From a virus (taxonomy: Duplodnaviria > Caudoviricetes): 55,007 bases of DNA. The position numbers and the translations under genes were made by a program. Where the stretch lies: positions 1 through 55,007 of the IMG/VR virus record IMGVR_UViG_3300027971_000062; one strand, written 5' to 3'. This document shows positions 1 through 55,007 of this stretch, one piece after another. Every line of letters begins with the position of its first letter. Positions within the stretch are counted from its first letter, which is position 1. The notes below the pieces were generated by a model. The model saw only the letters and a list, made by a program, of their open reading frames with translations, was not told the DNA's origin and did no database searches.

Positions 1-2
1 AC

Positions 3-146
3 CTCACCGAGCGGCTGTCGCGACTCGAGGGCAAGGTTGAGGTCTTGTCGTCAGACTGGCCCCAGGAGCAGGCGATCACTCGCGAGCGTGAGCGCGAGCG
101 CGCTCGTTCGCCCATGGCGGAAGAGCTCGTCACTCGACGCCGATAG
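3..146 (+). CDS. 3' end of a hypothetical protein (partial at window edge)
   Basis: Open frame from base 3 (LTERLSRLEGKVEVL...VTRRR) to TAG at 144-146. Confidence 0.5.
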   Translation, partial: LTERLSRLEGKVEVLSSDWPQEQAITRERERERARSPMAEELVTRRR

Positions 147-160
147 GCAGCGGTGAGGGC

Positions 161-188
161 TTGACAGGAGTTGCCCTCAGGGCATCGT
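161..188 (+). promoter_or_regulatory. Possible sigma70-type promoter for the structural operon
   Basis: TTGACA at 161-166; weak -10 CATCGT 16 nt downstream; intergenic, upstream of ORF 250. Confidence 0.35.
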
Positions 189-249
189 CAATCGCGCATC
201 GTCACGTCGCGTCTTCTGTCGCGCGTAGCGGGACCAAAGGATCACAGCC

Positions 250-1461
250 ATGTCGATCATGTTTGTAAACCCAGCCGGCCACCGTAAGCGCGCCTCCAAG
301 AAGAAGCGCAAGCTCACGCACATTCTGAGGAGAAACCCCATGGCCGGCAAGAGCAAGAAGAAGGGCAAGAAGTCGCCCGCGAAGAAGCCCGCGAAGAAGA
401 AGACCGCTGCGCGCAAGTCGCCCGCGAAGAAGCCAAAGAAGCGTCGTCCCTCGACGAAGAAGCAGCTCGCTGCGGCGCGCAAGCTCCTCGGCAAGCACGG
501 CTTCCGCGCCAAGCTGCGGACCAAGGTCGTCGCGGCTCGCGGCGCGAAGAAGGAGAAGGCGAAGGCTGCTCGCGCGGCTGCGAAGGACAAGAAGAGGGCG
601 GCTGCGTACCGCAAGCGGTCGGCGGCGGCGGCGAAGGCGCGCAAGGCAGCGGCCAAGGCGGCACAGCGGGCGATGGACATGTCGGCCAAGCTGATTCGCG
701 CCAACCCGTCGCGTCGTCGGCGGAAGCACAGCCCCGCGCGTCATCACCGCAAGCACACGCGGCGCTCGACCCGTCGCTACCGTCGCAACCCGGCTGGCGG
801 CGACATCATCAAGATGCTCATGGGCGCGGTCAAGATGGCGGCTCCCGCGGTCGGCGCGATGCTCGTCGGCAAGGCGCTCTCGACCCAGGCGATCAAGAAC
901 ATCCCGATGCTGTCGAAGGTCATGGGCTACGAGAAGCCCATCCTCGACGTTGCCATGCTGGTGGCGGTTCACTTCGGCGCCCCCAAGGTTCCGATGCTCC
1001 GCAAGTATCAGACCTCGATCATGGTCGGCCTCGGCGTGAACCTCATCGTGGACACCCTGTCGGCGGCGCTGCCGGCTGACATCAAGGGCAAGATCGGCCT
1101 GTCGGGCGACGGTATCTACGACCGCGCCCTGTCGGACTACGTCACGACCAGCGACTACCTCACGACCGGCGCCACGCCGATCGACGACGACATCGCGCTC
1201 GCGGACTACGTCACCACGGGCGACATCGAGGAGGAGCTCGGTATCTCCGAGGAGCTCGGTATCTCCGAGGAGCTCGGCGCGATCGACGCGCACACCGTCC
1301 GCGGTGGCGTCTCGCAGGCGGCGATGCTCAAGGCGATCCCGTCGCAGAGCTTCTCCGAGGAGATCCCCGCGCGCTCGTTCTCCAAGGAGATCAGCCACGC
1401 GGGCCAGGGGTTCGATAACCCGGGCGCCCTCTACGCTGGCATCTTCCGCGGCGGCTTCTAG
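250..1461 (+). CDS. Putative virion core/scaffold precursor: K/R/A-rich histone-H1-like N-terminus, hydrophobic middle, acidic repeat C-terminus
   Basis: KKSPAKKPAKKK and RKSPAKKPKKRR; RRNP, RANP, RRNP motifs; hydrophobic helices; DYVTT and EELG repeats; directly upstream of candidate capsid genes. Alternative start ATG 340 after GAGGAG. Confidence 0.75.
   Translation: MSIMFVNPAGHRKRASKKKRKLTHILRRNPMAGKSKKKGKKSPAKKPAKKKTAARKSPAKKPKKRRPSTKKQLAAARKLLGKHGFRAKLRTKVVAARGAKKEKAKAARAAAKDKKRAAAYRKRSAAAAKARKAAAKAAQRAMDMSAKLIRANPSRRRRKHSPARHHRKHTRRSTRRYRRNPAGGDIIKMLMGAVKMAAPAVGAMLVGKALSTQAIKNIPMLSKVMGYEKPILDVAMLVAVHFGAPKVPMLRKYQTSIMVGLGVNLIVDTLSAALPADIKGKIGLSGDGIYDRALSDYVTTSDYLTTGATPIDDDIALADYVTTGDIEEELGISEELGISEELGAIDAHTVRGGVSQAAMLKAIPSQSFSEEIPARSFSKEISHAGQGFDNPGALYAGIFRGGF
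1231..1277 (+). repeat. 18-bp tandem repeat GAGGAGCTCGGTATCTCC (about 2.6 copies) encoding EELGIS
   Basis: Units at 1231-1248, 1249-1266 and a partial unit at 1267-1277. Confidence 0.9.
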
Positions 1462-1564
1462 CTCCCGCTCCCCTGGACGTTGACGTGACCTCGGCGGGAG
1501 ACACCCGCCTGTCGTTCGACATTCCGCCGACGACGAACAGACAACAGGTAGCAGAGAGAGAACC

Positions 1565-2149
1565 ATGCCCCGCATTGCAAATGTCCGCGAGCGTCGTCAC
1601 CAGCCCTTCTGGGATACGCTCATCCGCACCACTGGCAACCCGACCGTGCCGCTCCAGAACAGCACCAACCTGTTCGGCAACAGCAACGTCGGTAACCTGG
1701 CCCTGACGAACCTCCAGGTCGCTGGTCAGCTCGCGAGCGATCAGACCTACGTCATCCTCGCGCTGCGCGCGTCGCTGTACTTCAACGGCACCAACCGCCG
1801 TGCGAACTACCTGCGCGTCAACTCGCAGCTCTACTGGACGCTCATCGTTGGCGAGAAGCCGATGTTCCAGGCCCCGTGCTGGTACTTCCCGGCGGGCGGC
1901 GGCGTGTGGGGCTTCGACGCGACCCCGGCGACCGGCTCGATCTTCGCGAACGGTGAGCCCAGCCAGGAAGCGATCCTCAAGCTGGCTCGGCCGATCGTCG
2001 TGCCCGTTCGCCAGAACTTCGCCGTGCAGGCGTCGTTCTACCCGATGGGCTCGGTCTCGGCGCTCGATGGCCTCAACAGTGGCGCCACCGACGACGAGAA
2101 GGAGATCAAATTTGTTTTGGATGGGTTGCAAACCCGAGATGTGCAGTGA
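1565..2149 (+). CDS. Candidate major capsid protein 1 (single jelly-roll type)
   Basis: 194 aa, beta-rich, strongly biased codons, purine-rich RBS; QPFWDT...LF...TNLQVAGQL...YVILAL pattern I associate with jelly-roll capsid proteins of tailless prokaryotic viruses; fold unverified. Confidence 0.6.
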   Translation: MPRIANVRERRHQPFWDTLIRTTGNPTVPLQNSTNLFGNSNVGNLALTNLQVAGQLASDQTYVILALRASLYFNGTNRRANYLRVNSQLYWTLIVGEKPMFQAPCWYFPAGGGVWGFDATPATGSIFANGEPSQEAILKLARPIVVPVRQNFAVQASFYPMGSVSALDGLNSGATDDEKEIKFVLDGLQTRDVQ

Positions 2150-2308
2150 TTTCGCGTACTTACGCGATTTCTACTGAACATAGCTGATCTGATCAGCCCC
2201 CGTCCCGGCGGGTAATCCGGCCCCTTCCCCTGTTCTCGTGAACCTGTCCCGCGCATCCGCGCGAGATCTTCCGCCCCTCAAAGGCGACCCCGACTACGGA
2301 GACCTTCC

Positions 2309-2944
2309 ATGAACGCGATCGAGCAGAACCTCCAGAAGCTGTCCGCGGCCCTCCGCATCCTCGACAAGCGCAGCGGTCAGCTCCAGGCTGTCGTCCAGCA
2401 GCAGGCCGCGATGCTGGCCGAGCTTCAGACGCGCCCCCGCACCATCACCGAGGAGATCGACCAGATCCCCGGTCGTCGCATCGAGACCGTGCTGTCGGGC
2501 GAGGTCGTCTTTGACGCGACCGACGAAGGCAAGCGCGGCAACCCGATCTTGATCCAGGTGAGCCAGGACGGCCCGTTCGTCATGACGCACTATCCGATGT
2601 GCCTCTGGCGTCCGACGCTCCCGACCACGGCGACGAACTATCAGCGGTGGCGTCCGATCTCGACCTACCCGCTGCCGGATCAGGTCGTCGATACGGACAT
2701 CATCGATATCCTGTACGAGCTCCAGGACGGCGGCTCGCAGCGCAACTTCCAGAACGCTCCTCGAGGCCCGCTGCTCTCGCGGCCCGACAACGTCATCCCG
2801 TGCGCGGTGCCGACGCTGTGGTCGCCCAATGCGGCGATTGCGTTCTATCCGACGTACAACGCGCTGACGTGGGACAGCGACACTCCTCCGACCCAGGGCA
2901 CCCTGCACGTCGATCTGATCGGGTATCGGATCGTCAACCTGTAA
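2309..2944 (+). CDS. Candidate second single jelly-roll capsid protein with N-terminal coiled coil
   Basis: 211 aa; GGAG RBS; heptad N-terminus, then IQVSQDGPFV...LQDGGSQRNF...LHVDLIGYRI beta pattern; adjacent to ORF 1565. Confidence 0.55.
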   Translation: MNAIEQNLQKLSAALRILDKRSGQLQAVVQQQAAMLAELQTRPRTITEEIDQIPGRRIETVLSGEVVFDATDEGKRGNPILIQVSQDGPFVMTHYPMCLWRPTLPTTATNYQRWRPISTYPLPDQVVDTDIIDILYELQDGGSQRNFQNAPRGPLLSRPDNVIPCAVPTLWSPNAAIAFYPTYNALTWDSDTPPTQGTLHVDLIGYRIVNL

Positions 2945-2948
2945 GCCC

Positions 2949-3224
2949 GTGAGCTACACCCACACACCTTCATCACTGTCGGCCTGCTGTAGCGGGTGCG
3001 CCGAAGGCGCATCGACGTGCAACAGCAGCGCGCCGCGCGCGACGATGGGCGACGTGTCGCTGACAAACCCGCTGATCTTGCTTGTCGGCGGTTACCTCGC
3101 GCTGAAGCTGCTTGGTCATCGCGCACGCAAGAAGCGAGAGCGCGAGTACAGGGCGTCCCATGACCGCATCCACGGCTCCGGCGCGTTCGATGCCCTGGAA
3201 GCCAAGCGTAGAGCCAGACGATGA
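2949..3224 (+). CDS. Small membrane protein with CCSGCAxGASxC motif
   Basis: GTG start; Cys cluster, TMGD, one TM helix, basic tail. Confidence 0.75.
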   Translation: MSYTHTPSSLSACCSGCAEGASTCNSSAPRATMGDVSLTNPLILLVGGYLALKLLGHRARKKREREYRASHDRIHGSGAFDALEAKRRARR

Positions 3225-3394
3225 GCTACGCCCGCGCGCCTTCGTCGCTGTCGTCCTGCTGTAGCGGGTGCGCCGGGGGCGCGTCGTCGTGCGCGAGCTC
3301 GACGCGCGGCCTGGGCGGCGTCAGCGTGCCGCCACTTTTTCCGTTCATATTCGTCGCGGCGATCCTGTTCGTCGTCACGAGGAAGAAGAAGTGA
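3221..3394 (+). CDS. Small membrane protein, paralog of ORF 2949 (57 aa, not in ORF track)
   Basis: Hand translation MSYARAPSSLSSCCSGCAGGASSCASSTRGLGGVSVPPLFPFIFVAAILFVVTRKKK; ATGA overlap with the upstream stop. Confidence 0.8.
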   Translation: MSYARAPSSLSSCCSGCAGGASSCASSTRGLGGVSVPPLFPFIFVAAILFVVTRKKK

Positions 3395-3396
3395 CC

Positions 3397-3990
3397 ATGG
3401 CGAAACCAACGACGGCTCTGGTCAGCAGGTCCGACGTGCAGCGCGCGAAGGTCGAGCTCGACCGGATGCGTGGGTCGCTCGCGAAGTGGCTCAAGTACCG
3501 CACGCTCAACGACGCGGTCCTCGAGGGCAAGGCGCCGACGAAGAAGCCGGTCGCGTTCGCGCGGTCGGTCATCGAGCAGTCGCGCGACATGACCGCGGAG
3601 GGCAACCTCGCGAAGCAGCTCTACGTCCTGTTGGCCGAGACCATGCCTGGCGTTGCGCTGCCAGAGCCCGATGTGACGCGGAACCCCCAGGCTGCGGTGC
3701 AACTCGCCCGCATCGTCGTCGAGGGGCCACCCGCAACCTCACCGGGCGCGCAGGGCGCCTGGTACACGGCGTGGCCCGTGCTGATCGTGGGCGGCTTGCT
3801 CCTCGCGGTGACCACGGTTGTTCGCACGCTGGCCGATGCCGCGGAGCGACGCGAGTACTACGCCTGCGTGCAGAGCGGTGCGTGCGCGGACGAGGGCAAG
3901 TGGCTCAAGTGGGGCGGCATCGCGGCGCTCGCCTACGTTGCCTGGCAGCTCGGCCTGGGCGAGCGCGTCAAGAAGGCGCTGAAGGGCTGA
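3397..3990 (+). CDS. Membrane protein with two TM segments (putative virion membrane protein)
   Basis: ATG 2 nt after the upstream stop; TM segments WPVLIVGGLLLAV and WGGIAALAYVAW. Confidence 0.75.
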   Translation: MAKPTTALVSRSDVQRAKVELDRMRGSLAKWLKYRTLNDAVLEGKAPTKKPVAFARSVIEQSRDMTAEGNLAKQLYVLLAETMPGVALPEPDVTRNPQAAVQLARIVVEGPPATSPGAQGAWYTAWPVLIVGGLLLAVTTVVRTLADAAERREYYACVQSGACADEGKWLKWGGIAALAYVAWQLGLGERVKKALKG

Positions 3991-4069
3991 CCCCTTCAGA
4001 TCGCCCATCGAGTGATCGTCGGTGACTCGGAGAAGCTCCGACGTGACCTCGATGGGCGATCTGAGGGGG
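3991..4069 (+). promoter_or_regulatory. 22-bp stem-loop covering the Shine-Dalgarno sequence of ORF 4078
   Basis: Arms 3991-4012 and 4048-4069 are complementary with one G-U pair; inner hairpin TCGGAG-AAG-CTCCGA. Confidence 0.7.
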
Positions 4070-4077
4070 AGCAGATT

Positions 4078-4452
4078 ATGAGCTACGAAGATATGGGCGG
4101 CATCGACCTCGGCAACCTGCTCAAGTGCGGGGCAACCGTCGCCGGGGTAGCTGGTGGGGCAGTCGCTGACCCCTACCTACCTGAGGTCGCCTGTCGCCTG
4201 TCGCAGCTACAGGCGCTGACGACGGGCCGCACACCCGTGCAGATCTTGACCGGCAGGAAGACTACCGTCCCGGTGCCGGCGTGCAAGGAGACCCCGCTGG
4301 GCCAGAAGGGCATCGGCGTCGAGCAGGCAATCCGCCCTATGCGCGCCGCCGTCTACGTCGGGCGGAATCCGTCGGTCGTCTGGCTCGGAGCTGCCGCGAT
4401 TGTCGGCGTTCCGCTGCTGCTTGGGTATATGCTCGGCAAGAGGTCACGATAG
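4078..4452 (+). CDS. Small protein with C-terminal TM anchor
   Basis: GAGGGGG RBS; begins MSYEDMGG; C-terminal TM then KRSR. Confidence 0.75.
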   Translation: MSYEDMGGIDLGNLLKCGATVAGVAGGAVADPYLPEVACRLSQLQALTTGRTPVQILTGRKTTVPVPACKETPLGQKGIGVEQAIRPMRAAVYVGRNPSVVWLGAAAIVGVPLLLGYMLGKRSR

Positions 4453-4454
4453 AC

Positions 4455-5129
4455 ATGGCGTTCGTCAAGGACGATCACAGCTACACGCGCGGGGCGGGAG
4501 CCATCGCAGCCATGGACGCCGCGTCGCCTCGGCGCCGCATTGCCATGGCCCGCGCAGATCGAGCCCTGCGCGTGCGCGAGGCGCTGACGCAGGGTGCGAT
4601 TGATCGGGGCTACGAGGGGGACCGACCGGCGGGATCGAGCCGCCCCGTGCCACCGCGCCCACCTGGGCCAGGTCGTCGCCCCGTGATGCCGCGCCCGCCG
4701 TTCACGGGCGGCGTGCGCCCGACGGGTGTGCGCGCTGGCGTGAGCGGGCCTCGCGCGGAGCTCGTCAAGCTGCCTGGTACGGTCATCACGCCTGGAGCGC
4801 GCGAGGGCAAGCCCGTGCAGGGCGCGACCGGCACGCAGGCTCCATCGGAAGAGATCAAGGCCACTGAGCCACCGGCCCCGCCCAAGCCTCCTCCGCGCCA
4901 GGTGATCGTCTCTGGCGGCGGCGGCGGGTTCATGCCGGTGTCGCCCAAGCCCACGGCCCCGCCGCCGTGGATGCCTGAGATCTCGGACGAGCTCGATGTC
5001 GAGCTCGAGGAGGCGCCCGCCGAGCTCGCCCCCCAGGTCTCGCCTGCGCCTGCGCCTGCGCCCAAGTCCTCGAGCAAGCTGCCGCTGTACGCGGGCATCG
5101 CGCTGCTCGCTTACCTTCTGACCCGCTAG
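4455..5129 (+). CDS. Pro-rich protein with C-terminal TM anchor
   Basis: ATG 2 nt after the upstream stop; Pro-rich stalk; ends LPLYAGIALLAYLLTR. Confidence 0.75.
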   Translation: MAFVKDDHSYTRGAGAIAAMDAASPRRRIAMARADRALRVREALTQGAIDRGYEGDRPAGSSRPVPPRPPGPGRRPVMPRPPFTGGVRPTGVRAGVSGPRAELVKLPGTVITPGAREGKPVQGATGTQAPSEEIKATEPPAPPKPPPRQVIVSGGGGGFMPVSPKPTAPPPWMPEISDELDVELEEAPAELAPQVSPAPAPAPKSSSKLPLYAGIALLAYLLTR

Positions 5130-5139
5130 GAAATTCGCC

Positions 5140-5451
5140 ATGGCTTACACGAAGACCTCCCTCATCTCGAGCCCGATCGAGAGCCCGTTTGGGATCTCCG
5201 AGACCCTCGGCTTCAACTACGACCTAGCCGCTGGAGTCGGCGCCTCCGTCCTGAACCTCTTCGGTCAGAAGGAGGAGACGAAGCAGGAGCGAGCGAAGCG
5301 TGATGCCGCGGCGGCGCAGGCGGCGGCGGCGGCTGCGGCGAAGGGCGGCGGCGGCGGCGACAGCAGCAGCGGTAAGATTCCCACGACCTACCTCGTGGCC
5401 GGCGGGCTCGCGGTTGCCGGTCTGCTGGTATTCGCGATGCGTCGGAAGTAA
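5140..5451 (+). CDS. Small protein with C-terminal TM anchor
   Basis: AGGA RBS; Ala/Gly linker; ends YLVAGGLAVAGLLVFAMRRK. Confidence 0.8.
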   Translation: MAYTKTSLISSPIESPFGISETLGFNYDLAAGVGASVLNLFGQKEETKQERAKRDAAAAQAAAAAAAKGGGGGDSSSGKIPTTYLVAGGLAVAGLLVFAMRRK

Positions 5452-5461
5452 CCTCCGAGGG

Positions 5462-5863
5462 ATGCTAGCGGAGCCGAACGAGGAGCACGTCGCGGGCGAC
5501 GACCCGTCCCTGTCGAGCAAGGTCGGGATCTTCGATCTGGCGCGCAACGGTCATCGGGTGCGCGTCCGGTACAAGGACCAGCACGTCTACTGCGAGGTCT
5601 ATCGCGCTGCCGACGGCTCGCAGGAGGTCCACTGGATGTGCCCGCGCTGCCACGGCGGCGCGCGAGGCTACATGAGCCGCATTCCCAGCTCGCGCAAGCA
5701 GATCGACTTCGACCCCGCGCGCCTGACCGAGGTCGGCGGCGAGCTCAACGTCGAGGCGTTCATCTGCCCTTGGGAGTTGGGCGAGGACCGGCGCCAGGAC
5801 TTCGGCATCGGCCTCTGCAAGCTCGCGCTCGCCATCGATCGCAGCGTCGCCAAGGAAGTCTGA
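5462..5863 (+). CDS. Hypothetical zinc-ribbon-like protein
   Basis: CPRC plus later Cys residues; TAACCT 7 nt upstream of ATG. Confidence 0.65.
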   Translation: MLAEPNEEHVAGDDPSLSSKVGIFDLARNGHRVRVRYKDQHVYCEVYRAADGSQEVHWMCPRCHGGARGYMSRIPSSRKQIDFDPARLTEVGGELNVEAFICPWELGEDRRQDFGIGLCKLALAIDRSVAKEV

Positions 5864-5868
5864 CGGTC

Positions 5869-6762
5869 ATGTCGGTTGGCCTCCAGCGATGGGAAGCCGA
5901 TCTGGTCCGCTTTCGGCGGCGTATCGGCTTTGACTTTCGCGAGCCGGACGGATTCTCGCGCTATCTGATCGCCGCCTACAGCGATCATGCGAACGAGGAC
6001 GATCGACGACTGTTTGACAGCCTTCAGGTTCGGCGTGACTACGGGCTCTCCACCGTGGAGTACAGAAAGGCGTTCCAGACGTGGTTTGCTGCGATGGCTC
6101 CTCGCGGAATGATCTGCGCTCGAGGGTTGCATTCGTTGGCCTTCTCCCCAGGCGAAGACATCGCCGGCTCCGTGTTGTTCGGCAGGGAGGGAACGTACAG
6201 CAGCTACAGCATGAACCTATCCTTCGCCGTAGTCAGGTTCGCGACCGCATGGGTTACCGAGTTCTACCCGACGGTGACGAGGAGCTGGGCGAACGTCGCA
6301 TCGACGATCGATCGCAGGGCGTCAGATACGGTTGGAATGCAGATACGAACGACGCGGGATGAAGAGTTCGATGATCCATCGTGGTCCTCCCTGCCGAAGA
6401 AGACCCGGGACGCAATCATCGTGTCCCAGTGCCCCGTCGTGCTGGTTTCCCATCTTGACATGGAAGACCTTGTTGGACCTGGAGGCGACAGCGAGAGCGG
6501 CGACGTTATGGAAGCCGAGGTTCTTGCCAAGCAGTGCGAACCACGCTGTCTCAGGCGCGTCTTCGTTGCCTCTGCCTTGAACCGACTGGGCAAGCCTGTC
6601 TCGCGTGATGATGTCGAGAGGTTCGGACTTGCCTATCATCGATCGGTCAAAGGTGAGGCGGATGCGCGCCCGGTCGATGTGCTTCTTCATCCTTCCGTGC
6701 GGGCCGGATCTCGTCGGAGAAACCTACCGTCGCAGTGGTCCTGGTATGATGTGACACCATGA
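5869..6762 (+). CDS. Hypothetical protein, possible R-S-E ADP-ribosyltransferase fold
   Basis: ARG, YSSYSMNLSFAVVRFA and EAEVL in ART order; visibly lower GC than neighbours. Confidence 0.4.
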   Translation: MSVGLQRWEADLVRFRRRIGFDFREPDGFSRYLIAAYSDHANEDDRRLFDSLQVRRDYGLSTVEYRKAFQTWFAAMAPRGMICARGLHSLAFSPGEDIAGSVLFGREGTYSSYSMNLSFAVVRFATAWVTEFYPTVTRSWANVASTIDRRASDTVGMQIRTTRDEEFDDPSWSSLPKKTRDAIIVSQCPVVLVSHLDMEDLVGPGGDSESGDVMEAEVLAKQCEPRCLRRVFVASALNRLGKPVSRDDVERFGLAYHRSVKGEADARPVDVLLHPSVRAGSRRRNLPSQWSWYDVTP

Positions 6763-8180
6763 CTCGCAGGCCCAGGATCCACACGCTCGGCAACCAGACC
6801 CACAAGAACCCCTACGAGGTCCGCAGCGCGAGCGGCCTCGAGGGCGTGTACGCCAACGAGGGCGACGCCGAGTTCCACGCCGACGAGCTGCGCCGGTCGG
6901 GCGTTAGTGGCGTTGTCGTCGAGCGGCGCGTTCACCAGCGAGGCGGCATGGCGAGGTCGAACCCCACGGGCGACTTCGGCGGGCCTCACCCTGACTGGGC
7001 CGAGAGCAATGAGAACGCGGTGCGTGACGCGCTTGCGCGAAGCTCGACCAAGATTGCCGAGGTGTTGAAGCGTTACCCTGAGTCCGTGTCGTCGAGCGAC
7101 CGCGCGAAATATCGCAAAGACGGGCGCGAACGCGAGTCCTTTGAGCGCGCCGACTGGAAGCGCGTCTACGTGCTTACCGAGTACGGAATCGGTGATCCGT
7201 TCTCTCACGCCCACGTCTACCAGGCGTTCCAGAAGGCCGTCGAGCTCCTCAAGCGGACCACGGGCGAGGAGTGGATGTGGGACTCGATCAACCCTGGCAA
7301 GCAAGTGTTCGTGATGCTCGATCGCGAGCGTCGCAACCCCGCGGGCCTCACCGCGAAGGGCGAGCGGATGTACCGCCAGGTCAAGCGCGGCTACGAGGAG
7401 CGCGGCGAGCCCCGCGCTGCGGAGATCGCCTCGCGCACCGTCCTGTCTCGCGTTGGCAGCATCCCCGGCCTGAGGTCGAACCCTCCAGGTGCGCTCACCT
7501 CCGATCACCTCATGTTCATCGGTGCCTCACTGCGCGACGAGCTCGTCGAGGAGATTGACTCGACCGATTGGGACAACGTGGACCGCGACGGCGTGCTGTT
7601 CGCAGATCGGGCAGCGAAGGTCAAATCGTTGCTCCTGGGTGCGGCGAAGCAGGGCAAGGGGTTCGTGATCGACACGCGACGCCTCACCTCCAAGGACTAC
7701 GAGTTCCTGTCGGACAACCTCGAGGACGGCGTCGCAAGGAACATGAAGAACATCGCGGATTCGCGCGGGGTCGGCCTAGGCCAGATCGGTCGTCAGATCC
7801 GCGATTTTCGAGAGAGCATCGGCAGGTTCGGTGGAGTTCTGCCTGAGGAGAACCCCGCGCGCCGCACGAGGTCGAACCCTCCAGGTGCGCTCACCTACGG
7901 TCACTTCTACAGGACCGGGAGCCAGGACTGCGCCAACGTGATCAGCCTCGACGAGTTCGACCTGGACGGCGGCACCGCGGAGCAGATCGTGGCCGAGGCC
8001 ACGTCCGACTGGGACGACGACCTCGAGCGCGATTGGCGCAGCCAGATGGACGACGAGGACTTTGAGGGGCTCGACCCCCACGAAGCCTTTGAGCAGTGGA
8101 AGGCGGGCTGGCGAGCTCGAGCTACTCGCATCATCGCTGAGAGGCTCGAGGAGCGCAGAGACGAGGACGAGGACGAGTAG
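6759..8180 (+). CDS. Modular protein with six xxNP linkers (putative cargo polyprotein)
   Basis: HKNP, RSNP, RRNP, RSNP, EENP, RSNP separate segments; TATGAT 8 nt upstream of ATG. Confidence 0.75.
   Translation: MTRRPRIHTLGNQTHKNPYEVRSASGLEGVYANEGDAEFHADELRRSGVSGVVVERRVHQRGGMARSNPTGDFGGPHPDWAESNENAVRDALARSSTKIAEVLKRYPESVSSSDRAKYRKDGRERESFERADWKRVYVLTEYGIGDPFSHAHVYQAFQKAVELLKRTTGEEWMWDSINPGKQVFVMLDRERRNPAGLTAKGERMYRQVKRGYEERGEPRAAEIASRTVLSRVGSIPGLRSNPPGALTSDHLMFIGASLRDELVEEIDSTDWDNVDRDGVLFADRAAKVKSLLLGAAKQGKGFVIDTRRLTSKDYEFLSDNLEDGVARNMKNIADSRGVGLGQIGRQIRDFRESIGRFGGVLPEENPARRTRSNPPGALTYGHFYRTGSQDCANVISLDEFDLDGGTAEQIVAEATSDWDDDLERDWRSQMDDEDFEGLDPHEAFEQWKAGWRARATRIIAERLEERRDEDEDE
7472..7896 (+). 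repeat. Perfect 29-bp direct repeat GAGGTCGAACCCTCCAGGTGCGCTCACCT
   Basis: Copies at 7472-7500 and 7868-7896, both encoding RSNPPGALT. Confidence 0.9.
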
Positions 8181-8182
8181 CT

Positions 8183-8719
8183 ATGGCCCGCTGGCCGACG
8201 GGACCGTTCTCAACGCATCGCACCGGCTGCTACGGCTGCAAGCGCATGTCGTCAGCGGACGGCGGGTGCGGCGTCCACGGCTACCCCTGCACGCACTGGG
8301 GCATGGACCTGTTCGCGGGGTCTGACCGTCGCGTCGTCGCGCCAGAGAGCGGTGTGGTTGTCGCGGTCGCGAACGGGTCGTCGCCTCCCTGGTCGGGATT
8401 TGGCCCCGGCGTCGTCGTCATCCGGGGTGCCAGCGGCGTGTTTCACCTGTTGTCGCACCTTGAGTTCTCGTCGATCCAGGTTGGCGTCGGGCTTCCGGTC
8501 TCTGAGGGCACGCCGATCGGCCAGTACGACGCGCGCATCGCGCACACCCACTACGAGGTGAGGCGCAAGCTGACGGGTCCGTCTGCCGAGAACACGATCG
8601 ATCCCAGCGTCTGGCTCAAGGCCCAGGGCGGGTCGAGTGGCGGGCTCGGCAAGCTCGTGCTCCTGGCAGGGCTGTTCGGGGCCGGGGTCTACCTGTCTCG
8701 TCGGCTGTCACCCGCCTAG
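8183..8719 (+). CDS. M23-family peptidase with C-terminal TM anchor
   Basis: HWGMD (HxxxD), LSHL and HTHYEV (HxH); Gly linker, TM, RR. Confidence 0.85.
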   Translation: MARWPTGPFSTHRTGCYGCKRMSSADGGCGVHGYPCTHWGMDLFAGSDRRVVAPESGVVVAVANGSSPPWSGFGPGVVVIRGASGVFHLLSHLEFSSIQVGVGLPVSEGTPIGQYDARIAHTHYEVRRKLTGPSAENTIDPSVWLKAQGGSSGGLGKLVLLAGLFGAGVYLSRRLSPA

Positions 8720-8749
8720 CTTCGTCGGCTCCGTGATAGCCTGCGGGGC

Positions 8750-11533
8750 ATGGCTAACCTGTTCGCCAACCTCCCCGTCACGCCCGGGAATGGCAGCGGG
8801 GCCGCGGTCGATGTCTCGGCGTTCGGCTACTACAAGACGGTTTCGGTTTCGGGATCCTTCGTAGGCACCGTCACGATCGAGATCAGCAACCAGGCCGTCC
8901 CGACGCAATGGGCTCCCGTCGCGGGGTTCGGCAACGCGGACGGCGCGAACCTCGGCGTCGCAGCTCACTGGATGCGCGCCACGGTCACGGGCTACGTGCG
9001 CGGCGTGCCGACGTGCGATGTGGGCGGCACGGACGAGGGCGCGGCCTTCGCGAGCCTGCCGGTGACGCCGGGCGACGGCGCAGGCGCGGCCATCGATGTG
9101 AGCTCGCTGCCGCTGCTCAAGACCATCACGGTCGGCGGTCCGTTCCGGGGCTACGTCCAGATCGAGGTCAGCGAGGACGGGCTCGCACGCTGGTCGCAGA
9201 TCGGCTTCGGGTTCAACAACCCGGGCTCCGAGAGCCAGCAGATCGTCGCGCGGTACATGCGCGTCGTCCGTTCGGGCGTGCCGCAACTCGACCCTGGGCT
9301 ACCAGTCGTCAACGTCGGCGCCTGCGCCATCGCGACGGGCGGCGGCGGTGCCACGATCATCGTCGAGGACGAGGGCGTCCCGGTCGCGGGCGGGCCGTTC
9401 TCCACGCTCGACTTCGTGGGCGAGGGCGTCGTCGCGAGCGGCGGCGGCGGTACCGCGACCATCACGATCCCGCGCACGGTCGCGGTCGATGGCACGACCA
9501 TCACGGGCGACGGCAGCACGGGCTCGCCACTCGCGGTCGATCCGGCGGGTCTCGCGGGCCTGGTCGCCGTCGCGGTCGATGGCACGACCATCACGGGCGA
9601 CGGCACGGCGGGCAACCCGCTCGTCGCGGTGATCCCGCCCGACACCGGGATCACGCAGCTCACGACCGACGTGCTCGCGGGGCCAGGGTCAGGCACGCAG
9701 GCCGCGACCGTCATCGCGCTGCAAGGCAACGCGGTGACCGCCGCCGTGCCAGCCGCCAACGACGTGCTGACGTGGAACGGCGCAGCCTGGGCGCCTGCGG
9801 CGACGGCGACGACGGGCATCACGCAGCTAACCAACGACGTGACGGCGGGACCGGGCACGGGCACGCAGGCCGCGACCGTGACGGCCCTCCAAGGCAACCC
9901 CGTCGCCATCGCCGCGCCGGTCAACGCGCAAGTGCTGACGTGGAACGGCTCGGCGTGGGTTCCCGGTAGCGTGTCGTCGGGCTCGTCGGGCGGCGGCGGC
10001 GTGATCTACTACCTGAACCAGGGCACCGCGCCCCAGGCACCGACGGTCAACCTGCCGGCGGGCGTGCGGCAGTTCGGGCAGGTCGCGGAGATCGCGGGCG
10101 CGACCGTGACCTCGGGCGTGCTGCCGACCGTCGGCAACATTGTCGTCGCGAGCTTCGTCACCGACGTGAACGTGCCGGGGTTGACCGCCATCCCGGCGGG
10201 CATCTGGGACTACAACGTGTGGGCGCAGTCCGCGACCAGCACGACGCCGGGCGAGATCCTGCTGATCTACGAGGTCTACGTCTACGATGGTGTCAACCCG
10301 CCGACGCTGATCGACGCCTCGCCCGACATCCCGCTGTTCGATCCGACCAGCCTGATTCAGTACATCGGCTCGGCCATCGTGCCGCAGACGCCGATCCTGG
10401 TGACCGACCGGATCTTCGTCGAGATCCACGCCTACGCCACGACGCCGGGGCAGACGGTCACGATCGCGTTCGGCGGCTCGTACCCGTCGCACGTCCACAC
10501 CACGCTGCCGTCGATCGCGGGCACGGGCATCGCGCACGTCGTCAACGGCGCGTTCGTCTCGCCGGCTGCGCCGGTCATCTTGTCGTCGGCCATCGAGGTC
10601 ACGGGCGTGCTGCCGATCGCCAACGGCGGCACCAACACCGCGACCGCGCCCGCCAACGGCGAGCTGCTGATCGGCAACGCGGGCAGCTACAACGTTGCGA
10701 GCCTGACGGCGGGCAGCAACATCACGATCACGCCTGGCCCCGGCGCGGTCACCGTCGCGGCGGCACCCTACGCGGTGATCTTCGACGACGCGGTGCCAGG
10801 CGCCAACCTGTCGATCCGCAGCGACCGCGCGATCCAGAGCCCGATCAACAACGCGCTGCCCGCGATCACGAACCTGGGCAGTCAGACGAACGTGCTCAAC
10901 CCCGCAGCCACGGGCGCGACGGGCGAGGGCTCGACGATCGGCGGCGGCATTGACAACAGCGCGAGCGGCTACGGCGCGACGGTGCCGGGCGGCGGCGGCA
11001 ACACGGCGACCGGCGACTACGCACACGCGCAGGGCTTGCTCGCGACCGCGCTGCGCGAGACGCAGCACAGCCTCGCGGCAGGGCTCGACCTGTCCGCGCT
11101 GGGCGGCGGCGTGGCGCATGGCCCGCCCCAGACCTCGCACCTCGTGCTGCGCGGCTCCACGAAGGGCGGCGGACTCTTCGAGAGCGTCGAGCTTGGGTTT
11201 GGACTCGTCGGCACGCCGGGCATCGAGTTGCAGAAAGGCGTCGCGTACCTGTTCAAGGTCCAGGCGCTCGCGTTCGGCATCTACTCCGGTGGCCCCTACG
11301 GTTCGCGTGCGTATGAGCTAGCGTTCACCGCCTACAGCCTGGGTGCCGCCCCCGTCATCAGCGCGCTGGGACCGGGCGCGATCTACGGTGACCCGTTCTC
11401 GCAGACCTGGACGCTGACCTTGAGCACGCCCGCCGCGCCCGATCGGATCGCGCTAACCTTCGACACGGGGTCCAGCCAATCGGAGTGCTGGGTCGTCGCG
11501 CGGGTCGACTTCACCGAATATCGATTCATCTAA
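8750..11533 (+). CDS. Large spike/fibre-like receptor-binding protein
   Basis: 927 aa, G/T/V/A-rich; duplicated N-terminal domain shared with three other genes; two VAVDGTTITGDG repeats, two GITQLT..VLTWNG.AW repeats, TGVLPIANGGT fibre motif. Confidence 0.75.
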   Translation: MANLFANLPVTPGNGSGAAVDVSAFGYYKTVSVSGSFVGTVTIEISNQAVPTQWAPVAGFGNADGANLGVAAHWMRATVTGYVRGVPTCDVGGTDEGAAFASLPVTPGDGAGAAIDVSSLPLLKTITVGGPFRGYVQIEVSEDGLARWSQIGFGFNNPGSESQQIVARYMRVVRSGVPQLDPGLPVVNVGACAIATGGGGATIIVEDEGVPVAGGPFSTLDFVGEGVVASGGGGTATITIPRTVAVDGTTITGDGSTGSPLAVDPAGLAGLVAVAVDGTTITGDGTAGNPLVAVIPPDTGITQLTTDVLAGPGSGTQAATVIALQGNAVTAAVPAANDVLTWNGAAWAPAATATTGITQLTNDVTAGPGTGTQAATVTALQGNPVAIAAPVNAQVLTWNGSAWVPGSVSSGSSGGGGVIYYLNQGTAPQAPTVNLPAGVRQFGQVAEIAGATVTSGVLPTVGNIVVASFVTDVNVPGLTAIPAGIWDYNVWAQSATSTTPGEILLIYEVYVYDGVNPPTLIDASPDIPLFDPTSLIQYIGSAIVPQTPILVTDRIFVEIHAYATTPGQTVTIAFGGSYPSHVHTTLPSIAGTGIAHVVNGAFVSPAAPVILSSAIEVTGVLPIANGGTNTATAPANGELLIGNAGSYNVASLTAGSNITITPGPGAVTVAAAPYAVIFDDAVPGANLSIRSDRAIQSPINNALPAITNLGSQTNVLNPAATGATGEGSTIGGGIDNSASGYGATVPGGGGNTATGDYAHAQGLLATALRETQHSLAAGLDLSALGGGVAHGPPQTSHLVLRGSTKGGGLFESVELGFGLVGTPGIELQKGVAYLFKVQALAFGIYSGGPYGSRAYELAFTAYSLGAAPVISALGPGAIYGDPFSQTWTLTLSTPAAPDRIALTFDTGSSQSECWVVARVDFTEYRFI

Positions 11534-11542
11534 GGGGACGCG

Positions 11543-11995
11543 ATGGCCGCACCTGATTACAGCATCGTTCTCCCCGAAGCGGGCGATCCGCCGACGCAAC
11601 CTGATGTCGTCAAGGTCTTCGCCAAAGAGGACGCGGGCGTCTCGCAACTGTTCGCCCTCGCGAGCGATGGCACGGTCACGCAGCTCACGCCGGGCAGCGC
11701 GAGCTTCCCGCGCCCCAGCGTGGCGGGCGATGCGGTCGTCGCGGTGTCCAACATCGTGCCCGGTACGCAGGTTATCGCCGCGAACGCGAACCGGCGGGGG
11801 CTCATGATCGGCAACTGCGCGGGCGGGCGCACGATCTACCTGCGCCTCGGCGCGACGGCGGCGACCGCCAGCCAGTACGCGGTCGCACTCGCGCCCGGCG
11901 CGACCTACGAGCTACCGTTCCCGACCTACACGGGCGCGATCCAGGCGCTCGCGAGCGGCGGGGGCGCGAGCGTCCTCGTGCAGGAGCTAACGTAG
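11543..11995 (+). CDS. Small beta-rich putative structural protein
   Basis: GGGG RBS; ANANRRGLMIGN...IYLRLG...LAPGATYEL...YTGAIQA. Confidence 0.7.
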   Translation: MAAPDYSIVLPEAGDPPTQPDVVKVFAKEDAGVSQLFALASDGTVTQLTPGSASFPRPSVAGDAVVAVSNIVPGTQVIAANANRRGLMIGNCAGGRTIYLRLGATAATASQYAVALAPGATYELPFPTYTGAIQALASGGGASVLVQELT

Positions 11996-11996
11996 C

Positions 11997-12275
11997 ATGG
12001 CGATCTCGGACACGGTCGTCGCGGTGCCTGCCGTCGCGCCGGGCACGCAGATCGTCGCCGCGAACCCGGCACGGCTCGGCCTCACCGTCGGCAACTCGAC
12101 GGGCGGGCGGATCATCTACCTGCGCCTGGGGGCCACCGCGCCGACGAGCACGCGCTACGTCGTCGCGCTCGCGCCCGGCGCCAGTTACGAGTTACCCTAC
12201 CCCGCGTACACGGGCGCGATCCAAGCTCGCGCGAGCGGCGCGGGTGCGAGCGTGCTCGTGCAGGAGCTTACCTAA
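11997..12275 (+). CDS. Tandem paralog of the C-terminal domain of ORF 11543
   Basis: Near-identical IYLRLGATA...VALAPGA.YELP.P.YTGAIQA.ASG.GASVLVQELT. Confidence 0.8.
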   Translation: MAISDTVVAVPAVAPGTQIVAANPARLGLTVGNSTGGRIIYLRLGATAPTSTRYVVALAPGASYELPYPAYTGAIQARASGAGASVLVQELT

Positions 12276-12646
12276 TGCCCGCGTTTGGCCCCAGTTTCAT
12301 CAGCCCGTCGATCACGTTGCTCGCCAAGCCGATCACGGCGGCGACGGGCACGACCGCGCTCATCGCGGGCGTGGCCGGTCAGCGGATCTACGTCTACGGC
12401 TACCAACTGTCGGCGTACAAGGCGCCCTACGTCTGGTTCGTCGATGGCGTGACGATCCTGACCGGCGCGATCGTCGCGCCGGAAGTGTCCGCGAGCGTGG
12501 CCCCGCCGAGCTTTCTGTTCGCGACGGCAGCGGGCGCGGGCCTGAGCATCACCTCGACGCCCCCGTTTCAGGACGATGCGTTTCAACCCTCGGCGTTCGA
12601 CGGTGCGATCACCGTGTTCGGAACCGTCTTCTACTGGCAGGAATAA
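12275..12646 (+). CDS. Small beta-rich putative structural protein
   Basis: TAATG overlap; T/A/G/V-rich; lies in the spike operon. Confidence 0.7.
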   Translation: MPAFGPSFISPSITLLAKPITAATGTTALIAGVAGQRIYVYGYQLSAYKAPYVWFVDGVTILTGAIVAPEVSASVAPPSFLFATAAGAGLSITSTPPFQDDAFQPSAFDGAITVFGTVFYWQE

Positions 12647-12649
12647 CCC

Positions 12650-13288
12650 ATGGCGATCAAGCACAACTTCACGTCCCTCAAGCCCGACAGCGGCGATCCC
12701 ACGCTCGTCCGCCCCTCCAACTGGAACGACGGGCACCTGATCGAGTCGGGCTCGGTCACCCTCGACGGGCTCGCCGCCGACGCGCGCGGCTGGGAGTTTC
12801 TCGGCTCGACCGAGCTTGTCGCCAACGCGCCGAACACCGCGACGGTGACCATCGCGGCTCGCGAAATGCTGATGGTCCAGTTCGTCGTCACGGGCTACGC
12901 GGGCAACGACATCGCGAGCTTCCAGTTCAACGCCGACACGGGCAATAACTACTCGTCGCGCTTCCTCTACGCGGCGAGCGGCGGCGTGGCGTGGACGAAC
13001 CAGGAGAACCTCTCGACGAACCGGATCGGCACCGGCCCGATCGGGATTGCGCTCGGGCGCTCGGGCACCCTGAACATCACGAACATCCTGGCGCGCAACA
13101 AGGTGATCGCGATGAACGTCACCGAGGCAGGCACCAACGCCGCGACCGCTGCGCCGCGCATCACGCTCGCGCAGGGCATGTGGTTCAACACCGCTGCCCA
13201 GATCACGAGCCTCCGCATGTACGACCCGACGGGCATCAACCTGCTCGTCGGCACAGGGTTCGCGGTCTGGGGAAAGAACATGATCTAA
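12650..13288 (+). CDS. Putative fibre/spike-associated protein
   Basis: AGGA RBS; MAIKH...VRPSNWNDGH N-terminus followed by a beta-sandwich-like domain. Confidence 0.7.
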   Translation: MAIKHNFTSLKPDSGDPTLVRPSNWNDGHLIESGSVTLDGLAADARGWEFLGSTELVANAPNTATVTIAAREMLMVQFVVTGYAGNDIASFQFNADTGNNYSSRFLYAASGGVAWTNQENLSTNRIGTGPIGIALGRSGTLNITNILARNKVIAMNVTEAGTNAATAAPRITLAQGMWFNTAAQITSLRMYDPTGINLLVGTGFAVWGKNMI

Positions 13289-13289
13289 G

Positions 13290-13514
13290 ATGAAGATCAC
13301 CTACACTCAGCCCGCCGAGCGCGGCGTGACGACCCTGATGTACGTCGGGGACGACCAGGCGGTCGAGAAGGCGACCGCGGCGCCGAGCTCCACCGAGCTG
13401 CTGGTCGGTGCCCTCGCGGCGCACCTCGCCCTGAGTGCTCGAGGCGTTGCGCGTCTCGCGACCGGCGGCTACGCGGCGTACATCGCCTACCGGCTGCTCA
13501 AGTCGTCGCGATAG
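13290..13514 (+). CDS. Small membrane protein
   Basis: LMYVGD motif followed by hydrophobic helices. Confidence 0.65.
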   Translation: MKITYTQPAERGVTTLMYVGDDQAVEKATAAPSSTELLVGALAAHLALSARGVARLATGGYAAYIAYRLLKSSR

Positions 13515-14082
13515 GCGCGGGCAGGCGGGGCAGCGGTCCCCGGTACAGGACGAGCTTGGGCGTCGAGTCGGACCAGACGCGAGCCCCGTGGGTGGCTCCG
13601 GGAGGGCGACGCGCGGAGCGGCCCGTCGTCAACCCTAGGGAGCGAAACCCTGCCCGCCGGTAGGCGTAGCCCGCGACGTGATCCTCGCGCTCGCCTCCGA
13701 CCTCGCCGGGGTCCACCAGGGTTTCCAGGTGGAGCGGCATCCACCCGTACCGCGCCTCCCAGTCGCCCAGGAACACGGGCAGAAGCTGACGCAACACGTC
13801 GGAGGCTGCGGGCTCCGGGGCGGCGCGCTCGAGGCGGAAGATGAAGTTCGCGACGGTCAGCGGCGCGGGCCTGGCGTCCTCGAGGCCGAGCCGGCGACGC
13901 GGGGCGAGCTTGTAGGCGGGCTCACCCAGGCCAAACCAGCCGATGGTCTCGTCGTCGAGGGCGATGCGCCACGCCATCTTCTTACCGGGGGGGGCACCGC
14001 GCGAGCGTGTGTAGTGCCTGTGGATGGCGGCGACGAAGTCAGGGTGCCAGGTCGAGATCGCGCAGCAGGTCAGCTCGCTCAC
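13498..14082 (-). CDS. DUF4338/Mom-like protein
   Basis: RHY, LAPRRR, DWEARYGWMPLHLETLVDP and GYAYRRAGFRSLGLTTGR match the DUF4338 pattern as I recall it; GTGA overlap with the recombinase stop. Confidence 0.6.
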   Translation of the reverse strand: MSELTCCAISTWHPDFVAAIHRHYTRSRGAPPGKKMAWRIALDDETIGWFGLGEPAYKLAPRRRLGLEDARPAPLTVANFIFRLERAAPEPAASDVLRQLLPVFLGDWEARYGWMPLHLETLVDPGEVGGEREDHVAGYAYRRAGFRSLGLTTGRSARRPPGATHGARVWSDSTPKLVLYRGPLPRLPAPIATT

Positions 14083-15023
14083 TCGGCCTCCTCGATCTCT
14101 GGCATCTGCTCAAACGCCTGGCGTCCTCGCCACGCGGTGCGGTCGTACAGGCGCGTGGTCGCAGGGTCAGCGTGCCCCGCGGCCTCCTGCTTGGCCTCGA
14201 GGCCCGCCCGGTTGAACGTCAGGAAGGCCACGCGAAGCATGTGCGGCGAGAATCGCCCCGTCACCTTCGCGCGGTCGGCTCGAGCTCGCAGCATCCGCCA
14301 CAGGCCCCGGTCGGTGAGGGCGCCTCGCTTGGTTCGCCACAGCGGGCCGGCTGTGAGGCCCGCAGCGCGCAGCACATCCAGCCACGCGGCAAGCGCGGTC
14401 GCAGCCTGGCCCCGGATCAGCAGGCGGATCCGCTTGTCGCCCTTTGCCGTCACCTCGGTCTGGTAGCCCTCGCGATCCTCCTCAAGGGCGTCGATGGTCA
14501 TCGCGACCGCGGAGCTGCGCCGGATGCCTGTGGCCCACAGGACGCGAATCAGGGCGCGATCGCGAACCCCCAGCGGGGAGTCGTCGCACGTCGCGAGGAG
14601 CTTGGCGACCACGTCGGGCCTGGCGACGGGGGTTGGCCTGCGCGGGTTCCCGCGCTCGCGACGCGGCCCGTCGTCGATTGAGAAGGGGTTGCGGCCCTCG
14701 ACGACCGGCGGTAGCTCCTTGCCTTCCTGATCGTAGAGCTCGCGTCGGAGCTCGCGGTAGATGCTGGCGAGGCTCGAGATACGCCTGGTGCGGGTCTTGG
14801 GCTGGATCCCGGCCTCGCGCATCTCGTCGATCCACGCCGAGACCTCCTGACGCCGCGGGGACCGAGGGTCGATGCCCCGGCGACCACAGAACGCGAGCCA
14901 TTGCTGCACGTCGCGCCAGTAGGCGTCCAGGGTGTTCCGGTTCTTACTGATCTGACCGAGCGCGAGCCCGACCATTGCCTCAAAGCTGCCGGTTTCGACA
15001 TGAACCTGAAGGCTGCGCTTCAT
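14079..15023 (-). CDS. Tyrosine recombinase (XerC/D-like integrase or resolvase)
   Basis: N-terminal SAM-like region (NTLDAYWRD); RDRAL...TGIRRS, KGDK, PHMLR, AGHAD, TTRLY catalytic set. Confidence 0.92.
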   Translation of the reverse strand: MKRSLQVHVETGSFEAMVGLALGQISKNRNTLDAYWRDVQQWLAFCGRRGIDPRSPRRQEVSAWIDEMREAGIQPKTRTRRISSLASIYRELRRELYDQEGKELPPVVEGRNPFSIDDGPRRERGNPRRPTPVARPDVVAKLLATCDDSPLGVRDRALIRVLWATGIRRSSAVAMTIDALEEDREGYQTEVTAKGDKRIRLLIRGQAATALAAWLDVLRAAGLTAGPLWRTKRGALTDRGLWRMLRARADRAKVTGRFSPHMLRVAFLTFNRAGLEAKQEAAGHADPATTRLYDRTAWRGRQAFEQMPEIEEAE

Positions 15024-15265
15024 AGCTTGCTGTCGATAGCATCAAGCTCGACCTGGATCCTGCGAAGCCTCTGCAAGGACTTAAGTCTTGCAACGTCCCT
15101 CCACACCTCCGCGGACACCTCGACCTCCGAGGAGTCGATCTCTGCGTTGTATGCCACGAAATAGGAGGGGTTGCCGTTGCGGTCGATGTGGATCGTCAGA
15201 AACGTAATGTCGTCTTCGCTGTTTGCTTCGACCGCAACTAGGGCGTCCTCGGGTTCTGTTGACAT
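15020..15265 (-). CDS. Small acidic hypothetical protein
   Basis: 81 aa from ATG 15265 after AT-rich CATAATACTAATT; ATGA overlap with the recombinase start. Confidence 0.55.
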   Translation of the reverse strand: MSTEPEDALVAVEANSEDDITFLTIHIDRNGNPSYFVAYNAEIDSSEVEVSAEVWRDVARLKSLQRLRRIQVELDAIDSKL

Positions 15266-15395
15266 AATTAGTATTATGGACCCTTCCCAGGCGCGATTCA
15301 AGCCGGGGTGGCGCCCCGGCTCGTGAGCGAGACGAACCAATCGTAGCAACCGTAGCGAGCGTAGCGCCCGGCTCGACCTTGAGATCGCCCAGGCG

Positions 15396-15578
15396 TCACC
15401 GCATGGCGCGCAGGATGGCGGCGCCCACCAGCACACCCGCGATCGCCATGCTCCCGGCGATTGCCATGCGCTTGGCGGTCCCGGTCGGCGGGACGGTGAC
15501 GTAGTGCTGGGACACGGGCAGCTCGATGGCTGCAACGACGGCCCCGGCGGCGAGGGCGAGCTTGGTGTTATCGGTCAT
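15396..15578 (-). CDS. Small hydrophobic protein (60 aa)
   Basis: MTDNTKLALAAG...GAAILRAMR; TACACT 7 nt upstream; paralog of ORF 15617. Confidence 0.75.
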   Translation of the reverse strand: MTDNTKLALAAGAVVAAIELPVSQHYVTVPPTGTAKRMAIAGSMAIAGVLVGAAILRAMR

Positions 15579-15616
15579 GCTGCCGAGTGTACCTAGCGGC
15601 GCAAGCCGAGTGCTGG

Positions 15617-15796
15617 CTACCGCAGGGCGCGCAGGATGGCCGAGGCGACCAGGACGCCAGCCACGCCCATGACCCCGGCGACAGCCATTCGTCTGGCGAT
15701 GTTCGCGGGTGGGATCCTGCTGTAGTGGGACTTGAGCAGCTCGATGGCAGCGACCGCTGCTACCTCGGTCAGCCCAAACTTCGTCTGCTCGGTCAT
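15617..15796 (-). CDS. Small hydrophobic protein (59 aa, not in ORF track)
   Basis: Hand translation MTEQTKFGLTEVAAVAAIELLKSHYSRIPPANIARRMAVAGVMGVAGVLVASAILRALR; TACACT 7 nt upstream. Confidence 0.75.
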   Translation of the reverse strand: MTEQTKFGLTEVAAVAAIELLKSHYSRIPPANIARRMAVAGVMGVAGVLVASAILRALR

Positions 15797-15837
15797 GCCG
15801 CCGAGTGTACAGCGACACGGCGGCTGTCAGCCGTCGC

Positions 15838-16188
15838 TCACTGCTCGCCGTCTGCAACCCACATTTTATCGATCAGCGTCGCGGCCCATCGGTAGCCAGG
15901 GTCGCCTCCCCACAGCAGCCACGCGATCACCCCGGCGCTCGGATACTTGGGATGCCAGTCCTGCGCGGCGGGCGCGTCCAAGTCCTTCTGATGCCTGGCG
16001 AAGAAAGCGAACATGCGGCGCGCGGTCTGCGGCGACACGGTGCGACCGCTGGATAGCTGCACGGCGCGAGCAACGCCAACGGCTGTCCCGCCGCGACCGT
16101 AGGTGCGGCGCCACTCGAGGCCGAGTCGCGCCTCGCGCTGCACGCTCTCCGGGGGTGTGAAGTCGATGTGATCGTAGCGGGCGCTCAC
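15838..16188 (-). CDS. Conserved phage domain protein of unknown function
   Basis: GLEWRR..GRGGTAVGVARA.QL...RMFAFFARH...PSAGVIAWLLWGGDPG..W, a pattern I recognise from phage head-region proteins; GTGA overlap. Confidence 0.75.
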   Translation of the reverse strand: MSARYDHIDFTPPESVQREARLGLEWRRTYGRGGTAVGVARAVQLSSGRTVSPQTARRMFAFFARHQKDLDAPAAQDWHPKYPSAGVIAWLLWGGDPGYRWAATLIDKMWVADGEQ

Positions 16189-16523
16189 GGCACGAGCTCC
16201 AGGGCCTCGCAGACGATGCAGTCCTCCACCGTCGAGACCGCGCCGCATCGCTCGCACGTCCACCGCTGGCGACCGTCCTCGAGGGCCTGCCCGACCAACG
16301 GGCAGTACTGCGCGTGGATCCCAGGCGAGAGCTCAAGGTAAACGGAGCTGCACATGCAGCCCGACCCGCGGGCCGCGAGCGCCGCGCGCAGCCTGCGCTC
16401 GAGGTCGCCTACCTTGGCCTTGAGGTTGGCGTTCTCGATGCGTAGCTCGTCGAGCGTGGATGCAGCCTCGATCATTGCGTCGAACATATCAGCCTTCCCG
16501 TGTCTCGCTGCGCCAGCCTCCAT
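16185..16523 (-). CDS. Hypothetical coiled-coil and zinc-finger protein
   Basis: Heptads followed by CMC, HxxxC, CERC and CIVC; start uncertain. Confidence 0.55.
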   Translation of the reverse strand: MEAGAARHGKADMFDAMIEAASTLDELRIENANLKAKVGDLERRLRAALAARGSGCMCSSVYLELSPGIHAQYCPLVGQALEDGRQRWTCERCGAVSTVEDCIVCEALELVP

Positions 16524-16619
16524 CTCGCGCTCGAGCGCGGCGAGCGTAGCCGGCCCTGCCAGGCCGATCGCACACGACGCGGTGATCGCGCGCCAGTTCC
16601 ACGGCCTTGTCGATGTCGC

Positions 16620-16994
16620 TCACGGGGTCTCCTGTTCGTGCGTCCAGATTTCGCGGGCGAGCCAGCCGGCACGCTCGGCATCGCCCATCGTCGGCCAGTC
16701 GTACTGATGACGGTTCCAGCCGTCGCCCTCCTCCTCGGTCCACGTCTCATCCTCGCGGCCGTAGTCCTCCTCGCGCGTGGCCTGCGCCAGTGCGGCGGCG
16801 CGAATCTCGACCCGCACGGCCGGCGTGTCGTTGGCGGGGCCGAGGGGCATCAACTCGCCGCACGTGACGCACACGAGCTTGAACACGCCGGGGTGCCACG
16901 CAGCGCCGTGGCCCGGTCGGTGGTTCGCCGGGATGGGGCGCCGCATCTTGGGGCCGAGGTACTCCGCGACGCAGCGGTGGCGACAGTCGCTCAC
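16620..16994 (-). CDS. Hypothetical protein
   Basis: GTGA-coupled; CxH and CVTC. Confidence 0.55.
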   Translation of the reverse strand: MSDCRHRCVAEYLGPKMRRPIPANHRPGHGAAWHPGVFKLVCVTCGELMPLGPANDTPAVRVEIRAAALAQATREEDYGREDETWTEEEGDGWNRHQYDWPTMGDAERAGWLAREIWTHEQETP

Positions 16995-17386
16995 GGCGCC
17001 CCCTTGCCGCGCCAGGCGCGGGCTGCGCGCAGACCCTCAACCTCGGCCCGCGCCTCATCACGCTCGTGGACGAGCAGGCGCACCGCCTCGACGAGATCGG
17101 CCTCGGGGTCGGGGTCGCAGCCCATCGCGGATGCGATGCGGTCCAGCGTGCTACTGAACGCATCCACCATCCTGTCGGACGCGCCCCGTGCGCGCTCGAG
17201 CTCGGCGCGGGCGGCTGCGAGCGCAGCCTCGGCCTCGATCGCGCGCATGGTCGTCGCCAGGTTCTCCTTCGCCCAGTCCTGGGCAACCTTCTTCCAGTCC
17301 TCGACGCTAACGCGCAGCGTTTGAATCTCCTCGAGCATCACATCCTCAACCACGTCGTGCAGCTCCTCGTCGGTGATGTCACCCAT
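16991..17386 (-). CDS. Hypothetical coiled-coil protein
   Basis: Overlaps neighbours at both ends; E/A/R-rich heptads. Confidence 0.6.
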   Translation of the reverse strand: MGDITDEELHDVVEDVMLEEIQTLRVSVEDWKKVAQDWAKENLATTMRAIEAEAALAAARAELERARGASDRMVDAFSSTLDRIASAMGCDPDPEADLVEAVRLLVHERDEARAEVEGLRAARAWRGKGAP

Positions 17387-17771
17387 GATCGCCTACATTC
17401 GCGTCCTCGACGCTCGACTTGACCGTGAGCCGCTGAATCGCAGCACGGCACCGACCGCACCGCGCCTGGATGCCACCGTCGCTGTAGGTGAGGCGCAGCC
17501 CCGCCTTGGGATGGCACGATGGCTTGAGCCGAACCGGCTCTGCGGGCGTTGACGCTGCCTCGATCTCGTCCTGGGTCGGCGTGTTGACGACGACGTTACA
17601 GACGTGCCGGTTGCACGTCCGACAGCGGATCGAGAGCATGCCGCCTAGGTGAAAGACGAGTTGCTCGGACCCCTCGTGGCACACGGACTGGACGACGAAG
17701 GATGCTGCCCCTCCCTCGTCGAGCCAGCCGTCGAAGTCCTCTCGCGCGAACGCTTTGATCTGCATGGTCAT
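17379..17771 (-). CDS. Hypothetical protein with a duplicated CH...CxxC zinc module
   Basis: SVCH...IRCRTC and PSCH...ARCGRC; GAGGAGG RBS. Confidence 0.65.
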   Translation of the reverse strand: MTMQIKAFAREDFDGWLDEGGAASFVVQSVCHEGSEQLVFHLGGMLSIRCRTCNRHVCNVVVNTPTQDEIEAASTPAEPVRLKPSCHPKAGLRLTYSDGGIQARCGRCRAAIQRLTVKSSVEDANVGDHG

Positions 17772-17959
17772 CGCCTCCTCGGATTCTGCTTGTTCTCTCG
17801 GTCCATCTCGCGCGTGTACGGGCCGACGATCTCAAGCGCGATGCGCTCGGCCTCGGGCCGGTCCAGGCCACCTTCGTACTCGATGATCGCGGCGCGATAG
17901 ATGAACTCCTCGCGCCACTCCGCGAGCGAGCGAGCTCGCCATGCCTGTCGGATGCTCAC
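17768..17959 (-). CDS. Small phage protein with RAAIIEYEGGLDRPEAE motif
   Basis: GTGA overlap with the QueE stop; motif familiar from phage proteins. Confidence 0.6.
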   Translation of the reverse strand: MSIRQAWRARSLAEWREEFIYRAAIIEYEGGLDRPEAERIALEIVGPYTREMDRENKQNPRRR

Positions 17960-18573
17960 ACCACGCCCCAATGCTTGTGGTCCTGACGCGACAGCGACCA
18001 GCGAGGGCGGGTTTTCAAGAACGCCTTGCAACGCTCGAGTGACTCTGGACATTCGGCACCGTCGCGCCAGATTGGCTGGACATATCGATACAGGAAGTCC
18101 GTCCTGTCGTCGGGCCACGCTGCCGCCCACTCCTCCAAGGATAGACCGCCGAGTCCATCGACGATCTTGATCTCGTTGCCGTATCGCTGCACGAACCGAC
18201 CAGGATCGGCGCTGTGAGGCGAGATCGACAGCCAATCCACGGGCGGAACGATCCGCTTGCTCCCGGAGCTGGCGACCGCAGTCGAGAACCCTGCCATCTT
18301 GAGCTCGCGCAGCAGGGGTCGCAGGTCGTGATCGGCGGGCTCCCCTCCCGTGATCCAGACCCACCAATCACGATCGCCTTGAGGGCAAACCGCTCGCACG
18401 AGCTCGACGATTGCCTCGGCGGTTGCGTGCGACGTGACGCGATAGTCGGTGTCGCACTCAGCGCAACCCACCGAGCATCCCGCAAGGCGCACGAACGCCA
18501 TCTGGAAGCCACGCAGATGACCTTCGCCTTGGAGGGTCCAGAAGATCGGGTTAGGTGCCAGCGGATAGCGCAT
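17956..18573 (-). CDS. queE: QueE-like radical SAM enzyme (7-carboxy-7-deazaguanine synthase family)
   Basis: IFWTLQGEG, FVRLAGCSVGCAECDT (CxxxCxxC), ITGGEP, SISP, YVQP, WSLSRQDHK. Confidence 0.85.
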   Translation of the reverse strand: MRYPLAPNPIFWTLQGEGHLRGFQMAFVRLAGCSVGCAECDTDYRVTSHATAEAIVELVRAVCPQGDRDWWVWITGGEPADHDLRPLLRELKMAGFSTAVASSGSKRIVPPVDWLSISPHSADPGRFVQRYGNEIKIVDGLGGLSLEEWAAAWPDDRTDFLYRYVQPIWRDGAECPESLERCKAFLKTRPRWSLSRQDHKHWGVV

Positions 18574-19189
18574 CGTTGGATGTCTCCCTTAAGAACTTTC
18601 TCAGCTCGTTGAATTGCGAGGTGCCGGTCAGCTTTCCCTTGCGGAACCATCCGGTACCGTCAACAGAGATCGCGCCAGCTCGCCAGCAAAGAATCAGCCG
18701 CTCCCAAGTGTTCACGCGCGCCACATGAACGCGCGCCGGGAAGCGAGCGCACCACGGATCGATGTTGGCGAGCTTCCACTCGGTGGAGCCTGCCAGGAAG
18801 ATGACGCACTCGTTATCCGGCACGTCCGCGAACGTCATCCCGTCCTGCGCCGCGAACGCTGCGCGAAACCCAAACGATCGAACGATTGGCTCGTACCTCG
18901 GCCAGAGCTCTAGCGTGGCGGCGCGATTCGCGACGACATCGGGCACGACAGCCCAGAGCGGACAGATGCCGGACAGGGCCGACCAGTTCAGCAGCTTGCG
19001 CCAGCCACCCTCGTCCCACGCGCGGTCATTCTTGAACGCGGACCACGCGCCGTTATCGAGCCCATACGGCACCTCTCGCCAGGGACCGCGCTCGCCGGCA
19101 GGCGAGAACAGGTGACCGATTCGACCCGGATGCTTACCGGCCAGTAATCCAACCTCAATTCCCGTCGCGTTGCTGACCATGACGATCAC
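18551..19189 (-). CDS. TGT-like (possibly DpdA-like) TIM-barrel protein
   Basis: YGLDNGAW, VVPDVV, AQDGM, GSTEWK, VHVARVN, SVDGTG; directly upstream of queE; GTGA start overlap. Confidence 0.5.
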   Translation of the reverse strand: MIVMVSNATGIEVGLLAGKHPGRIGHLFSPAGERGPWREVPYGLDNGAWSAFKNDRAWDEGGWRKLLNWSALSGICPLWAVVPDVVANRAATLELWPRYEPIVRSFGFRAAFAAQDGMTFADVPDNECVIFLAGSTEWKLANIDPWCARFPARVHVARVNTWERLILCWRAGAISVDGTGWFRKGKLTGTSQFNELRKFLRETSNDALSAGT

Positions 19190-19347
19190 TTGCGCTTCCT
19201 GGTGGGCCGGTCGAGGGCCAGGACCGCCAGGTCGCTGATCAGCGAGGCGAGCGTCCGCAGGGTCCGCAGGTGCAGGTTGCCGTCGTGCGGTGCGAGCGCA
19301 TCCGCCAGCAGGCGAGCCTCGTCGATGATCTGTTCCTTGGTTCGCAT
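19186..19347 (-). CDS. Small hypothetical protein
   Basis: MRTKEQIIDEARLLAD...; coupled to the downstream gene. Confidence 0.5.
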   Translation of the reverse strand: MRTKEQIIDEARLLADALAPHDGNLHLRTLRTLASLISDLAVLALDRPTRKRK

Positions 19348-19373
19348 GTTCACGTCCAGTGGTAAGGGGGCGG

Positions 19374-19556
19374 CTACGCTTGGCGCAGGACGTAGACCCG
19401 CCGGATGTCCACGATCTCGCTGCTCCTCGAGCAGTGATCGCACTCGATCGACACGCCATGACCGAGCTGCTCCTGGAGCTCGGCAAGGTCCATCGGCTGA
19501 CCACAGTGCGCGCAGGGGACCGCCTTGATCGGCCCCTGGACCGTTGCCGCGGTCAC
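19374..19556 (-). CDS. Small zinc-ribbon protein
   Basis: CAHC and CDHC; GGAG RBS. Confidence 0.6.
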   Translation of the reverse strand: MTAATVQGPIKAVPCAHCGQPMDLAELQEQLGHGVSIECDHCSRSSEIVDIRRVYVLRQA

Positions 19557-19735
19557 CGCGACTCCTGCCCGCTCGCCCGCTTGACCCCGCGCCGCGCCGC
19601 ATCACGCGCCGCGCGCCGCAGGAACTCGGCAACGCTGGTCCTGTCGGCGTCGCTCGCCTGCTCGATCAAGAGCTTGTCCTCAGTGCTGACGCGAAATTGC
19701 ATGATCTCCGTGAGGTCTTGACGGGTCTTCGGCAT
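19553..19735 (-). CDS. Ribbon-helix-helix DNA-binding protein (DUF1778-like)
   Basis: MQFRVSTEDKLLIEQAS...SVAEFLRRAA; TTGACA upstream on the minus strand; first gene of a leftward operon. Confidence 0.7.
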   Translation of the reverse strand: MPKTRQDLTEIMQFRVSTEDKLLIEQASDADRTSVAEFLRRAARDAARRGVKRASGQESR

Positions 19736-19799
19736 GCCCAACGTATTACAAACGACGGAACGCTTGTCAACCGCATACGCTACGGGCAGGATGCGCGCC

Positions 19800-20255
19800 A
19801 TGCGTGATCGCTACATTTCCTGCTACATCCTGGGCCGCACGGACACCTTCGATGGCGAGGTGGACATGGACGGGCTCGTCGAGCGCATCCTCTCAGGGGC
19901 GCCCATGCGTGAGACCTCGCTCGAGGTCGCTCGTCGGGCTGTCATGGCGAGCGCGGACTCGAGCGCGAAGGTCGAGTGGCTCCACGAGAATCTAGAAGCC
20001 GTCCGCGCGCTCGGAGGAGACACCGAGAAGGCATGGCGCATGTTCTGCCAGGGTCGGGTTGACGCGCTCGCCGCCCAGGTCGAGGAATCTGCCCTTGAGG
20101 ACATGATCAGTCGCCTCGACGAGGACGAGGAGAGCGAAGACGACGACAAGGGGGAGGAGGAGGACGAGGAGGAGGAGGAGGGCGAGGAGGGCGAGGAGGG
20201 CGAGGAGGGCGAGGAAGGGGAGGAAGGGGAGGAAGAAGGGGAGGACGAGGAGTGA
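19800..20255 (+). CDS. Protein with a long acidic (GEE)n tail
   Basis: C-terminal ~45 aa almost entirely E/D/G; 9-bp GGCGAGGAG tandem repeat. Confidence 0.7.
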   Translation: MRDRYISCYILGRTDTFDGEVDMDGLVERILSGAPMRETSLEVARRAVMASADSSAKVEWLHENLEAVRALGGDTEKAWRMFCQGRVDALAAQVEESALEDMISRLDEDEESEDDDKGEEEDEEEEEGEEGEEGEEGEEGEEGEEEGEDEE

Positions 20256-20282
20256 TCTAACAGGACTGATCCTGTAGGTCGC

Positions 20283-22155
20283 TGATAGCCTAGCGGCCAT
20301 GGGCAACCTCTTCCTTAACATTCCTGTTCCCGCCGGTAACGGCACGGGCGCCGCCGTCGAGACCTCGCAGATGGCGAGCACGAAGACGATCGTGTGCGGT
20401 GGCCCGTTCGCTGCGACGGTCAACCTCGAGATCAGCAACGACGCTGGCGCGCTCGTCTGGGCACCCCTGGCGACGTTCCAGCGATCGGGCAACCTTACCG
20501 TGTCCGTGTCCGCGCGCTTCATGCGCGCGAGCGTGTCGGACTACAAGAGCGGCGTCGCAAACCTCGACGTGAGTGCGGCGGCGGTCGGTGACGCTAGCTT
20601 CGTGCTGCTCCCGGGTAACGGCACCCCGGTGGACATCTCCGCTGCGCCGCTGTTCAAGACAGTGGTTGCGTCGAGCTCGTTCGCGGGCAACGTCGAGATC
20701 AGCGGCGACGGCGTCAGCTACGCGCAGATCTGGTCGTTCCAGGACGGCGGACAGCAGAGTCGCGAGGTCGTGGGCAAGTTCGCTCGCGTCATCGGCAGCG
20801 GCGAGGACGTGTACCTCGGCGGAACCAGCAATGGCAGCGGCGGCATTGGCACGATCTCGTGGGCACCCGGCGGCGGCGGCGACGCGACGACGTGGGCCGA
20901 GGTGATGGCATTCGTCGCCGCGGTCAATCACCCGCTGACCGTCTACCTCAACGGGTCCGCGTCGATCCCGCCAGGCGTGTACGACGTGAACGGGATGCAG
21001 CTCATTTCAGACCCGGAGATCGAGACGTTCGTGGTCACGATGGACGACGGCGCCCAACTGTACAACCTCGGCGCGATCTTGGGGCAGATCACGCTAAGAA
21101 GCCTGTCCACCTCGCTCACGCCGCTGGAGTTTGGGGCACCACCGTTGGGTGGGCCGCGCTCGCTCAAGCTTGAGTTCAACGCGAGCCTGGAAAACGCCGG
21201 GACCGTCCCAATGATCGAGGTCGCGGCAGGCGATCTCTTCGTGATTGCGGGCTTGTTCAACGCGACGCTGACCGACACCGCCCCCGTGGTCAACCTCGGC
21301 GCGGGCTCGACCCTGATCGTCGGCGTGTACGGTGCGCTCAACGTCACCGACGACTACGTGACCGGCCCGGCGAGCGCGACCCTGGTGTATCAGGTCGTCA
21401 CGGGCGGGTTGCCGACGCCGCTCCCCGTCAACGCGGGCTTCGCCGGCACGACGCTCCAGAACGTCCTCACCGGCTGGAGTTGCACGACGGCGGGGCGCCC
21501 ATCGGTGAACCCGCTGTACACGCTCCACACGGGGACGATGACGTTCGACACCGACCTGGGCCTCCCGATCTGGTGGGACGGCACGCAGTGGGTTGACGCG
21601 ACCGGCACGCCCGCCTAGTGATAGCCTAGCCGCCATGAGCAACCTCTTCCTCAACATCCCTGTTCCCGCCGGTAACGGCACGGGCGCCGCCGTCGAGACC
21701 TCGCAGATGGCGAGCACGAAGACGATCGTGTGCGGTGGACCGTTCGTCGCGACGGTCAACCTCGAGATCAGCAACGACGCTGGCGCCGCTGTCTGGGCAC
21801 CGCTGGCGACGTTCCAGCGGTCGGGCAACGTCACCGTGTCCGTGTCCGCGCGCTTCATGCGAGCGCGCGTGTCGGACTACAAGAGCGGCGTCGCGAACAT
21901 CGACGTGGGCGCTGCCGTGATCGGTGACGCTAGCTTCGTGCTGCTCCCGGGTAACGGCACCGCGGTTGATATCTCCGCTGCGCCGCTGCTCAAGACGGTG
22001 ATCGCTCCGAGCTCGTTCGCGGGCAACGTCGAGATCAGTGGCGACGGCGTCAGCTACGCGCAGATCTGGTCGTTCCAGGACGGCGGGCAGCAGAGTCGCG
22101 AGGTTGTGGGCAAGTTCGCGCGCGTCGCCGGCAGCGGCGAGGACGTTTACCTCGG
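20283..22155 (+). repeat. About 540-bp near-identical direct repeat (promoter plus constant domain of two spike genes)
   Basis: About 20283-20820 versus about 21619-22155, both starting TGATAGCCTAGC.GCCATG. Confidence 0.9.
20299..21618 (+). CDS. Spike/receptor-binding protein 2
   Basis: Shared N-terminal domain; C-terminal FDTDLGLPIWWDGTQWVDATG fibre-end motif. Confidence 0.75.
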   Translation: MGNLFLNIPVPAGNGTGAAVETSQMASTKTIVCGGPFAATVNLEISNDAGALVWAPLATFQRSGNLTVSVSARFMRASVSDYKSGVANLDVSAAAVGDASFVLLPGNGTPVDISAAPLFKTVVASSSFAGNVEISGDGVSYAQIWSFQDGGQQSREVVGKFARVIGSGEDVYLGGTSNGSGGIGTISWAPGGGGDATTWAEVMAFVAAVNHPLTVYLNGSASIPPGVYDVNGMQLISDPEIETFVVTMDDGAQLYNLGAILGQITLRSLSTSLTPLEFGAPPLGGPRSLKLEFNASLENAGTVPMIEVAAGDLFVIAGLFNATLTDTAPVVNLGAGSTLIVGVYGALNVTDDYVTGPASATLVYQVVTGGLPTPLPVNAGFAGTTLQNVLTGWSCTTAGRPSVNPLYTLHTGTMTFDTDLGLPIWWDGTQWVDATGTPA

Positions 22156-23671
22156 AGCGACGACGGACGACACGGCGGGCGCCGAGCCCCCGCAGCCGCC
22201 GTTCATCCCCAGCGAGATCTTCATCTACGCGCGGATCACGGGCGACGACGCCACGGGCACCGGCTCGCTGACCAACCCGTACAAGACGATCGAGCGCGCG
22301 GTGCGCGACGTGCCGACCCTGGTTCCGGCTGGCGTGACCTACCACGTCGATGGCACCGGCACGGGCGTTCAGACGCTGCCCGAAATGTACGAGTTCCCGG
22401 TGTTCGTCACGACGGAGTCGATCGGTGACTTCGCGTTCGACGAGGAGTTTTTCTACTACTACGGGGCGGTCAATATCACGGCCGATCCCCGACTCGCGAC
22501 CGGCGTCACGGGCATCACGACGATCCCGGCTGCGGGCGCGGTCATCACCACGCCCACCGCATCGACCGGCCTCAAGGCGATCCAGTCGCCGGGCGCGGGG
22601 TGGACCCCGGGTCAGCTCAAGGGCAAGTTCGTGATCGGCGCCGGGCTCGCCACCGAGCACTGCGTCGTCTGGAACAACACGGCAGACACGATCTACATCA
22701 CGAAGACGAGCGTGCCGACGTTCCCGATCCGCATCATGGAGTGTTCCGCCGAGCTCCAGGCGACGAAGGATCCGGCCCGGCTGCACCGGGGCGCGGTCAA
22801 CCTGATCAACTCGATGGCGGTTCTCGGCGGGCTCAAGATCTCCTCGACGCTGCCGCCCGATGGCGCCTTTGCCAACTGGGGCCTTCAGGTCGGTGGCACC
22901 ACGCCTCCCGTCGGCCTGATGCTCTGCGATCTGCCCGGGTGCGGCCTCGTCGGTGAGTCGTGGATTCGCGCGCGAGCGTGCTACCTGCCGGGCATCCTGT
23001 TCGCGATGGCGCCGCTGTCGTGGACCTCGTGCTTCGTCAATGAGTCGATCGTCGTCGGCGGAACCACGCAGCTCACGGTGTGGGGCGCACGTGGCCTCGA
23101 CAGCCTCATCAAGAGCTGCGTCATCCGGCGCACCACGCCGCTGTTTTTCCGCGACCTGTTCGATCAGTTCAACGGCGGGACCGTCGGGCTGCTCGACGTG
23201 ATGAATACGCAGTTCATCGACATGCTCCCCAACTTCACGCCGCCGACCGCGAACGACATGGAGGGGCCGGTCAACAGCGCCATCTACTGGACGGGCGGGC
23301 AACTCTATCTGATGGGCGTGGACATCGCCAACACGTCGGCGGTCGCCCCCCTGGCCGGCGCGACCAACGCCGCGATCACCGTGACGGGCAACGGCTCAGA
23401 TCTGCACCTCCGCAGCGTCACGAGCAGCGGCAATCTGTACCCCGGCGTCGGCGTCTCCGCGACCGACGGCGGATACTGCGAGCAGAACGACGTGCCCTAC
23501 CAGCCCGGCGTCCCGGTCGGCCCGCCGACGACGATTGTCGGCACGCTCGGCGCGTTCAAGTCGGGCAACCTGGGCATCCAGGCTGCTTGGCCGGCGACGA
23601 CGTTCCCGACGGCAGGCTCCAACTTCTCCGACTTCGTCACCCAGGGCACGCGCGTCTTCCGCGTTTCCTGA
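21635..23671 (+). CDS. Spike/receptor-binding protein 3, probable beta-helix head
   Basis: Shared N-terminal domain; GDDATGTGSLTNPYKTIERAV motif typical of beta-helix (DUF1565-like) starts. Confidence 0.75.
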   Translation: MSNLFLNIPVPAGNGTGAAVETSQMASTKTIVCGGPFVATVNLEISNDAGAAVWAPLATFQRSGNVTVSVSARFMRARVSDYKSGVANIDVGAAVIGDASFVLLPGNGTAVDISAAPLLKTVIAPSSFAGNVEISGDGVSYAQIWSFQDGGQQSREVVGKFARVAGSGEDVYLGATTDDTAGAEPPQPPFIPSEIFIYARITGDDATGTGSLTNPYKTIERAVRDVPTLVPAGVTYHVDGTGTGVQTLPEMYEFPVFVTTESIGDFAFDEEFFYYYGAVNITADPRLATGVTGITTIPAAGAVITTPTASTGLKAIQSPGAGWTPGQLKGKFVIGAGLATEHCVVWNNTADTIYITKTSVPTFPIRIMECSAELQATKDPARLHRGAVNLINSMAVLGGLKISSTLPPDGAFANWGLQVGGTTPPVGLMLCDLPGCGLVGESWIRARACYLPGILFAMAPLSWTSCFVNESIVVGGTTQLTVWGARGLDSLIKSCVIRRTTPLFFRDLFDQFNGGTVGLLDVMNTQFIDMLPNFTPPTANDMEGPVNSAIYWTGGQLYLMGVDIANTSAVAPLAGATNAAITVTGNGSDLHLRSVTSSGNLYPGVGVSATDGGYCEQNDVPYQPGVPVGPPTTIVGTLGAFKSGNLGIQAAWPATTFPTAGSNFSDFVTQGTRVFRVS

Positions 23672-23710
23672 TCTCACGCACCCTCAACCTCACCCTCAGG
23701 AGTAACGATC

Positions 23711-23932
23711 ATGGCACGCAATATCGAACCCGCGATTCACAAGGCCGTCACCGCCAAGCTGCGCGAGCGTGGCCTGTCCACGCAGGCGGCTGACGCTGCC
23801 GCTGCCGCGCATGCCGCTGCCGCGCTTGAAGAGTTCAAGGCTTCGCTCGGCGCACAGGTGGTTCCGTCCGAGGCCGCTTACGAGCGCGCATTCGAGGCGG
23901 TCGTGCAGTTTGCCGCGTTGCTGAAGCTCTAA
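23711..23932 (+). CDS. Small Ala-rich hypothetical protein
   Basis: AGGAG RBS; 73 aa. Confidence 0.65.
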   Translation: MARNIEPAIHKAVTAKLRERGLSTQAADAAAAAHAAAALEEFKASLGAQVVPSEAAYERAFEAVVQFAALLKL

Positions 23933-23981
23933 GCTCGCGCTCGGCGCATGCCGAGGGGGGAGCCAGTGGTAACCTCTCGGC

Positions 23982-24788
23982 ATGTCCAAGGCTGACGACT
24001 ACAACGCTAGCGAGCTGGCCGCGGGCCGCATTACCCCGGCGCATGTCACCGTGTTGACGCGCCGGTTCCAGGCCGCTTACCCCGATCTAACCGCCGACGG
24101 GATGTGCGGGCCTGCGACTCGCGCTAAGATCGAGGAAGTGGCCAAGCTCGACACCCTCACCGTTGCTGCCTCGCAGGCGCTCGCCAACGCCGACGCCGAG
24201 TGGCGGCAGGACATCTACGACCCTGCGACCAGCGACAAGTCAGCGGACGCTGATCGGTGTCGGGGCGCGATCGACGGCATGATCCAGAAGGGGCTGCTCT
24301 GGACCTGGGAGCCTCCCTACGCCGGGGACGGCAGCTTTGAGTGGTGCGGGGCGTTCCTGGCGTCGGCGTGGATCGCGGTCAAGGCGTCGCTGCGCCAGAC
24401 CTACTACGCCTCGACCTACCGGCTCGATCGTTACGCGAGGTACCTGCCGGTCAACGACAAGCCGAACCCCAAGCCGGCGACGGGCCCGTACCGGATGATC
24501 GTGGACCTCGACGAGAGCTCGACCTCGGCCAGCCTCACCTTCGGCGTGCAGACGGGTGACATCCTGCTTATTGGACCCAAGCCGGGCTACGGCGCGCACA
24601 TCTGCTTCGTCGAGGGCTTCGACGCCGCGACCAGCATGTTCCTGACGGTCGAGGGCAACGGCACGGGCCTCGGCCCGAACGGCGAGCGTCAACAGGGCGT
24701 CGTGCGCGCCCGGCGTTCGCTCGGCGGCGTCAAGGGCTCCTGGTGCGCGCGGCGGCTGATCCGCATCGCGCCCAGCGACCTGGCCTAG
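23982..24788 (+). CDS. Endolysin: peptidoglycan-binding N-terminus plus CHAP-like amidase
   Basis: RRFQ...LTADGMCGPAT (PG-binding); WCGAF, HICFV, TVEGN. Confidence 0.82.
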   Translation: MSKADDYNASELAAGRITPAHVTVLTRRFQAAYPDLTADGMCGPATRAKIEEVAKLDTLTVAASQALANADAEWRQDIYDPATSDKSADADRCRGAIDGMIQKGLLWTWEPPYAGDGSFEWCGAFLASAWIAVKASLRQTYYASTYRLDRYARYLPVNDKPNPKPATGPYRMIVDLDESSTSASLTFGVQTGDILLIGPKPGYGAHICFVEGFDAATSMFLTVEGNGTGLGPNGERQQGVVRARRSLGGVKGSWCARRLIRIAPSDLA

Positions 24789-25120
24789 TGGCCGAGGATG
24801 ATCGGCCCGCCGTTGCGGACGGGCTTGACGAGCTGGTCGGGTAGATCCTTGCCGACGACGACGGTCTCCACGTCGTCCGCGGTGAAGTAGTGGTAGGCGA
24901 CGAGGACGCGCTTATCAGGGGTCTGCGCGATGGCGCCGAGGACGAACATGGCCCCGTGCGTGGTCAGGACGCCGGCCATCTGGTAGCCGCTCTTGAGGAC
25001 GACCTGGCAGTCAAGGTAGCGGCGGTTCTCATCGACGGGGGCGTCGGCGCGCAGGGACTTGACGACGGGATTGTCGATCTCGGGGGCGTTGGCGAGCAAG
25101 GTAGCGAGCAACTTGTTCAT
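24785..25120 (-). CDS. Hypothetical protein, possibly Sm/Hfq-like fold
   Basis: QVVLKSGYQMAGVL resembles Sm1; GGAG RBS; fold speculative. Confidence 0.5.
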   Translation of the reverse strand: MNKLLATLLANAPEIDNPVVKSLRADAPVDENRRYLDCQVVLKSGYQMAGVLTTHGAMFVLGAIAQTPDKRVLVAYHYFTADDVETVVVGKDLPDQLVKPVRNGGPIILGH

Positions 25121-26265
25121 GAGTTCTCCAGCACGTTCAGGACTTGTTGTTCGACCGCGGCGTAGCTGAATCGCGACGCGGGGTCGTAGTCGAGGGTGAT
25201 TGAGCGCGTGCGCGCCTCGTAGGCAGCTCGCATCGCATCGGCCAGCGAGGACAGGTTAGGCTCGAGCCACAGCGAGCGCGCGGACAGACCCTGGGCGCCG
25301 AGCGTGCGAACGGTGACCTCGCCGGCCTCGGAGTGGGCCATGGTGACATCGACCTGGGCGGGCGACTCCCAGCCGTCGATCAGGTCAGCGGTTGTGTCGA
25401 TCAGGAACTCGTCGCTTCCCAGCCCGTACTGGGTGATGACGTGCCGACCGGCGAGCAACGCATCGAACGCGGGCAGGTTCCACGCCTCGCCCCGGGCGGC
25501 TGACACGAAGCAGTCGCCCTCGAGGTGCAGGCGGGCGACCTCCTCGTCTGTCAGCGTGACGTTGCTCAACCGGATCGCGGGCAGCTCGGACTGCTCGAGC
25601 CCGCATGCTGCGAGCGCGGCGACGAAGGTGTCCCTCGACACTCCTGGGCTATGGAGCACGAGCTCGACCTGATCTCGAGCGGTGAAGGCGTAGGCGAACG
25701 CGCGGATCAGCCCCTGGGGGTTCTTGCGTGCCGTCCACGCGCCGACCCAATAGAACCTATAGAACCTATTTCCCCTATAACCCTGGTCGTCGCCGCCAGC
25801 CAGGAACCGCTCGTACCCGTGTGGGATGACGAAGGTGCGGCGCTCGGCAGACGACCTGTCCCCGGCGCTCGCGTGCAGACCATTGGACGCAAACGCCAGC
25901 GCGCAGGGGCGACTCGGCGCCCAAAGCTGGTCGAACCGCTCGTACAGGGGGTGAACCACCTCAAGCGGTGCCGTCAGGGCTTCCCAGGTCGTGTAGGCAA
26001 CGAGCTTGGGACCGCGGCCCCGGTGGAGGTTCTCGATCTCCAGAACGCGATGGCAGTCCCGTGGCAGCGTGTGAACGATGACAGCGTCCGGTTCCTGCCC
26101 GTGGTCCTCAAAGTGCTCTGAGAGCTCGCCAGGCTCAATGGCGGGCTGGCCCAAGGGTCGGAGGTGGAGCCGGTGACCGGCGCCGGCCAGGGCACGGGCG
26201 AGGTGGCGGGCGGCTACCCCGTAGCCGGTTCGATGCAGGAAATGCCCGTAGTATCGGAGATTCAC
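25117..26265 (-). CDS. Glycosyltransferase family 4 (GT-B)
   Basis: TGYG, YTTWE, APS, IPHG, RKN, DCFVSAARGEAWNLP. Confidence 0.88.
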   Translation of the reverse strand: MNLRYYGHFLHRTGYGVAARHLARALAGAGHRLHLRPLGQPAIEPGELSEHFEDHGQEPDAVIVHTLPRDCHRVLEIENLHRGRGPKLVAYTTWEALTAPLEVVHPLYERFDQLWAPSRPCALAFASNGLHASAGDRSSAERRTFVIPHGYERFLAGGDDQGYRGNRFYRFYWVGAWTARKNPQGLIRAFAYAFTARDQVELVLHSPGVSRDTFVAALAACGLEQSELPAIRLSNVTLTDEEVARLHLEGDCFVSAARGEAWNLPAFDALLAGRHVITQYGLGSDEFLIDTTADLIDGWESPAQVDVTMAHSEAGEVTVRTLGAQGLSARSLWLEPNLSSLADAMRAAYEARTRSITLDYDPASRFSYAAVEQQVLNVLENS

Positions 26266-26693
26266 GGGGTTAGGCCGATCGACGCCGCGGAGGCGACCGG
26301 CAGGATGCGCCCCGTAGCAAACTCGAGGGCTCTGGACGCGACCATGTCGAGCGCGAACGTCTCCCCGTAGAGGTCGATCGCAGAGGTGATCGCCTCCGCC
26401 GAGGCGACTGGCGTCCAGTGGGCGCTCGCGAGCAGGAGCAGGTTCCGCATGCCAGGCGTGTAGCAGCGGTGCCAGTCCGAGACCTCACCGCACACCGCGT
26501 TGACGCACACGCCGATCATGGGCGTCAGGACGAGCCGACCGTGGCGGCTCCACCCGCTCTGCGGATGCAGGTCCGCGTAGCGCGTCGTCACCAGGAGGAC
26601 CGGCAGGCCCGTTGCCACCAGCAGATCGCAGTACGCCAGCGCAGCCAGGCCGAGGTCTGTATCGTCGGTGCGCGCGAAGTACCGGATGTACAC
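26262..26693 (-). CDS. Protein resembling the N-terminal lobe of the adjacent glycosyltransferase
   Basis: MYIRYFA...TDLGLAALAY parallels MNLRYYG...TGYGVAARH; start inferred. Confidence 0.5.
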   Translation of the reverse strand: MYIRYFARTDDTDLGLAALAYCDLLVATGLPVLLVTTRYADLHPQSGWSRHGRLVLTPMIGVCVNAVCGEVSDWHRCYTPGMRNLLLLASAHWTPVASAEAITSAIDLYGETFALDMVASRALEFATGRILPVASAASIGLTP

Positions 26694-26731
26694 GGCGCGA
26701 ACATGCGACGGCGCGGTCGCCGCGTCAACCG

Positions 26732-27094
26732 CTACGCGAACTGCGCGTTGTACGCGACCAGGACGCTCGACGGGCCGGTCGTCGCCTGCGTCGTCGTGAT
26801 CAGACCCTGCGTCAGGAGCTGCGAGGTCATCCAGCAGACACGATAGACGGTGTCCACCGACTCGATCAGATCCTGGTAGGACACGCTCGTCGCCGGCATC
26901 TGCGCGGCCAGCGCGGCCAGGATCGTCAGCCAATTGCTCACGGGGTGAGAATAGTCGAGCTGCTCAGGGAACTGCTCGATGCACGTCTGCCAGAACGCAG
27001 TCATCGAGGACTTCAGATCGTTGCCCTGCCACTTGCTGTACAGGTTCTGCCAGGCGAGGGCGGCGGCGCTCGGGAGGCTTGCGGCGACAGTCAT
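26732..27094 (-). CDS. Hypothetical helical protein
   Basis: GAGG RBS; 2 nt after the upstream stop. Confidence 0.7.
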   Translation of the reverse strand: MTVAASLPSAAALAWQNLYSKWQGNDLKSSMTAFWQTCIEQFPEQLDYSHPVSNWLTILAALAAQMPATSVSYQDLIESVDTVYRVCWMTSQLLTQGLITTTQATTGPSSVLVAYNAQFA

Positions 27095-27096
27095 AA

Positions 27097-27933
27097 TTAC
27101 CTCGCACAGTCGCTGACGGTGATCTTGGCAGGGCAGGGAGATCCAGGGAGTAAACCTGGCCCAACGCGCTGCGTCTGGATCAGCAAGTAGTCGAACATGC
27201 CGTCATTCTCCGCGGTGATGATCTTGATCGTCTGCGCGTTCGACGCGAGCGGCGTCTTGGCTCGGATCGTCGTCACCTGATGCGTCTGCTGATTCGCGGG
27301 AGTTGCCACGCTGTACGCGAAGTTGACCCCGTAGATCGCCAAGTCGATCGAAGTCGGGTCGGTCAGGTCGGTGCGGTTGGTGACCTCGATGAACGCATAG
27401 CGGCGTCCGTAGTACGGGATCATCAGATTGCCCTGCGCGTTAGGCTGCACGGGCGCCTCGAGCGTCTGGAACAGGTAGGTCCGATCGCTGCGACCCGTCG
27501 AGAGGGACGGCACAGGCGTGAAATATTGGAGCACGTCGAGCTGCGGCGGGATAATCTGCAGGGTGTCGAAGGTTAGTGGACTGTCGTTCCAGAGCGGCGG
27601 CTTGAACGACGGATCGTAGAGTACCTCGGGCCAGATCAGGATCCGCCCAGGCCGCGCCCCGGGCATGTACTGCACCTCGTTCCGCGCCGCAACCACGCCC
27701 ACCAGCGACCGCGATGGGCCGATGATTGCGCGGTTCACGAACGTCGGCCCCCGCTGATCGTCGAAGTAGGCGATGTTCACGCGATCCACGTCGGAGTCAG
27801 GGCCGATCGCAAACGCCTGCGCGCCCTGCGCGGACTCGTAGATATCTCCCGGGCTCGACAGCGGCGTGTTGAGGCGGAAGAACGTGTAGCCGTTGAGGGC
27901 GTACTGGTCGCTATTCGGCTGCGGATAGGCCAT
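27097..27933 (-). CDS. Beta-rich putative structural (vertex/minor capsid) protein
   Basis: 278 aa, P/T/N/Y-rich; in an operon of membrane-anchored proteins; role inferred. Confidence 0.6.
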   Translation of the reverse strand: MAYPQPNSDQYALNGYTFFRLNTPLSSPGDIYESAQGAQAFAIGPDSDVDRVNIAYFDDQRGPTFVNRAIIGPSRSLVGVVAARNEVQYMPGARPGRILIWPEVLYDPSFKPPLWNDSPLTFDTLQIIPPQLDVLQYFTPVPSLSTGRSDRTYLFQTLEAPVQPNAQGNLMIPYYGRRYAFIEVTNRTDLTDPTSIDLAIYGVNFAYSVATPANQQTHQVTTIRAKTPLASNAQTIKIITAENDGMFDYLLIQTQRVGPGLLPGSPCPAKITVSDCAR

Positions 27934-27948
27934 GCGAGCTCCGGTGTA

Positions 27949-28224
27949 TCACATCCGCCCGACGCGCGAGCGGATGGCGGGGAAGGCGATGAAGCCGAGC
28001 TTGACCGCTGCAAAGAGCGCGCTCGCCGCGCCGATCCACAGCGCCGTGCGACGGTTCCTGGCGTCCTCTTCGATGACTGCGAGGATCTTCTTGGTTCGCT
28101 CGTTGACCTCGGTCAGGTCCACCGTCGCGGCAACCTCGGCGGGCGAGGCCGGCGCGGCTTCGCCCAGGCTCCCGGCAAACGGGGCCTGCGCGAACACGCC
28201 GTTGCGAACGAGCAGTCTGCTCAC
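27949..28224 (-). CDS. Small protein with C-terminal TM
   Basis: GAGGAG RBS, GTG start; GSLGE motif; TM ALWIGAASALFAAV. Confidence 0.7.
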   Translation of the reverse strand: MSRLLVRNGVFAQAPFAGSLGEAAPASPAEVAATVDLTEVNERTKKILAVIEEDARNRRTALWIGAASALFAAVKLGFIAFPAIRSRVGRM

Positions 28225-28562
28225 TTGCTCCTCAGAAGAAACCACAGCAAAACGGCGGCACCGATGGCGACCGGAATGGTCGGGAACGTCGATGCGCTCT
28301 GACTTGGCTGCTTCGACAGCAAGCTCGCGACCACCGATGCGTTGCGGCTGTTCCTCGCCGCCGACAGCTTGTCGAGCCATGCTTTCTGCTCGCCTGGTCC
28401 GCTGAACACCACCACGCGACCACCACTGGGAACCTGCATCGGACCGAGGACCGACTTGTTGTACTCCTCCAGCGTGTTGATCGGTTTGCCGTCCACGTCG
28501 TGAGCGACCCCGGTTGAGGTCGGAATGCCGTCGGCCCCGACGACTGTGTAGTACAAGCTCAT
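28221..28562 (-). CDS. Small protein with C-terminal TM
   Basis: Begins MSLYYTVVGAD; ends IPVAIGAAVLLWFLLRSK. Confidence 0.75.
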   Translation of the reverse strand: MSLYYTVVGADGIPTSTGVAHDVDGKPINTLEEYNKSVLGPMQVPSGGRVVVFSGPGEQKAWLDKLSAARNSRNASVVASLLSKQPSQSASTFPTIPVAIGAAVLLWFLLRSK

Positions 28563-28563
28563 G

Positions 28564-29001
28564 CTATTTCTTTCCGAGGTACCAGATCAGCCCGACAGCG
28601 CCGACGGCTGCAAGGAGAATCTGCGTCGTAGACATGCCCTTGACCACGTCCTTGCCGGATGCAGCCGCCGCCGCCGCCGCGCGCTTGGGTCGCAGCCCGC
28701 CACCAGTCGAGACGACGGCGGGTGGCGTGGCGTAGGGATCAAGCGGCTTGCGCGGGTCGGGGCCGCATCGGCCAGGTCCGAGCAGCACTTCGCCAGGACG
28801 AGCGCACTCCTCGGCAAACTCGATGTCGTCACCAAGCGTCGAGCCGGCCAAGCTCCCCAGCGTGCGCGCCAGGCCCTGCGACTCGAGGCCGGCGAGGGCG
28901 CGCTCGGAGAGCGGCACGTCCACGCGCCTAGGGTCCACCACGGGGGCGCCGCGCATGACGCGCGGCACGCTCTGAACGCCTGCCATGACGTGTCGCATCA
29001 C
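28564..29001 (-). CDS. Small protein with C-terminal TM
   Basis: TLGS and TLGD motifs; ends ILLAAVGAVGLIWYLGKK. Confidence 0.75.
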   Translation of the reverse strand: MMRHVMAGVQSVPRVMRGAPVVDPRRVDVPLSERALAGLESQGLARTLGSLAGSTLGDDIEFAEECARPGEVLLGPGRCGPDPRKPLDPYATPPAVVSTGGGLRPKRAAAAAAASGKDVVKGMSTTQILLAAVGAVGLIWYLGKK

Positions 29002-29624
29002 GAGAACAACCCCAGGTCAGAGTTATCGAGCTGCAAGTCGCTGTTGTCGAGGAGGTCGCTGATCTGCGACTCCTCCGGATCTGGTGTCGGTGGCGGGCTC
29101 GCCTGGGCCGACGGCACCTCGACCTTGCCCTTGTAGCTGCCGGCGTCGTAGGCGTCGTTGTAGCGATACCACTCGCTGGCAGTCGTCGGCGTAAACCCGA
29201 CGGGCACCGGAGCCTCCGCGGCAATCTGCTGGGTCGCCACGGGACGCGAGGCCGGCGCCGGGAGTGCGGTGGGTAGGGGCTCGCCAATCAGCTTGCTCAG
29301 ACCCGGCAGGTAGAGCTGGAGCAGCGACTGCGCCGCCGCAAGGCCGGTCCCGATCACGATCGGATGGTGATACTTGGCGAGAGCCTTGACGCGGTGAGCT
29401 CCGAGCCATGCAGCCGCGAACGTGCCGACCGCCGCGATGGCGCCCGCATGCTTGACCATGCTCGGGTAGCGACGAGCGATCTGAGAGGTGACCATCCGCG
29501 TTGCGACACGCGACGCCACGAACGCCGCGAAGCCAGGCAGCATGTACTCGACCACGTCCGTCGCCAGCGGCGGGTTGCGCTTGGGCTCGCCATGACGAGC
29601 GCGGAAACGTGCCAACTTGCTCAC
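28998..29624 (-). CDS. Membrane protein, partial paralog of ORF 250
   Basis: KRNP after a basic leader; WLGAHRVKALAKYHHPIVIGTGL aligns by eye with HFGAPKVPMLRKYQTSIMVGLGV. Confidence 0.75.
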   Translation of the reverse strand: MSKLARFRARHGEPKRNPPLATDVVEYMLPGFAAFVASRVATRMVTSQIARRYPSMVKHAGAIAAVGTFAAAWLGAHRVKALAKYHHPIVIGTGLAAAQSLLQLYLPGLSKLIGEPLPTALPAPASRPVATQQIAAEAPVPVGFTPTTASEWYRYNDAYDAGSYKGKVEVPSAQASPPPTPDPEESQISDLLDNSDLQLDNSDLGLFS

Positions 29625-29673
29625 GGGCTTGACAGTACCCCCCGGGGGCGGCGGGGGTCAACCGACCCGTGGC

Positions 29674-30573
29674 TTACGGCAACTTCTCGTCAGCGACCGG
29701 CGCCGTCTCGCACAGCCCCCAGCGCATGCAGCCGCCTCGAGGTGGCGGCGGGAACAGAGGGGTCTGCCTCCCTCCGCGGTCGGTTCTGGCCCACGCGACG
29801 ACCGCGTCAATGCCCGTGAACCCCCTGCCGATCGTCTGAAAGAAGGTCGCGTCAGTGTTCTCGTAGGGCTTCTCTCGCGTGAGATTTTTCTCGGCTCTCA
29901 GGGCGCTGATCTCTCGTTCGGCCTCGCGCAGCAGCTCAACCCTGTCGGGCCTGACTTCGGCCATGCGACGGATGCCCTCCTTGTTCTCGAAAATGCACGG
30001 GAAGCAACCAACGCGGTCGAAGCCCAGGTGATAGAGCGGATTCATCGGCATGCCGTGCCGCTTGTGGATTTCGATGACGTCGGCAACCGACCAGCGAATC
30101 AGGGGGCGCCACAGGTATCCTCCCCATGAACGAGCTCCAGCCGGCTCGTCCTCCCACTCCAGCGCATTTGCTCTCGACGCGCTCTCGTCGGCTCGCACGC
30201 CCATGGCGCTGATCGTCTCGATGCCCGTCTGCTCGATGAGGCGATCATGGTACGCACGAAGAGGGACGAGCTTGAGCTCGCGCGTACACCAGCGTGTCAC
30301 GCGACCAGGAAACCCAGCGCGATGTCGAGCGCGCCCCAGCATTCCTCCCTCGGCGCCAACCACGTCGATCGTGATGCCTAGCTTGACGCGAAGCAGGTCG
30401 AGGTAGGCGTAGGTTTCGGGCGCTTCCCACTGGGTGTCCGCGAACACGTAGCGCGCCGGAATGTCGGCCTCGCGCAGAGCCAGGATCAGTGCGGTCGAGT
30501 CCTTGCCGCCGCTGACCGAGGCCACGACGGTTAGACCAACTCCCTCCTCGGGGATCTTCAGCATGTCACGCAT
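29674..30573 (-). CDS. PAPS-reductase family protein (PP-loop, DndC-related family)
   Basis: SVSGGKDS, FADT.WE, RWCTRELK, GVRADES..R, RVGCFPC. Confidence 0.88.
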   Translation of the reverse strand: MRDMLKIPEEGVGLTVVASVSGGKDSTALILALREADIPARYVFADTQWEAPETYAYLDLLRVKLGITIDVVGAEGGMLGRARHRAGFPGRVTRWCTRELKLVPLRAYHDRLIEQTGIETISAMGVRADESASRANALEWEDEPAGARSWGGYLWRPLIRWSVADVIEIHKRHGMPMNPLYHLGFDRVGCFPCIFENKEGIRRMAEVRPDRVELLREAEREISALRAEKNLTREKPYENTDATFFQTIGRGFTGIDAVVAWARTDRGGRQTPLFPPPPRGGCMRWGLCETAPVADEKLP

Positions 30574-30598
30574 TGTGTTCCCCTTGTACTACGAGCCC

Positions 30599-31048
30599 CT
30601 AATCGAGCTCAAGGTTCCGAAACCGCTGAACCGTCGCGTCTTCGACCTCGACCGTCGAACCCTCCTGGGGGCGCAGGGCGGCAAGGTCGCTGCGAAGTGA
30701 GGCTATCTGCCGTCGCGCCTCTCGGAGCTCCTCGTCGCGCGCAGCCAGGCGCTCGTGGTCCTGGTCGCTGCGAGCCTGAGTCGCTGCGAGCCGCCCCTCG
30801 AGCATGATCGCCTGCGCTCGCGCGGACGCCGCGTCGTTGCGGAGCCTGTTCGCCTCGACCTCGACGCGCGCGGCGGCGCGGCGTGTGTCAGCCATTTGGG
30901 CCTCAAGCTCGCGGATCCTCGCCTCGGTGATCCGCAGCTTGCTCCGGTACGCCTGGCCGAGGCATGCCGCGTGGAACACCTCGGTGCCCTCGAGCAAGAA
31001 CCGCTGCGATCGGAGGAGCGGTTGGAGGCAGGCTGCACAAGACGCCAT
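30599..31048 (-). CDS. Zinc finger plus coiled-coil protein
   Basis: CAAC...FHAAC followed by long heptads; TAGGCT 6 nt upstream. Confidence 0.7.
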   Translation of the reverse strand: MASCAACLQPLLRSQRFLLEGTEVFHAACLGQAYRSKLRITEARIRELEAQMADTRRAAARVEVEANRLRNDAASARAQAIMLEGRLAATQARSDQDHERLAARDEELREARRQIASLRSDLAALRPQEGSTVEVEDATVQRFRNLELD

Positions 31049-31063
31049 GCCTCCAGCCTACCG

Positions 31064-31975
31064 CTACGGCGTCAGATCGACGCGAACGTAGACGCGCGCG
31101 ATGCTGTCCGTCGGATCCACGGCGTTGTTCGGCGGGTTCGCCTGGGTCGGGTATGCCGTCACCTGGAACGAAGTCGCGCCGGTCGCCTCGCAGAAGACGT
31201 TCACCGGAGGCTTGATCTGCGCATCGTCGATGATCGGAACCGTGCTGACGGTGAAGATCACCTTGCCGATGTCGAACGACGCGATCGGCGTGGTGAACGT
31301 GAACTCGCGCACCCCGGTGTCCACAACCGTGAACTCCTGGATGTTCTTCTGCCCATCGATCGAACCCGCCCCATCATTCGCCTGCCAATTGAAGTTCAGC
31401 AGCGCGAACGCCGCCTCGCCCACCGCGCCGCCGCCAGCACCAGCGTCGTTCGCGCCGGCCATCCACACGTCCATGCCGCCGACGACACGCGCGAACTGCG
31501 CGACGACCGAGCGCGTGACCGCGCCGCCGTTCTGGAACGAGAAGATCTGCGCCCAGGAGATGCCGTCCTCGCTGACCTCGACGTTGCCGGCAAACCCCGA
31601 CGGTGTGACCACCGTCTTGAGTAGCGGCAGCGCCGAGATGTCCACCGACGACCCATCCGCCGGCAGCAGCGCAAATAGCGAACCTGCGTCCGAGCTCCCC
31701 GCGTCGACGTTCGGCGCCCCGCTCTTGTACTCGGAGGTCACAGCGCGCATCCAGTGCGCCGCCACGTCGATCGTGAGATTGCCCGCCTGCAGGAACGTCG
31801 CGAGCGGAGCCCACGGCCCCGCGCCGACATCGTCGGTCGAGTACTCGACGTTCACCGTCGCGGCGAATCCACCACCGCACACGATCGACTTGGTCCTGCC
31901 AAACGTCGACACGTCGACAGGGGAGCCGGCACCATTCGCGGCCGGGGCGGGGATGTTCACGAAGAGGTTTGCCAT
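31064..31975 (-). CDS. Spike/receptor-binding protein 4
   Basis: Shared N-terminal domain (MANLFVNIPAP...SWAQIFSFQNGG); short fibre-tip-like C-terminal domain. Confidence 0.75.
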   Translation of the reverse strand: MANLFVNIPAPAANGAGSPVDVSTFGRTKSIVCGGGFAATVNVEYSTDDVGAGPWAPLATFLQAGNLTIDVAAHWMRAVTSEYKSGAPNVDAGSSDAGSLFALLPADGSSVDISALPLLKTVVTPSGFAGNVEVSEDGISWAQIFSFQNGGAVTRSVVAQFARVVGGMDVWMAGANDAGAGGGAVGEAAFALLNFNWQANDGAGSIDGQKNIQEFTVVDTGVREFTFTTPIASFDIGKVIFTVSTVPIIDDAQIKPPVNVFCEATGATSFQVTAYPTQANPPNNAVDPTDSIARVYVRVDLTP

Positions 31976-31984
31976 GGGCGGAAC

Positions 31985-32515
31985 CTACCAGACGGCTAAT
32001 TGCCGTGTCGACCGCTCCCTCTCGCGTCGAATCCAGGCTGCTCGCCGCAGCTCGGGAACTGAGCAGAGATCGACCGCGCCGCCGGCCCGCTCGCGCACGA
32101 TCGGCCCGAGCTTGCACTTCGCGATCATCGCGTAGCCGCCCGCGTACCCAACGAGCGCAAGGTGCCGGTCGCGCGTCGCGCGCACCCACCCGCGCAGGTG
32201 CTGCGCACCCTCCAGGTAGCCGTCGAGCAGGCTCGGTGCGGCGCACCGCTCGCGCATGATCGGCTGCATCACGCCGCACGCGCGCCGCCCGCGCACGAGC
32301 GGGCCCACCGCCGCCGGCTGGTACCGGCTCTCGCGCCAGGCGATGGCGAGCAGCAGGTCGGGGTCCACGCGATGAACTACGCCTGCCACGCGCGCGGCGG
32401 CGAGGTGCGCGTGCGCGGTGGGCGCGTCGAGGTACGCCGGGGATGTGCGGCGCAGGGCGTCCGCGTCGCTCGAGGACGTTAGCCAGATCGCCAGGGTCAA
32501 GATCAGGTGGTTCAT
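31985..32515 (-). CDS. Lytic transglycosylase (SLT-like) with N-terminal signal-like segment
   Basis: PDLLLAIAWRES, GVMQ, GYAGG. Confidence 0.8.
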   Translation of the reverse strand: MNHLILTLAIWLTSSSDADALRRTSPAYLDAPTAHAHLAAARVAGVVHRVDPDLLLAIAWRESRYQPAAVGPLVRGRRACGVMQPIMRERCAAPSLLDGYLEGAQHLRGWVRATRDRHLALVGYAGGYAMIAKCKLGPIVRERAGGAVDLCSVPELRRAAWIRRERERSTRQLAVW

Positions 32516-32637
32516 CGCTTCCTCCGCACGAGTGGGGTCAGGTCGATCACGCGCGGGACTGTAGGCGCACTCGGACGCGAGGCCAATCCGATCAGCCCGA
32601 ACGCAACCGCGCCCGCGGCGACGAGCGTGATCACCAT
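32512..32637 (-). CDS. Small single-TM protein
   Basis: MVITLVAAGAVAFGLIGLAS...RRKR; overlaps both neighbours. Confidence 0.45.
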   Translation of the reverse strand: MVITLVAAGAVAFGLIGLASRPSAPTVPRVIDLTPLVRRKR

Positions 32638-33200
32638 CGCTTGCCTCGCGCGGGCTCCTTGCCGCCCCCGTGCTCGGACTTCTCGCGCGTCGCGGTACAC
32701 CAGCGCGTGAGCCCGTCGAGGTCAGGGTGGCCTGACTCGCGTAGCTGCAGGATGATCGTCCGCTCGCGCTCGGGGTCCGGATCGCCCTTGACGGCCAGCC
32801 CCTTGATCTCGCGGATCAACTCGGCCATCCGCTCCACGCGCTCGCGGTTGCGCGCTCCCTCGCAGCGTCCGCAGCTCCGACGGTTGAGCAGCATCGGCTG
32901 GCGGCAGTGCGGGCACGTCGAGGTCGCGGCGCTTGGCGTCCGCTCGATCTGCTCGAGGATGACAGCCAGGACGCTGGGGACGCCAACCTCGTCGATCACT
33001 TCGCGCACCTTGCCGGCGATGCGTTCGGCCTGTCGCTGACGCGCGGACCCGATGGGCACGACCGGCGCCAGGCGCAACGGCTCGGGCTCGGGCTCGGGCC
33101 TCGCGACCGCGCTCGAATTCAGATCGTCGTCGTCGGGTGGCGGCGGCGGAACCCAGGTGTCCGATTCGTCCTCGTCGGGATCCTGATACCAGTAGCTCAC
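32631..33200 (-). CDS. Hypothetical protein with acidic/Pro-rich N-terminus and a zinc finger
   Basis: GGAGGG RBS, GTGA overlap; CPHC...CGRC. Confidence 0.65.
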   Translation of the reverse strand: MSYWYQDPDEDESDTWVPPPPPDDDDLNSSAVARPEPEPEPLRLAPVVPIGSARQRQAERIAGKVREVIDEVGVPSVLAVILEQIERTPSAATSTCPHCRQPMLLNRRSCGRCEGARNRERVERMAELIREIKGLAVKGDPDPERERTIILQLRESGHPDLDGLTRWCTATREKSEHGGGKEPARGKRW

Positions 33201-33736
33201 GGTGTTGCCCTCCTGAGAGATTCGCCCTTGACCGCGATCCACGCGGCGCAGTCGTGCAGCCGGTCCCACACGCGCGCTCCGTAGCGCGCCTGGAACTCGG
33301 CGGATTTGAGGTTCGTCGTGATCAGCAGCGGACGCGCGTCCGCGTAGTAGGTGTCCACGAGCTCGTCGAGGTCCACGAGGAACGATTCCTTCTTGTCCGC
33401 GTACTCGGTGCCCAGGTCGTCGATGCACAGGCCCGCGCTGCCGTAGTACCGAGCGCGCGATTCCTGGTCATACCGGCTCGAGGCCGCGAACGTCGTCGCG
33501 CGCGTGAACACGATCCTGGTCGGTCGGAGCAGGCACCAGCGGGCCACCGCGACGGTCTTACCCACACCGACGGGACCGCTCAGGACGACGACGTTCTTGT
33601 CGTCGCTGTTCCAGGTGTCGAGGGACTGCACCGCGGGCTTGCTCGCGTCCGCGCGATACGCAGCCTCGACCGACCGCTCGGGCCAGCCTCGCTGGAGCAT
33701 GTACCCCCGCTTGAGGCGGAAGTCCTCGGGCGTCAT
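33197..33736 (-). CDS. DnaC/IstB-like AAA+ helicase loader
   Basis: Walker A GPVGVGKT; Walker B LCIDDLGTE; LITTN; YGARVWDRL. Confidence 0.88.
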   Translation of the reverse strand: MTPEDFRLKRGYMLQRGWPERSVEAAYRADASKPAVQSLDTWNSDDKNVVVLSGPVGVGKTVAVARWCLLRPTRIVFTRATTFAASSRYDQESRARYYGSAGLCIDDLGTEYADKKESFLVDLDELVDTYYADARPLLITTNLKSAEFQARYGARVWDRLHDCAAWIAVKGESLRRATP

Positions 33737-34752
33737 CGCGCCACCATCCCCGGCGCGTGCTCGCGCAGCCAGGCCTCCTCGGCGTCGATGTCGTCGTTGG
33801 TGATCAGGTTGGCTTCGGCAACGCGACCGTAGCGCGAGCCGTCGCCCTTGGTTTCAGCGGCGCGCTTGGCGGCGAGTTGATCCCACTTCTCGCGCAGCTT
33901 GTCACCCGACAGGATGTTCTGACGCCAGAACGAGTCACGCTGGCACCAGTCGATCATCGCGTCGATCTCCTGCCAGGAGTGCCCGTCGCGCTCGTGCAGC
34001 AGCCGGAAGGCGTCGGTCCAACGCTCGGCCTTGGTGCGGCGCTGATCCGGTGTGAGTTTCGCCAGCGTGCTGGTTGGCGTGTTGGCCGCGATCAGCCCCA
34101 TGAGGCGTATCGCTGCCTGCATCGACTCCGGAGAGGCTGCTACCCCTCGCTTAGGCCTTGCAGCTCGGGCCTGTCCTGACGCGGTCCCTGCCGCAGGCGG
34201 GGACGACGTAATACCAGATCCTGTTCCTGTTCCTGTCTCCTGTTCCTGAATCGGGGAAGGGTAGCGGGAGGCTTTCGCCAAGGCTTTGCGAAAGGCTTCC
34301 GCGAAGGCTTTCGCAAAGGCTTCCCCCAAGGCTTTCGAAAACGACTCCAGCTTTAACAGGTACTTGTTCTTCAGGTCGCAGTCCGGAACCTCGTCCCATG
34401 CCTTCGCCCAGGACCGGATGACGTTCGGACTCTGGGGCCTAGCGGTCTCCCGCGGCTCCCCCGCAGAGTCGAACAGAGCCTTGGAAAGGACCACCATCCC
34501 GCCCTTCCAGGAAGCCTCTGCCATACCTTTCGATAAGACTTCCGCGAAGGCTTCGCGAAAGGCTTCGACTGACCATCCGAGGTCCGCGGCCATGACCAGA
34601 TCACCCGCGACCACAAGGCCCGGGAGCGCGGTGGTACGCGGCCCGCAAAGCAGGTAGAGCCACAGGGTCTGCGCGTTCGCCTGCGCGGAGGTCAGCGCAC
34701 GGAACCGCTCGTCCGTCCAGACCGCGACTTCGATCTTGCGGTAGCGCGACAT
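33733..34752 (-). CDS. Phage replication initiator (lambda O-like organisation)
   Basis: N-terminal WTDERF...LWLYLL wHTH-like region; internal repeats; C-terminal DWCQRDSFWRQNILSGDKLREKWDQL; coupled to the DnaC-like gene. Confidence 0.82.
   Translation of the reverse strand: MSRYRKIEVAVWTDERFRALTSAQANAQTLWLYLLCGPRTTALPGLVVAGDLVMAADLGWSVEAFREAFAEVLSKGMAEASWKGGMVVLSKALFDSAGEPRETARPQSPNVIRSWAKAWDEVPDCDLKNKYLLKLESFSKALGEAFAKAFAEAFRKALAKASRYPSPIQEQETGTGTGSGITSSPPAAGTASGQARAARPKRGVAASPESMQAAIRLMGLIAANTPTSTLAKLTPDQRRTKAERWTDAFRLLHERDGHSWQEIDAMIDWCQRDSFWRQNILSGDKLREKWDQLAAKRAAETKGDGSRYGRVAEANLITNDDIDAEEAWLREHAPGMVAR
34269..34565. repeat. Putative iteron array (replication origin) within the initiator gene
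   Basis: AGGCTT at 34269, 34281, 34293, 34305, 34317, 34329 (12-bp period); second set at 34536 (AGACTT), 34548, 34560. Confidence 0.7.
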
Positions 34753-34976
34753 CAAACCCCCAGCAACTCGGAAACCGTTGTCTTGACGATCCCGGCGAAG
34801 TCCACGAGGCGCTCCGCTGGGATCGACTGCAAGCCATGCTCGATCTGACACCACTGAGACCTCGAGATGTCGAGCCGCGTTGCGGCGGTCTCCATCGTGA
34901 TGCCAGCGGCGATCCGCGCCTTCTTCAGTCGCTCTGCGATGGCTTTCCGCGGCCTGTCTCTGCGTAGTGCTGCCAT
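34752..34976 (-). CDS. XRE/Cro-like HTH regulator
   Basis: RLKKARIAAGITMETAATRLDISRSQWCQIEHG. Confidence 0.88.
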   Translation of the reverse strand: MAALRRDRPRKAIAERLKKARIAAGITMETAATRLDISRSQWCQIEHGLQSIPAERLVDFAGIVKTTVSELLGV

Positions 34977-35116
34977 GTGCGTACTGTTGTCAAAACACAC
35001 ACGAGGTGTCAAGGTTTTGCGACTTTGACTTTTTTCCGCGAGTGATCACGAGGCGTTGCGTCATACACCGTCGAGCCCAGTCACTCGTTGTCATACCGCT
35101 ATGCGAGCGTCTAAAC
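34977..35116. promoter_or_regulatory. Divergent control region between replication and recombination operons
   Basis: AT-richer gap; two TTGACA on the minus strand (34988-34993 and 35007-35012). Confidence 0.6.
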
Positions 35117-35584
35117 ATGAAGCGAGCGACAGAGGACGACTTGGTTCGGTTTTTCGCGATGACCCGTCGCCAGGGCAAGTGCCTGGTCTGGACGGGTGCG
35201 CGGCGGCAGGGACATCGACCGTATGGGCGGTTCACGCACGACGGCAAGGCGCGCAGCGCGCACCGTTGGATCTACGAACAGGTCCACGGGAAGCTGCGCG
35301 ATGACATCGACGTGATGCACAAGTGCGACAACCCGCCGTGCGTCGAGATCAGGCACCTGACCATCGGCACGCGCACCGACAACATTCAGGACGCGGTCAG
35401 CAAGGGTCGCGTGCTCGCGGGCGAGCGTCACCCTGGCGCGAAGCTGACCGATCCGTTCGTTCGCGAGATCCGCCGCCTCTACGGCAGCGGCAACTTCACC
35501 CAGCGCGAGCTAGCCGAGCAGTTCGGTGTTTCGCCCTCAACCATCAGCTCCATCGTCAACGAGGTCTCCTATGCTATCCGCTGA
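35117..35584 (+). CDS. HNH endonuclease with C-terminal HTH
   Basis: CLVWTG, YG.F, AHRWIY, VMHKCDNPPCV...HL..GT..DN; AKLT...TQRELAEQFGVS. Confidence 0.88.
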   Translation: MKRATEDDLVRFFAMTRRQGKCLVWTGARRQGHRPYGRFTHDGKARSAHRWIYEQVHGKLRDDIDVMHKCDNPPCVEIRHLTIGTRTDNIQDAVSKGRVLAGERHPGAKLTDPFVREIRRLYGSGNFTQRELAEQFGVSPSTISSIVNEVSYAIR

Positions 35585-36575
35585 ACAGCTAGCGCAACGT
35601 CGAGCCGGCATCTCCGCGACCGACGTTTCGTCCATCGTCGGCCTGAACCCCTGGAGTTCGCCCATCGACGTGTACCTCGACAAGACGGGGCGCAAGCCGC
35701 CGTTTGAGGGCAACAGCCGCACCAAGTGGGGCAACCTGCTTGAGCCGCAGATCCGCGATGACTACGCGGAGCGCCGCGGGCTGCGCGTCGAGGTGCCGGG
35801 CACCCTGGATCACCCGGAGGTGACCTGGGCGAAGGCGACCCCTGACGGGATCTGTTATTGGCCTGGCGGCGCGGTGCCGATCAACGGGCTGGAGATCAAG
35901 TCTCACTCCTCGCGGGTCGCGCATATGTACGGGGAGCCAGGCACCGACGCGGTCCCGGCGCACATCCTGATCCAGTGCCAATGGAACCTGTTCGTTTCGG
36001 GGTTGGACATCTGGGATCTGGTCGCGTTCATCGACAACCAGCCCCTCGACTACGTGATCCGGCGCGATGACGAGCTCATCGGCATGCTGCGAGATCGGTG
36101 CGAGCGATTCCTGGTGGACCACATTCGCGCCGACGTGCCGCCTGAACCGGACGGCTCCGCGAGCTACGACAAGTACCTCCTGTCGCGGTTCCAGCATCGA
36201 GACGAGGAATTTCGCAAGCTCGAGGCAGGCGACAAGCTGATCGACGCGGTCCATGCGCTGCGTATCGCGCGCGGACACGCGGACCACTACGAGCAGACCG
36301 TCGATACCCTGACCCAGCAACTCAAGCTCGCGTGCGGCGAGTTCGCGGGCCTCGAGTACCTCGACGAGCACGGCAAGCGGGAGCGCATCACCTACCGCGC
36401 GTCGAAGGACGGGACCAGAACTGACTGGGAGGGTGCGTTCCGCGAGTACGCCGCGCGCATGACGAACGACGCCTACGCCCAAGAGGCGATCAAGAATCAC
36501 AGCAGGACCACTCCGGGTTCGCGGCGCTTCGTGGTGCCGCGGGCGTGGAGCAAGACCACCAGCAAGGGGGAGTGA
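35571..36575 (+). CDS. YqaJ/lambda-exonuclease family recombination nuclease
   Basis: RRAGISATD...GLNPW, WGNLLE, ATPDG, LEIK, QCQW. Confidence 0.9.
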   Translation: MLSAEQLAQRRAGISATDVSSIVGLNPWSSPIDVYLDKTGRKPPFEGNSRTKWGNLLEPQIRDDYAERRGLRVEVPGTLDHPEVTWAKATPDGICYWPGGAVPINGLEIKSHSSRVAHMYGEPGTDAVPAHILIQCQWNLFVSGLDIWDLVAFIDNQPLDYVIRRDDELIGMLRDRCERFLVDHIRADVPPEPDGSASYDKYLLSRFQHRDEEFRKLEAGDKLIDAVHALRIARGHADHYEQTVDTLTQQLKLACGEFAGLEYLDEHGKRERITYRASKDGTRTDWEGAFREYAARMTNDAYAQEAIKNHSRTTPGSRRFVVPRAWSKTTSKGE

Positions 36576-36576
36576 C

Positions 36577-37620
36577 ATGGAGAGCATGAACGGACACCGA
36601 CCGGAAGTTAACCAGCTCGTGCGTCGCGACTTCGCCGGCACGAGCGTGTCGCGAGAGAACCAGGCGACCCAGGCGCTCGTCGCGAAGGCTCGCGCGGACA
36701 TCGAGGCGCGCTGGACGATGGCGATGCACCGTCCGCGCAACATGGATCAGGTGCGAACGCTGCTCCTGAAGGAGTGCCGGCGACCGGGGTTCGCGTCGAG
36801 CGCGATCTACCGCAAGCCAATCGGGGACGGCGTCGAGGGTCTGTCCATCCGATTCGCGGAGGCGGCAGCGCGTTGCTTCGGAAACATCACGATGGAGGTC
36901 ACGCAGATCTACGAGGACGAGCACACGCGCATCATGCGCGTGGCGGCGACGGACCTCGAGACGAACGTGACCTGGCCCCAGGACGTGACCATCAGCAAGC
37001 TCGTCGAGCGCAAGTCGCTGCGCCGGGGTCAGGTCGCGATGGATCAGCGCACCAACAGCTACGGTGAGTCGGTGTTCCTGGTGACGGCAAGCGACGACGA
37101 TCTGCTCAACAAGCAGGGCGCGCTCGTGTCCAAGGCACTCAGGACGTGCATCTTGAGGATCATTCCTGGGAACCTCCAGGACGAAGCCTACGAGGTGTGC
37201 AACTCGATCTTGAGCGACGCTGCCGCCAAAGATCCCGACCAGGCGCGTAACGCGGTGTGCGACGCCTTCGTGGCGCTCGGCGTTCAGCCAACCGACCTCG
37301 AGGAGTGGCTCGGCCACTCGATCAGCGTGGCGACGCCCGCGGAGATCGAGCAGCTCCGACGCCTCTACGTCGCGATCCGCGATGGCGAGGCGACCTGGCC
37401 GGAAGCCCTCGAGCAGCGCAGCGAGCAGGCCCAGGCGAAGGTGACGCGCGGCGAGAAGACGCTCGCGGCTCCCAAGGCCGCGCCGGCCACCGGGGGCAAG
37501 GGAGCCAGCGGGGTCAAGGATGCGCTCAAGCGCAAGGTCGCGCCGCCGCCGCCCGCGGAGCCCGCGCTCGACCGCGACGACGAGCCCCTGTGGATGAACG
37601 GGTCGAGCACGCCGCAGTGA
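36577..37620 (+). CDS. Putative single-strand annealing protein
   Basis: Directly after YqaJ; RPR...YRKP.G..VEGLSIRFAE..ARCFGNI...ATDLETN; function from context. Confidence 0.65.
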   Translation: MESMNGHRPEVNQLVRRDFAGTSVSRENQATQALVAKARADIEARWTMAMHRPRNMDQVRTLLLKECRRPGFASSAIYRKPIGDGVEGLSIRFAEAAARCFGNITMEVTQIYEDEHTRIMRVAATDLETNVTWPQDVTISKLVERKSLRRGQVAMDQRTNSYGESVFLVTASDDDLLNKQGALVSKALRTCILRIIPGNLQDEAYEVCNSILSDAAAKDPDQARNAVCDAFVALGVQPTDLEEWLGHSISVATPAEIEQLRRLYVAIRDGEATWPEALEQRSEQAQAKVTRGEKTLAAPKAAPATGGKGASGVKDALKRKVAPPPPAEPALDRDDEPLWMNGSSTPQ

Positions 37621-38090
37621 TCGAGGTGGACCTGAGCCGCGACGAGATCTGGCAGTCGATCGTCGTCGCGGCCAGTCGCAAGCTGACCTCAGATCGTCGT
37701 CGCGCTGACGGCAAGCCTGGACGACAGACGGAGCACTACAACGAGGTCATCACCTGGGACCAGGAGATCGAGTCAGCCGCCGCCGAGATTGCCGTTGCGC
37801 GCTGGCGCAACAGGTACTGGTGGGGCGGCAGCTTCGACCTCCGCGGCCCCGGCACGGATGCGGGTTCGGCGCAGGTTCGCTGGACGCAGCACGACACCGG
37901 CCACCTGATCCTCTACGAGGCTGACGACTCAGCCGATGCGTTCGTCTTGGTCACCGGACGCTCGCCCAAGAAGCGCATCGTCGGCTGGACCTACGGACGC
38001 GACGCGAAGCTCGATAGGTACTGGAGGACCGACGTGAAGTGCCCGTCCTGGTGGGTTCCGCAGCTAGCCCTGCGCCTCGTGAAGGGCTAG
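37617..38090 (+). CDS. Hypothetical phage protein (possible nuclease fold)
   Basis: GTGA overlap; AAEIAVA...D...QVR...FVLV...IVGW. Confidence 0.65.
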   Translation: MIEVDLSRDEIWQSIVVAASRKLTSDRRRADGKPGRQTEHYNEVITWDQEIESAAAEIAVARWRNRYWWGGSFDLRGPGTDAGSAQVRWTQHDTGHLILYEADDSADAFVLVTGRSPKKRIVGWTYGRDAKLDRYWRTDVKCPSWWVPQLALRLVKG

Positions 38091-38723
38091 TCGCTCCTCG
38101 GCCCAGGTGACCGGGACCGGAGCGTCCCAGAAGTCGGGGGCGCCGAAGGCCGGCGGCGTGTGTCGCTGGCCGGCGTGGACGACGGTCATGTAGTCGAGCT
38201 CGGCGGGCATCCGCGCGACGCTCCCGTGATTGACGAACAGGAAGCCAGATCCAGGGTCTACGTGCTCGTTGAACGTGCGGCTCGCGTAGAAGTCCCAGGT
38301 GAACGCGACGGTGGCGTCGCTCACCCATCGGCTAGTGCGTAGGTCCGCGGTGATGCTGTTGAAGTAGAGCATCGGCGTGAACACGCACGCAGGGTGCTTG
38401 CCAGCCTCCAGGAACGCAACCTGTCGCGAGATCCTCGAGGGTCCGTGGTAGTCGTCGTCGTCCCAGAAGAAGTAGACCGCTCCTCGGTCGTTGAGGTGGC
38501 GCAACATCGCGTTGCGCTTCGTCGGCAGGTTGGTGCGCGGCCACACGAGCAGCTCGACCTCGGGCACACGGCAGGCATCGCAGAGCTGCACGCGCCGGTC
38601 CCCGTCGTCCACGATCAGGAGGTGCTTGGGGCCGGGGTAGTCCTGCGCCAGGAACAGGTGGACGGCTCGGTGAGCCATCTCGGGCCGGTTGAACGTCGGC
38701 AGGAGGGCGACCGCGCGCTTCAT
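38064..38723 (-). CDS. Glycosyltransferase family 2
   Basis: LLPTFNR, QDY, IVDDG, KRN, FWDDDDY...RISRQV. Confidence 0.88.
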   Translation of the reverse strand: MKRAVALLPTFNRPEMAHRAVHLFLAQDYPGPKHLLIVDDGDRRVQLCDACRVPEVELLVWPRTNLPTKRNAMLRHLNDRGAVYFFWDDDDYHGPSRISRQVAFLEAGKHPACVFTPMLYFNSITADLRTSRWVSDATVAFTWDFYASRTFNEHVDPGSGFLFVNHGSVARMPAELDYMTVVHAGQRHTPPAFGAPDFWDAPVPVTWAEERLALHEAQG

Positions 38724-41407
38724 GCGTCATCCGTGATCACCGCGACGTGCCCGGGGTCCACGATCAGCCACTTGCCGTTGACCAGGCCGAGGTTGCCGTC
38801 GTGGATGTCCCCAAAAAACACCCCGTCCTTGTCGAGAACCTTGATCATCCCGCGCATGAGCTCGCGCAGCTCGGGCACCTCCTCGCCCAGGAGCTTGGCC
38901 GCTTCGCGCCAGGCGTCGAGCTTGTCGTGCGCGGGCTTGCCCGCGATCAGCGCATCGTAGGCGCGCTGCGCGGCCTTGTGCTGCTTGGCAATCGCTGCAA
39001 ACGCCTTGGCGCGGTTGCCCTTGCGCGCCTTGATCGCGTCCATCAGGTTTCCGACCTCGTCAGCCGCCTGTCGCCAGAGCAGGTAAATGCCGTGCCCTTT
39101 GTACTTCTCGGGGAGCGTCACGGTCCTCCGGTACTTGACCACGATGGGTGCGCTGATGGTGCTTGCCAGGTCGTGCGCGAACTCGGCCTCGGTGTCGTCG
39201 GTCGTCAGCTTGAGCACAACGTCGGGATCGTAGGTAGGCAGGACGCAGCCGTAGCCACCGCAGCCGTATTCTTTCATTCGCGCGGCGACCTTGCGCCCGC
39301 CCGTTCCCTTGATCGATGCGATCTTGGGGAGCCACTTGGCGGGCACCTCTTCCTGCATGTCTTCGTAGTGCTTGGCGATCACCTTGGTGACCCAGCTACG
39401 GCTCGGGTTTTCCTGCGCTCCCGATCGTTCGTCCTCCTCGATGTCTCCGTAGACGGCGGGTTGCTCGGTCCTCCACACCGGATATCCTGGCGGCGAGACC
39501 GAGTAGAGCGTCCTCTCGGGGGCGTATCCAATTTGCTCTGTGACGATCGCTGACATGGCAACGGGTTCATGTCTCCCCGTATACGCCCCGTCGCCATCGG
39601 CAATCTTTCGCGCCCATGCGATGGCATCCTCGAAGGTCTCGACGTAATCGCCGTCTTGCCCGACTCCGCTATCGGGATCCAGCGCAATCACGGGGTATCC
39701 TACCCACAACTCTCCTTTCTCCGCGCTGGGCTCAAACGGGCCATACTCGTTGCGCGGCGGGTTCGCCTTGATGGTAGCTGTCGGTCGCATCAGCGCACGC
39801 CGCTCGCGCGTCACCATGAGTTGATCGTCCATCCACGGCTCGTATGCGGTCCCGACAACGTGACTCGGGACGATGTAGGCGTCGATGAACGCATCGCCAG
39901 CCGCCAACGGGCTCGGCACAGGCAGCGAGATCGGCGCAGGTAGCGACGGGATCGGAGCCTGAGCCTCCGCGAACGCGCGCTGGGCCTCGGCCTCCTCGGC
40001 CTCTGCCAGGCGAGCGTAGTGCTCCTCGAGCTCGTCCTCGTGCTGCTGGGCGTAGCGTTTCGCCTCGTCCGCAGCGAGGTTTTCCTCGTAGACGTAGGCG
40101 GGAAGCCTGAACCTCGCGTCTGCCTCGCGAGCTGGGCTGGTGTCGTTGAGGGCCTCGAGGTCGATGCGCTCGACGCAGTACGGCTTGCCCGCGGGCATCG
40201 CATACCAGACAGCGTCCGCGATCGTGCGAGCGGCGCGATCGCCGGTCAGGCTGTACTTGTGGTTGATCGCGTCGAACTCGGACGCGCCGACCTGATAGTC
40301 CACGCCTCCGTAGTTCTGGATGAGCTCTTGATTCTCGTCAAGGAACCGCTTGAGCGCATCGCTGCGCGATGGATAGCAGAGCTGGTCCTTGGGGACCGGA
40401 CGGTTCCACCATCCAGCGGGAGGCTTCGGCAGGACCGAGGGCCGAGAAGCGCGAGGCTCACGCTTGGGCAGCTTGACGAGGAGGCGACCGGATTCCTCGC
40501 CCTTGAGCTCCTCGGCGTCGAGGCCGATCAGTCGCAGCGACTTGATGATCGTGGCAGCGTCTGCCAGCGGCGCAACCTTCGCGACGAACTTCCCTCCGCG
40601 CGCCGGGGTCAGGTCGATTGTGCCGAGGCCAGGCTCGCTCACCGCGGATTCGACCTTGGCGACCTCGGCAGAGGTCAGGTCGATGCGCTTGCGCGCGGGG
40701 TTCCCCGTTGCCAGAGGACCGTCTCCCAGCGCGGCGTCCTGTAGCCCGCGGTACTCCTGGCGCGCGGCCCGATACGCCGTGAGCTCGCGCGGGAACAGGC
40801 TGCTCTCGAGCAGCGTCATCCCTCCGCGGCTGCGATCTTTCACGTCGCCACCGCGGCTGACAGTCAGGAACCCGCCGGTCCTGCGGATGTAGACGCGCGC
40901 CCCCACCCCTGGCTTGCCCCAAGCCTTCGCCTCGACGCCGTGCTTGTTCATGGTCGTCGCCAGCAGGTTGGCGAACGTCATGGCCTGGTCGAAGTCATTT
41001 GAGGACGGGTTGGCGCGCTGCTCGTCGCGCGCCAGGATGACCGCGACCGTGCTCTCGTCCCGCAGGCCGGAACGCAAAGGTCCGTACTTGACCGTCGCGG
41101 TGTAGGGCGCCTCTTCGGCCAGCGTGGTGAGGTCGAGGCCAGCCTCGTGCAGGACGACCACGACCTCGGGCTGATCGTGCATCTCGCCAATCGCCTGGCG
41201 CCCACCGTACTCGTCGAACAGGATCACGTCGGCCACGAGATCGAACCCGACGACCTCGGAGCCATGAACGACGCGCACGCTCGGCGTGCCAGCGCGAACC
41301 ACCCTGGTCAGGGCATCGTCGAGCGCCGCCTCAAACGAGGCGTGCTCGGGGACCAAGTCGCCATCTCCCTCGTCAACGTAGAAGGCAAGATCCTCTGCAT
41401 CGATCAT
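38720..41407 (-). CDS. Modular protein with four xxNP linkers and a C-terminal protein-kinase-like domain
   Basis: RANP, TGNP, KANP, QENP; the last module has YGCGGYGCV, VLKLT, DIHDGN and IVDPG. Confidence 0.8.
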   Translation of the reverse strand: MIDAEDLAFYVDEGDGDLVPEHASFEAALDDALTRVVRAGTPSVRVVHGSEVVGFDLVADVILFDEYGGRQAIGEMHDQPEVVVVLHEAGLDLTTLAEEAPYTATVKYGPLRSGLRDESTVAVILARDEQRANPSSNDFDQAMTFANLLATTMNKHGVEAKAWGKPGVGARVYIRRTGGFLTVSRGGDVKDRSRGGMTLLESSLFPRELTAYRAARQEYRGLQDAALGDGPLATGNPARKRIDLTSAEVAKVESAVSEPGLGTIDLTPARGGKFVAKVAPLADAATIIKSLRLIGLDAEELKGEESGRLLVKLPKREPRASRPSVLPKPPAGWWNRPVPKDQLCYPSRSDALKRFLDENQELIQNYGGVDYQVGASEFDAINHKYSLTGDRAARTIADAVWYAMPAGKPYCVERIDLEALNDTSPAREADARFRLPAYVYEENLAADEAKRYAQQHEDELEEHYARLAEAEEAEAQRAFAEAQAPIPSLPAPISLPVPSPLAAGDAFIDAYIVPSHVVGTAYEPWMDDQLMVTRERRALMRPTATIKANPPRNEYGPFEPSAEKGELWVGYPVIALDPDSGVGQDGDYVETFEDAIAWARKIADGDGAYTGRHEPVAMSAIVTEQIGYAPERTLYSVSPPGYPVWRTEQPAVYGDIEEDERSGAQENPSRSWVTKVIAKHYEDMQEEVPAKWLPKIASIKGTGGRKVAARMKEYGCGGYGCVLPTYDPDVVLKLTTDDTEAEFAHDLASTISAPIVVKYRRTVTLPEKYKGHGIYLLWRQAADEVGNLMDAIKARKGNRAKAFAAIAKQHKAAQRAYDALIAGKPAHDKLDAWREAAKLLGEEVPELRELMRGMIKVLDKDGVFFGDIHDGNLGLVNGKWLIVDPGHVAVITDDA

Positions 41408-41469
41408 CCGGCAATCCTACACGAACCTCGGGACTGGACGGGAGTGCTGTGGTTTCGTAGTGTTGGCCC

Positions 41470-41757
41470 ATGAACCTTGGACATGGGATCCGCAACGGCT
41501 ACGAGGACATCGAGGACATTGCGGATCCAGACGGGGTCGTCGCCGTGATCTCTCGGCGTCGTTCCAACGGCACGCTCTCGGTCGCGGTCTTCAAGGTCTT
41601 TGAGCGAGACGGCGTTCGCGAGAAGACCAACTTCTTCAACAGCCGTCACTTCCCGGCGGTTCGGCGTGTGCTTGAGATAGCCGAGCGGCGCGTGGCGGCG
41701 CTCGAGGCTGACGCCGCGCCCACGGCAGAGCGGTCGTCGAAGGCTCGCGCGCGATGA
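41470..41757 (+). CDS. Small hypothetical protein
   Basis: TAGTGT 6 nt upstream of ATG; ATGA overlap with the phosphatase. Confidence 0.65.
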   Translation: MNLGHGIRNGYEDIEDIADPDGVVAVISRRRSNGTLSVAVFKVFERDGVREKTNFFNSRHFPAVRRVLEIAERRVAALEADAAPTAERSSKARAR

Positions 41758-42326
41758 GTCGATGCCTCGCCTCGGACTGCGAGCAGCCCGCGAGCGAGGC
41801 AGGATTCTGCGTCACGCACGCCCAGGCACCAGCCGGGCAGCGCGGCGGGTGGGTGTCGGCGGCGCGGCGGAAGCCCTACGATGCCACGCCGGTCTCACCG
41901 CGGCTGTGGGTCGGGTCCGCGCCTCCCCTCGAGCGCGACCTCCCGACCGTGGACATCCTGGTCCTATGCGCCGCGGAGGTGCAGCCAGAGCGCATGGCGT
42001 TTCACGGTCAGGTTCTCCGCTGCCCGATCTCAGACGCTGCCCTGACGCCGGCCCAACTTGAGCTCGTCCTGAAGACCTCGGTCGCGGTCGCCAAGGCCAT
42101 CGTCGAGGGTAAGCGCGTCCTGGTGACGTGCGCCAAGGGACGGAACCGTTCCGCCCTGGTCGTCGCCTTCGCGCTGCATCAACTCACGACGATGGACGGT
42201 CGGCAGATCGTCGCCCACATCCGCAAGCAGCGTGGCGAGGCGTCGCTGCGAAACCGATGGTTCGTCGCGAAGATCCTTGAGATCGTGGGCGACGGACGCC
42301 CCAAGGTGCGACGCAAGCCGAGCTAG
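41754..42326 (+). CDS. Dual-specificity (CX5R) phosphatase with N-terminal Cys/His knuckle
   Basis: RLWVGS, PISD, VLVTCAKGRNRS, IRKQR. Confidence 0.88.
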   Translation: MSRCLASDCEQPASEAGFCVTHAQAPAGQRGGWVSAARRKPYDATPVSPRLWVGSAPPLERDLPTVDILVLCAAEVQPERMAFHGQVLRCPISDAALTPAQLELVLKTSVAVAKAIVEGKRVLVTCAKGRNRSALVVAFALHQLTTMDGRQIVAHIRKQRGEASLRNRWFVAKILEIVGDGRPKVRRKPS

Positions 42327-43909
42327 AACGGCTGCGTCAGGTGATGGATGATCGGCTCATGCCGTGGCGTCACGGCTGAGATCAACACGACGTTCTTGTC
42401 GTCGGGGTTCGGCTCGTATGCCGACTCCTTCGCGCCCTTGATGTAGATCGGCGTGACGAACGACAGCCTCTTGAGCTCGCCGCCCGCGCCGCGCCGCATC
42501 ATCATCTCCACCTGCTCGCCGCCGATGTCCATCAGCTCGTAGTCGGTCTCGGCGCCGCTGCGCTTGCCGCTGGGGAGCTTCCAGCGCAGCCCGACGCAGA
42601 CCCTGCCGGGATCGTTCGGACGAGCGTCGCTCAGGTCACCGTCAACGACCTTCATCACGTTGCCGCCGATCTTGAACGTCTTGGGCAGCGGGATCTGCTC
42701 CTGCGCCTTCTCGCCCTTCTTGAGCAGCGTCTGCCAGGTGCCGTCGTCTTTCTTGTACGCCATGAACACGACGGCCAGGCGTGAGTTGTAACGCTCGATC
42801 TCCTCGATCGCGTACTGCTCGTTCACGTCGGTGCCACTGAGCGAGAAGGTGAGGTCGTAGTTGTCCGGGAACTCGTGTCGCTTGCCATCGTGCATCCACG
42901 GAGCGCGACGACCCGGCACCTTGGTGTAGTCGTAGAACTGCAAGGGCTTGCCGTTCTCGCCCGACTTGCCCCGATAGTGATCAAAGAACCACGGAGCCAC
43001 GCGCTCCCACGGAATGTCCGACAGGACGTTCAGCCGGAACATCGGCGTGACTTCCTGCTTTGGATTGGGACGACGATAGAAGGTGCAGTCAACCATCCAC
43101 TTGTCGATCGACTCCATCAGCACGCGCATGAATGCGGTGGGCTGACCCAGGAGCGCGTGCGCTTGCGCGACCTTGCGATAGGTGTTGTACCGCTCGCTCG
43201 CGTTCTGGCCGGCGAAGATCAGGCACGAGTCACGGCACTCCTTGGAGCTGCCCTGGCACCAAGTGAACTTGGGGCCGATGCGCTGAGGCAGGCCAATCGC
43301 CGGATTCTTCCAGCGTTCCGCCATCCTGGCACCCTCAACGACCATCGCAGCCGTCGCCTCTTCAAACATTTTCGGCGTGTACGGGATCTTTTTGTCGTGC
43401 GCGCGACGCTTGATCTGCTCCTCCGACACGTCGAAGATGCGCTCGTAGGGGCCACGCCTCTGAGCCGCGAGCTTGGCGTGCGCCGCGGGGACCAGCGTGA
43501 CGCCCATGACCTCGACGGGCCTGTCCACGTCCTGGCTCGGCTTGAGCGTCTTGTAGTTCTGGCCGATCCAGGCGTCGGCCATGCCGATTGCGGTCTTGTA
43601 CTTGGTGACGATCTCGCCTCCTCTTTCCATGCCCGCGAAGTACGGCAGCAGGAGCTCGTGAGCCGTCTTGAGCGTCATGTTCATCACCGATGCCGCGGAG
43701 ATCGGAGACAACTGCGCGCTCGAGTAGGCAAGCTCGGCCATCTCCTCGGCAGTCGGCGCGTCCTCGGGGTTCGCCTCGGGCTCGTCGATCACCTGGACCG
43801 CGACCGGCCCACCGACCTTGCGCTGCACGAGGGCGAGCGCGCTCTCGGCGTCCTCCTCGAGGCCGAGGATCTTTCCGTCTGGTGAGATTGCAGCGTAGTA
43901 CGGCTTCAT
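42323..43909 (-). CDS. GP88-like (radical-SAM-related) phage protein with xxNP linkers
   Basis: WCQGSSKECRDSCL, RLNVLSDIPWE, FYDYTK, NYDLTFS, VVDGDLSD.R, VGLRWK; EANP after a ~48-aa leader and EPNP near the C-terminus. Confidence 0.75.
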   Translation of the reverse strand: MKPYYAAISPDGKILGLEEDAESALALVQRKVGGPVAVQVIDEPEANPEDAPTAEEMAELAYSSAQLSPISAASVMNMTLKTAHELLLPYFAGMERGGEIVTKYKTAIGMADAWIGQNYKTLKPSQDVDRPVEVMGVTLVPAAHAKLAAQRRGPYERIFDVSEEQIKRRAHDKKIPYTPKMFEEATAAMVVEGARMAERWKNPAIGLPQRIGPKFTWCQGSSKECRDSCLIFAGQNASERYNTYRKVAQAHALLGQPTAFMRVLMESIDKWMVDCTFYRRPNPKQEVTPMFRLNVLSDIPWERVAPWFFDHYRGKSGENGKPLQFYDYTKVPGRRAPWMHDGKRHEFPDNYDLTFSLSGTDVNEQYAIEEIERYNSRLAVVFMAYKKDDGTWQTLLKKGEKAQEQIPLPKTFKIGGNVMKVVDGDLSDARPNDPGRVCVGLRWKLPSGKRSGAETDYELMDIGGEQVEMMMRRGAGGELKRLSFVTPIYIKGAKESAYEPNPDDKNVVLISAVTPRHEPIIHHLTQPF

Positions 43910-43911
43910 GA

Positions 43912-44376
43912 CTACCTCTTGGCGACGAGCAGGCCGAGCAGGCCGGTGATCTGCTCCTGCCAGGGGATCGGAGCGATGAAGACCTTGATCCGGCTGATCG
44001 AGGTCGCGGCGACGAACAGGCGGTTGCCCTTCGCCACGTCGAACGAGAGCGGCACGCCGGTCTCGAGCTTGGCGCCCTTTCCCGACAGGACCGGGGCGAG
44101 CTGCTGCGAGCGCGAGACCGCGACGGGGCCAGCGGTCTCGAGCGTGAGCGTCACGCGCGCGAACTGACGGTCACCGTTGTAGAGGACCACGAACCGCCCA
44201 TCGAGGACGGGCTTGGCGAAGAACGTGTAGAGCTCGGTCGAGAGCTCCGCACCCGTCAGCGAGGGCGAGGGTGCCTGGACGCTGCCCTGGGTGTTGTTGG
44301 TGGACACGTTCGGGCCGAGCTTGGACAGGCCAGGCGCGGGCTTGATGCTCACCGGCTGCGCGTACAGGTTCTTCAT
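43912..44376 (-). CDS. Beta-rich putative structural protein
   Basis: GAGGAG RBS; short beta-sandwich-like pattern. Confidence 0.6.
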   Translation of the reverse strand: MKNLYAQPVSIKPAPGLSKLGPNVSTNNTQGSVQAPSPSLTGAELSTELYTFFAKPVLDGRFVVLYNGDRQFARVTLTLETAGPVAVSRSQQLAPVLSGKGAKLETGVPLSFDVAKGNRLFVAATSISRIKVFIAPIPWQEQITGLLGLLVAKR

Positions 44377-45047
44377 CACGATCTCCTCTTGAAGTAAACC
44401 ATCGATCCTAGCGTTATGGCGCCCGCGATAGCGAGGGCCGCGAGCAGACTGCCGCCGCTTGCGCCTCTGCCGCCCCCGGCTCCGTACCCGCCGACCCACT
44501 CGGCGTTGTCGAGCCAACTCTTGGGGGTGTTGCCGCCGGCCTCGGCGCGTTGCCGGAACTCAGCCCAGGTCTTCGCACCAGGCGCGTACTGCCTCACGCG
44601 AGCCGGCGCGACGTGAACCATCTTGACCATACGCCAGAAGTCCGCGCTGGTCTCGGGCCAGTCAACGTACTTCCGCGCGTAGGCGCGCGTGACGTTGACG
44701 TAGCGCAGTCCAGAGGCTACCTGCTCCTCGGCCTCGGCCTCGGTAAGCGGCCTGGATGCGCGCTGGGACGAGCCAACGCACGCAACGCGCAGGGCTTCTT
44801 CGCTGGTCAGTCCTTCGCGCGTGTTGTGCGGCGGCATAAGCTGGAAGATCCCGCTCTCGCGCAGTGTCGTGTACGAGCACGGATTGCCGTTGCTCTCCTT
44901 CTGGATATAGGCGAGCAGGAACGGGATCGGAATGGTCCCGGCGTGCTTCTCAAGCAGCGGGAGCCAGCGCATGACCGAGGCGGGAAACTCGGCCTCAAAA
45001 GCGGCGCCGAGTGCGGCGCGATGGGGGCGGTAGGGCGAGATCCTCAC
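44376..45047 (-). CDS. Lytic transglycosylase-like protein with C-terminal TM (putative virion entry enzyme)
   Basis: FLLAYIQKESNGNP, GIFQL; Gly linker, TM, KRR; ALGA leader. Confidence 0.78.
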   Translation of the reverse strand: MRISPYRPHRAALGAAFEAEFPASVMRWLPLLEKHAGTIPIPFLLAYIQKESNGNPCSYTTLRESGIFQLMPPHNTREGLTSEEALRVACVGSSQRASRPLTEAEAEEQVASGLRYVNVTRAYARKYVDWPETSADFWRMVKMVHVAPARVRQYAPGAKTWAEFRQRAEAGGNTPKSWLDNAEWVGGYGAGGGRGASGGSLLAALAIAGAITLGSMVYFKRRS

Positions 45048-45056
45048 GGCCCCATG

Positions 45057-45638
45057 CTACATGGAGGCCAGGAGCTTATCGACCGCAGCGTTGATCTCCT
45101 GCATCCTGGCGACCGATCCGCCCCGGTCGGGATGGTGCTTGCGGGCGAGCTCGCGGTGCCTGGCCTTGACGATCACGACGGTCAGCTTGTCGCCGGGGCC
45201 GAACCCCAGGACCACGCGCGGGTCGGGTCCAGCGGGCGGGGGCGGGGGCGGGGGCTGACGCGGGGGCTGGCGCGGGGTCTGGCGTGGCTGCTGGCGTGGC
45301 TGCTGGCGTGGGGGCTGACGCGACGCTCGCGCTCGAGCTTGGGCCTCGACCTGGGCGCGCAACTCGTCGAACCCCGGGCTCTGGAACATCCCCATCAGGT
45401 CGTCGATGCCGGCGAACACTTGGTTGTCGTTGACGCGCTGCCCGCGCAGCACGCGACCGAGCAGGCCGACGAGCCGCTCGCCGGGGCGCAGCGGTCGCGT
45501 GACCTCGGCCTCGAGCACGAGCCGGTGAGCTGGGCAGAGCGGCGGGTTTCCGTCGCCCTTGCGCCCGCAGCGTCGATCTGACTCGACGTAGGCGCACCGC
45601 GGAGCCTTACGCCGGGAACTTGCGGTCGAGCTCGGCAT
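45057..45638 (-). CDS. DnaJ (J-domain) protein with Cys/His knuckle and QxPR repeats
   Basis: VLG...RHRELARKHHPDRGG...MQEINAA; start uncertain. Confidence 0.8.
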   Translation of the reverse strand: MPSSTASSRRKAPRCAYVESDRRCGRKGDGNPPLCPAHRLVLEAEVTRPLRPGERLVGLLGRVLRGQRVNDNQVFAGIDDLMGMFQSPGFDELRAQVEAQARARASRQPPRQQPRQQPRQTPRQPPRQPPPPPPPAGPDPRVVLGFGPGDKLTVVIVKARHRELARKHHPDRGGSVARMQEINAAVDKLLASM

Positions 45639-45888
45639 TGGCGGCGGCGTCGTTCTGGGCGAGGGAGGCGCGCAGGCGATCGATCGCCTCACGGATCGCA
45701 CCGACCTCGAGGTCGCCCTTCCAGCCAGCGTTGAGGGTCTCGACGATCGACGCAATCGCCTGGAGCGCATCCTGGGCGTCTAGGCGTGACAGGCGCGAGA
45801 GGTTTGACTTGGCGATATCGCTGATCGCCCGCAACCCCAGCATCGCGGCGTGCAGCAGCTCGATCGACTTGATCGCGGACAGGTTCAC
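45607..45888 (-). CDS. Small helical protein in the lysis-like cassette
   Basis: GTGA overlap; amphipathic helices. Confidence 0.65.
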   Translation of the reverse strand: MNLSAIKSIELLHAAMLGLRAISDIAKSNLSRLSRLDAQDALQAIASIVETLNAGWKGDLEVGAIREAIDRLRASLAQNDAAANAELDRKFPA

Positions 45889-46277
45889 GGTGCCCCCTTG
45901 ATCGCAGCGAGCTCGACCAGCAGCTTGCGCCCGAACTCCTCGGCGGCAACCAAACTCGGACGATCGTCCTGCGTTGCAGCCGTCGCGAGCGCGCGATACA
46001 GCCGCTCAAACTCCGCGACCAGCTTGTCGCGACGCTCGCGGTAGGCGACCAGGCGGATCTCGGCCTCGGCCCTCGAGGACGCGCTCGAGACGATCTGCGC
46101 CTGATGAGCCGCATCCCACGAGACGAACCCGTCGCGAGCCACGTTGGCGCTGACCAGCACGGTGTGGAGCGTGCGCTGGCGCTGATTGCCACTGCACGCA
46201 GTCGGCACGGCGATCAGCCCGATGCAGATCGCAAACGTCGTCAGGTACAGCGTCAGGGTTGCCTGGATCGGCCTCAC
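45885..46277 (-). CDS. Lipoprotein (possibly spanin-like)
   Basis: Hydrophobic signal ending PTAC, then helical region; coupled to the holin-like gene. Confidence 0.65.
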   Translation of the reverse strand: MRPIQATLTLYLTTFAICIGLIAVPTACSGNQRQRTLHTVLVSANVARDGFVSWDAAHQAQIVSSASSRAEAEIRLVAYRERRDKLVAEFERLYRALATAATQDDRPSLVAAEEFGRKLLVELAAIKGAP

Positions 46278-46519
46278 GGCGCGGCGTCTCCCTTCGCGTC
46301 CTCGACCGGGGACGCCGAGCCCGCGGGCTTGCCCTTGAGGATCTCCACCGCGCCCGTGACCGTCTTCCCCGCGGCATACGCGACGAAAATGCCGGTGACG
46401 AACGTCTGCCACTCGGCCACGGGCATCGAGCCCAGGCCGGTTAGGACGCTCGCGGCGATGATGATTAGGACAGCGAGCAGTCCGCGCTCGCTCCTCCACA
46501 GGTCGGTCAGTGCTCCCAT
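46274..46519 (-). CDS. Holin-like two-TM protein
   Basis: 81 aa, two TM segments, charged tail; TAGGCT 6 nt upstream. Confidence 0.65.
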   Translation of the reverse strand: MGALTDLWRSERGLLAVLIIIAASVLTGLGSMPVAEWQTFVTGIFVAYAAGKTVTGAVEILKGKPAGSASPVEDAKGDAAP

Positions 46520-46536
46520 GCCGGGAGCCTACCACG

Positions 46537-47010
46537 CTACAGGAGGTATTCGCGACTCAGCGGCAGGCCCGCCCACTCGAGGCGGATCGACGCCGCGCAG
46601 CCGATCACCTCGGCCCGACAGACCGAGCACAGCCCGTAGTGCTCGACGACCACGACCTCGCCGGTCGCCCCATGCGTTGACAGCGCGCCCGCGGGGCTGG
46701 ATCGCTCTCGATCGAACGCTGCCAGGATCGTCTTGTAGTTGGCCCATTCGCCATGCGTCAACTCGAGCGGCGCGCGAGTGCCGAACCGGACCTCGCCTCG
46801 CTGGCACGTCGGCGCGTGGCGCACGTCGGGGATCTCGAGCTTGCGCCACCGGGCCAGGCGCGAGAACGGCGCAAAAAGCCGCTCCCGGGCCAGGTGCAGG
46901 AGCTCCTGGCGCGGCAGCAGGCCCGCCCCCCATCGCTCGCGTTGATTCTCGTCGCCGTGCGCGATCATGGCGCGTGCGGCCTCGACGCTGGGTTGGATGT
47001 CCGCGCGCAT
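46537..47010 (-). CDS. Hypothetical protein
   Basis: GGAG RBS; TGATG overlap; CSVC. Confidence 0.65.
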   Translation of the reverse strand: MRADIQPSVEAARAMIAHGDENQRERWGAGLLPRQELLHLARERLFAPFSRLARWRKLEIPDVRHAPTCQRGEVRFGTRAPLELTHGEWANYKTILAAFDRERSSPAGALSTHGATGEVVVVEHYGLCSVCRAEVIGCAASIRLEWAGLPLSREYLL

Positions 47011-47465
47011 CAGTTGAACTCCGCGACGTTCCGCTTGCGCGTTATCTCGCGGCGGATCACCTCGCCCAGGCGATCGGACGCCAGCCCGCACTTAGCCGCT
47101 GAATCGTAGAACGGGCCGACGAGCGCACCGAGCTGATACAGCGCGATCACCATGATCGACGACCAGATCTCGTCCTGGTCGCGTCGAGACAGCGAGCTGA
47201 CCTTCATCAGTCGATCAAACACGTCGATCGCCTCGCTCGCGACGATCCAGCCGGGAGGCTTGCGCTCGGCCATATCGGCTCCGCGACGCTCGCCTCGTTT
47301 GATGCCTGCCGGGGTCATTGACGCACGCAGCCTGTTGGCCTCCATCTCCCAGTAGCCCGCCTCGCTCTCCGTCGGAGCTGCCAGCCGCATGCACACCGCA
47401 GCCGCTAGCTCGTCCTCGACCTCCGCGCGCTCGTCTGCCGTTGCCTTGGATCGCTTCTTTGCCAT
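47010..47465 (-). CDS. Hypothetical protein
   Basis: AAGGAGG RBS. Confidence 0.7.
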   Translation of the reverse strand: MAKKRSKATADERAEVEDELAAAVCMRLAAPTESEAGYWEMEANRLRASMTPAGIKRGERRGADMAERKPPGWIVASEAIDVFDRLMKVSSLSRRDQDEIWSSIMVIALYQLGALVGPFYDSAAKCGLASDRLGEVIRREITRKRNVAEFN

Positions 47466-47478
47466 TGCATCCTCCTTG

Positions 47479-47727
47479 TCAAATTCGGCGCGCGAACCCG
47501 TCGGGGTCCAGGCTACCAGTGATCCACACAGCGTCGTCGTCCTCGCAGACGAGCAGCCCGCGCACCGCGCGCAGGCGCGCGATCAGACCCGCTTGACTCT
47601 TGCGCTTGCTCGCGACGCGCCCGCCCCATGGCTCGAGGCCATCGAGCAGATCTTCCTGATAGAAGCCGCGGGCCGCGCGCATGATCGCCTCGCGCTCGAC
47701 GACGGACAGTCGCTCAAGGCGAGTCAC
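47479..47727 (-). CDS. Small hypothetical protein
   Basis: GAGGAGG RBS; GTGA overlap with the methyltransferase stop. Confidence 0.6.
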   Translation of the reverse strand: MTRLERLSVVEREAIMRAARGFYQEDLLDGLEPWGGRVASKRKSQAGLIARLRAVRGLLVCEDDDAVWITGSLDPDGFARRI

Positions 47728-48907
47728 GGTCGTCCTCCTCGGAAGATGCTGTCGAGGGCTGCGACGATGAACGTCGCCGCGACCTGGGGGACGATCGCGT
47801 TGCCGTAGGCGCGCAGCTTTCCCACTCGACCGGATACCCCATGAGCCAGCGGGAATGATCCGGGCTCAACTGGCCTCCACTTGCCGTCTCGGCAGGGGAG
47901 CCAGTCAGCATCTCGCCAGTAGCTGTGATCCGCACCGTGCCGATGGTCCGCGCCATCTGATCCATGCCCATCTCCTCCTTGCGGTCGCCGCTCCGAGATC
48001 GGAAGTTGTCCGTCTGGGGAGTCGGCCACGCCGCGAGCTGGGCCTGCAACGACGGGTGCGTGATCGCGGTGCGCGGCCCCGATTTCATGTTCGCCTTCAT
48101 CGCCTGGTAGTTCTCCAGGGTGTTGCCGATCTCCGTCGCGACCGGGGTCGCCCAACTCGCGAGCCTTGCCTCGGTCGGGAGCCCTCCGGTCCCTCGCCGC
48201 GTCGTCGGTGGGCGCTCGCCTTTCTCGTCGCTCTTGAGCGGCGTTGACCAACTCGTCATGCGCGCTGCGCTCGTCAGCGTGTGACTCGGCGCCAACCGTG
48301 TTTCGGTCACCGGGCGAACCCCCGTCGATTCCGAGTCCTCGCGAACCGGCGTCGGCCAGCCCGCCATGCGCGCTGCGTCCGTCAGGGTCGTTCCGCTGTG
48401 ACCCGTCAACGTCTCGCGCTGCTGACGCTGCGCGGACCTCGGCCTCCCGTCGTCCGCGTACCCATGCCGCGCCGAGTCGCTGGAGTCGCTCGTCGTCGGT
48501 GTAGGCCACGAACCAGAGTCGTTGGCGACGGTGCGGGGCGCCGACGCCCGCAGCGCACAGATCTGCCGCAGCGCAGGTGTAGCCCGCACCTTCCAGGTCA
48601 GCGAAAACAGCGTCGAGCCAGCGGAGTCCGTCAGGGCTCGCAACCTGTTCGCCAAGCACGATTGGAGGTCGGCACTGGTCAATGAGCTTGAACCAGGCGG
48701 GCCAGAGGTGGCGCTCGTCGGCAAACCCTCGTCGCCCACCGGCTGCGGAGAAGGGCTGACAGGGGCAGCTCCCGGTCCAGATGCTGGCGTCGTCGGGCAC
48801 GCCTGCGAGGCGCAGGGCGAGGCTCCATCCGCCGATGCCGGCGAAGAAGTGCCGCTGTCCAGGCCCGGAAACGTCAGTTGCTGAAAGGTCGGTGATCGAT
48901 CGGTCAT
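47714..48907 (-). CDS. Nested out-of-frame ORF: putative beta polypeptide of the methyltransferase
   Basis: 397 aa, own GGGAG RBS; five W[PSA]TP repeats; motif IX-like GQLSPDHSRWLMGYPVEW, which is missing from the main frame. Confidence 0.7.
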   Translation of the reverse strand: MTDRSPTFQQLTFPGLDSGTSSPASADGASPCASQACPTTPASGPGAAPVSPSPQPVGDEGLPTSATSGPPGSSSLTSADLQSCLANRLRALTDSAGSTLFSLTWKVRATPALRQICALRASAPRTVANDSGSWPTPTTSDSSDSARHGYADDGRPRSAQRQQRETLTGHSGTTLTDAARMAGWPTPVREDSESTGVRPVTETRLAPSHTLTSAARMTSWSTPLKSDEKGERPPTTRRGTGGLPTEARLASWATPVATEIGNTLENYQAMKANMKSGPRTAITHPSLQAQLAAWPTPQTDNFRSRSGDRKEEMGMDQMARTIGTVRITATGEMLTGSPAETASGGQLSPDHSRWLMGYPVEWESCAPTATRSSPRSRRRSSSQPSTASSEEDDRDSP

Positions 48908-48998
48908 CTACGGCTCCCTGGGCGACGTGCCCCGCGGCGATCAGGTTACGCAGCCAGTCGGCTGCGTAAGGCTCGATCTCGTTGTACAGCGCGGTCAC
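47724..48998 (-). CDS. DNA (cytosine-5) methyltransferase, catalytic polypeptide
   Basis: FFAGIGG (I), GSCPCQPFS (IV), GEQV (VI variant), HRRQRLWFV (VIII), YGNAIV (X). Confidence 0.9.
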   Translation of the reverse strand: MTALYNEIEPYAADWLRNLIAAGHVAQGAVDDRSITDLSATDVSGPGQRHFFAGIGGWSLALRLAGVPDDASIWTGSCPCQPFSAAGGRRGFADERHLWPAWFKLIDQCRPPIVLGEQVASPDGLRWLDAVFADLEGAGYTCAAADLCAAGVGAPHRRQRLWFVAYTDDERLQRLGAAWVRGRREAEVRAASAARDVDGSQRNDPDGRSAHGGLADAGSRGLGIDGGSPGDRNTVGAESHADERSAHDELVNAAQERRERRAPTDDAARDRRAPDRGKARELGDPGRDGDRQHPGELPGDEGEHEIGAAHRDHAPVVAGPARGVADSPDGQLPISERRPQGGDGHGSDGADHRHGADHSYWRDADWLPCRDGKWRPVEPGSFPLAHGVSGRVGKLRAYGNAIVPQVAATFIVAALDSIFRGGRP

Positions 48999-49225
48999 CT
49001 GGCGACCTTGCCATCGGCGTTCTTGTCGCGCGTGAACCTCGCCTTGACGACCTTCCCGCCTTTTTCTCGCAGGGCGAGGTCCATCGCATCCACAGCGTTG
49101 TGGGCGTCGGCCATGAAATCGGCCTCGATCGAGATCGTGATCGTGATGCGTCCCTTGTCCATTGTATCCTCCATGCGGGCCAAGCCCGCGTTGTCGCTTG
49201 TACGTCGCGTGCGGTCAGTGGTCAA
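48995..49225 (-). CDS. Small hypothetical protein
   Basis: GTGA overlap with the methyltransferase start; true start may be an internal ATG after GGAGG. Confidence 0.5.
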   Translation of the reverse strand: MTTDRTRRTSDNAGLARMEDTMDKGRITITISIEADFMADAHNAVDAMDLALREKGGKVVKARFTRDKNADGKVAR

Positions 49226-49312
49226 GTTTCGGAGCGGAGCGCATCCGCCAGCGTATCGCGTGCGCTGCGCCCCAGGCGCACGCCAGCCTCGAGAGCGGAC
49301 GCCAGGCGTGGG

Positions 49313-49501
49313 TCACTTGCGGCCCCGTTTGTCGAACGCCTTGGTCGCGGCGGTCATCTCCAGTTTTGATCGCTCCTCGCGTAGGCGTTGGGCGGCGGCG
49401 CGAAGGTCGCGCAACGTACCACCCGTAGCGCCGCCCTCGATCATGTCGCCGATCGCCTGCAGTGCGGCTCCGATGCGGTTATGCGTCCACTTGGTGATCA
49501 C
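49313..49501 (-). CDS. Small hypothetical protein
   Basis: GGAGG RBS; GTGA overlap. Confidence 0.55.
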   Translation of the reverse strand: MITKWTHNRIGAALQAIGDMIEGGATGGTLRDLRAAAQRLREERSKLEMTAATKAFDKRGRK

Positions 49502-49728
49502 GCGCGCACCTCCATCGACGCGCGCATGGTGTCGGCCTCCTCCGCGAGGGCGTCCGCGTGAGCGGAGTCAGCCTCGCGCATTTCCGCGATGACTACATCG
49601 AGGCACGCCACCGAGCAGCAGGGCGCGGCAGCGTCGCAGACCCACTCGCCGGTCACGGGGTCGGCGTTGTCGGCCCCGCAGCAGGGGCAGGTCTCGGGCA
49701 TTTCCTGGTCGAGCATGGGTTCTCCCAT
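49498..49728 (-). CDS. Small Cys-rich protein
   Basis: CPCCG and CCSVAC. Confidence 0.55.
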   Translation of the reverse strand: MGEPMLDQEMPETCPCCGADNADPVTGEWVCDAAAPCCSVACLDVVIAEMREADSAHADALAEEADTMRASMEVRA

Positions 49729-49809
49729 TGGAGTAGCGGTTCGGCTCCATCGCTCGCCTCGAGCATCGAGGCGCGCGGCGCAACCGGCGAGCGCAGGCTC
49801 GCGAGGCAG

Positions 49810-50055
49810 CTAACCGAAGTAAGCGTCGCTCTTGTAGGTCGCCACGAGTTGACCGTGGCGCCCACCCGAACGTGCGCGCACCTCGATATGCGCCCCGTAG
49901 ACCTGGGCGCTCGCCTGGTTGCGCGCGAAACTCTCAGCGTAGGTCCGGGCGGCGCGCTCAGTGGTGAAGGTTTCAGCCGTAGGGAAGAAGAACCATTCGC
50001 TGTCCATTCCTCGCATGCGCTTGACGACCCGGAATTTCCAGCCTCGCTTGCTCAT
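49810..50055 (-). CDS. Small early-region protein
   Basis: AAGGAG RBS supplied by the upstream repeat. Confidence 0.7.
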   Translation of the reverse strand: MSKRGWKFRVVKRMRGMDSEWFFFPTAETFTTERAARTYAESFARNQASAQVYGAHIEVRARSGGRHGQLVATYKSDAYFG

Positions 50056-50061
50056 AATGCA

Positions 50062-50150
50062 GACTCCTTGGCTCCATGAGCCGTTACGTGATGTGACGTG
50101 ACGTGACGTGTTTGTACTACGAGACTACAGGTAATGCAAGCGTCAGTGTG
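50062..50150 (-). promoter_or_regulatory. Repeated promoter/RBS cassette, copy 1
   Basis: Minus strand TTGCAT-N17-TACAAA, (CACGT)n, GGCTCATGGAGCC hairpin, AAGGAG; near-identical to 51840-51918. Confidence 0.8.
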
Positions 50151-50166
50151 GGCGGTCGCGAACCAG

Positions 50167-50526
50167 CTAGGTGCGAGCGCGGTAGCGGTCGTGCGCGGCG
50201 TCCGCGATAGCCTCGACGACGCGCGCCGGGATCTCGCCCGCCCGCCGACACATCCAGGCGTCGTCGTCGAGCAGCGCGTCAACGTCCCGGGCGTCGTAGG
50301 GCAGCGTGCGGCGCAGGCTCCACGACAGCGCGCTCCTCCGCACCATCGCACGCGACCACACCCGCCCCGTGACCGAGGTGATCATGTAGCGGTCGGCCCA
50401 CGGCAACGCCGCGCACGCCGCGCAGCGGTCCGTGTCGTCGGTCTCGCTGGGATGCGCCGGGCGAGAGCAGCGCGAGCAGCGGGCGACCATCACGCGCCCA
50501 CCTCCCGCCGGACCCAGAGCGCCCAC
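50167..50526 (-). CDS. Hypothetical zinc-finger protein
   Basis: CSRC...CAAC; true start probably near 50493. Confidence 0.55.
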   Translation of the reverse strand: MGALGPAGGGRVMVARCSRCSRPAHPSETDDTDRCAACAALPWADRYMITSVTGRVWSRAMVRRSALSWSLRRTLPYDARDVDALLDDDAWMCRRAGEIPARVVEAIADAAHDRYRART

Positions 50527-50738
50527 CTGATTGCGGTGACCGTCACCGCGTCATGCCCGTCGAGCGCGAGGCGGATGGCGGCACGCTGGCGCGCGGCCTC
50601 CTCGGTCGTGCGCGCCGACACGATCCCCTCGGGGATCAGCATCGTCACCGGGGCGGCGGCGAGGTCGCCGGTCCAGGTCAGGCCAGCGTAGGCGCCGCCG
50701 AGGACCGTGATCACGACGGTCACGAGGCCACCTCCCAC
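50490..50738 (-). CDS. Small hypothetical protein
   Basis: Fills the gap between coupled genes; true start probably GTG near 50723. Confidence 0.5.
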   Translation of the reverse strand: MGGGLVTVVITVLGGAYAGLTWTGDLAAAPVTMLIPEGIVSARTTEEAARQRAAIRLALDGHDAVTVTAIRWALWVRREVGA

Positions 50739-51835
50739 TCGATCGAGAAGTCAGACTCGTTTCCGTTGCCGCAGCCGGTCCACTCGACGCGCCAGCCGGG
50801 GCCGATCGCCTCGCGAACCTCCGCGAGAATGGCGTCGCACGCCTCGTCGTCGTTGGCGTCCACCTCGACACTTGCGGTGTACCGCCGCGGCCCGCTCTCG
50901 GTCAGCGTGTAGGGGCACGCCTCGATCATGGCTGCGTCGGCCAGGAGCAAGCGCACGTCGTCAGCGGTTGCGTCCTCGTCCTCGTCAAGCGCGGCGTCGA
51001 CCGCCGCACGCAGCGCGTTCTCCTCGTGCTCGTCCTCCAGCGCGGAGACGAGCGCCGCGGTGCGCGCCTTGCGGCGCCGCGATGCCGCCCACGTCTCGCT
51101 GGCGTCGTCGGCGTCCTCGTAGGACGTGGCGGCGTGGTAGGTGCCAGTGCAGGGATCCTGCCGGGCGGTCTCATGGACCTGATAGGCCCCGCAGTTGCCG
51201 CACACGTAGCGACTTACGATGCCCGCTCCCCGGCCCCACACGCCGGGGTTCTCGCGCAGGCCCCCGAGCACGCTGAGGGGGCTGCACCAGTCGTGCTCCT
51301 CCCCGTCGACGCAGTCAGGCTCCTCTCCGTCGAGGCACCCGCTCACGCCCATGCCCTCGCGGCGATCGGCCTCGCCGGTCACCGGGTCGATGGGGGCGGC
51401 GTCGAGCGAGTACAGCATCGGCTCGCGCGGGTCGTCCCGGTCGTACTGAGCCGCCTCGTCCTCAAGGCGTTCCTCGATGTCGGAGGGAGCGAGCCCCTCC
51501 ACCATCCAGGACGCCTGGTCGTCTGCCACGCGCCAGGCGCGTGGCTCGTCGGACGCGAGCCACGCGGCGCGGGCCTCGTCGCGGAGGCGGTCGGCCTCCA
51601 GAGTCGCGGGGTACAGCGGGCACTCGGCGTCCTCCGCTCCACCGTCGCAGGAGGCGCAGGAGCACTCCTGCCACTGCGCGTCGAGTTGCGCGGCCCGCCA
51701 CGCGGCGTACTGATACGCCTGCGTCAGGGTCAGGTCAGCCCCGGCGCGGACGAGCCGCGCCTCGGCGGGCAACAGGTCTGCTCCCACAGACAGGAGGTTG
51801 TGCTCGGCCTCAATCAGAAACTGGACGTTCGACAT
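50720..51835 (-). CDS. Acidic Cys-containing early-region protein
   Basis: AAGGAG RBS from repeat copy 2; D/E-rich; CSCASC, HDW, CGNCG. Confidence 0.75.
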   Translation of the reverse strand: MSNVQFLIEAEHNLLSVGADLLPAEARLVRAGADLTLTQAYQYAAWRAAQLDAQWQECSCASCDGGAEDAECPLYPATLEADRLRDEARAAWLASDEPRAWRVADDQASWMVEGLAPSDIEERLEDEAAQYDRDDPREPMLYSLDAAPIDPVTGEADRREGMGVSGCLDGEEPDCVDGEEHDWCSPLSVLGGLRENPGVWGRGAGIVSRYVCGNCGAYQVHETARQDPCTGTYHAATSYEDADDASETWAASRRRKARTAALVSALEDEHEENALRAAVDAALDEDEDATADDVRLLLADAAMIEACPYTLTESGPRRYTASVEVDANDDEACDAILAEVREAIGPGWRVEWTGCGNGNESDFSIEWEVAS

Positions 51836-51839
51836 TTCG

Positions 51840-51918
51840 GACTCCTTGGCTCCATGAGCCGTTACGTGATGTGACGTGTTTGTACTACGAGACTACAGGT
51901 AATGCAAGCGTCAATGTG
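51840..51918 (-). promoter_or_regulatory. Repeated promoter/RBS cassette, copy 2
   Basis: Same as 50062-50150 but lacking two ACGTG units. Confidence 0.8.
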
Positions 51919-52444
51919 TGAGGAACTCGACCGCAACGCGCGCGGCCTCCTCGACCAATTCGGAGATGAGGGCTCCGTCCTCGTACAGGGGGTCACCGAC
52001 GAACGAGTCGGTGGACTCGCCCCACGAGTCGTCGTCGTCGCTCTCGACGAGGTAGCGTCCGACGACGAATTCTCCGTCGAGAGCCGTCACCACGACCTGA
52101 ATCCGCTCGTTCGGGCCCGTGAGCACGAGCGCGGCGCACATCCCGCCGGTCTGTTCTAGCCGCGCGGCGAACGCGCCATTCTCCCAGCCTAGCTCGGTCG
52201 CGGCGAACCCCACACGCTGCAAGAGCGCAACCCCACTCTCGACCCAGCACGCCGCACGGCACTTGTCGCAGACGGCGAGGAGGTCACCCTCAGGGCAAAT
52301 CACCTCGGCGGCGCGGTCGAGGCTCGCGAGGTAAGCGATACGACGCAGGTAGTGGGGGCGACCGTCGAGTGCCGCAAATTCGCAGGCAGCGCAGAGCACA
52401 TCAGCCCACGGGGTCCAAGCTCCTAGGCGAGCGACAGTGGACAT
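51911..52444 (-). CDS. Hypothetical early-region protein
   Basis: CAAC, CDKC, EQTGGMCAAL. Confidence 0.65.
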   Translation of the reverse strand: MSTVARLGAWTPWADVLCAACEFAALDGRPHYLRRIAYLASLDRAAEVICPEGDLLAVCDKCRAACWVESGVALLQRVGFAATELGWENGAFAARLEQTGGMCAALVLTGPNERIQVVVTALDGEFVVGRYLVESDDDDSWGESTDSFVGDPLYEDGALISELVEEAARVAVEFLTH

Positions 52445-52449
52445 GGCAG

Positions 52450-52812
52450 TCACAGCGCACCCCCGAGCACGCGCTCGACCGCTGCGAGGGCTTCGCGGAC
52501 GTTCGCGCCGCTGACCCTCCACAGGGGCTCGCCCCCATCGAGGTTGAGGCCGCGCGAATTTACGCGGTGATCGCCGCTCGACCAGCGGTCCTGGCCCGTG
52601 AGCGTGGACCAGCAGTAGCTGGTGATGAACTGACCACGTGGCCCGAACCCGTCCTCCCCCGCGTGGGTCGCGTCGTACCACTCGACCAGCGGGTCGGCCT
52701 TGTCGTGGACGAGGCAGTCGTTGTGCCCGTAGCGGTCGCCCTGACGGACGAGCCGCACATTGAAAGCGCGCCCCGCGTCGTTGATCACGCGAGCGACGAT
52801 GGATTGAAGCAT
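52450..52812 (-). CDS. Conserved mobile-element hypothetical protein
   Basis: AAAGGA RBS; FNVRLV..GDRYG..DCL.HD..PLVEWYD...GQF...GLNLDGG.P.W, a pattern familiar from phage/plasmid proteins. Confidence 0.72.
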   Translation of the reverse strand: MLQSIVARVINDAGRAFNVRLVRQGDRYGHNDCLVHDKADPLVEWYDATHAGEDGFGPRGQFITSYCWSTLTGQDRWSSGDHRVNSRGLNLDGGEPLWRVSGANVREALAAVERVLGGAL

Positions 52813-52889
52813 GGCAGTATCCTTTCGGCCCCATGGGCCTCTGACGTTGACAGGCGAGAGTGAGAGCGGGTCGCGGGTCGCGGGGCGAG

Positions 52890-53360
52890 CTAGGAGGTAT
52901 CGAGAGCGCGCGGTGCCCGCGAGGCGACGAGAGAGGCGAGGACCGCGACCGCGACCGTCACCGCGCAGGCGAGGGGGCGCAGGGCGCGGCGCACGACCGT
53001 GCGTAGGGCGCGGCGCAGGCGAGCGAGCCGACGCAGGCGCAGGGCGCGGCGCGCGGCGCGCAGCGCAGACTCGGCCTGTAGCGCGCGTGCCACGACGCGA
53101 CCGAGCGCGGCGAGGGCGACGAGCCCCGACAGGGCGCGGGAGCGAGCAGTCTCACGGGGGGCGGGGCGCGGGTCGCCGCCCGCCTCTACGAGGCGCAGGG
53201 CGCGTAGCGCAGCGTCCGAGCGAGCGGCGAGCCGCCACGCCTGCTCGATGGCGTCGGCTCGCTCCTCGGCACGGATGGCCCGCTCCCATGCCCGCCGGTA
53301 GCGAGCGACGAGCCGCGCGTGGCGGGTCGTGCCGAGCCGGGGGAGAGGGGAGCGGGTCAC
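52890..53360 (-). CDS. Arg/Ala-rich ORF (doubtful)
   Basis: Open frame fills the gap but is low-complexity with no RBS. Confidence 0.35.
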   Translation of the reverse strand: MTRSPLPRLGTTRHARLVARYRRAWERAIRAEERADAIEQAWRLAARSDAALRALRLVEAGGDPRPAPRETARSRALSGLVALAALGRVVARALQAESALRAARRALRLRRLARLRRALRTVVRRALRPLACAVTVAVAVLASLVASRAPRALDTS

Positions 53361-53416
53361 GAGGGGAGGTATTGCAGGTGGCGTGCCGTTGTCGTTTGGC
53401 CCGGAAACCCACCAGG

Positions 53417-53560
53417 AATCAAGGGGTTAGACGGTCGAGTGGTGGAGAACCACCGTATGCGGGTGTCAGTCGGTTTGACAGGTGGTAGGTTTCTGACACC
53501 CCCGGTTGACACCTGTATGTAGGTGTATATCTTACATGTAGGGTAATGTAGTCAAATAGG
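53417..53560. promoter_or_regulatory. AT-richer strand-switch region with IHF-like site, TGACA boxes and a rightward promoter
   Basis: AATCAAGGGGTTA at 53417-53429 fits WATCAANNNNTTR; inverted repeat GGGTGTCAG/CTGACACCC; TTGACA-N16-TATCTT at 53506-53533. Confidence 0.6.
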
Positions 53561-53856
53561 CACAAAAGGGTGCGCGGGGGCTCCGGAGGGGTTTCTGGGG
53601 GTCGCGACCGTGCGCGCACCGTGCGCGTTTCGGCGCGCGTGCAGCGCGCACCGCGCGCGGTTTGGGCGCGGTTTGGAGCGCGCCGGGTGAGCCAGGGAGC
53701 GTGCGAGGCGAGCGCAGCGAGCCTGTGGGCGAGCCTGGCGGCACGCGCGCGGCCCCGGGGCGCGAAAAATACTCGCGAAACCCTCGCGCAACCTCCGGGG
53801 AGTGCCTATGGAGTACGCGCGCCCCTGGCGGCGCATCACCTTCTCCGGAGGACGTT

Positions 53857-54318
53857 TTGAAATCTTCGCTCACGTCACGTTTCCTGGCGGGCTGGGAGCC
53901 CACCGTGTTTCCAGCCCGCGGACCCGACGGGCTCATCCCCGCGCCGCCGCCGAGCCGCCTGCCCGCACTCGAGCATCCCTCGCTCTGCGAGGCTGGCCCG
54001 TGCCGGCATTACCACCGCGTCGTGTGCCTGATGGACGCCGCCGAGCCCCTGGACGGGTCGGGCGGCACCGCGCACGAGCAGGTCACGCGCGCGTGCTACC
54101 CCGCGCCCGGGGTCGAGCTCGAGCTCGGCGAGGCCCCCATCACCCGGTGCTCGAGGTGGGAGCCCGACAACGAGCAGGCGCGGCTCGATTCGATTCGCGA
54201 TTCGTTCCTGCGCTCGCCGGCTGGCCGAGCCTACGCCGAGCAGCTCCGAGCTGCCGAGGCCACCGCCCAGGCCCCGCAACTCGAGGTCAACGCGGACGAG
54301 GAAGTGGTGGAGCTGTGA
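53857..54318 (+). CDS. Hypothetical Cys-containing protein
   Basis: GGAGG RBS, TTG start; LC..GPCRHY...C...CSRW. Confidence 0.6.
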   Translation: MKSSLTSRFLAGWEPTVFPARGPDGLIPAPPPSRLPALEHPSLCEAGPCRHYHRVVCLMDAAEPLDGSGGTAHEQVTRACYPAPGVELELGEAPITRCSRWEPDNEQARLDSIRDSFLRSPAGRAYAEQLRAAEATAQAPQLEVNADEEVVEL

Positions 54319-54713
54319 GTCTCGCAGAGCTACGTGCTGACCTCGCCCGCAACGCGCGCGAGACTCAGGCGATCATCGAGCCCGCGACCCGGACGCACCT
54401 CGAGCAGACCCTGTGGCCCTTCCTCGAGGCACTGATCGACCAGATCGAGGAGATCGACGACGCAGTGGCCGAGCTGGTGGACCAGCAGGAGGACTACCTC
54501 CAGCCTCAGACCGCCGCGGTGTTCGCCGCGGTGATCCAGGCGAGCCTCGAGCTTGCGAGTGAGCTCAAGGCGCGGGCGGGCGCGGACCCTGGTATCGCGC
54601 GGAAGATTTCGGACCACGACCAACTCTGCCAGGCCGCGATCGGCGTCCTGGGCGAGATCACGATGGTCGTCGGCGGCGACGAGGACGAGGGCGAGGGTGA
54701 GAGCAATGAATAG
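54315..54713 (+). CDS. Acidic helical hypothetical protein
   Basis: GGAG RBS; GTGA overlap. Confidence 0.7.
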   Translation: MSLAELRADLARNARETQAIIEPATRTHLEQTLWPFLEALIDQIEEIDDAVAELVDQQEDYLQPQTAAVFAAVIQASLELASELKARAGADPGIARKISDHDQLCQAAIGVLGEITMVVGGDEDEGEGESNE

Positions 54714-55007
54714 CGAGACAATGTCCGAGGCCGACTTGGACGACGCGCCGCCGATCGAAGTGATCGACGCGACAGACGCCTCCGAGCGCGAGGTCTCCGA
54801 GGACGCGGCTCCCGCCCCCGAGCGGAAGATCCCGCGCCTGGGGCGCAAGCGCGCATCCACGCTCGCCGCGTCTGCCACCCCAGCCGAGCCGCGCGAGCCG
54901 CGCAACGGCACCAGCAAGCCGCTCGCGGAGCTCCACGTCAACGAGGACCGCCAGGTCAAGGAATGGCTCGAGTCAATCTCGAGCGCGGGGCCGATCCGCG
55001 TCAAGGT
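54706..55007 (+). CDS. 5' part of a hypothetical protein (runs off the window)
   Basis: ATG 54706 overlapping the upstream stop; MNSETMSEADLDDAPPIE... open to the window end. Confidence 0.6.
   Translation, partial: MNSETMSEADLDDAPPIEVIDATDASEREVSEDAAPAPERKIPRLGRKRASTLAASATPAEPREPRNGTSKPLAELHVNEDRQVKEWLESISSAGPIRVK

Follow-up and report, generated by a model that had tools for sequence, protein, structure and literature searches.

Why does a single dipeptide, asparagine-proline (NP), recur at segment boundaries in five proteins of one virus? A first-pass annotation of the 55,007-nucleotide stretch of DNA analyzed here (the window), from an uncultured, high-GC bacterial virus with many relatives, had listed 16 such motifs and read them as a cleavage or capsid-loading tag that lets unrelated effector domains be strung together, packed with a basic core protein, and delivered at infection. 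Translation of the five ORFs found 16/16 of these motifs in place, along with five NPs missing from the list (residues 7 and 390 of ORF250, 178 of ORF6759, and 202 and 282 of ORF42323). The observation is confirmed and its interpretation partly supported; in a literature search, no account of such an NP seam turned up. The five proteins are as follows.

250..1461, plus strand: ORF250 (P0001), with a basic Lys/Arg/Ala-rich N-terminal part, a membrane segment, and an acidic repeat tail; NP at residues 7, 29 (RRNP), 152 (RANP), 180 (RRNP), and 390 (bases 268-273, 334-339, 703-708, 787-792, and 1417-1422).
6759..8180, plus strand: ORF6759 (P0002), a mosaic in which five modules follow a short leader; NP at junction residues 17 (HKNP), 68 (RSNP), 193 (RRNP), 241 (RSNP), 365 (EENP), and 373 (RSNP) (bases 6807-6812, 6960-6965, 7335-7340, 7479-7484, 7851-7856, and 7875-7880); NP178 (bases 7290-7295) is an ordinary NP, not a junction.
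28998..29624, minus strand: ORF28998 (P0003), a short paralogue of the ORF250 membrane part; NP at residue 17 (bases 29571-29576, within KRNP at 29571-29582).
38720..41407, minus strand: ORF38720 (P0004), a mosaic whose last module has a protein-kinase fold; junction NPs at residues 133 (RANP), 236 (TGNP), 549 (KANP), and 667 (QENP) (bases 41006-41011, 40697-40702, 39758-39763, and 39404-39409).
42323..43909, minus strand: ORF42323 (P0005), in which a GP88-family region follows a small N-terminal module; NPs at residues 47 (EANP) and 501 (EPNP) (bases 43766-43771 and 42404-42409) conserved in a 57%-identical homologue from relative L002.

NP excess in five proteins

In the GC3-based gene set used for the chance test (67 ORFs, 15,477 aa), NP occurs 46 times versus 24.4 expected and is the second most over-represented dipeptide. 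The excess lies with the five ORFs (21 versus 3.68 expected); the remaining 62 contain 25 versus 20.8 expected and show no avoidance of NP, which counts against reading the dipeptide as a processing site. In residue shuffles (20,000 per protein), the NP counts of ORF250 (five) and ORF6759 (seven) were each reached by 0 of 20,000, and P values were 0.024 for ORF38720 (four NPs) and 0.020 for ORF42323 (four NPs). The enrichment holds for the five ORFs jointly but not for ORF28998 alone, whose single NP is not significant (P = 0.35). It extends to proteins of related genomes, for example, 404 NPs versus 77 expected in 137 representatives (50% identity or less).

As had been proposed, the signal lies at the protein level: NP is invariant, while the Pro codon (CCA, CCC, CCG, or CCT) and the flanking codons vary. 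The junction Asn codon is always AAC, and the only AAT-encoded NPs, residues 202 and 282 of ORF42323, are ordinary, non-junction NPs that are not conserved in the L002 homologue. All 16 junctions first listed hence share AACCC, which would suit a recombination site at AAC-CCN driving cassette exchange, and some seams read N-P-G-P, which would suit 2A-like ribosomal skipping of the peptide bond at N-P. We give a cause of either kind hardly any credence: the shared bases number only five amid variable flanks, AAC is the Asn codon expected at 67% GC, and the upstream peptide is conserved no further than two residues. The 2A "StopGo" peptides of eukaryotic viruses likewise separate polyprotein parts and have N-P in their motif, but they require the longer D-x-E-x-N-P-G-P, an upstream helix, and eukaryotic ribosomes, whereas here N-P alone is fixed; we know of no 2A peptide that functions on bacterial ribosomes.

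Asn-Pro as a seam between modules

A single pool of mosaic proteins includes both ORF6759 and ORF38720; its modules, of 40 to 300 residues, are gained, lost, and reordered among relatives, and close relatives differ by whole inter-NP modules. In relative L007, ORF6759 modules are replaced or missing at the NPs, and L001 lacks two inter-NP stretches of ORF38720, near residues 141-234 and 551-663; these differences support the claim that unrelated modules are strung together at NP. Within the ORF6759 family, 338/422 internal BLASTP homology starts fall at most 6 residues from an NP (random positions, 1527/8440, 18%), 258 of the 338 at offsets −2 to 0; in the ORF38720 family the count is 165/274 (random, 409/5480, 7.5%). 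Merging starts into junctions left NP at 59/101 (15.3 expected) and 30/73 (4.5 expected), and among junction-enriched dipeptides NP and those overlapping it rank highest. A set of 19 proteins holds 116 NPs versus 13.8 expected, and 14 proteins of the ORF38720 family hold 65 versus 20.2.

The same module follows differing upstream residues, yet always after NP: NP is present in 75/75 copies of the 48-residue module at ORF6759 residues 193-240. In ORF38720, all 13 aligned sequences keep N667 and P668. Basic or acidic residues had been reported before the motif. The ORF250 and ORF6759 families have basic residues there, the ORF38720 family acidic or polar ones, and none is common to all; only N-P plus a small residue (usually Ala, Ser, Pro, or Gly) is, with NP invariant and its neighbors variable.

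AlphaFold models of ORF6759 and ORF38720 place 10/11 NPs in linkers. The ORF6759 units are predicted at residues 19-56, 78-187, 199-230, and 400-472, with 6/7 NPs between them and NP178 in a hairpin turn within one; in ORF38720, 4/4 lie within or directly beside segments of pLDDT below 50. A kinase module does follow QENP in ORF38720: Foldseek matched this C-terminal part to the protein-kinase fold, at a best E of 5e-4 over about 210 columns. The GP88-like region said to follow EANP in ORF42323 is downstream of it, but its Pfam match (residues 204-440) starts about 155 residues away rather than directly after. By sequence comparison, then, Asn-Pro is a conserved seam at the N-terminal edge of interchangeable modules in ORF6759 and ORF38720, and in the models it sits in flexible linkers, fixed while modules and flanks change.

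ORF250 shows the same seam. Its residues 170-403 have 92 homologues, and in 83/92 NP stands immediately before the membrane domain; 6/92 start within that domain and 3/92 carry N-G or N-S instead. The 92 proteins hold 316 NPs versus 45.2 expected, and across a 35-row alignment neither N180 nor P181 varies. ORF28998, which matches ORF250-family genes in 7 loci, aligns with ORF250 from the NP through the membrane segment (BLASTP E 4e-4, single comparison), upholding the suggestion of a shared membrane domain after RRNP/KRNP. These alignments identify the NP seam as the joint of basic and membrane parts in both core-like proteins. ORF250 is basic, with a histone-H1-like composition, membrane-anchored, and encoded at a fixed position in a conserved particle operon, with a homologous gene in 50/52 metagenome loci. 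Some relatives (e.g., P0251, P0240, and P0193) carry arrays of Arg-rich repeats ending in NP. SPKK and AT-hook (Arg-Gly-Arg-Pro) turns lie in the DNA minor groove, and in the basic proteins Arg-x-Asn-Pro could act like them, aiding genome condensation and tethering cargo to the DNA. The repeats and composition agree with such a role, but it leaves unexplained the ORF38720-family seams, with their acidic or polar residues, the seam of the c4 protein described below, and module breakage at NP, and we regard it as very unlikely.

The linker positions would also suit structural punctuation, in which Asn-Pro forms a local Asx-Pro turn that closes one domain, opens the next, and insulates the folding of neighboring modules and is kept since shuffled chains without it misfold, with nothing reading or cutting it. 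NP also moves with the downstream module, because homology starts 0 to 2 residues before the Asn, and Arg-Arg-Asn-Pro-Gly before the membrane helix of ORF250 relatives could be a helix-start or positive-inside feature. We nonetheless consider this explanation improbable. Ordinary multidomain proteins are not known to rely on a single fixed dipeptide, NP is near expectation in the rest of the proteome, and NP after leaders of 3 to 6 residues or in NP-x(3-8)-NP pairs serves no folding role. The acidic C-terminal module of ORF6759 has NP in 0/48 protein-starting and 14/21 internal copies, so NP belongs to the joint rather than to that fold, which forms equally well NP-free when protein-initial. 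NP is missing from 7/21 internal copies of one module and 7/10 of another, which counts against a processing site.

NP also lies close to protein ends. It occurs within the first 12 residues in 56/260 proteins, as expected of trimmed propeptides, and is kept even behind leaders of only 3 to 6 residues, where there is nothing sizeable to separate and a tag fits as well as a cut site; close pairs, 3 to 8 residues apart, also occur. A short N-P-ending peptide might instead be a linear motif bound, without cutting, by one common partner (e.g., an inner-shell, membrane, or assembly protein), so that modules, leaders, and tails carrying it are recruited to the particle or to one cell site, multiple copies adding avidity. 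In keeping with this, single-module proteins retain a basic leader of 3 to 10 residues plus NP, NP density peaks in the first 25 residues with a second peak, from the ORF250 family, 11 to 15 residues from the C terminus, the ORF6759 family has two conserved leader types ahead of its first NP, and the Arg-rich arrays of ORF250 relatives end in NP. Docking is still an unlikely explanation in our judgment: two fixed residues offer very little to bind specifically, the residues before them differ in character (basic in two families, acidic or polar in the third), and ORF38720 and ORF42323 are encoded outside the particle operon.

The particle operon and candidate enzymes

Further genes of the particle operon and its surroundings bear on what might act at the seam.

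1565-2149 and 2309-2944 (within 1565..2944), plus strand: two small, highly conserved proteins, after ORF250 in relatives.
3268..3990, plus strand: cluster c4 protein, a conserved particle-operon protein with one conserved mid-protein NP (bases 3682-3687).
8183..8719, plus strand: M23 zinc peptidase (Pfam PF01551, E 1e-9), directly after ORF6759.
54553..55005, plus strand: start of a long coiled-coil protein (cluster c12), truncated by the record end.

The c4 NP precedes a conserved A-A-V-Q-L stretch in 16/18 members, with the two preceding residues variable; the cluster has NP at 5.7 times expectation, and relatives have a C-terminal anchor downstream of it. The most conserved particle proteins carry NP at or below expectation (0.6 times in three clusters), and seven small clusters have none, a pattern in favor of a processing site. 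The two small proteins (homologues in 42 and 33 loci, respectively) may form the shell; NP stands at 0.6 times expectation in both of their clusters and is not conserved, the window's Asn being variable in alignments A4 and A5, and they gave no family match and no solved-structure match. Neither the window nor its relatives yielded a recognizable gp21-like protease, portal, terminase, or HK97-type capsid gene.

About 7.3 kb of the particle operon is absent between the window ends, after the c12 start: in relative L007, bases 1-1902 correspond to window 53109-55007 and bases 9247-12171 to window 3-2928. The window therefore lacks a gene that relatives conserve in this operon, encoding a transglutaminase-like Cys-His-Asp enzyme. 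It is present in 13/13 loci extending more than 7 kb upstream and is the sole protease-like gene conserved there. Cys98, His136, and Asp153 are invariant, the family match is weak, with 4/12 members matching Transglut_core (PF01841; best E 2.2e-5, 25.1 bits, cut-off 23), and a profile search found no solved relative. The enzyme is a candidate NP-seam protease, though it could be a cross-linker or amidase instead. The M23 peptidase, whose gene adjoins the ORF6759-slot gene downstream in all 5 loci matching it and which has a C-terminal hydrophobic anchor in 5/5 members, most likely acts as a cell-wall hydrolase carried by the particle and is only a weak processing candidate.

Known systems and processing at the seam

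The closest known concept is that of the polyvalent proteins of phages and conjugative elements (Iyer, Burroughs, Anand, de Souza, and Aravind 2017, PMC5512222), for which that paper proposes domain release by proteolysis. Here too, many unrelated small domains share one mobile-element chain, mosaicism among relatives is strong, and one such gene lies within the late/particle operon. The passages covered give no fixed junction dipeptide, unlike the seam here; of the words searched for in the paper, "asparagine" appears 3 times, each in another context, while "proline" and "linker" are absent (PMC5512222). A module in ORF6759 relatives shares a weak match to ART-PolyVal (PF18760; P0007, E 5.5e-5, 24.4 bits, below the cut-off of 31.2; P0017, E 0.059), but the MuF, zincin-like peptidase, and helicase-methylase signature domains were not found in the window's proteins, and the seam here extends to a small particle protein and to a core-like protein with a membrane anchor.

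In T4, the prohead protease gp21 cuts the capsid-targeting sequences of internal proteins. The likeness is one of analogy: a short N-terminal leader precedes unrelated cargo, and one site code serves many head proteins, but the T4 code is Leu/Ile-x-Glu rather than N-P, and its leader is N-terminal only, whereas seams here also fall between modules. Adenovirus, with core proteins pVII and pX/mu and a cysteine protease, and ASFV, with polyproteins cut at Gly-Gly-X, resemble this virus in three respects: short site motifs repeat within a basic, DNA-associated core protein, the particle genes include one for a cysteine-type enzyme, and several particle proteins use one site code. Their cleavage sites differ from N-P, adenovirus has the adenain signature where the candidate here is transglutaminase-like, and the core-like protein here is membrane-anchored.

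The NP pair looks like a cut-here or dock-here mark, though cleavage or capsid loading there would be an inference from sequences and models. We lean toward a processing site, at somewhat less than an even chance, with chains cut posttranslationally at or beside N-P, most simply between the two residues, which would leave an N-terminal Pro on each released module. The cut would be made either by an enzyme of the virus or through attack of the Asn side chain on its own peptide bond. Asparagine peptide lyases do cut N-P (FlhB/YscU at N-P-T-H, reovirus mu1 at Asn42-Pro43), so the scissile pair would be the same and a separate protease unnecessary. In those proteins, however, the site lies in a conserved folded Asn-activating domain, unlike linkers beside unrelated modules, and no homology to either family was found. 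Known Asn-driven self-cleavages require a folded site, which argues against self-cleavage here; peptides break spontaneously at Asn-Pro only slowly, over a time on the order of months, and cuts before Pro are rare among peptidases. Of the proteins proposed to form one virion cargo system, ORF250 and ORF6759 are encoded in the particle operon, but ORF38720 and ORF42323 lie in the accessory/replication region, which counts against that proposal and against processing too. The differing residues before NP, the lone NP of ORF28998, and the ordinary NPs of ORF42323 (two) and ORF6759 (one) also speak against a single cargo system. If the seam is cut, it would free leader peptides and pieces of the basic core along with small effector modules, and for ORF250 and ORF6759 this would occur during particle assembly, in a manner functionally like the maturation systems of adenovirus or T4.

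Asn-Pro at the joints of mosaic proteins

The Asn-Pro dipeptide (NP) is overrepresented in the 55,007-base record, which has a GC content of 67%. In our own GC3-based gene set, 46 NPs were observed and 24.4 expected. The five ORFs in which the first-pass annotation had reported recurring xxNP motifs (named here by start or lower coordinate) hold 21 of them (3.68 expected), compared with 25 (20.8 expected) in the other 62 ORFs, and all 16 motifs that it listed were present at their positions in the translated ORFs. Across 20,000 shuffles, ORF250, a basic membrane-anchored core-like protein (5 NPs), and ORF6759, a mosaic chain of modules (7 NPs), lay above every shuffle; ORF42323 and ORF38720, the latter a second mosaic chain, reached P = 0.02, and ORF28998, a short paralogue of ORF250 with 1 NP, was not significant taken alone. 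Chance as the source of the NP excess is ruled out by these shuffles together with the family counts.

ORF6759 strings several unrelated domains into one chain, a short leader followed by five modules. Eighteen relatives were found in a search of 5.8 billion proteins, most of them sharing just one or two stretches of 40 to 100 residues at no more than 82% identity; compared with one another, they are built from a few of the same modules in varying order and number, with N-P at every joint. These 19 family proteins contain 116 NPs (13.8 expected), and about half of their Asn residues precede Pro. Internal BLASTP homology starts within 6 residues of an NP in 338 of 422 cases, 258 of them at offsets −2 to 0, compared with 18% of random positions; homology ends are less sharp than starts (199/400). 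With starts merged into junctions, an NP is near 59 of 101 (15.3 expected), and the most enriched dipeptides at these junctions are NP and those overlapping it. Residue counts over 109 seams in 18 proteins (near-identical P0006 left out) gave R 35, K 14, Q 11, and H 9 at position −2; R 26, S 24, and Q 12 at position −1; and A 35, S 15, P 13, and G 10 after the Pro, with no conservation upstream of position −2.

The pattern extends well beyond these relatives. With ORF6759 as query, an exhaustive HMMER search of 1.84 billion representatives returned 189 clusters (E ≤ 0.001); in all 150 of those listed, the best match to ORF6759 is a stretch corresponding to one or two modules, and 137 new sequences from the 150 hold 404 NPs (77 expected). 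The 48-residue helical-hairpin module (ORF6759 residues 193-240) carries NP in 75 of 75 copies and the small N-terminal module in 36 of 37. The acidic C-terminal module carries it in 0 of 48 copies at the start of a protein and in 14 of 21 internal copies, along with six copies preceded by a leader only a few residues long. The exception is module 68-192 of ORF6759, for which 7 of 10 internal copies have no NP. By these copies, NP is a property of the joint and not of a fold. Many single-module proteins start with 3 to 10 mostly basic residues followed by NP, which falls within the first 12 residues of 56 of 260 proteins, and comparison of ORF6759 with the related locus L007 shows one module replaced and another dropped, both at NPs.

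Several further features of this family were noted. In ORF6759 relatives (e.g., P0010-P0020, P0044, and P0085), conserved leaders of two types stand ahead of the first NP: one of about 20 residues starting M-K-Y-P-K-A-G-D-L-Q-R, and one, which the window's ORF6759 also has, containing I-P-M-L-G or I-H-T-L-G. Both look like targeting or propeptide sequences. One shuffled module of P0009-P0012 has a match (E 2e-7 and 9e-7 in the two scanned) to PF22277, an encapsulated-ferritin-like family known from protein-shell cargo. In two more distant relatives, mosaic genes in the ORF6759 slot (L050 16080-17756 and L052 17157-18434) have a receiver-like stretch after an NP that by eye is of the response-regulator type. 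A gene split exactly at a seam between L052 and L050 was ruled out, as neither ORF breaks there. Single modules gave no match above chance in family searches, and Pfam returned none for ORF6759 or ORF38720, whole or module by module.

ORF38720 has 13 relatives, and they are as mosaic as the ORF6759 family. NP is again in excess (65 versus 20.2 expected), and homology starts lie near it in 165 of 274 cases, compared with 7.5% of random positions. The kinase-fold module of ORF38720, recognized by Foldseek, begins with N-P every time, and neither N667 nor P668 varies among 13 sequences (P0031, a near-copy of P0030, left out). Most ORF38720 relatives have as their N-terminal module the acidic C-terminal module of ORF6759, and both genes therefore share one module pool. 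The homologue in locus L001, 83 to 95% identical in the common parts, is without the stretches around residues 141-234 and 551-663, both between NPs, and has an additional N-terminal module attached via NP; in P0024, the second module is at another location. Between ORF42323 and its L002 homologue (57% identical), NP47 and NP501 are conserved, with one of them displaced by several residues at most, while NP202 and NP282, inside the GP88 region, are not. Next to ORF38720, a dual-specificity phosphatase-like gene (41754-42326, opposite strand; PF00782, E 5.8e-8, just below cut-off) adjoins the kinase-fold module, and a family-2 glycosyltransferase gene (38064-38723) overlaps ORF38720 by 4 bases; all three genes are kept in L001 and L002.

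Predicted structures agree with the reading of the motifs as segment boundaries in the first-pass annotation, since 10 of 11 NPs in two models lie outside folded domains. The AlphaFold model of ORF6759 (mean pLDDT 61) has folded units at 19-56, 78-187, 199-230, and 400-472, with NPs 17, 68, 193, 241, 365, and 373 between them and NP178 in a hairpin turn within a unit; Foldseek found no match to this model at E 0.001 or better. ORF38720 (mean pLDDT 72) has at least five folded units, and all four of its NPs are in or directly beside segments of pLDDT <50, which include 132-135, 229-242, 503-567, and 647-666. N-P is a conserved seam in the linkers where modules are exchanged.

The seam in a membrane-anchored basic protein and its operon

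The seam of the mosaic proteins also joins parts of a conserved membrane-anchored basic protein. Among 92 homologues of ORF250 residues 170-403, NP immediately precedes the membrane segment in 83, mainly as R-Y-R-R-N-P-G; six start inside the domain, and three have N-G or N-S. N180 and P181 never vary in an alignment of 35 rows, which used 34 of the 92 homologues, and the alignment of ORF28998 with ORF250 spans the NP through the membrane part. The family holds 316 NPs (45.2 expected). One lies at residues 4 to 9 in 23 of the 92 homologues, including 17 of the 44 with at least 330 residues (some relatives have N-G there instead), and one is among the last 20 residues in 48. A Tat-type twin-arginine signal for Arg-Arg-Asn-Pro was rejected by eye, given that charged residues follow and that soluble modules share the seam. 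Some ORF250 relatives carry arrays of Arg-rich repeats, each terminated by NP, and a DNA-hook role, comparable with that of SPKK and AT-hook motifs, may be an added function in the basic proteins; in the ORF38720 family, the residues preceding NP are mostly E, D, N, Q, T, and S, not basic.

A metagenome scan with the ORF250-family alignment yielded 52 loci, across which gene order is conserved.

Gene order of the particle operon in relatives (coordinates are those of the window homologues)
Upstream of ORF250 homologue: coiled-coil protein, ~560-610 residues
Upstream of ORF250 homologue: transglutaminase-like protein, 176-210 residues
Upstream of ORF250 homologue: several C-terminally hydrophobic-anchored proteins
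ORF250 homologue
Homologue of 1565-2149
Homologue of 2309-2944
Homologue of 3268-3990
Homologue of 4012-4452
Further downstream: variable mosaic gene in the ORF6759 position
Further downstream: M23 peptidase
Further downstream: fibre-like protein

ORF6759 lies within this operon and ORF38720 outside it. By gene position, the proposal that the NP-bearing proteins are virion cargo is compatible with ORF250 and ORF6759 but not with ORF38720 and ORF42323. NP content differs among operon families: 8.9 times expectation for ORF250, 5.7 times for 3268-3990, 2.0 to 2.6 times for three others, 0.6 times for the two most conserved small proteins and the coiled-coil protein, and zero NP in seven small families. 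The 3268-3990 family keeps one NP in 16 of 18 members, with variable preceding residues; the window NPs of the two conserved small proteins (1565-2149 and 2309-2944) fall in variable alignment columns.

The window encodes an integrase, a RecE-like exonuclease, an O/DnaD-like replication protein with a DnaC/IstB-like ATPase, a PAPS reductase, a DNA methylase, glycosyltransferases, an SLT lytic transglycosylase, and an M23 peptidase, which is the gene complement of a temperate virus of bacteria. Scans of 40 window proteins revealed no terminase, no portal, and no known capsid family, in part because the record is incomplete. L007 bases 1-1902 match window 53109-55007 and L007 bases 9247-12171 match window 3-2928, so that about 7.3 kb of the particle operon (L007 1903-9246) is absent between the window's ends; this stretch carries the rest of the coiled-coil protein gene, the transglutaminase-like gene, and several anchored-membrane-protein genes. 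In the conserved operon itself (window 250-13514 and loci L007-L058), we saw no terminase, portal, HK97-type capsid, or Walker-A ATPase, and a C-terminal hydrophobic anchor is present in 14 of 16 members of one operon family and 13 of 18 of another. These features point to a particle that contains a membrane and may have no tail. Between the replication and recombination genes, at 34967-35584, lies the gene for an HNH endonuclease with a helix-turn-helix tail; one homologue sits within the L031 particle operon, and the HNH gene may therefore be mobile, of the homing type.

Megablast with bases 1-20000 found no relative among deposited phages, nor did tblastn match ORF6759, ORF250 (whole or C-terminal part), or the 1565-2149 protein there. 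A scan of viral contigs gave no relative of ORF6759 and two loci for ORF38720, and a genome-contig scan gave only four metagenome-assembled contigs, labelled Peribacteria, Sandaracinus, Gemmatimonadota, and Brocadiaceae. Of 10 particle-operon proteins from relatives, 9 had no match in PHROGs, and profile searches of the two candidate shell proteins (1565-2149 and 2309-2944) and the transglutaminase-like protein against solved structures gave nothing better than E 0.3. For the 1565-2149 protein, the protein atlas pointed only weakly (scores 0.76-0.78) to PM2/PRD1-type coat families.

A candidate enzyme and the reading of the seam

Two protease-like genes were found in the conserved operon, those for the transglutaminase-like protein (e.g., L007 3360-3890) and the M23 peptidase, the latter more likely a cell-wall hydrolase. 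All 13 loci that reach more than 7 kb upstream have the transglutaminase-like gene. Across 12 aligned rows, Cys98, His136, and Asp153 do not vary, and they form the Cys-His-Asp triad of the transglutaminase superfamily in Transglut_core arrangement; PF01841 (Transglut_core) matches P0267 above cut-off and reaches E ≤ 0.01 in 4 of 12 members. The protein is a candidate seam-cutting enzyme. In L020 (1839-3347), the gene carries an insertion of about 300 residues right at the catalytic Cys, with ends that by eye are intein-like (its first residue is Cys, and its closing Ser-Asn is followed by another Cys).

T4-type systems remove an N-terminal leader at Leu/Ile-x-Glu with a gp21-family prohead protease. 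Our seams are instead preceded by R/K/Q/H then R/S/Q, or by acidic or polar residues, then N-P, and no prohead protease family member was found among the 40 window proteins and 18 relatives' proteins scanned. Asparagine peptide lyases (FlhB/YscU, reovirus mu1) have their scissile N-P bond inside a conserved folded autoproteolytic domain, whereas 10 of the 11 NPs in the two models are in linkers between unrelated units, and no family match was obtained. The 2A/StopGo peptides have a conserved D-x-E-x-N-P-G-P and an upstream helix; nothing is conserved beyond position −2 in our seams. The junction Asn is AAC throughout, with variable Pro codon and flanks, and a DNA-level or ribosome-level cause of the seams is unlikely; we infer that the seam is read after translation.

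The nearest known concept is that of polyvalent proteins (Iyer et al. 2017, PMC5512222). ORF6759 and ORF38720 resemble them in being multi-domain chains and in the strong variation of domain order and content between relatives. For the signature domains of the class (ART-PolyVal, MuF, zincin-like peptidase, methylase-helicase, and others), Pfam gave no match in either protein; ART-PolyVal matches two ORF6759 relatives only, both below the curated cut-off. The main text of PMC5512222 contains neither "proline" nor "linker" and has "asparagine" three times in other contexts; our literature search, which covered that main text, found no description of such NP seams.

Processing at the seams is the most likely reading, though we hold it tentatively. 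In its favour, leaders are short, some NPs come in close pairs, a single code serves unrelated proteins of one virus, and a Cys-His-Asp enzyme is conserved. The same joints might serve as docking tags that are never cut, which we consider improbable, or be structural punctuation alone, as the position of NPs between folded units would allow; that, too, has a low probability. A more specific form of the processing reading, possible but doubtful, is that N-P is a maturation site code in a large, entirely uncultured lineage of bacterial viruses whose particle proteins are membrane-anchored and in which no terminase, portal, or HK97-type capsid is recognizable. The transglutaminase-like enzyme, or the Asn itself, would cut at every seam in the membrane-anchored polycationic core protein, the leader peptides, and the chains of small effector modules, and each released piece would begin with Pro.

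If this maturation reading is true, bacterial viruses would have a counterpart to the core proteins and protease of adenovirus, and its two-residue code would make effector modules freely exchangeable. Should cutting occur at the seams, a viral polyprotein code would need no more than two residues and could be carried from one unrelated module to another, which would explain the free shuffling of small effector domains in these viruses. Cutting would also allow hundreds of unannotated mosaic proteins to be divided by a simple rule into working units, ORF6759 alone accounting for 189 representative clusters, and would indicate both a maturation enzyme and a DNA-core protein in a viral lineage whose particle genes belong to no family known so far.
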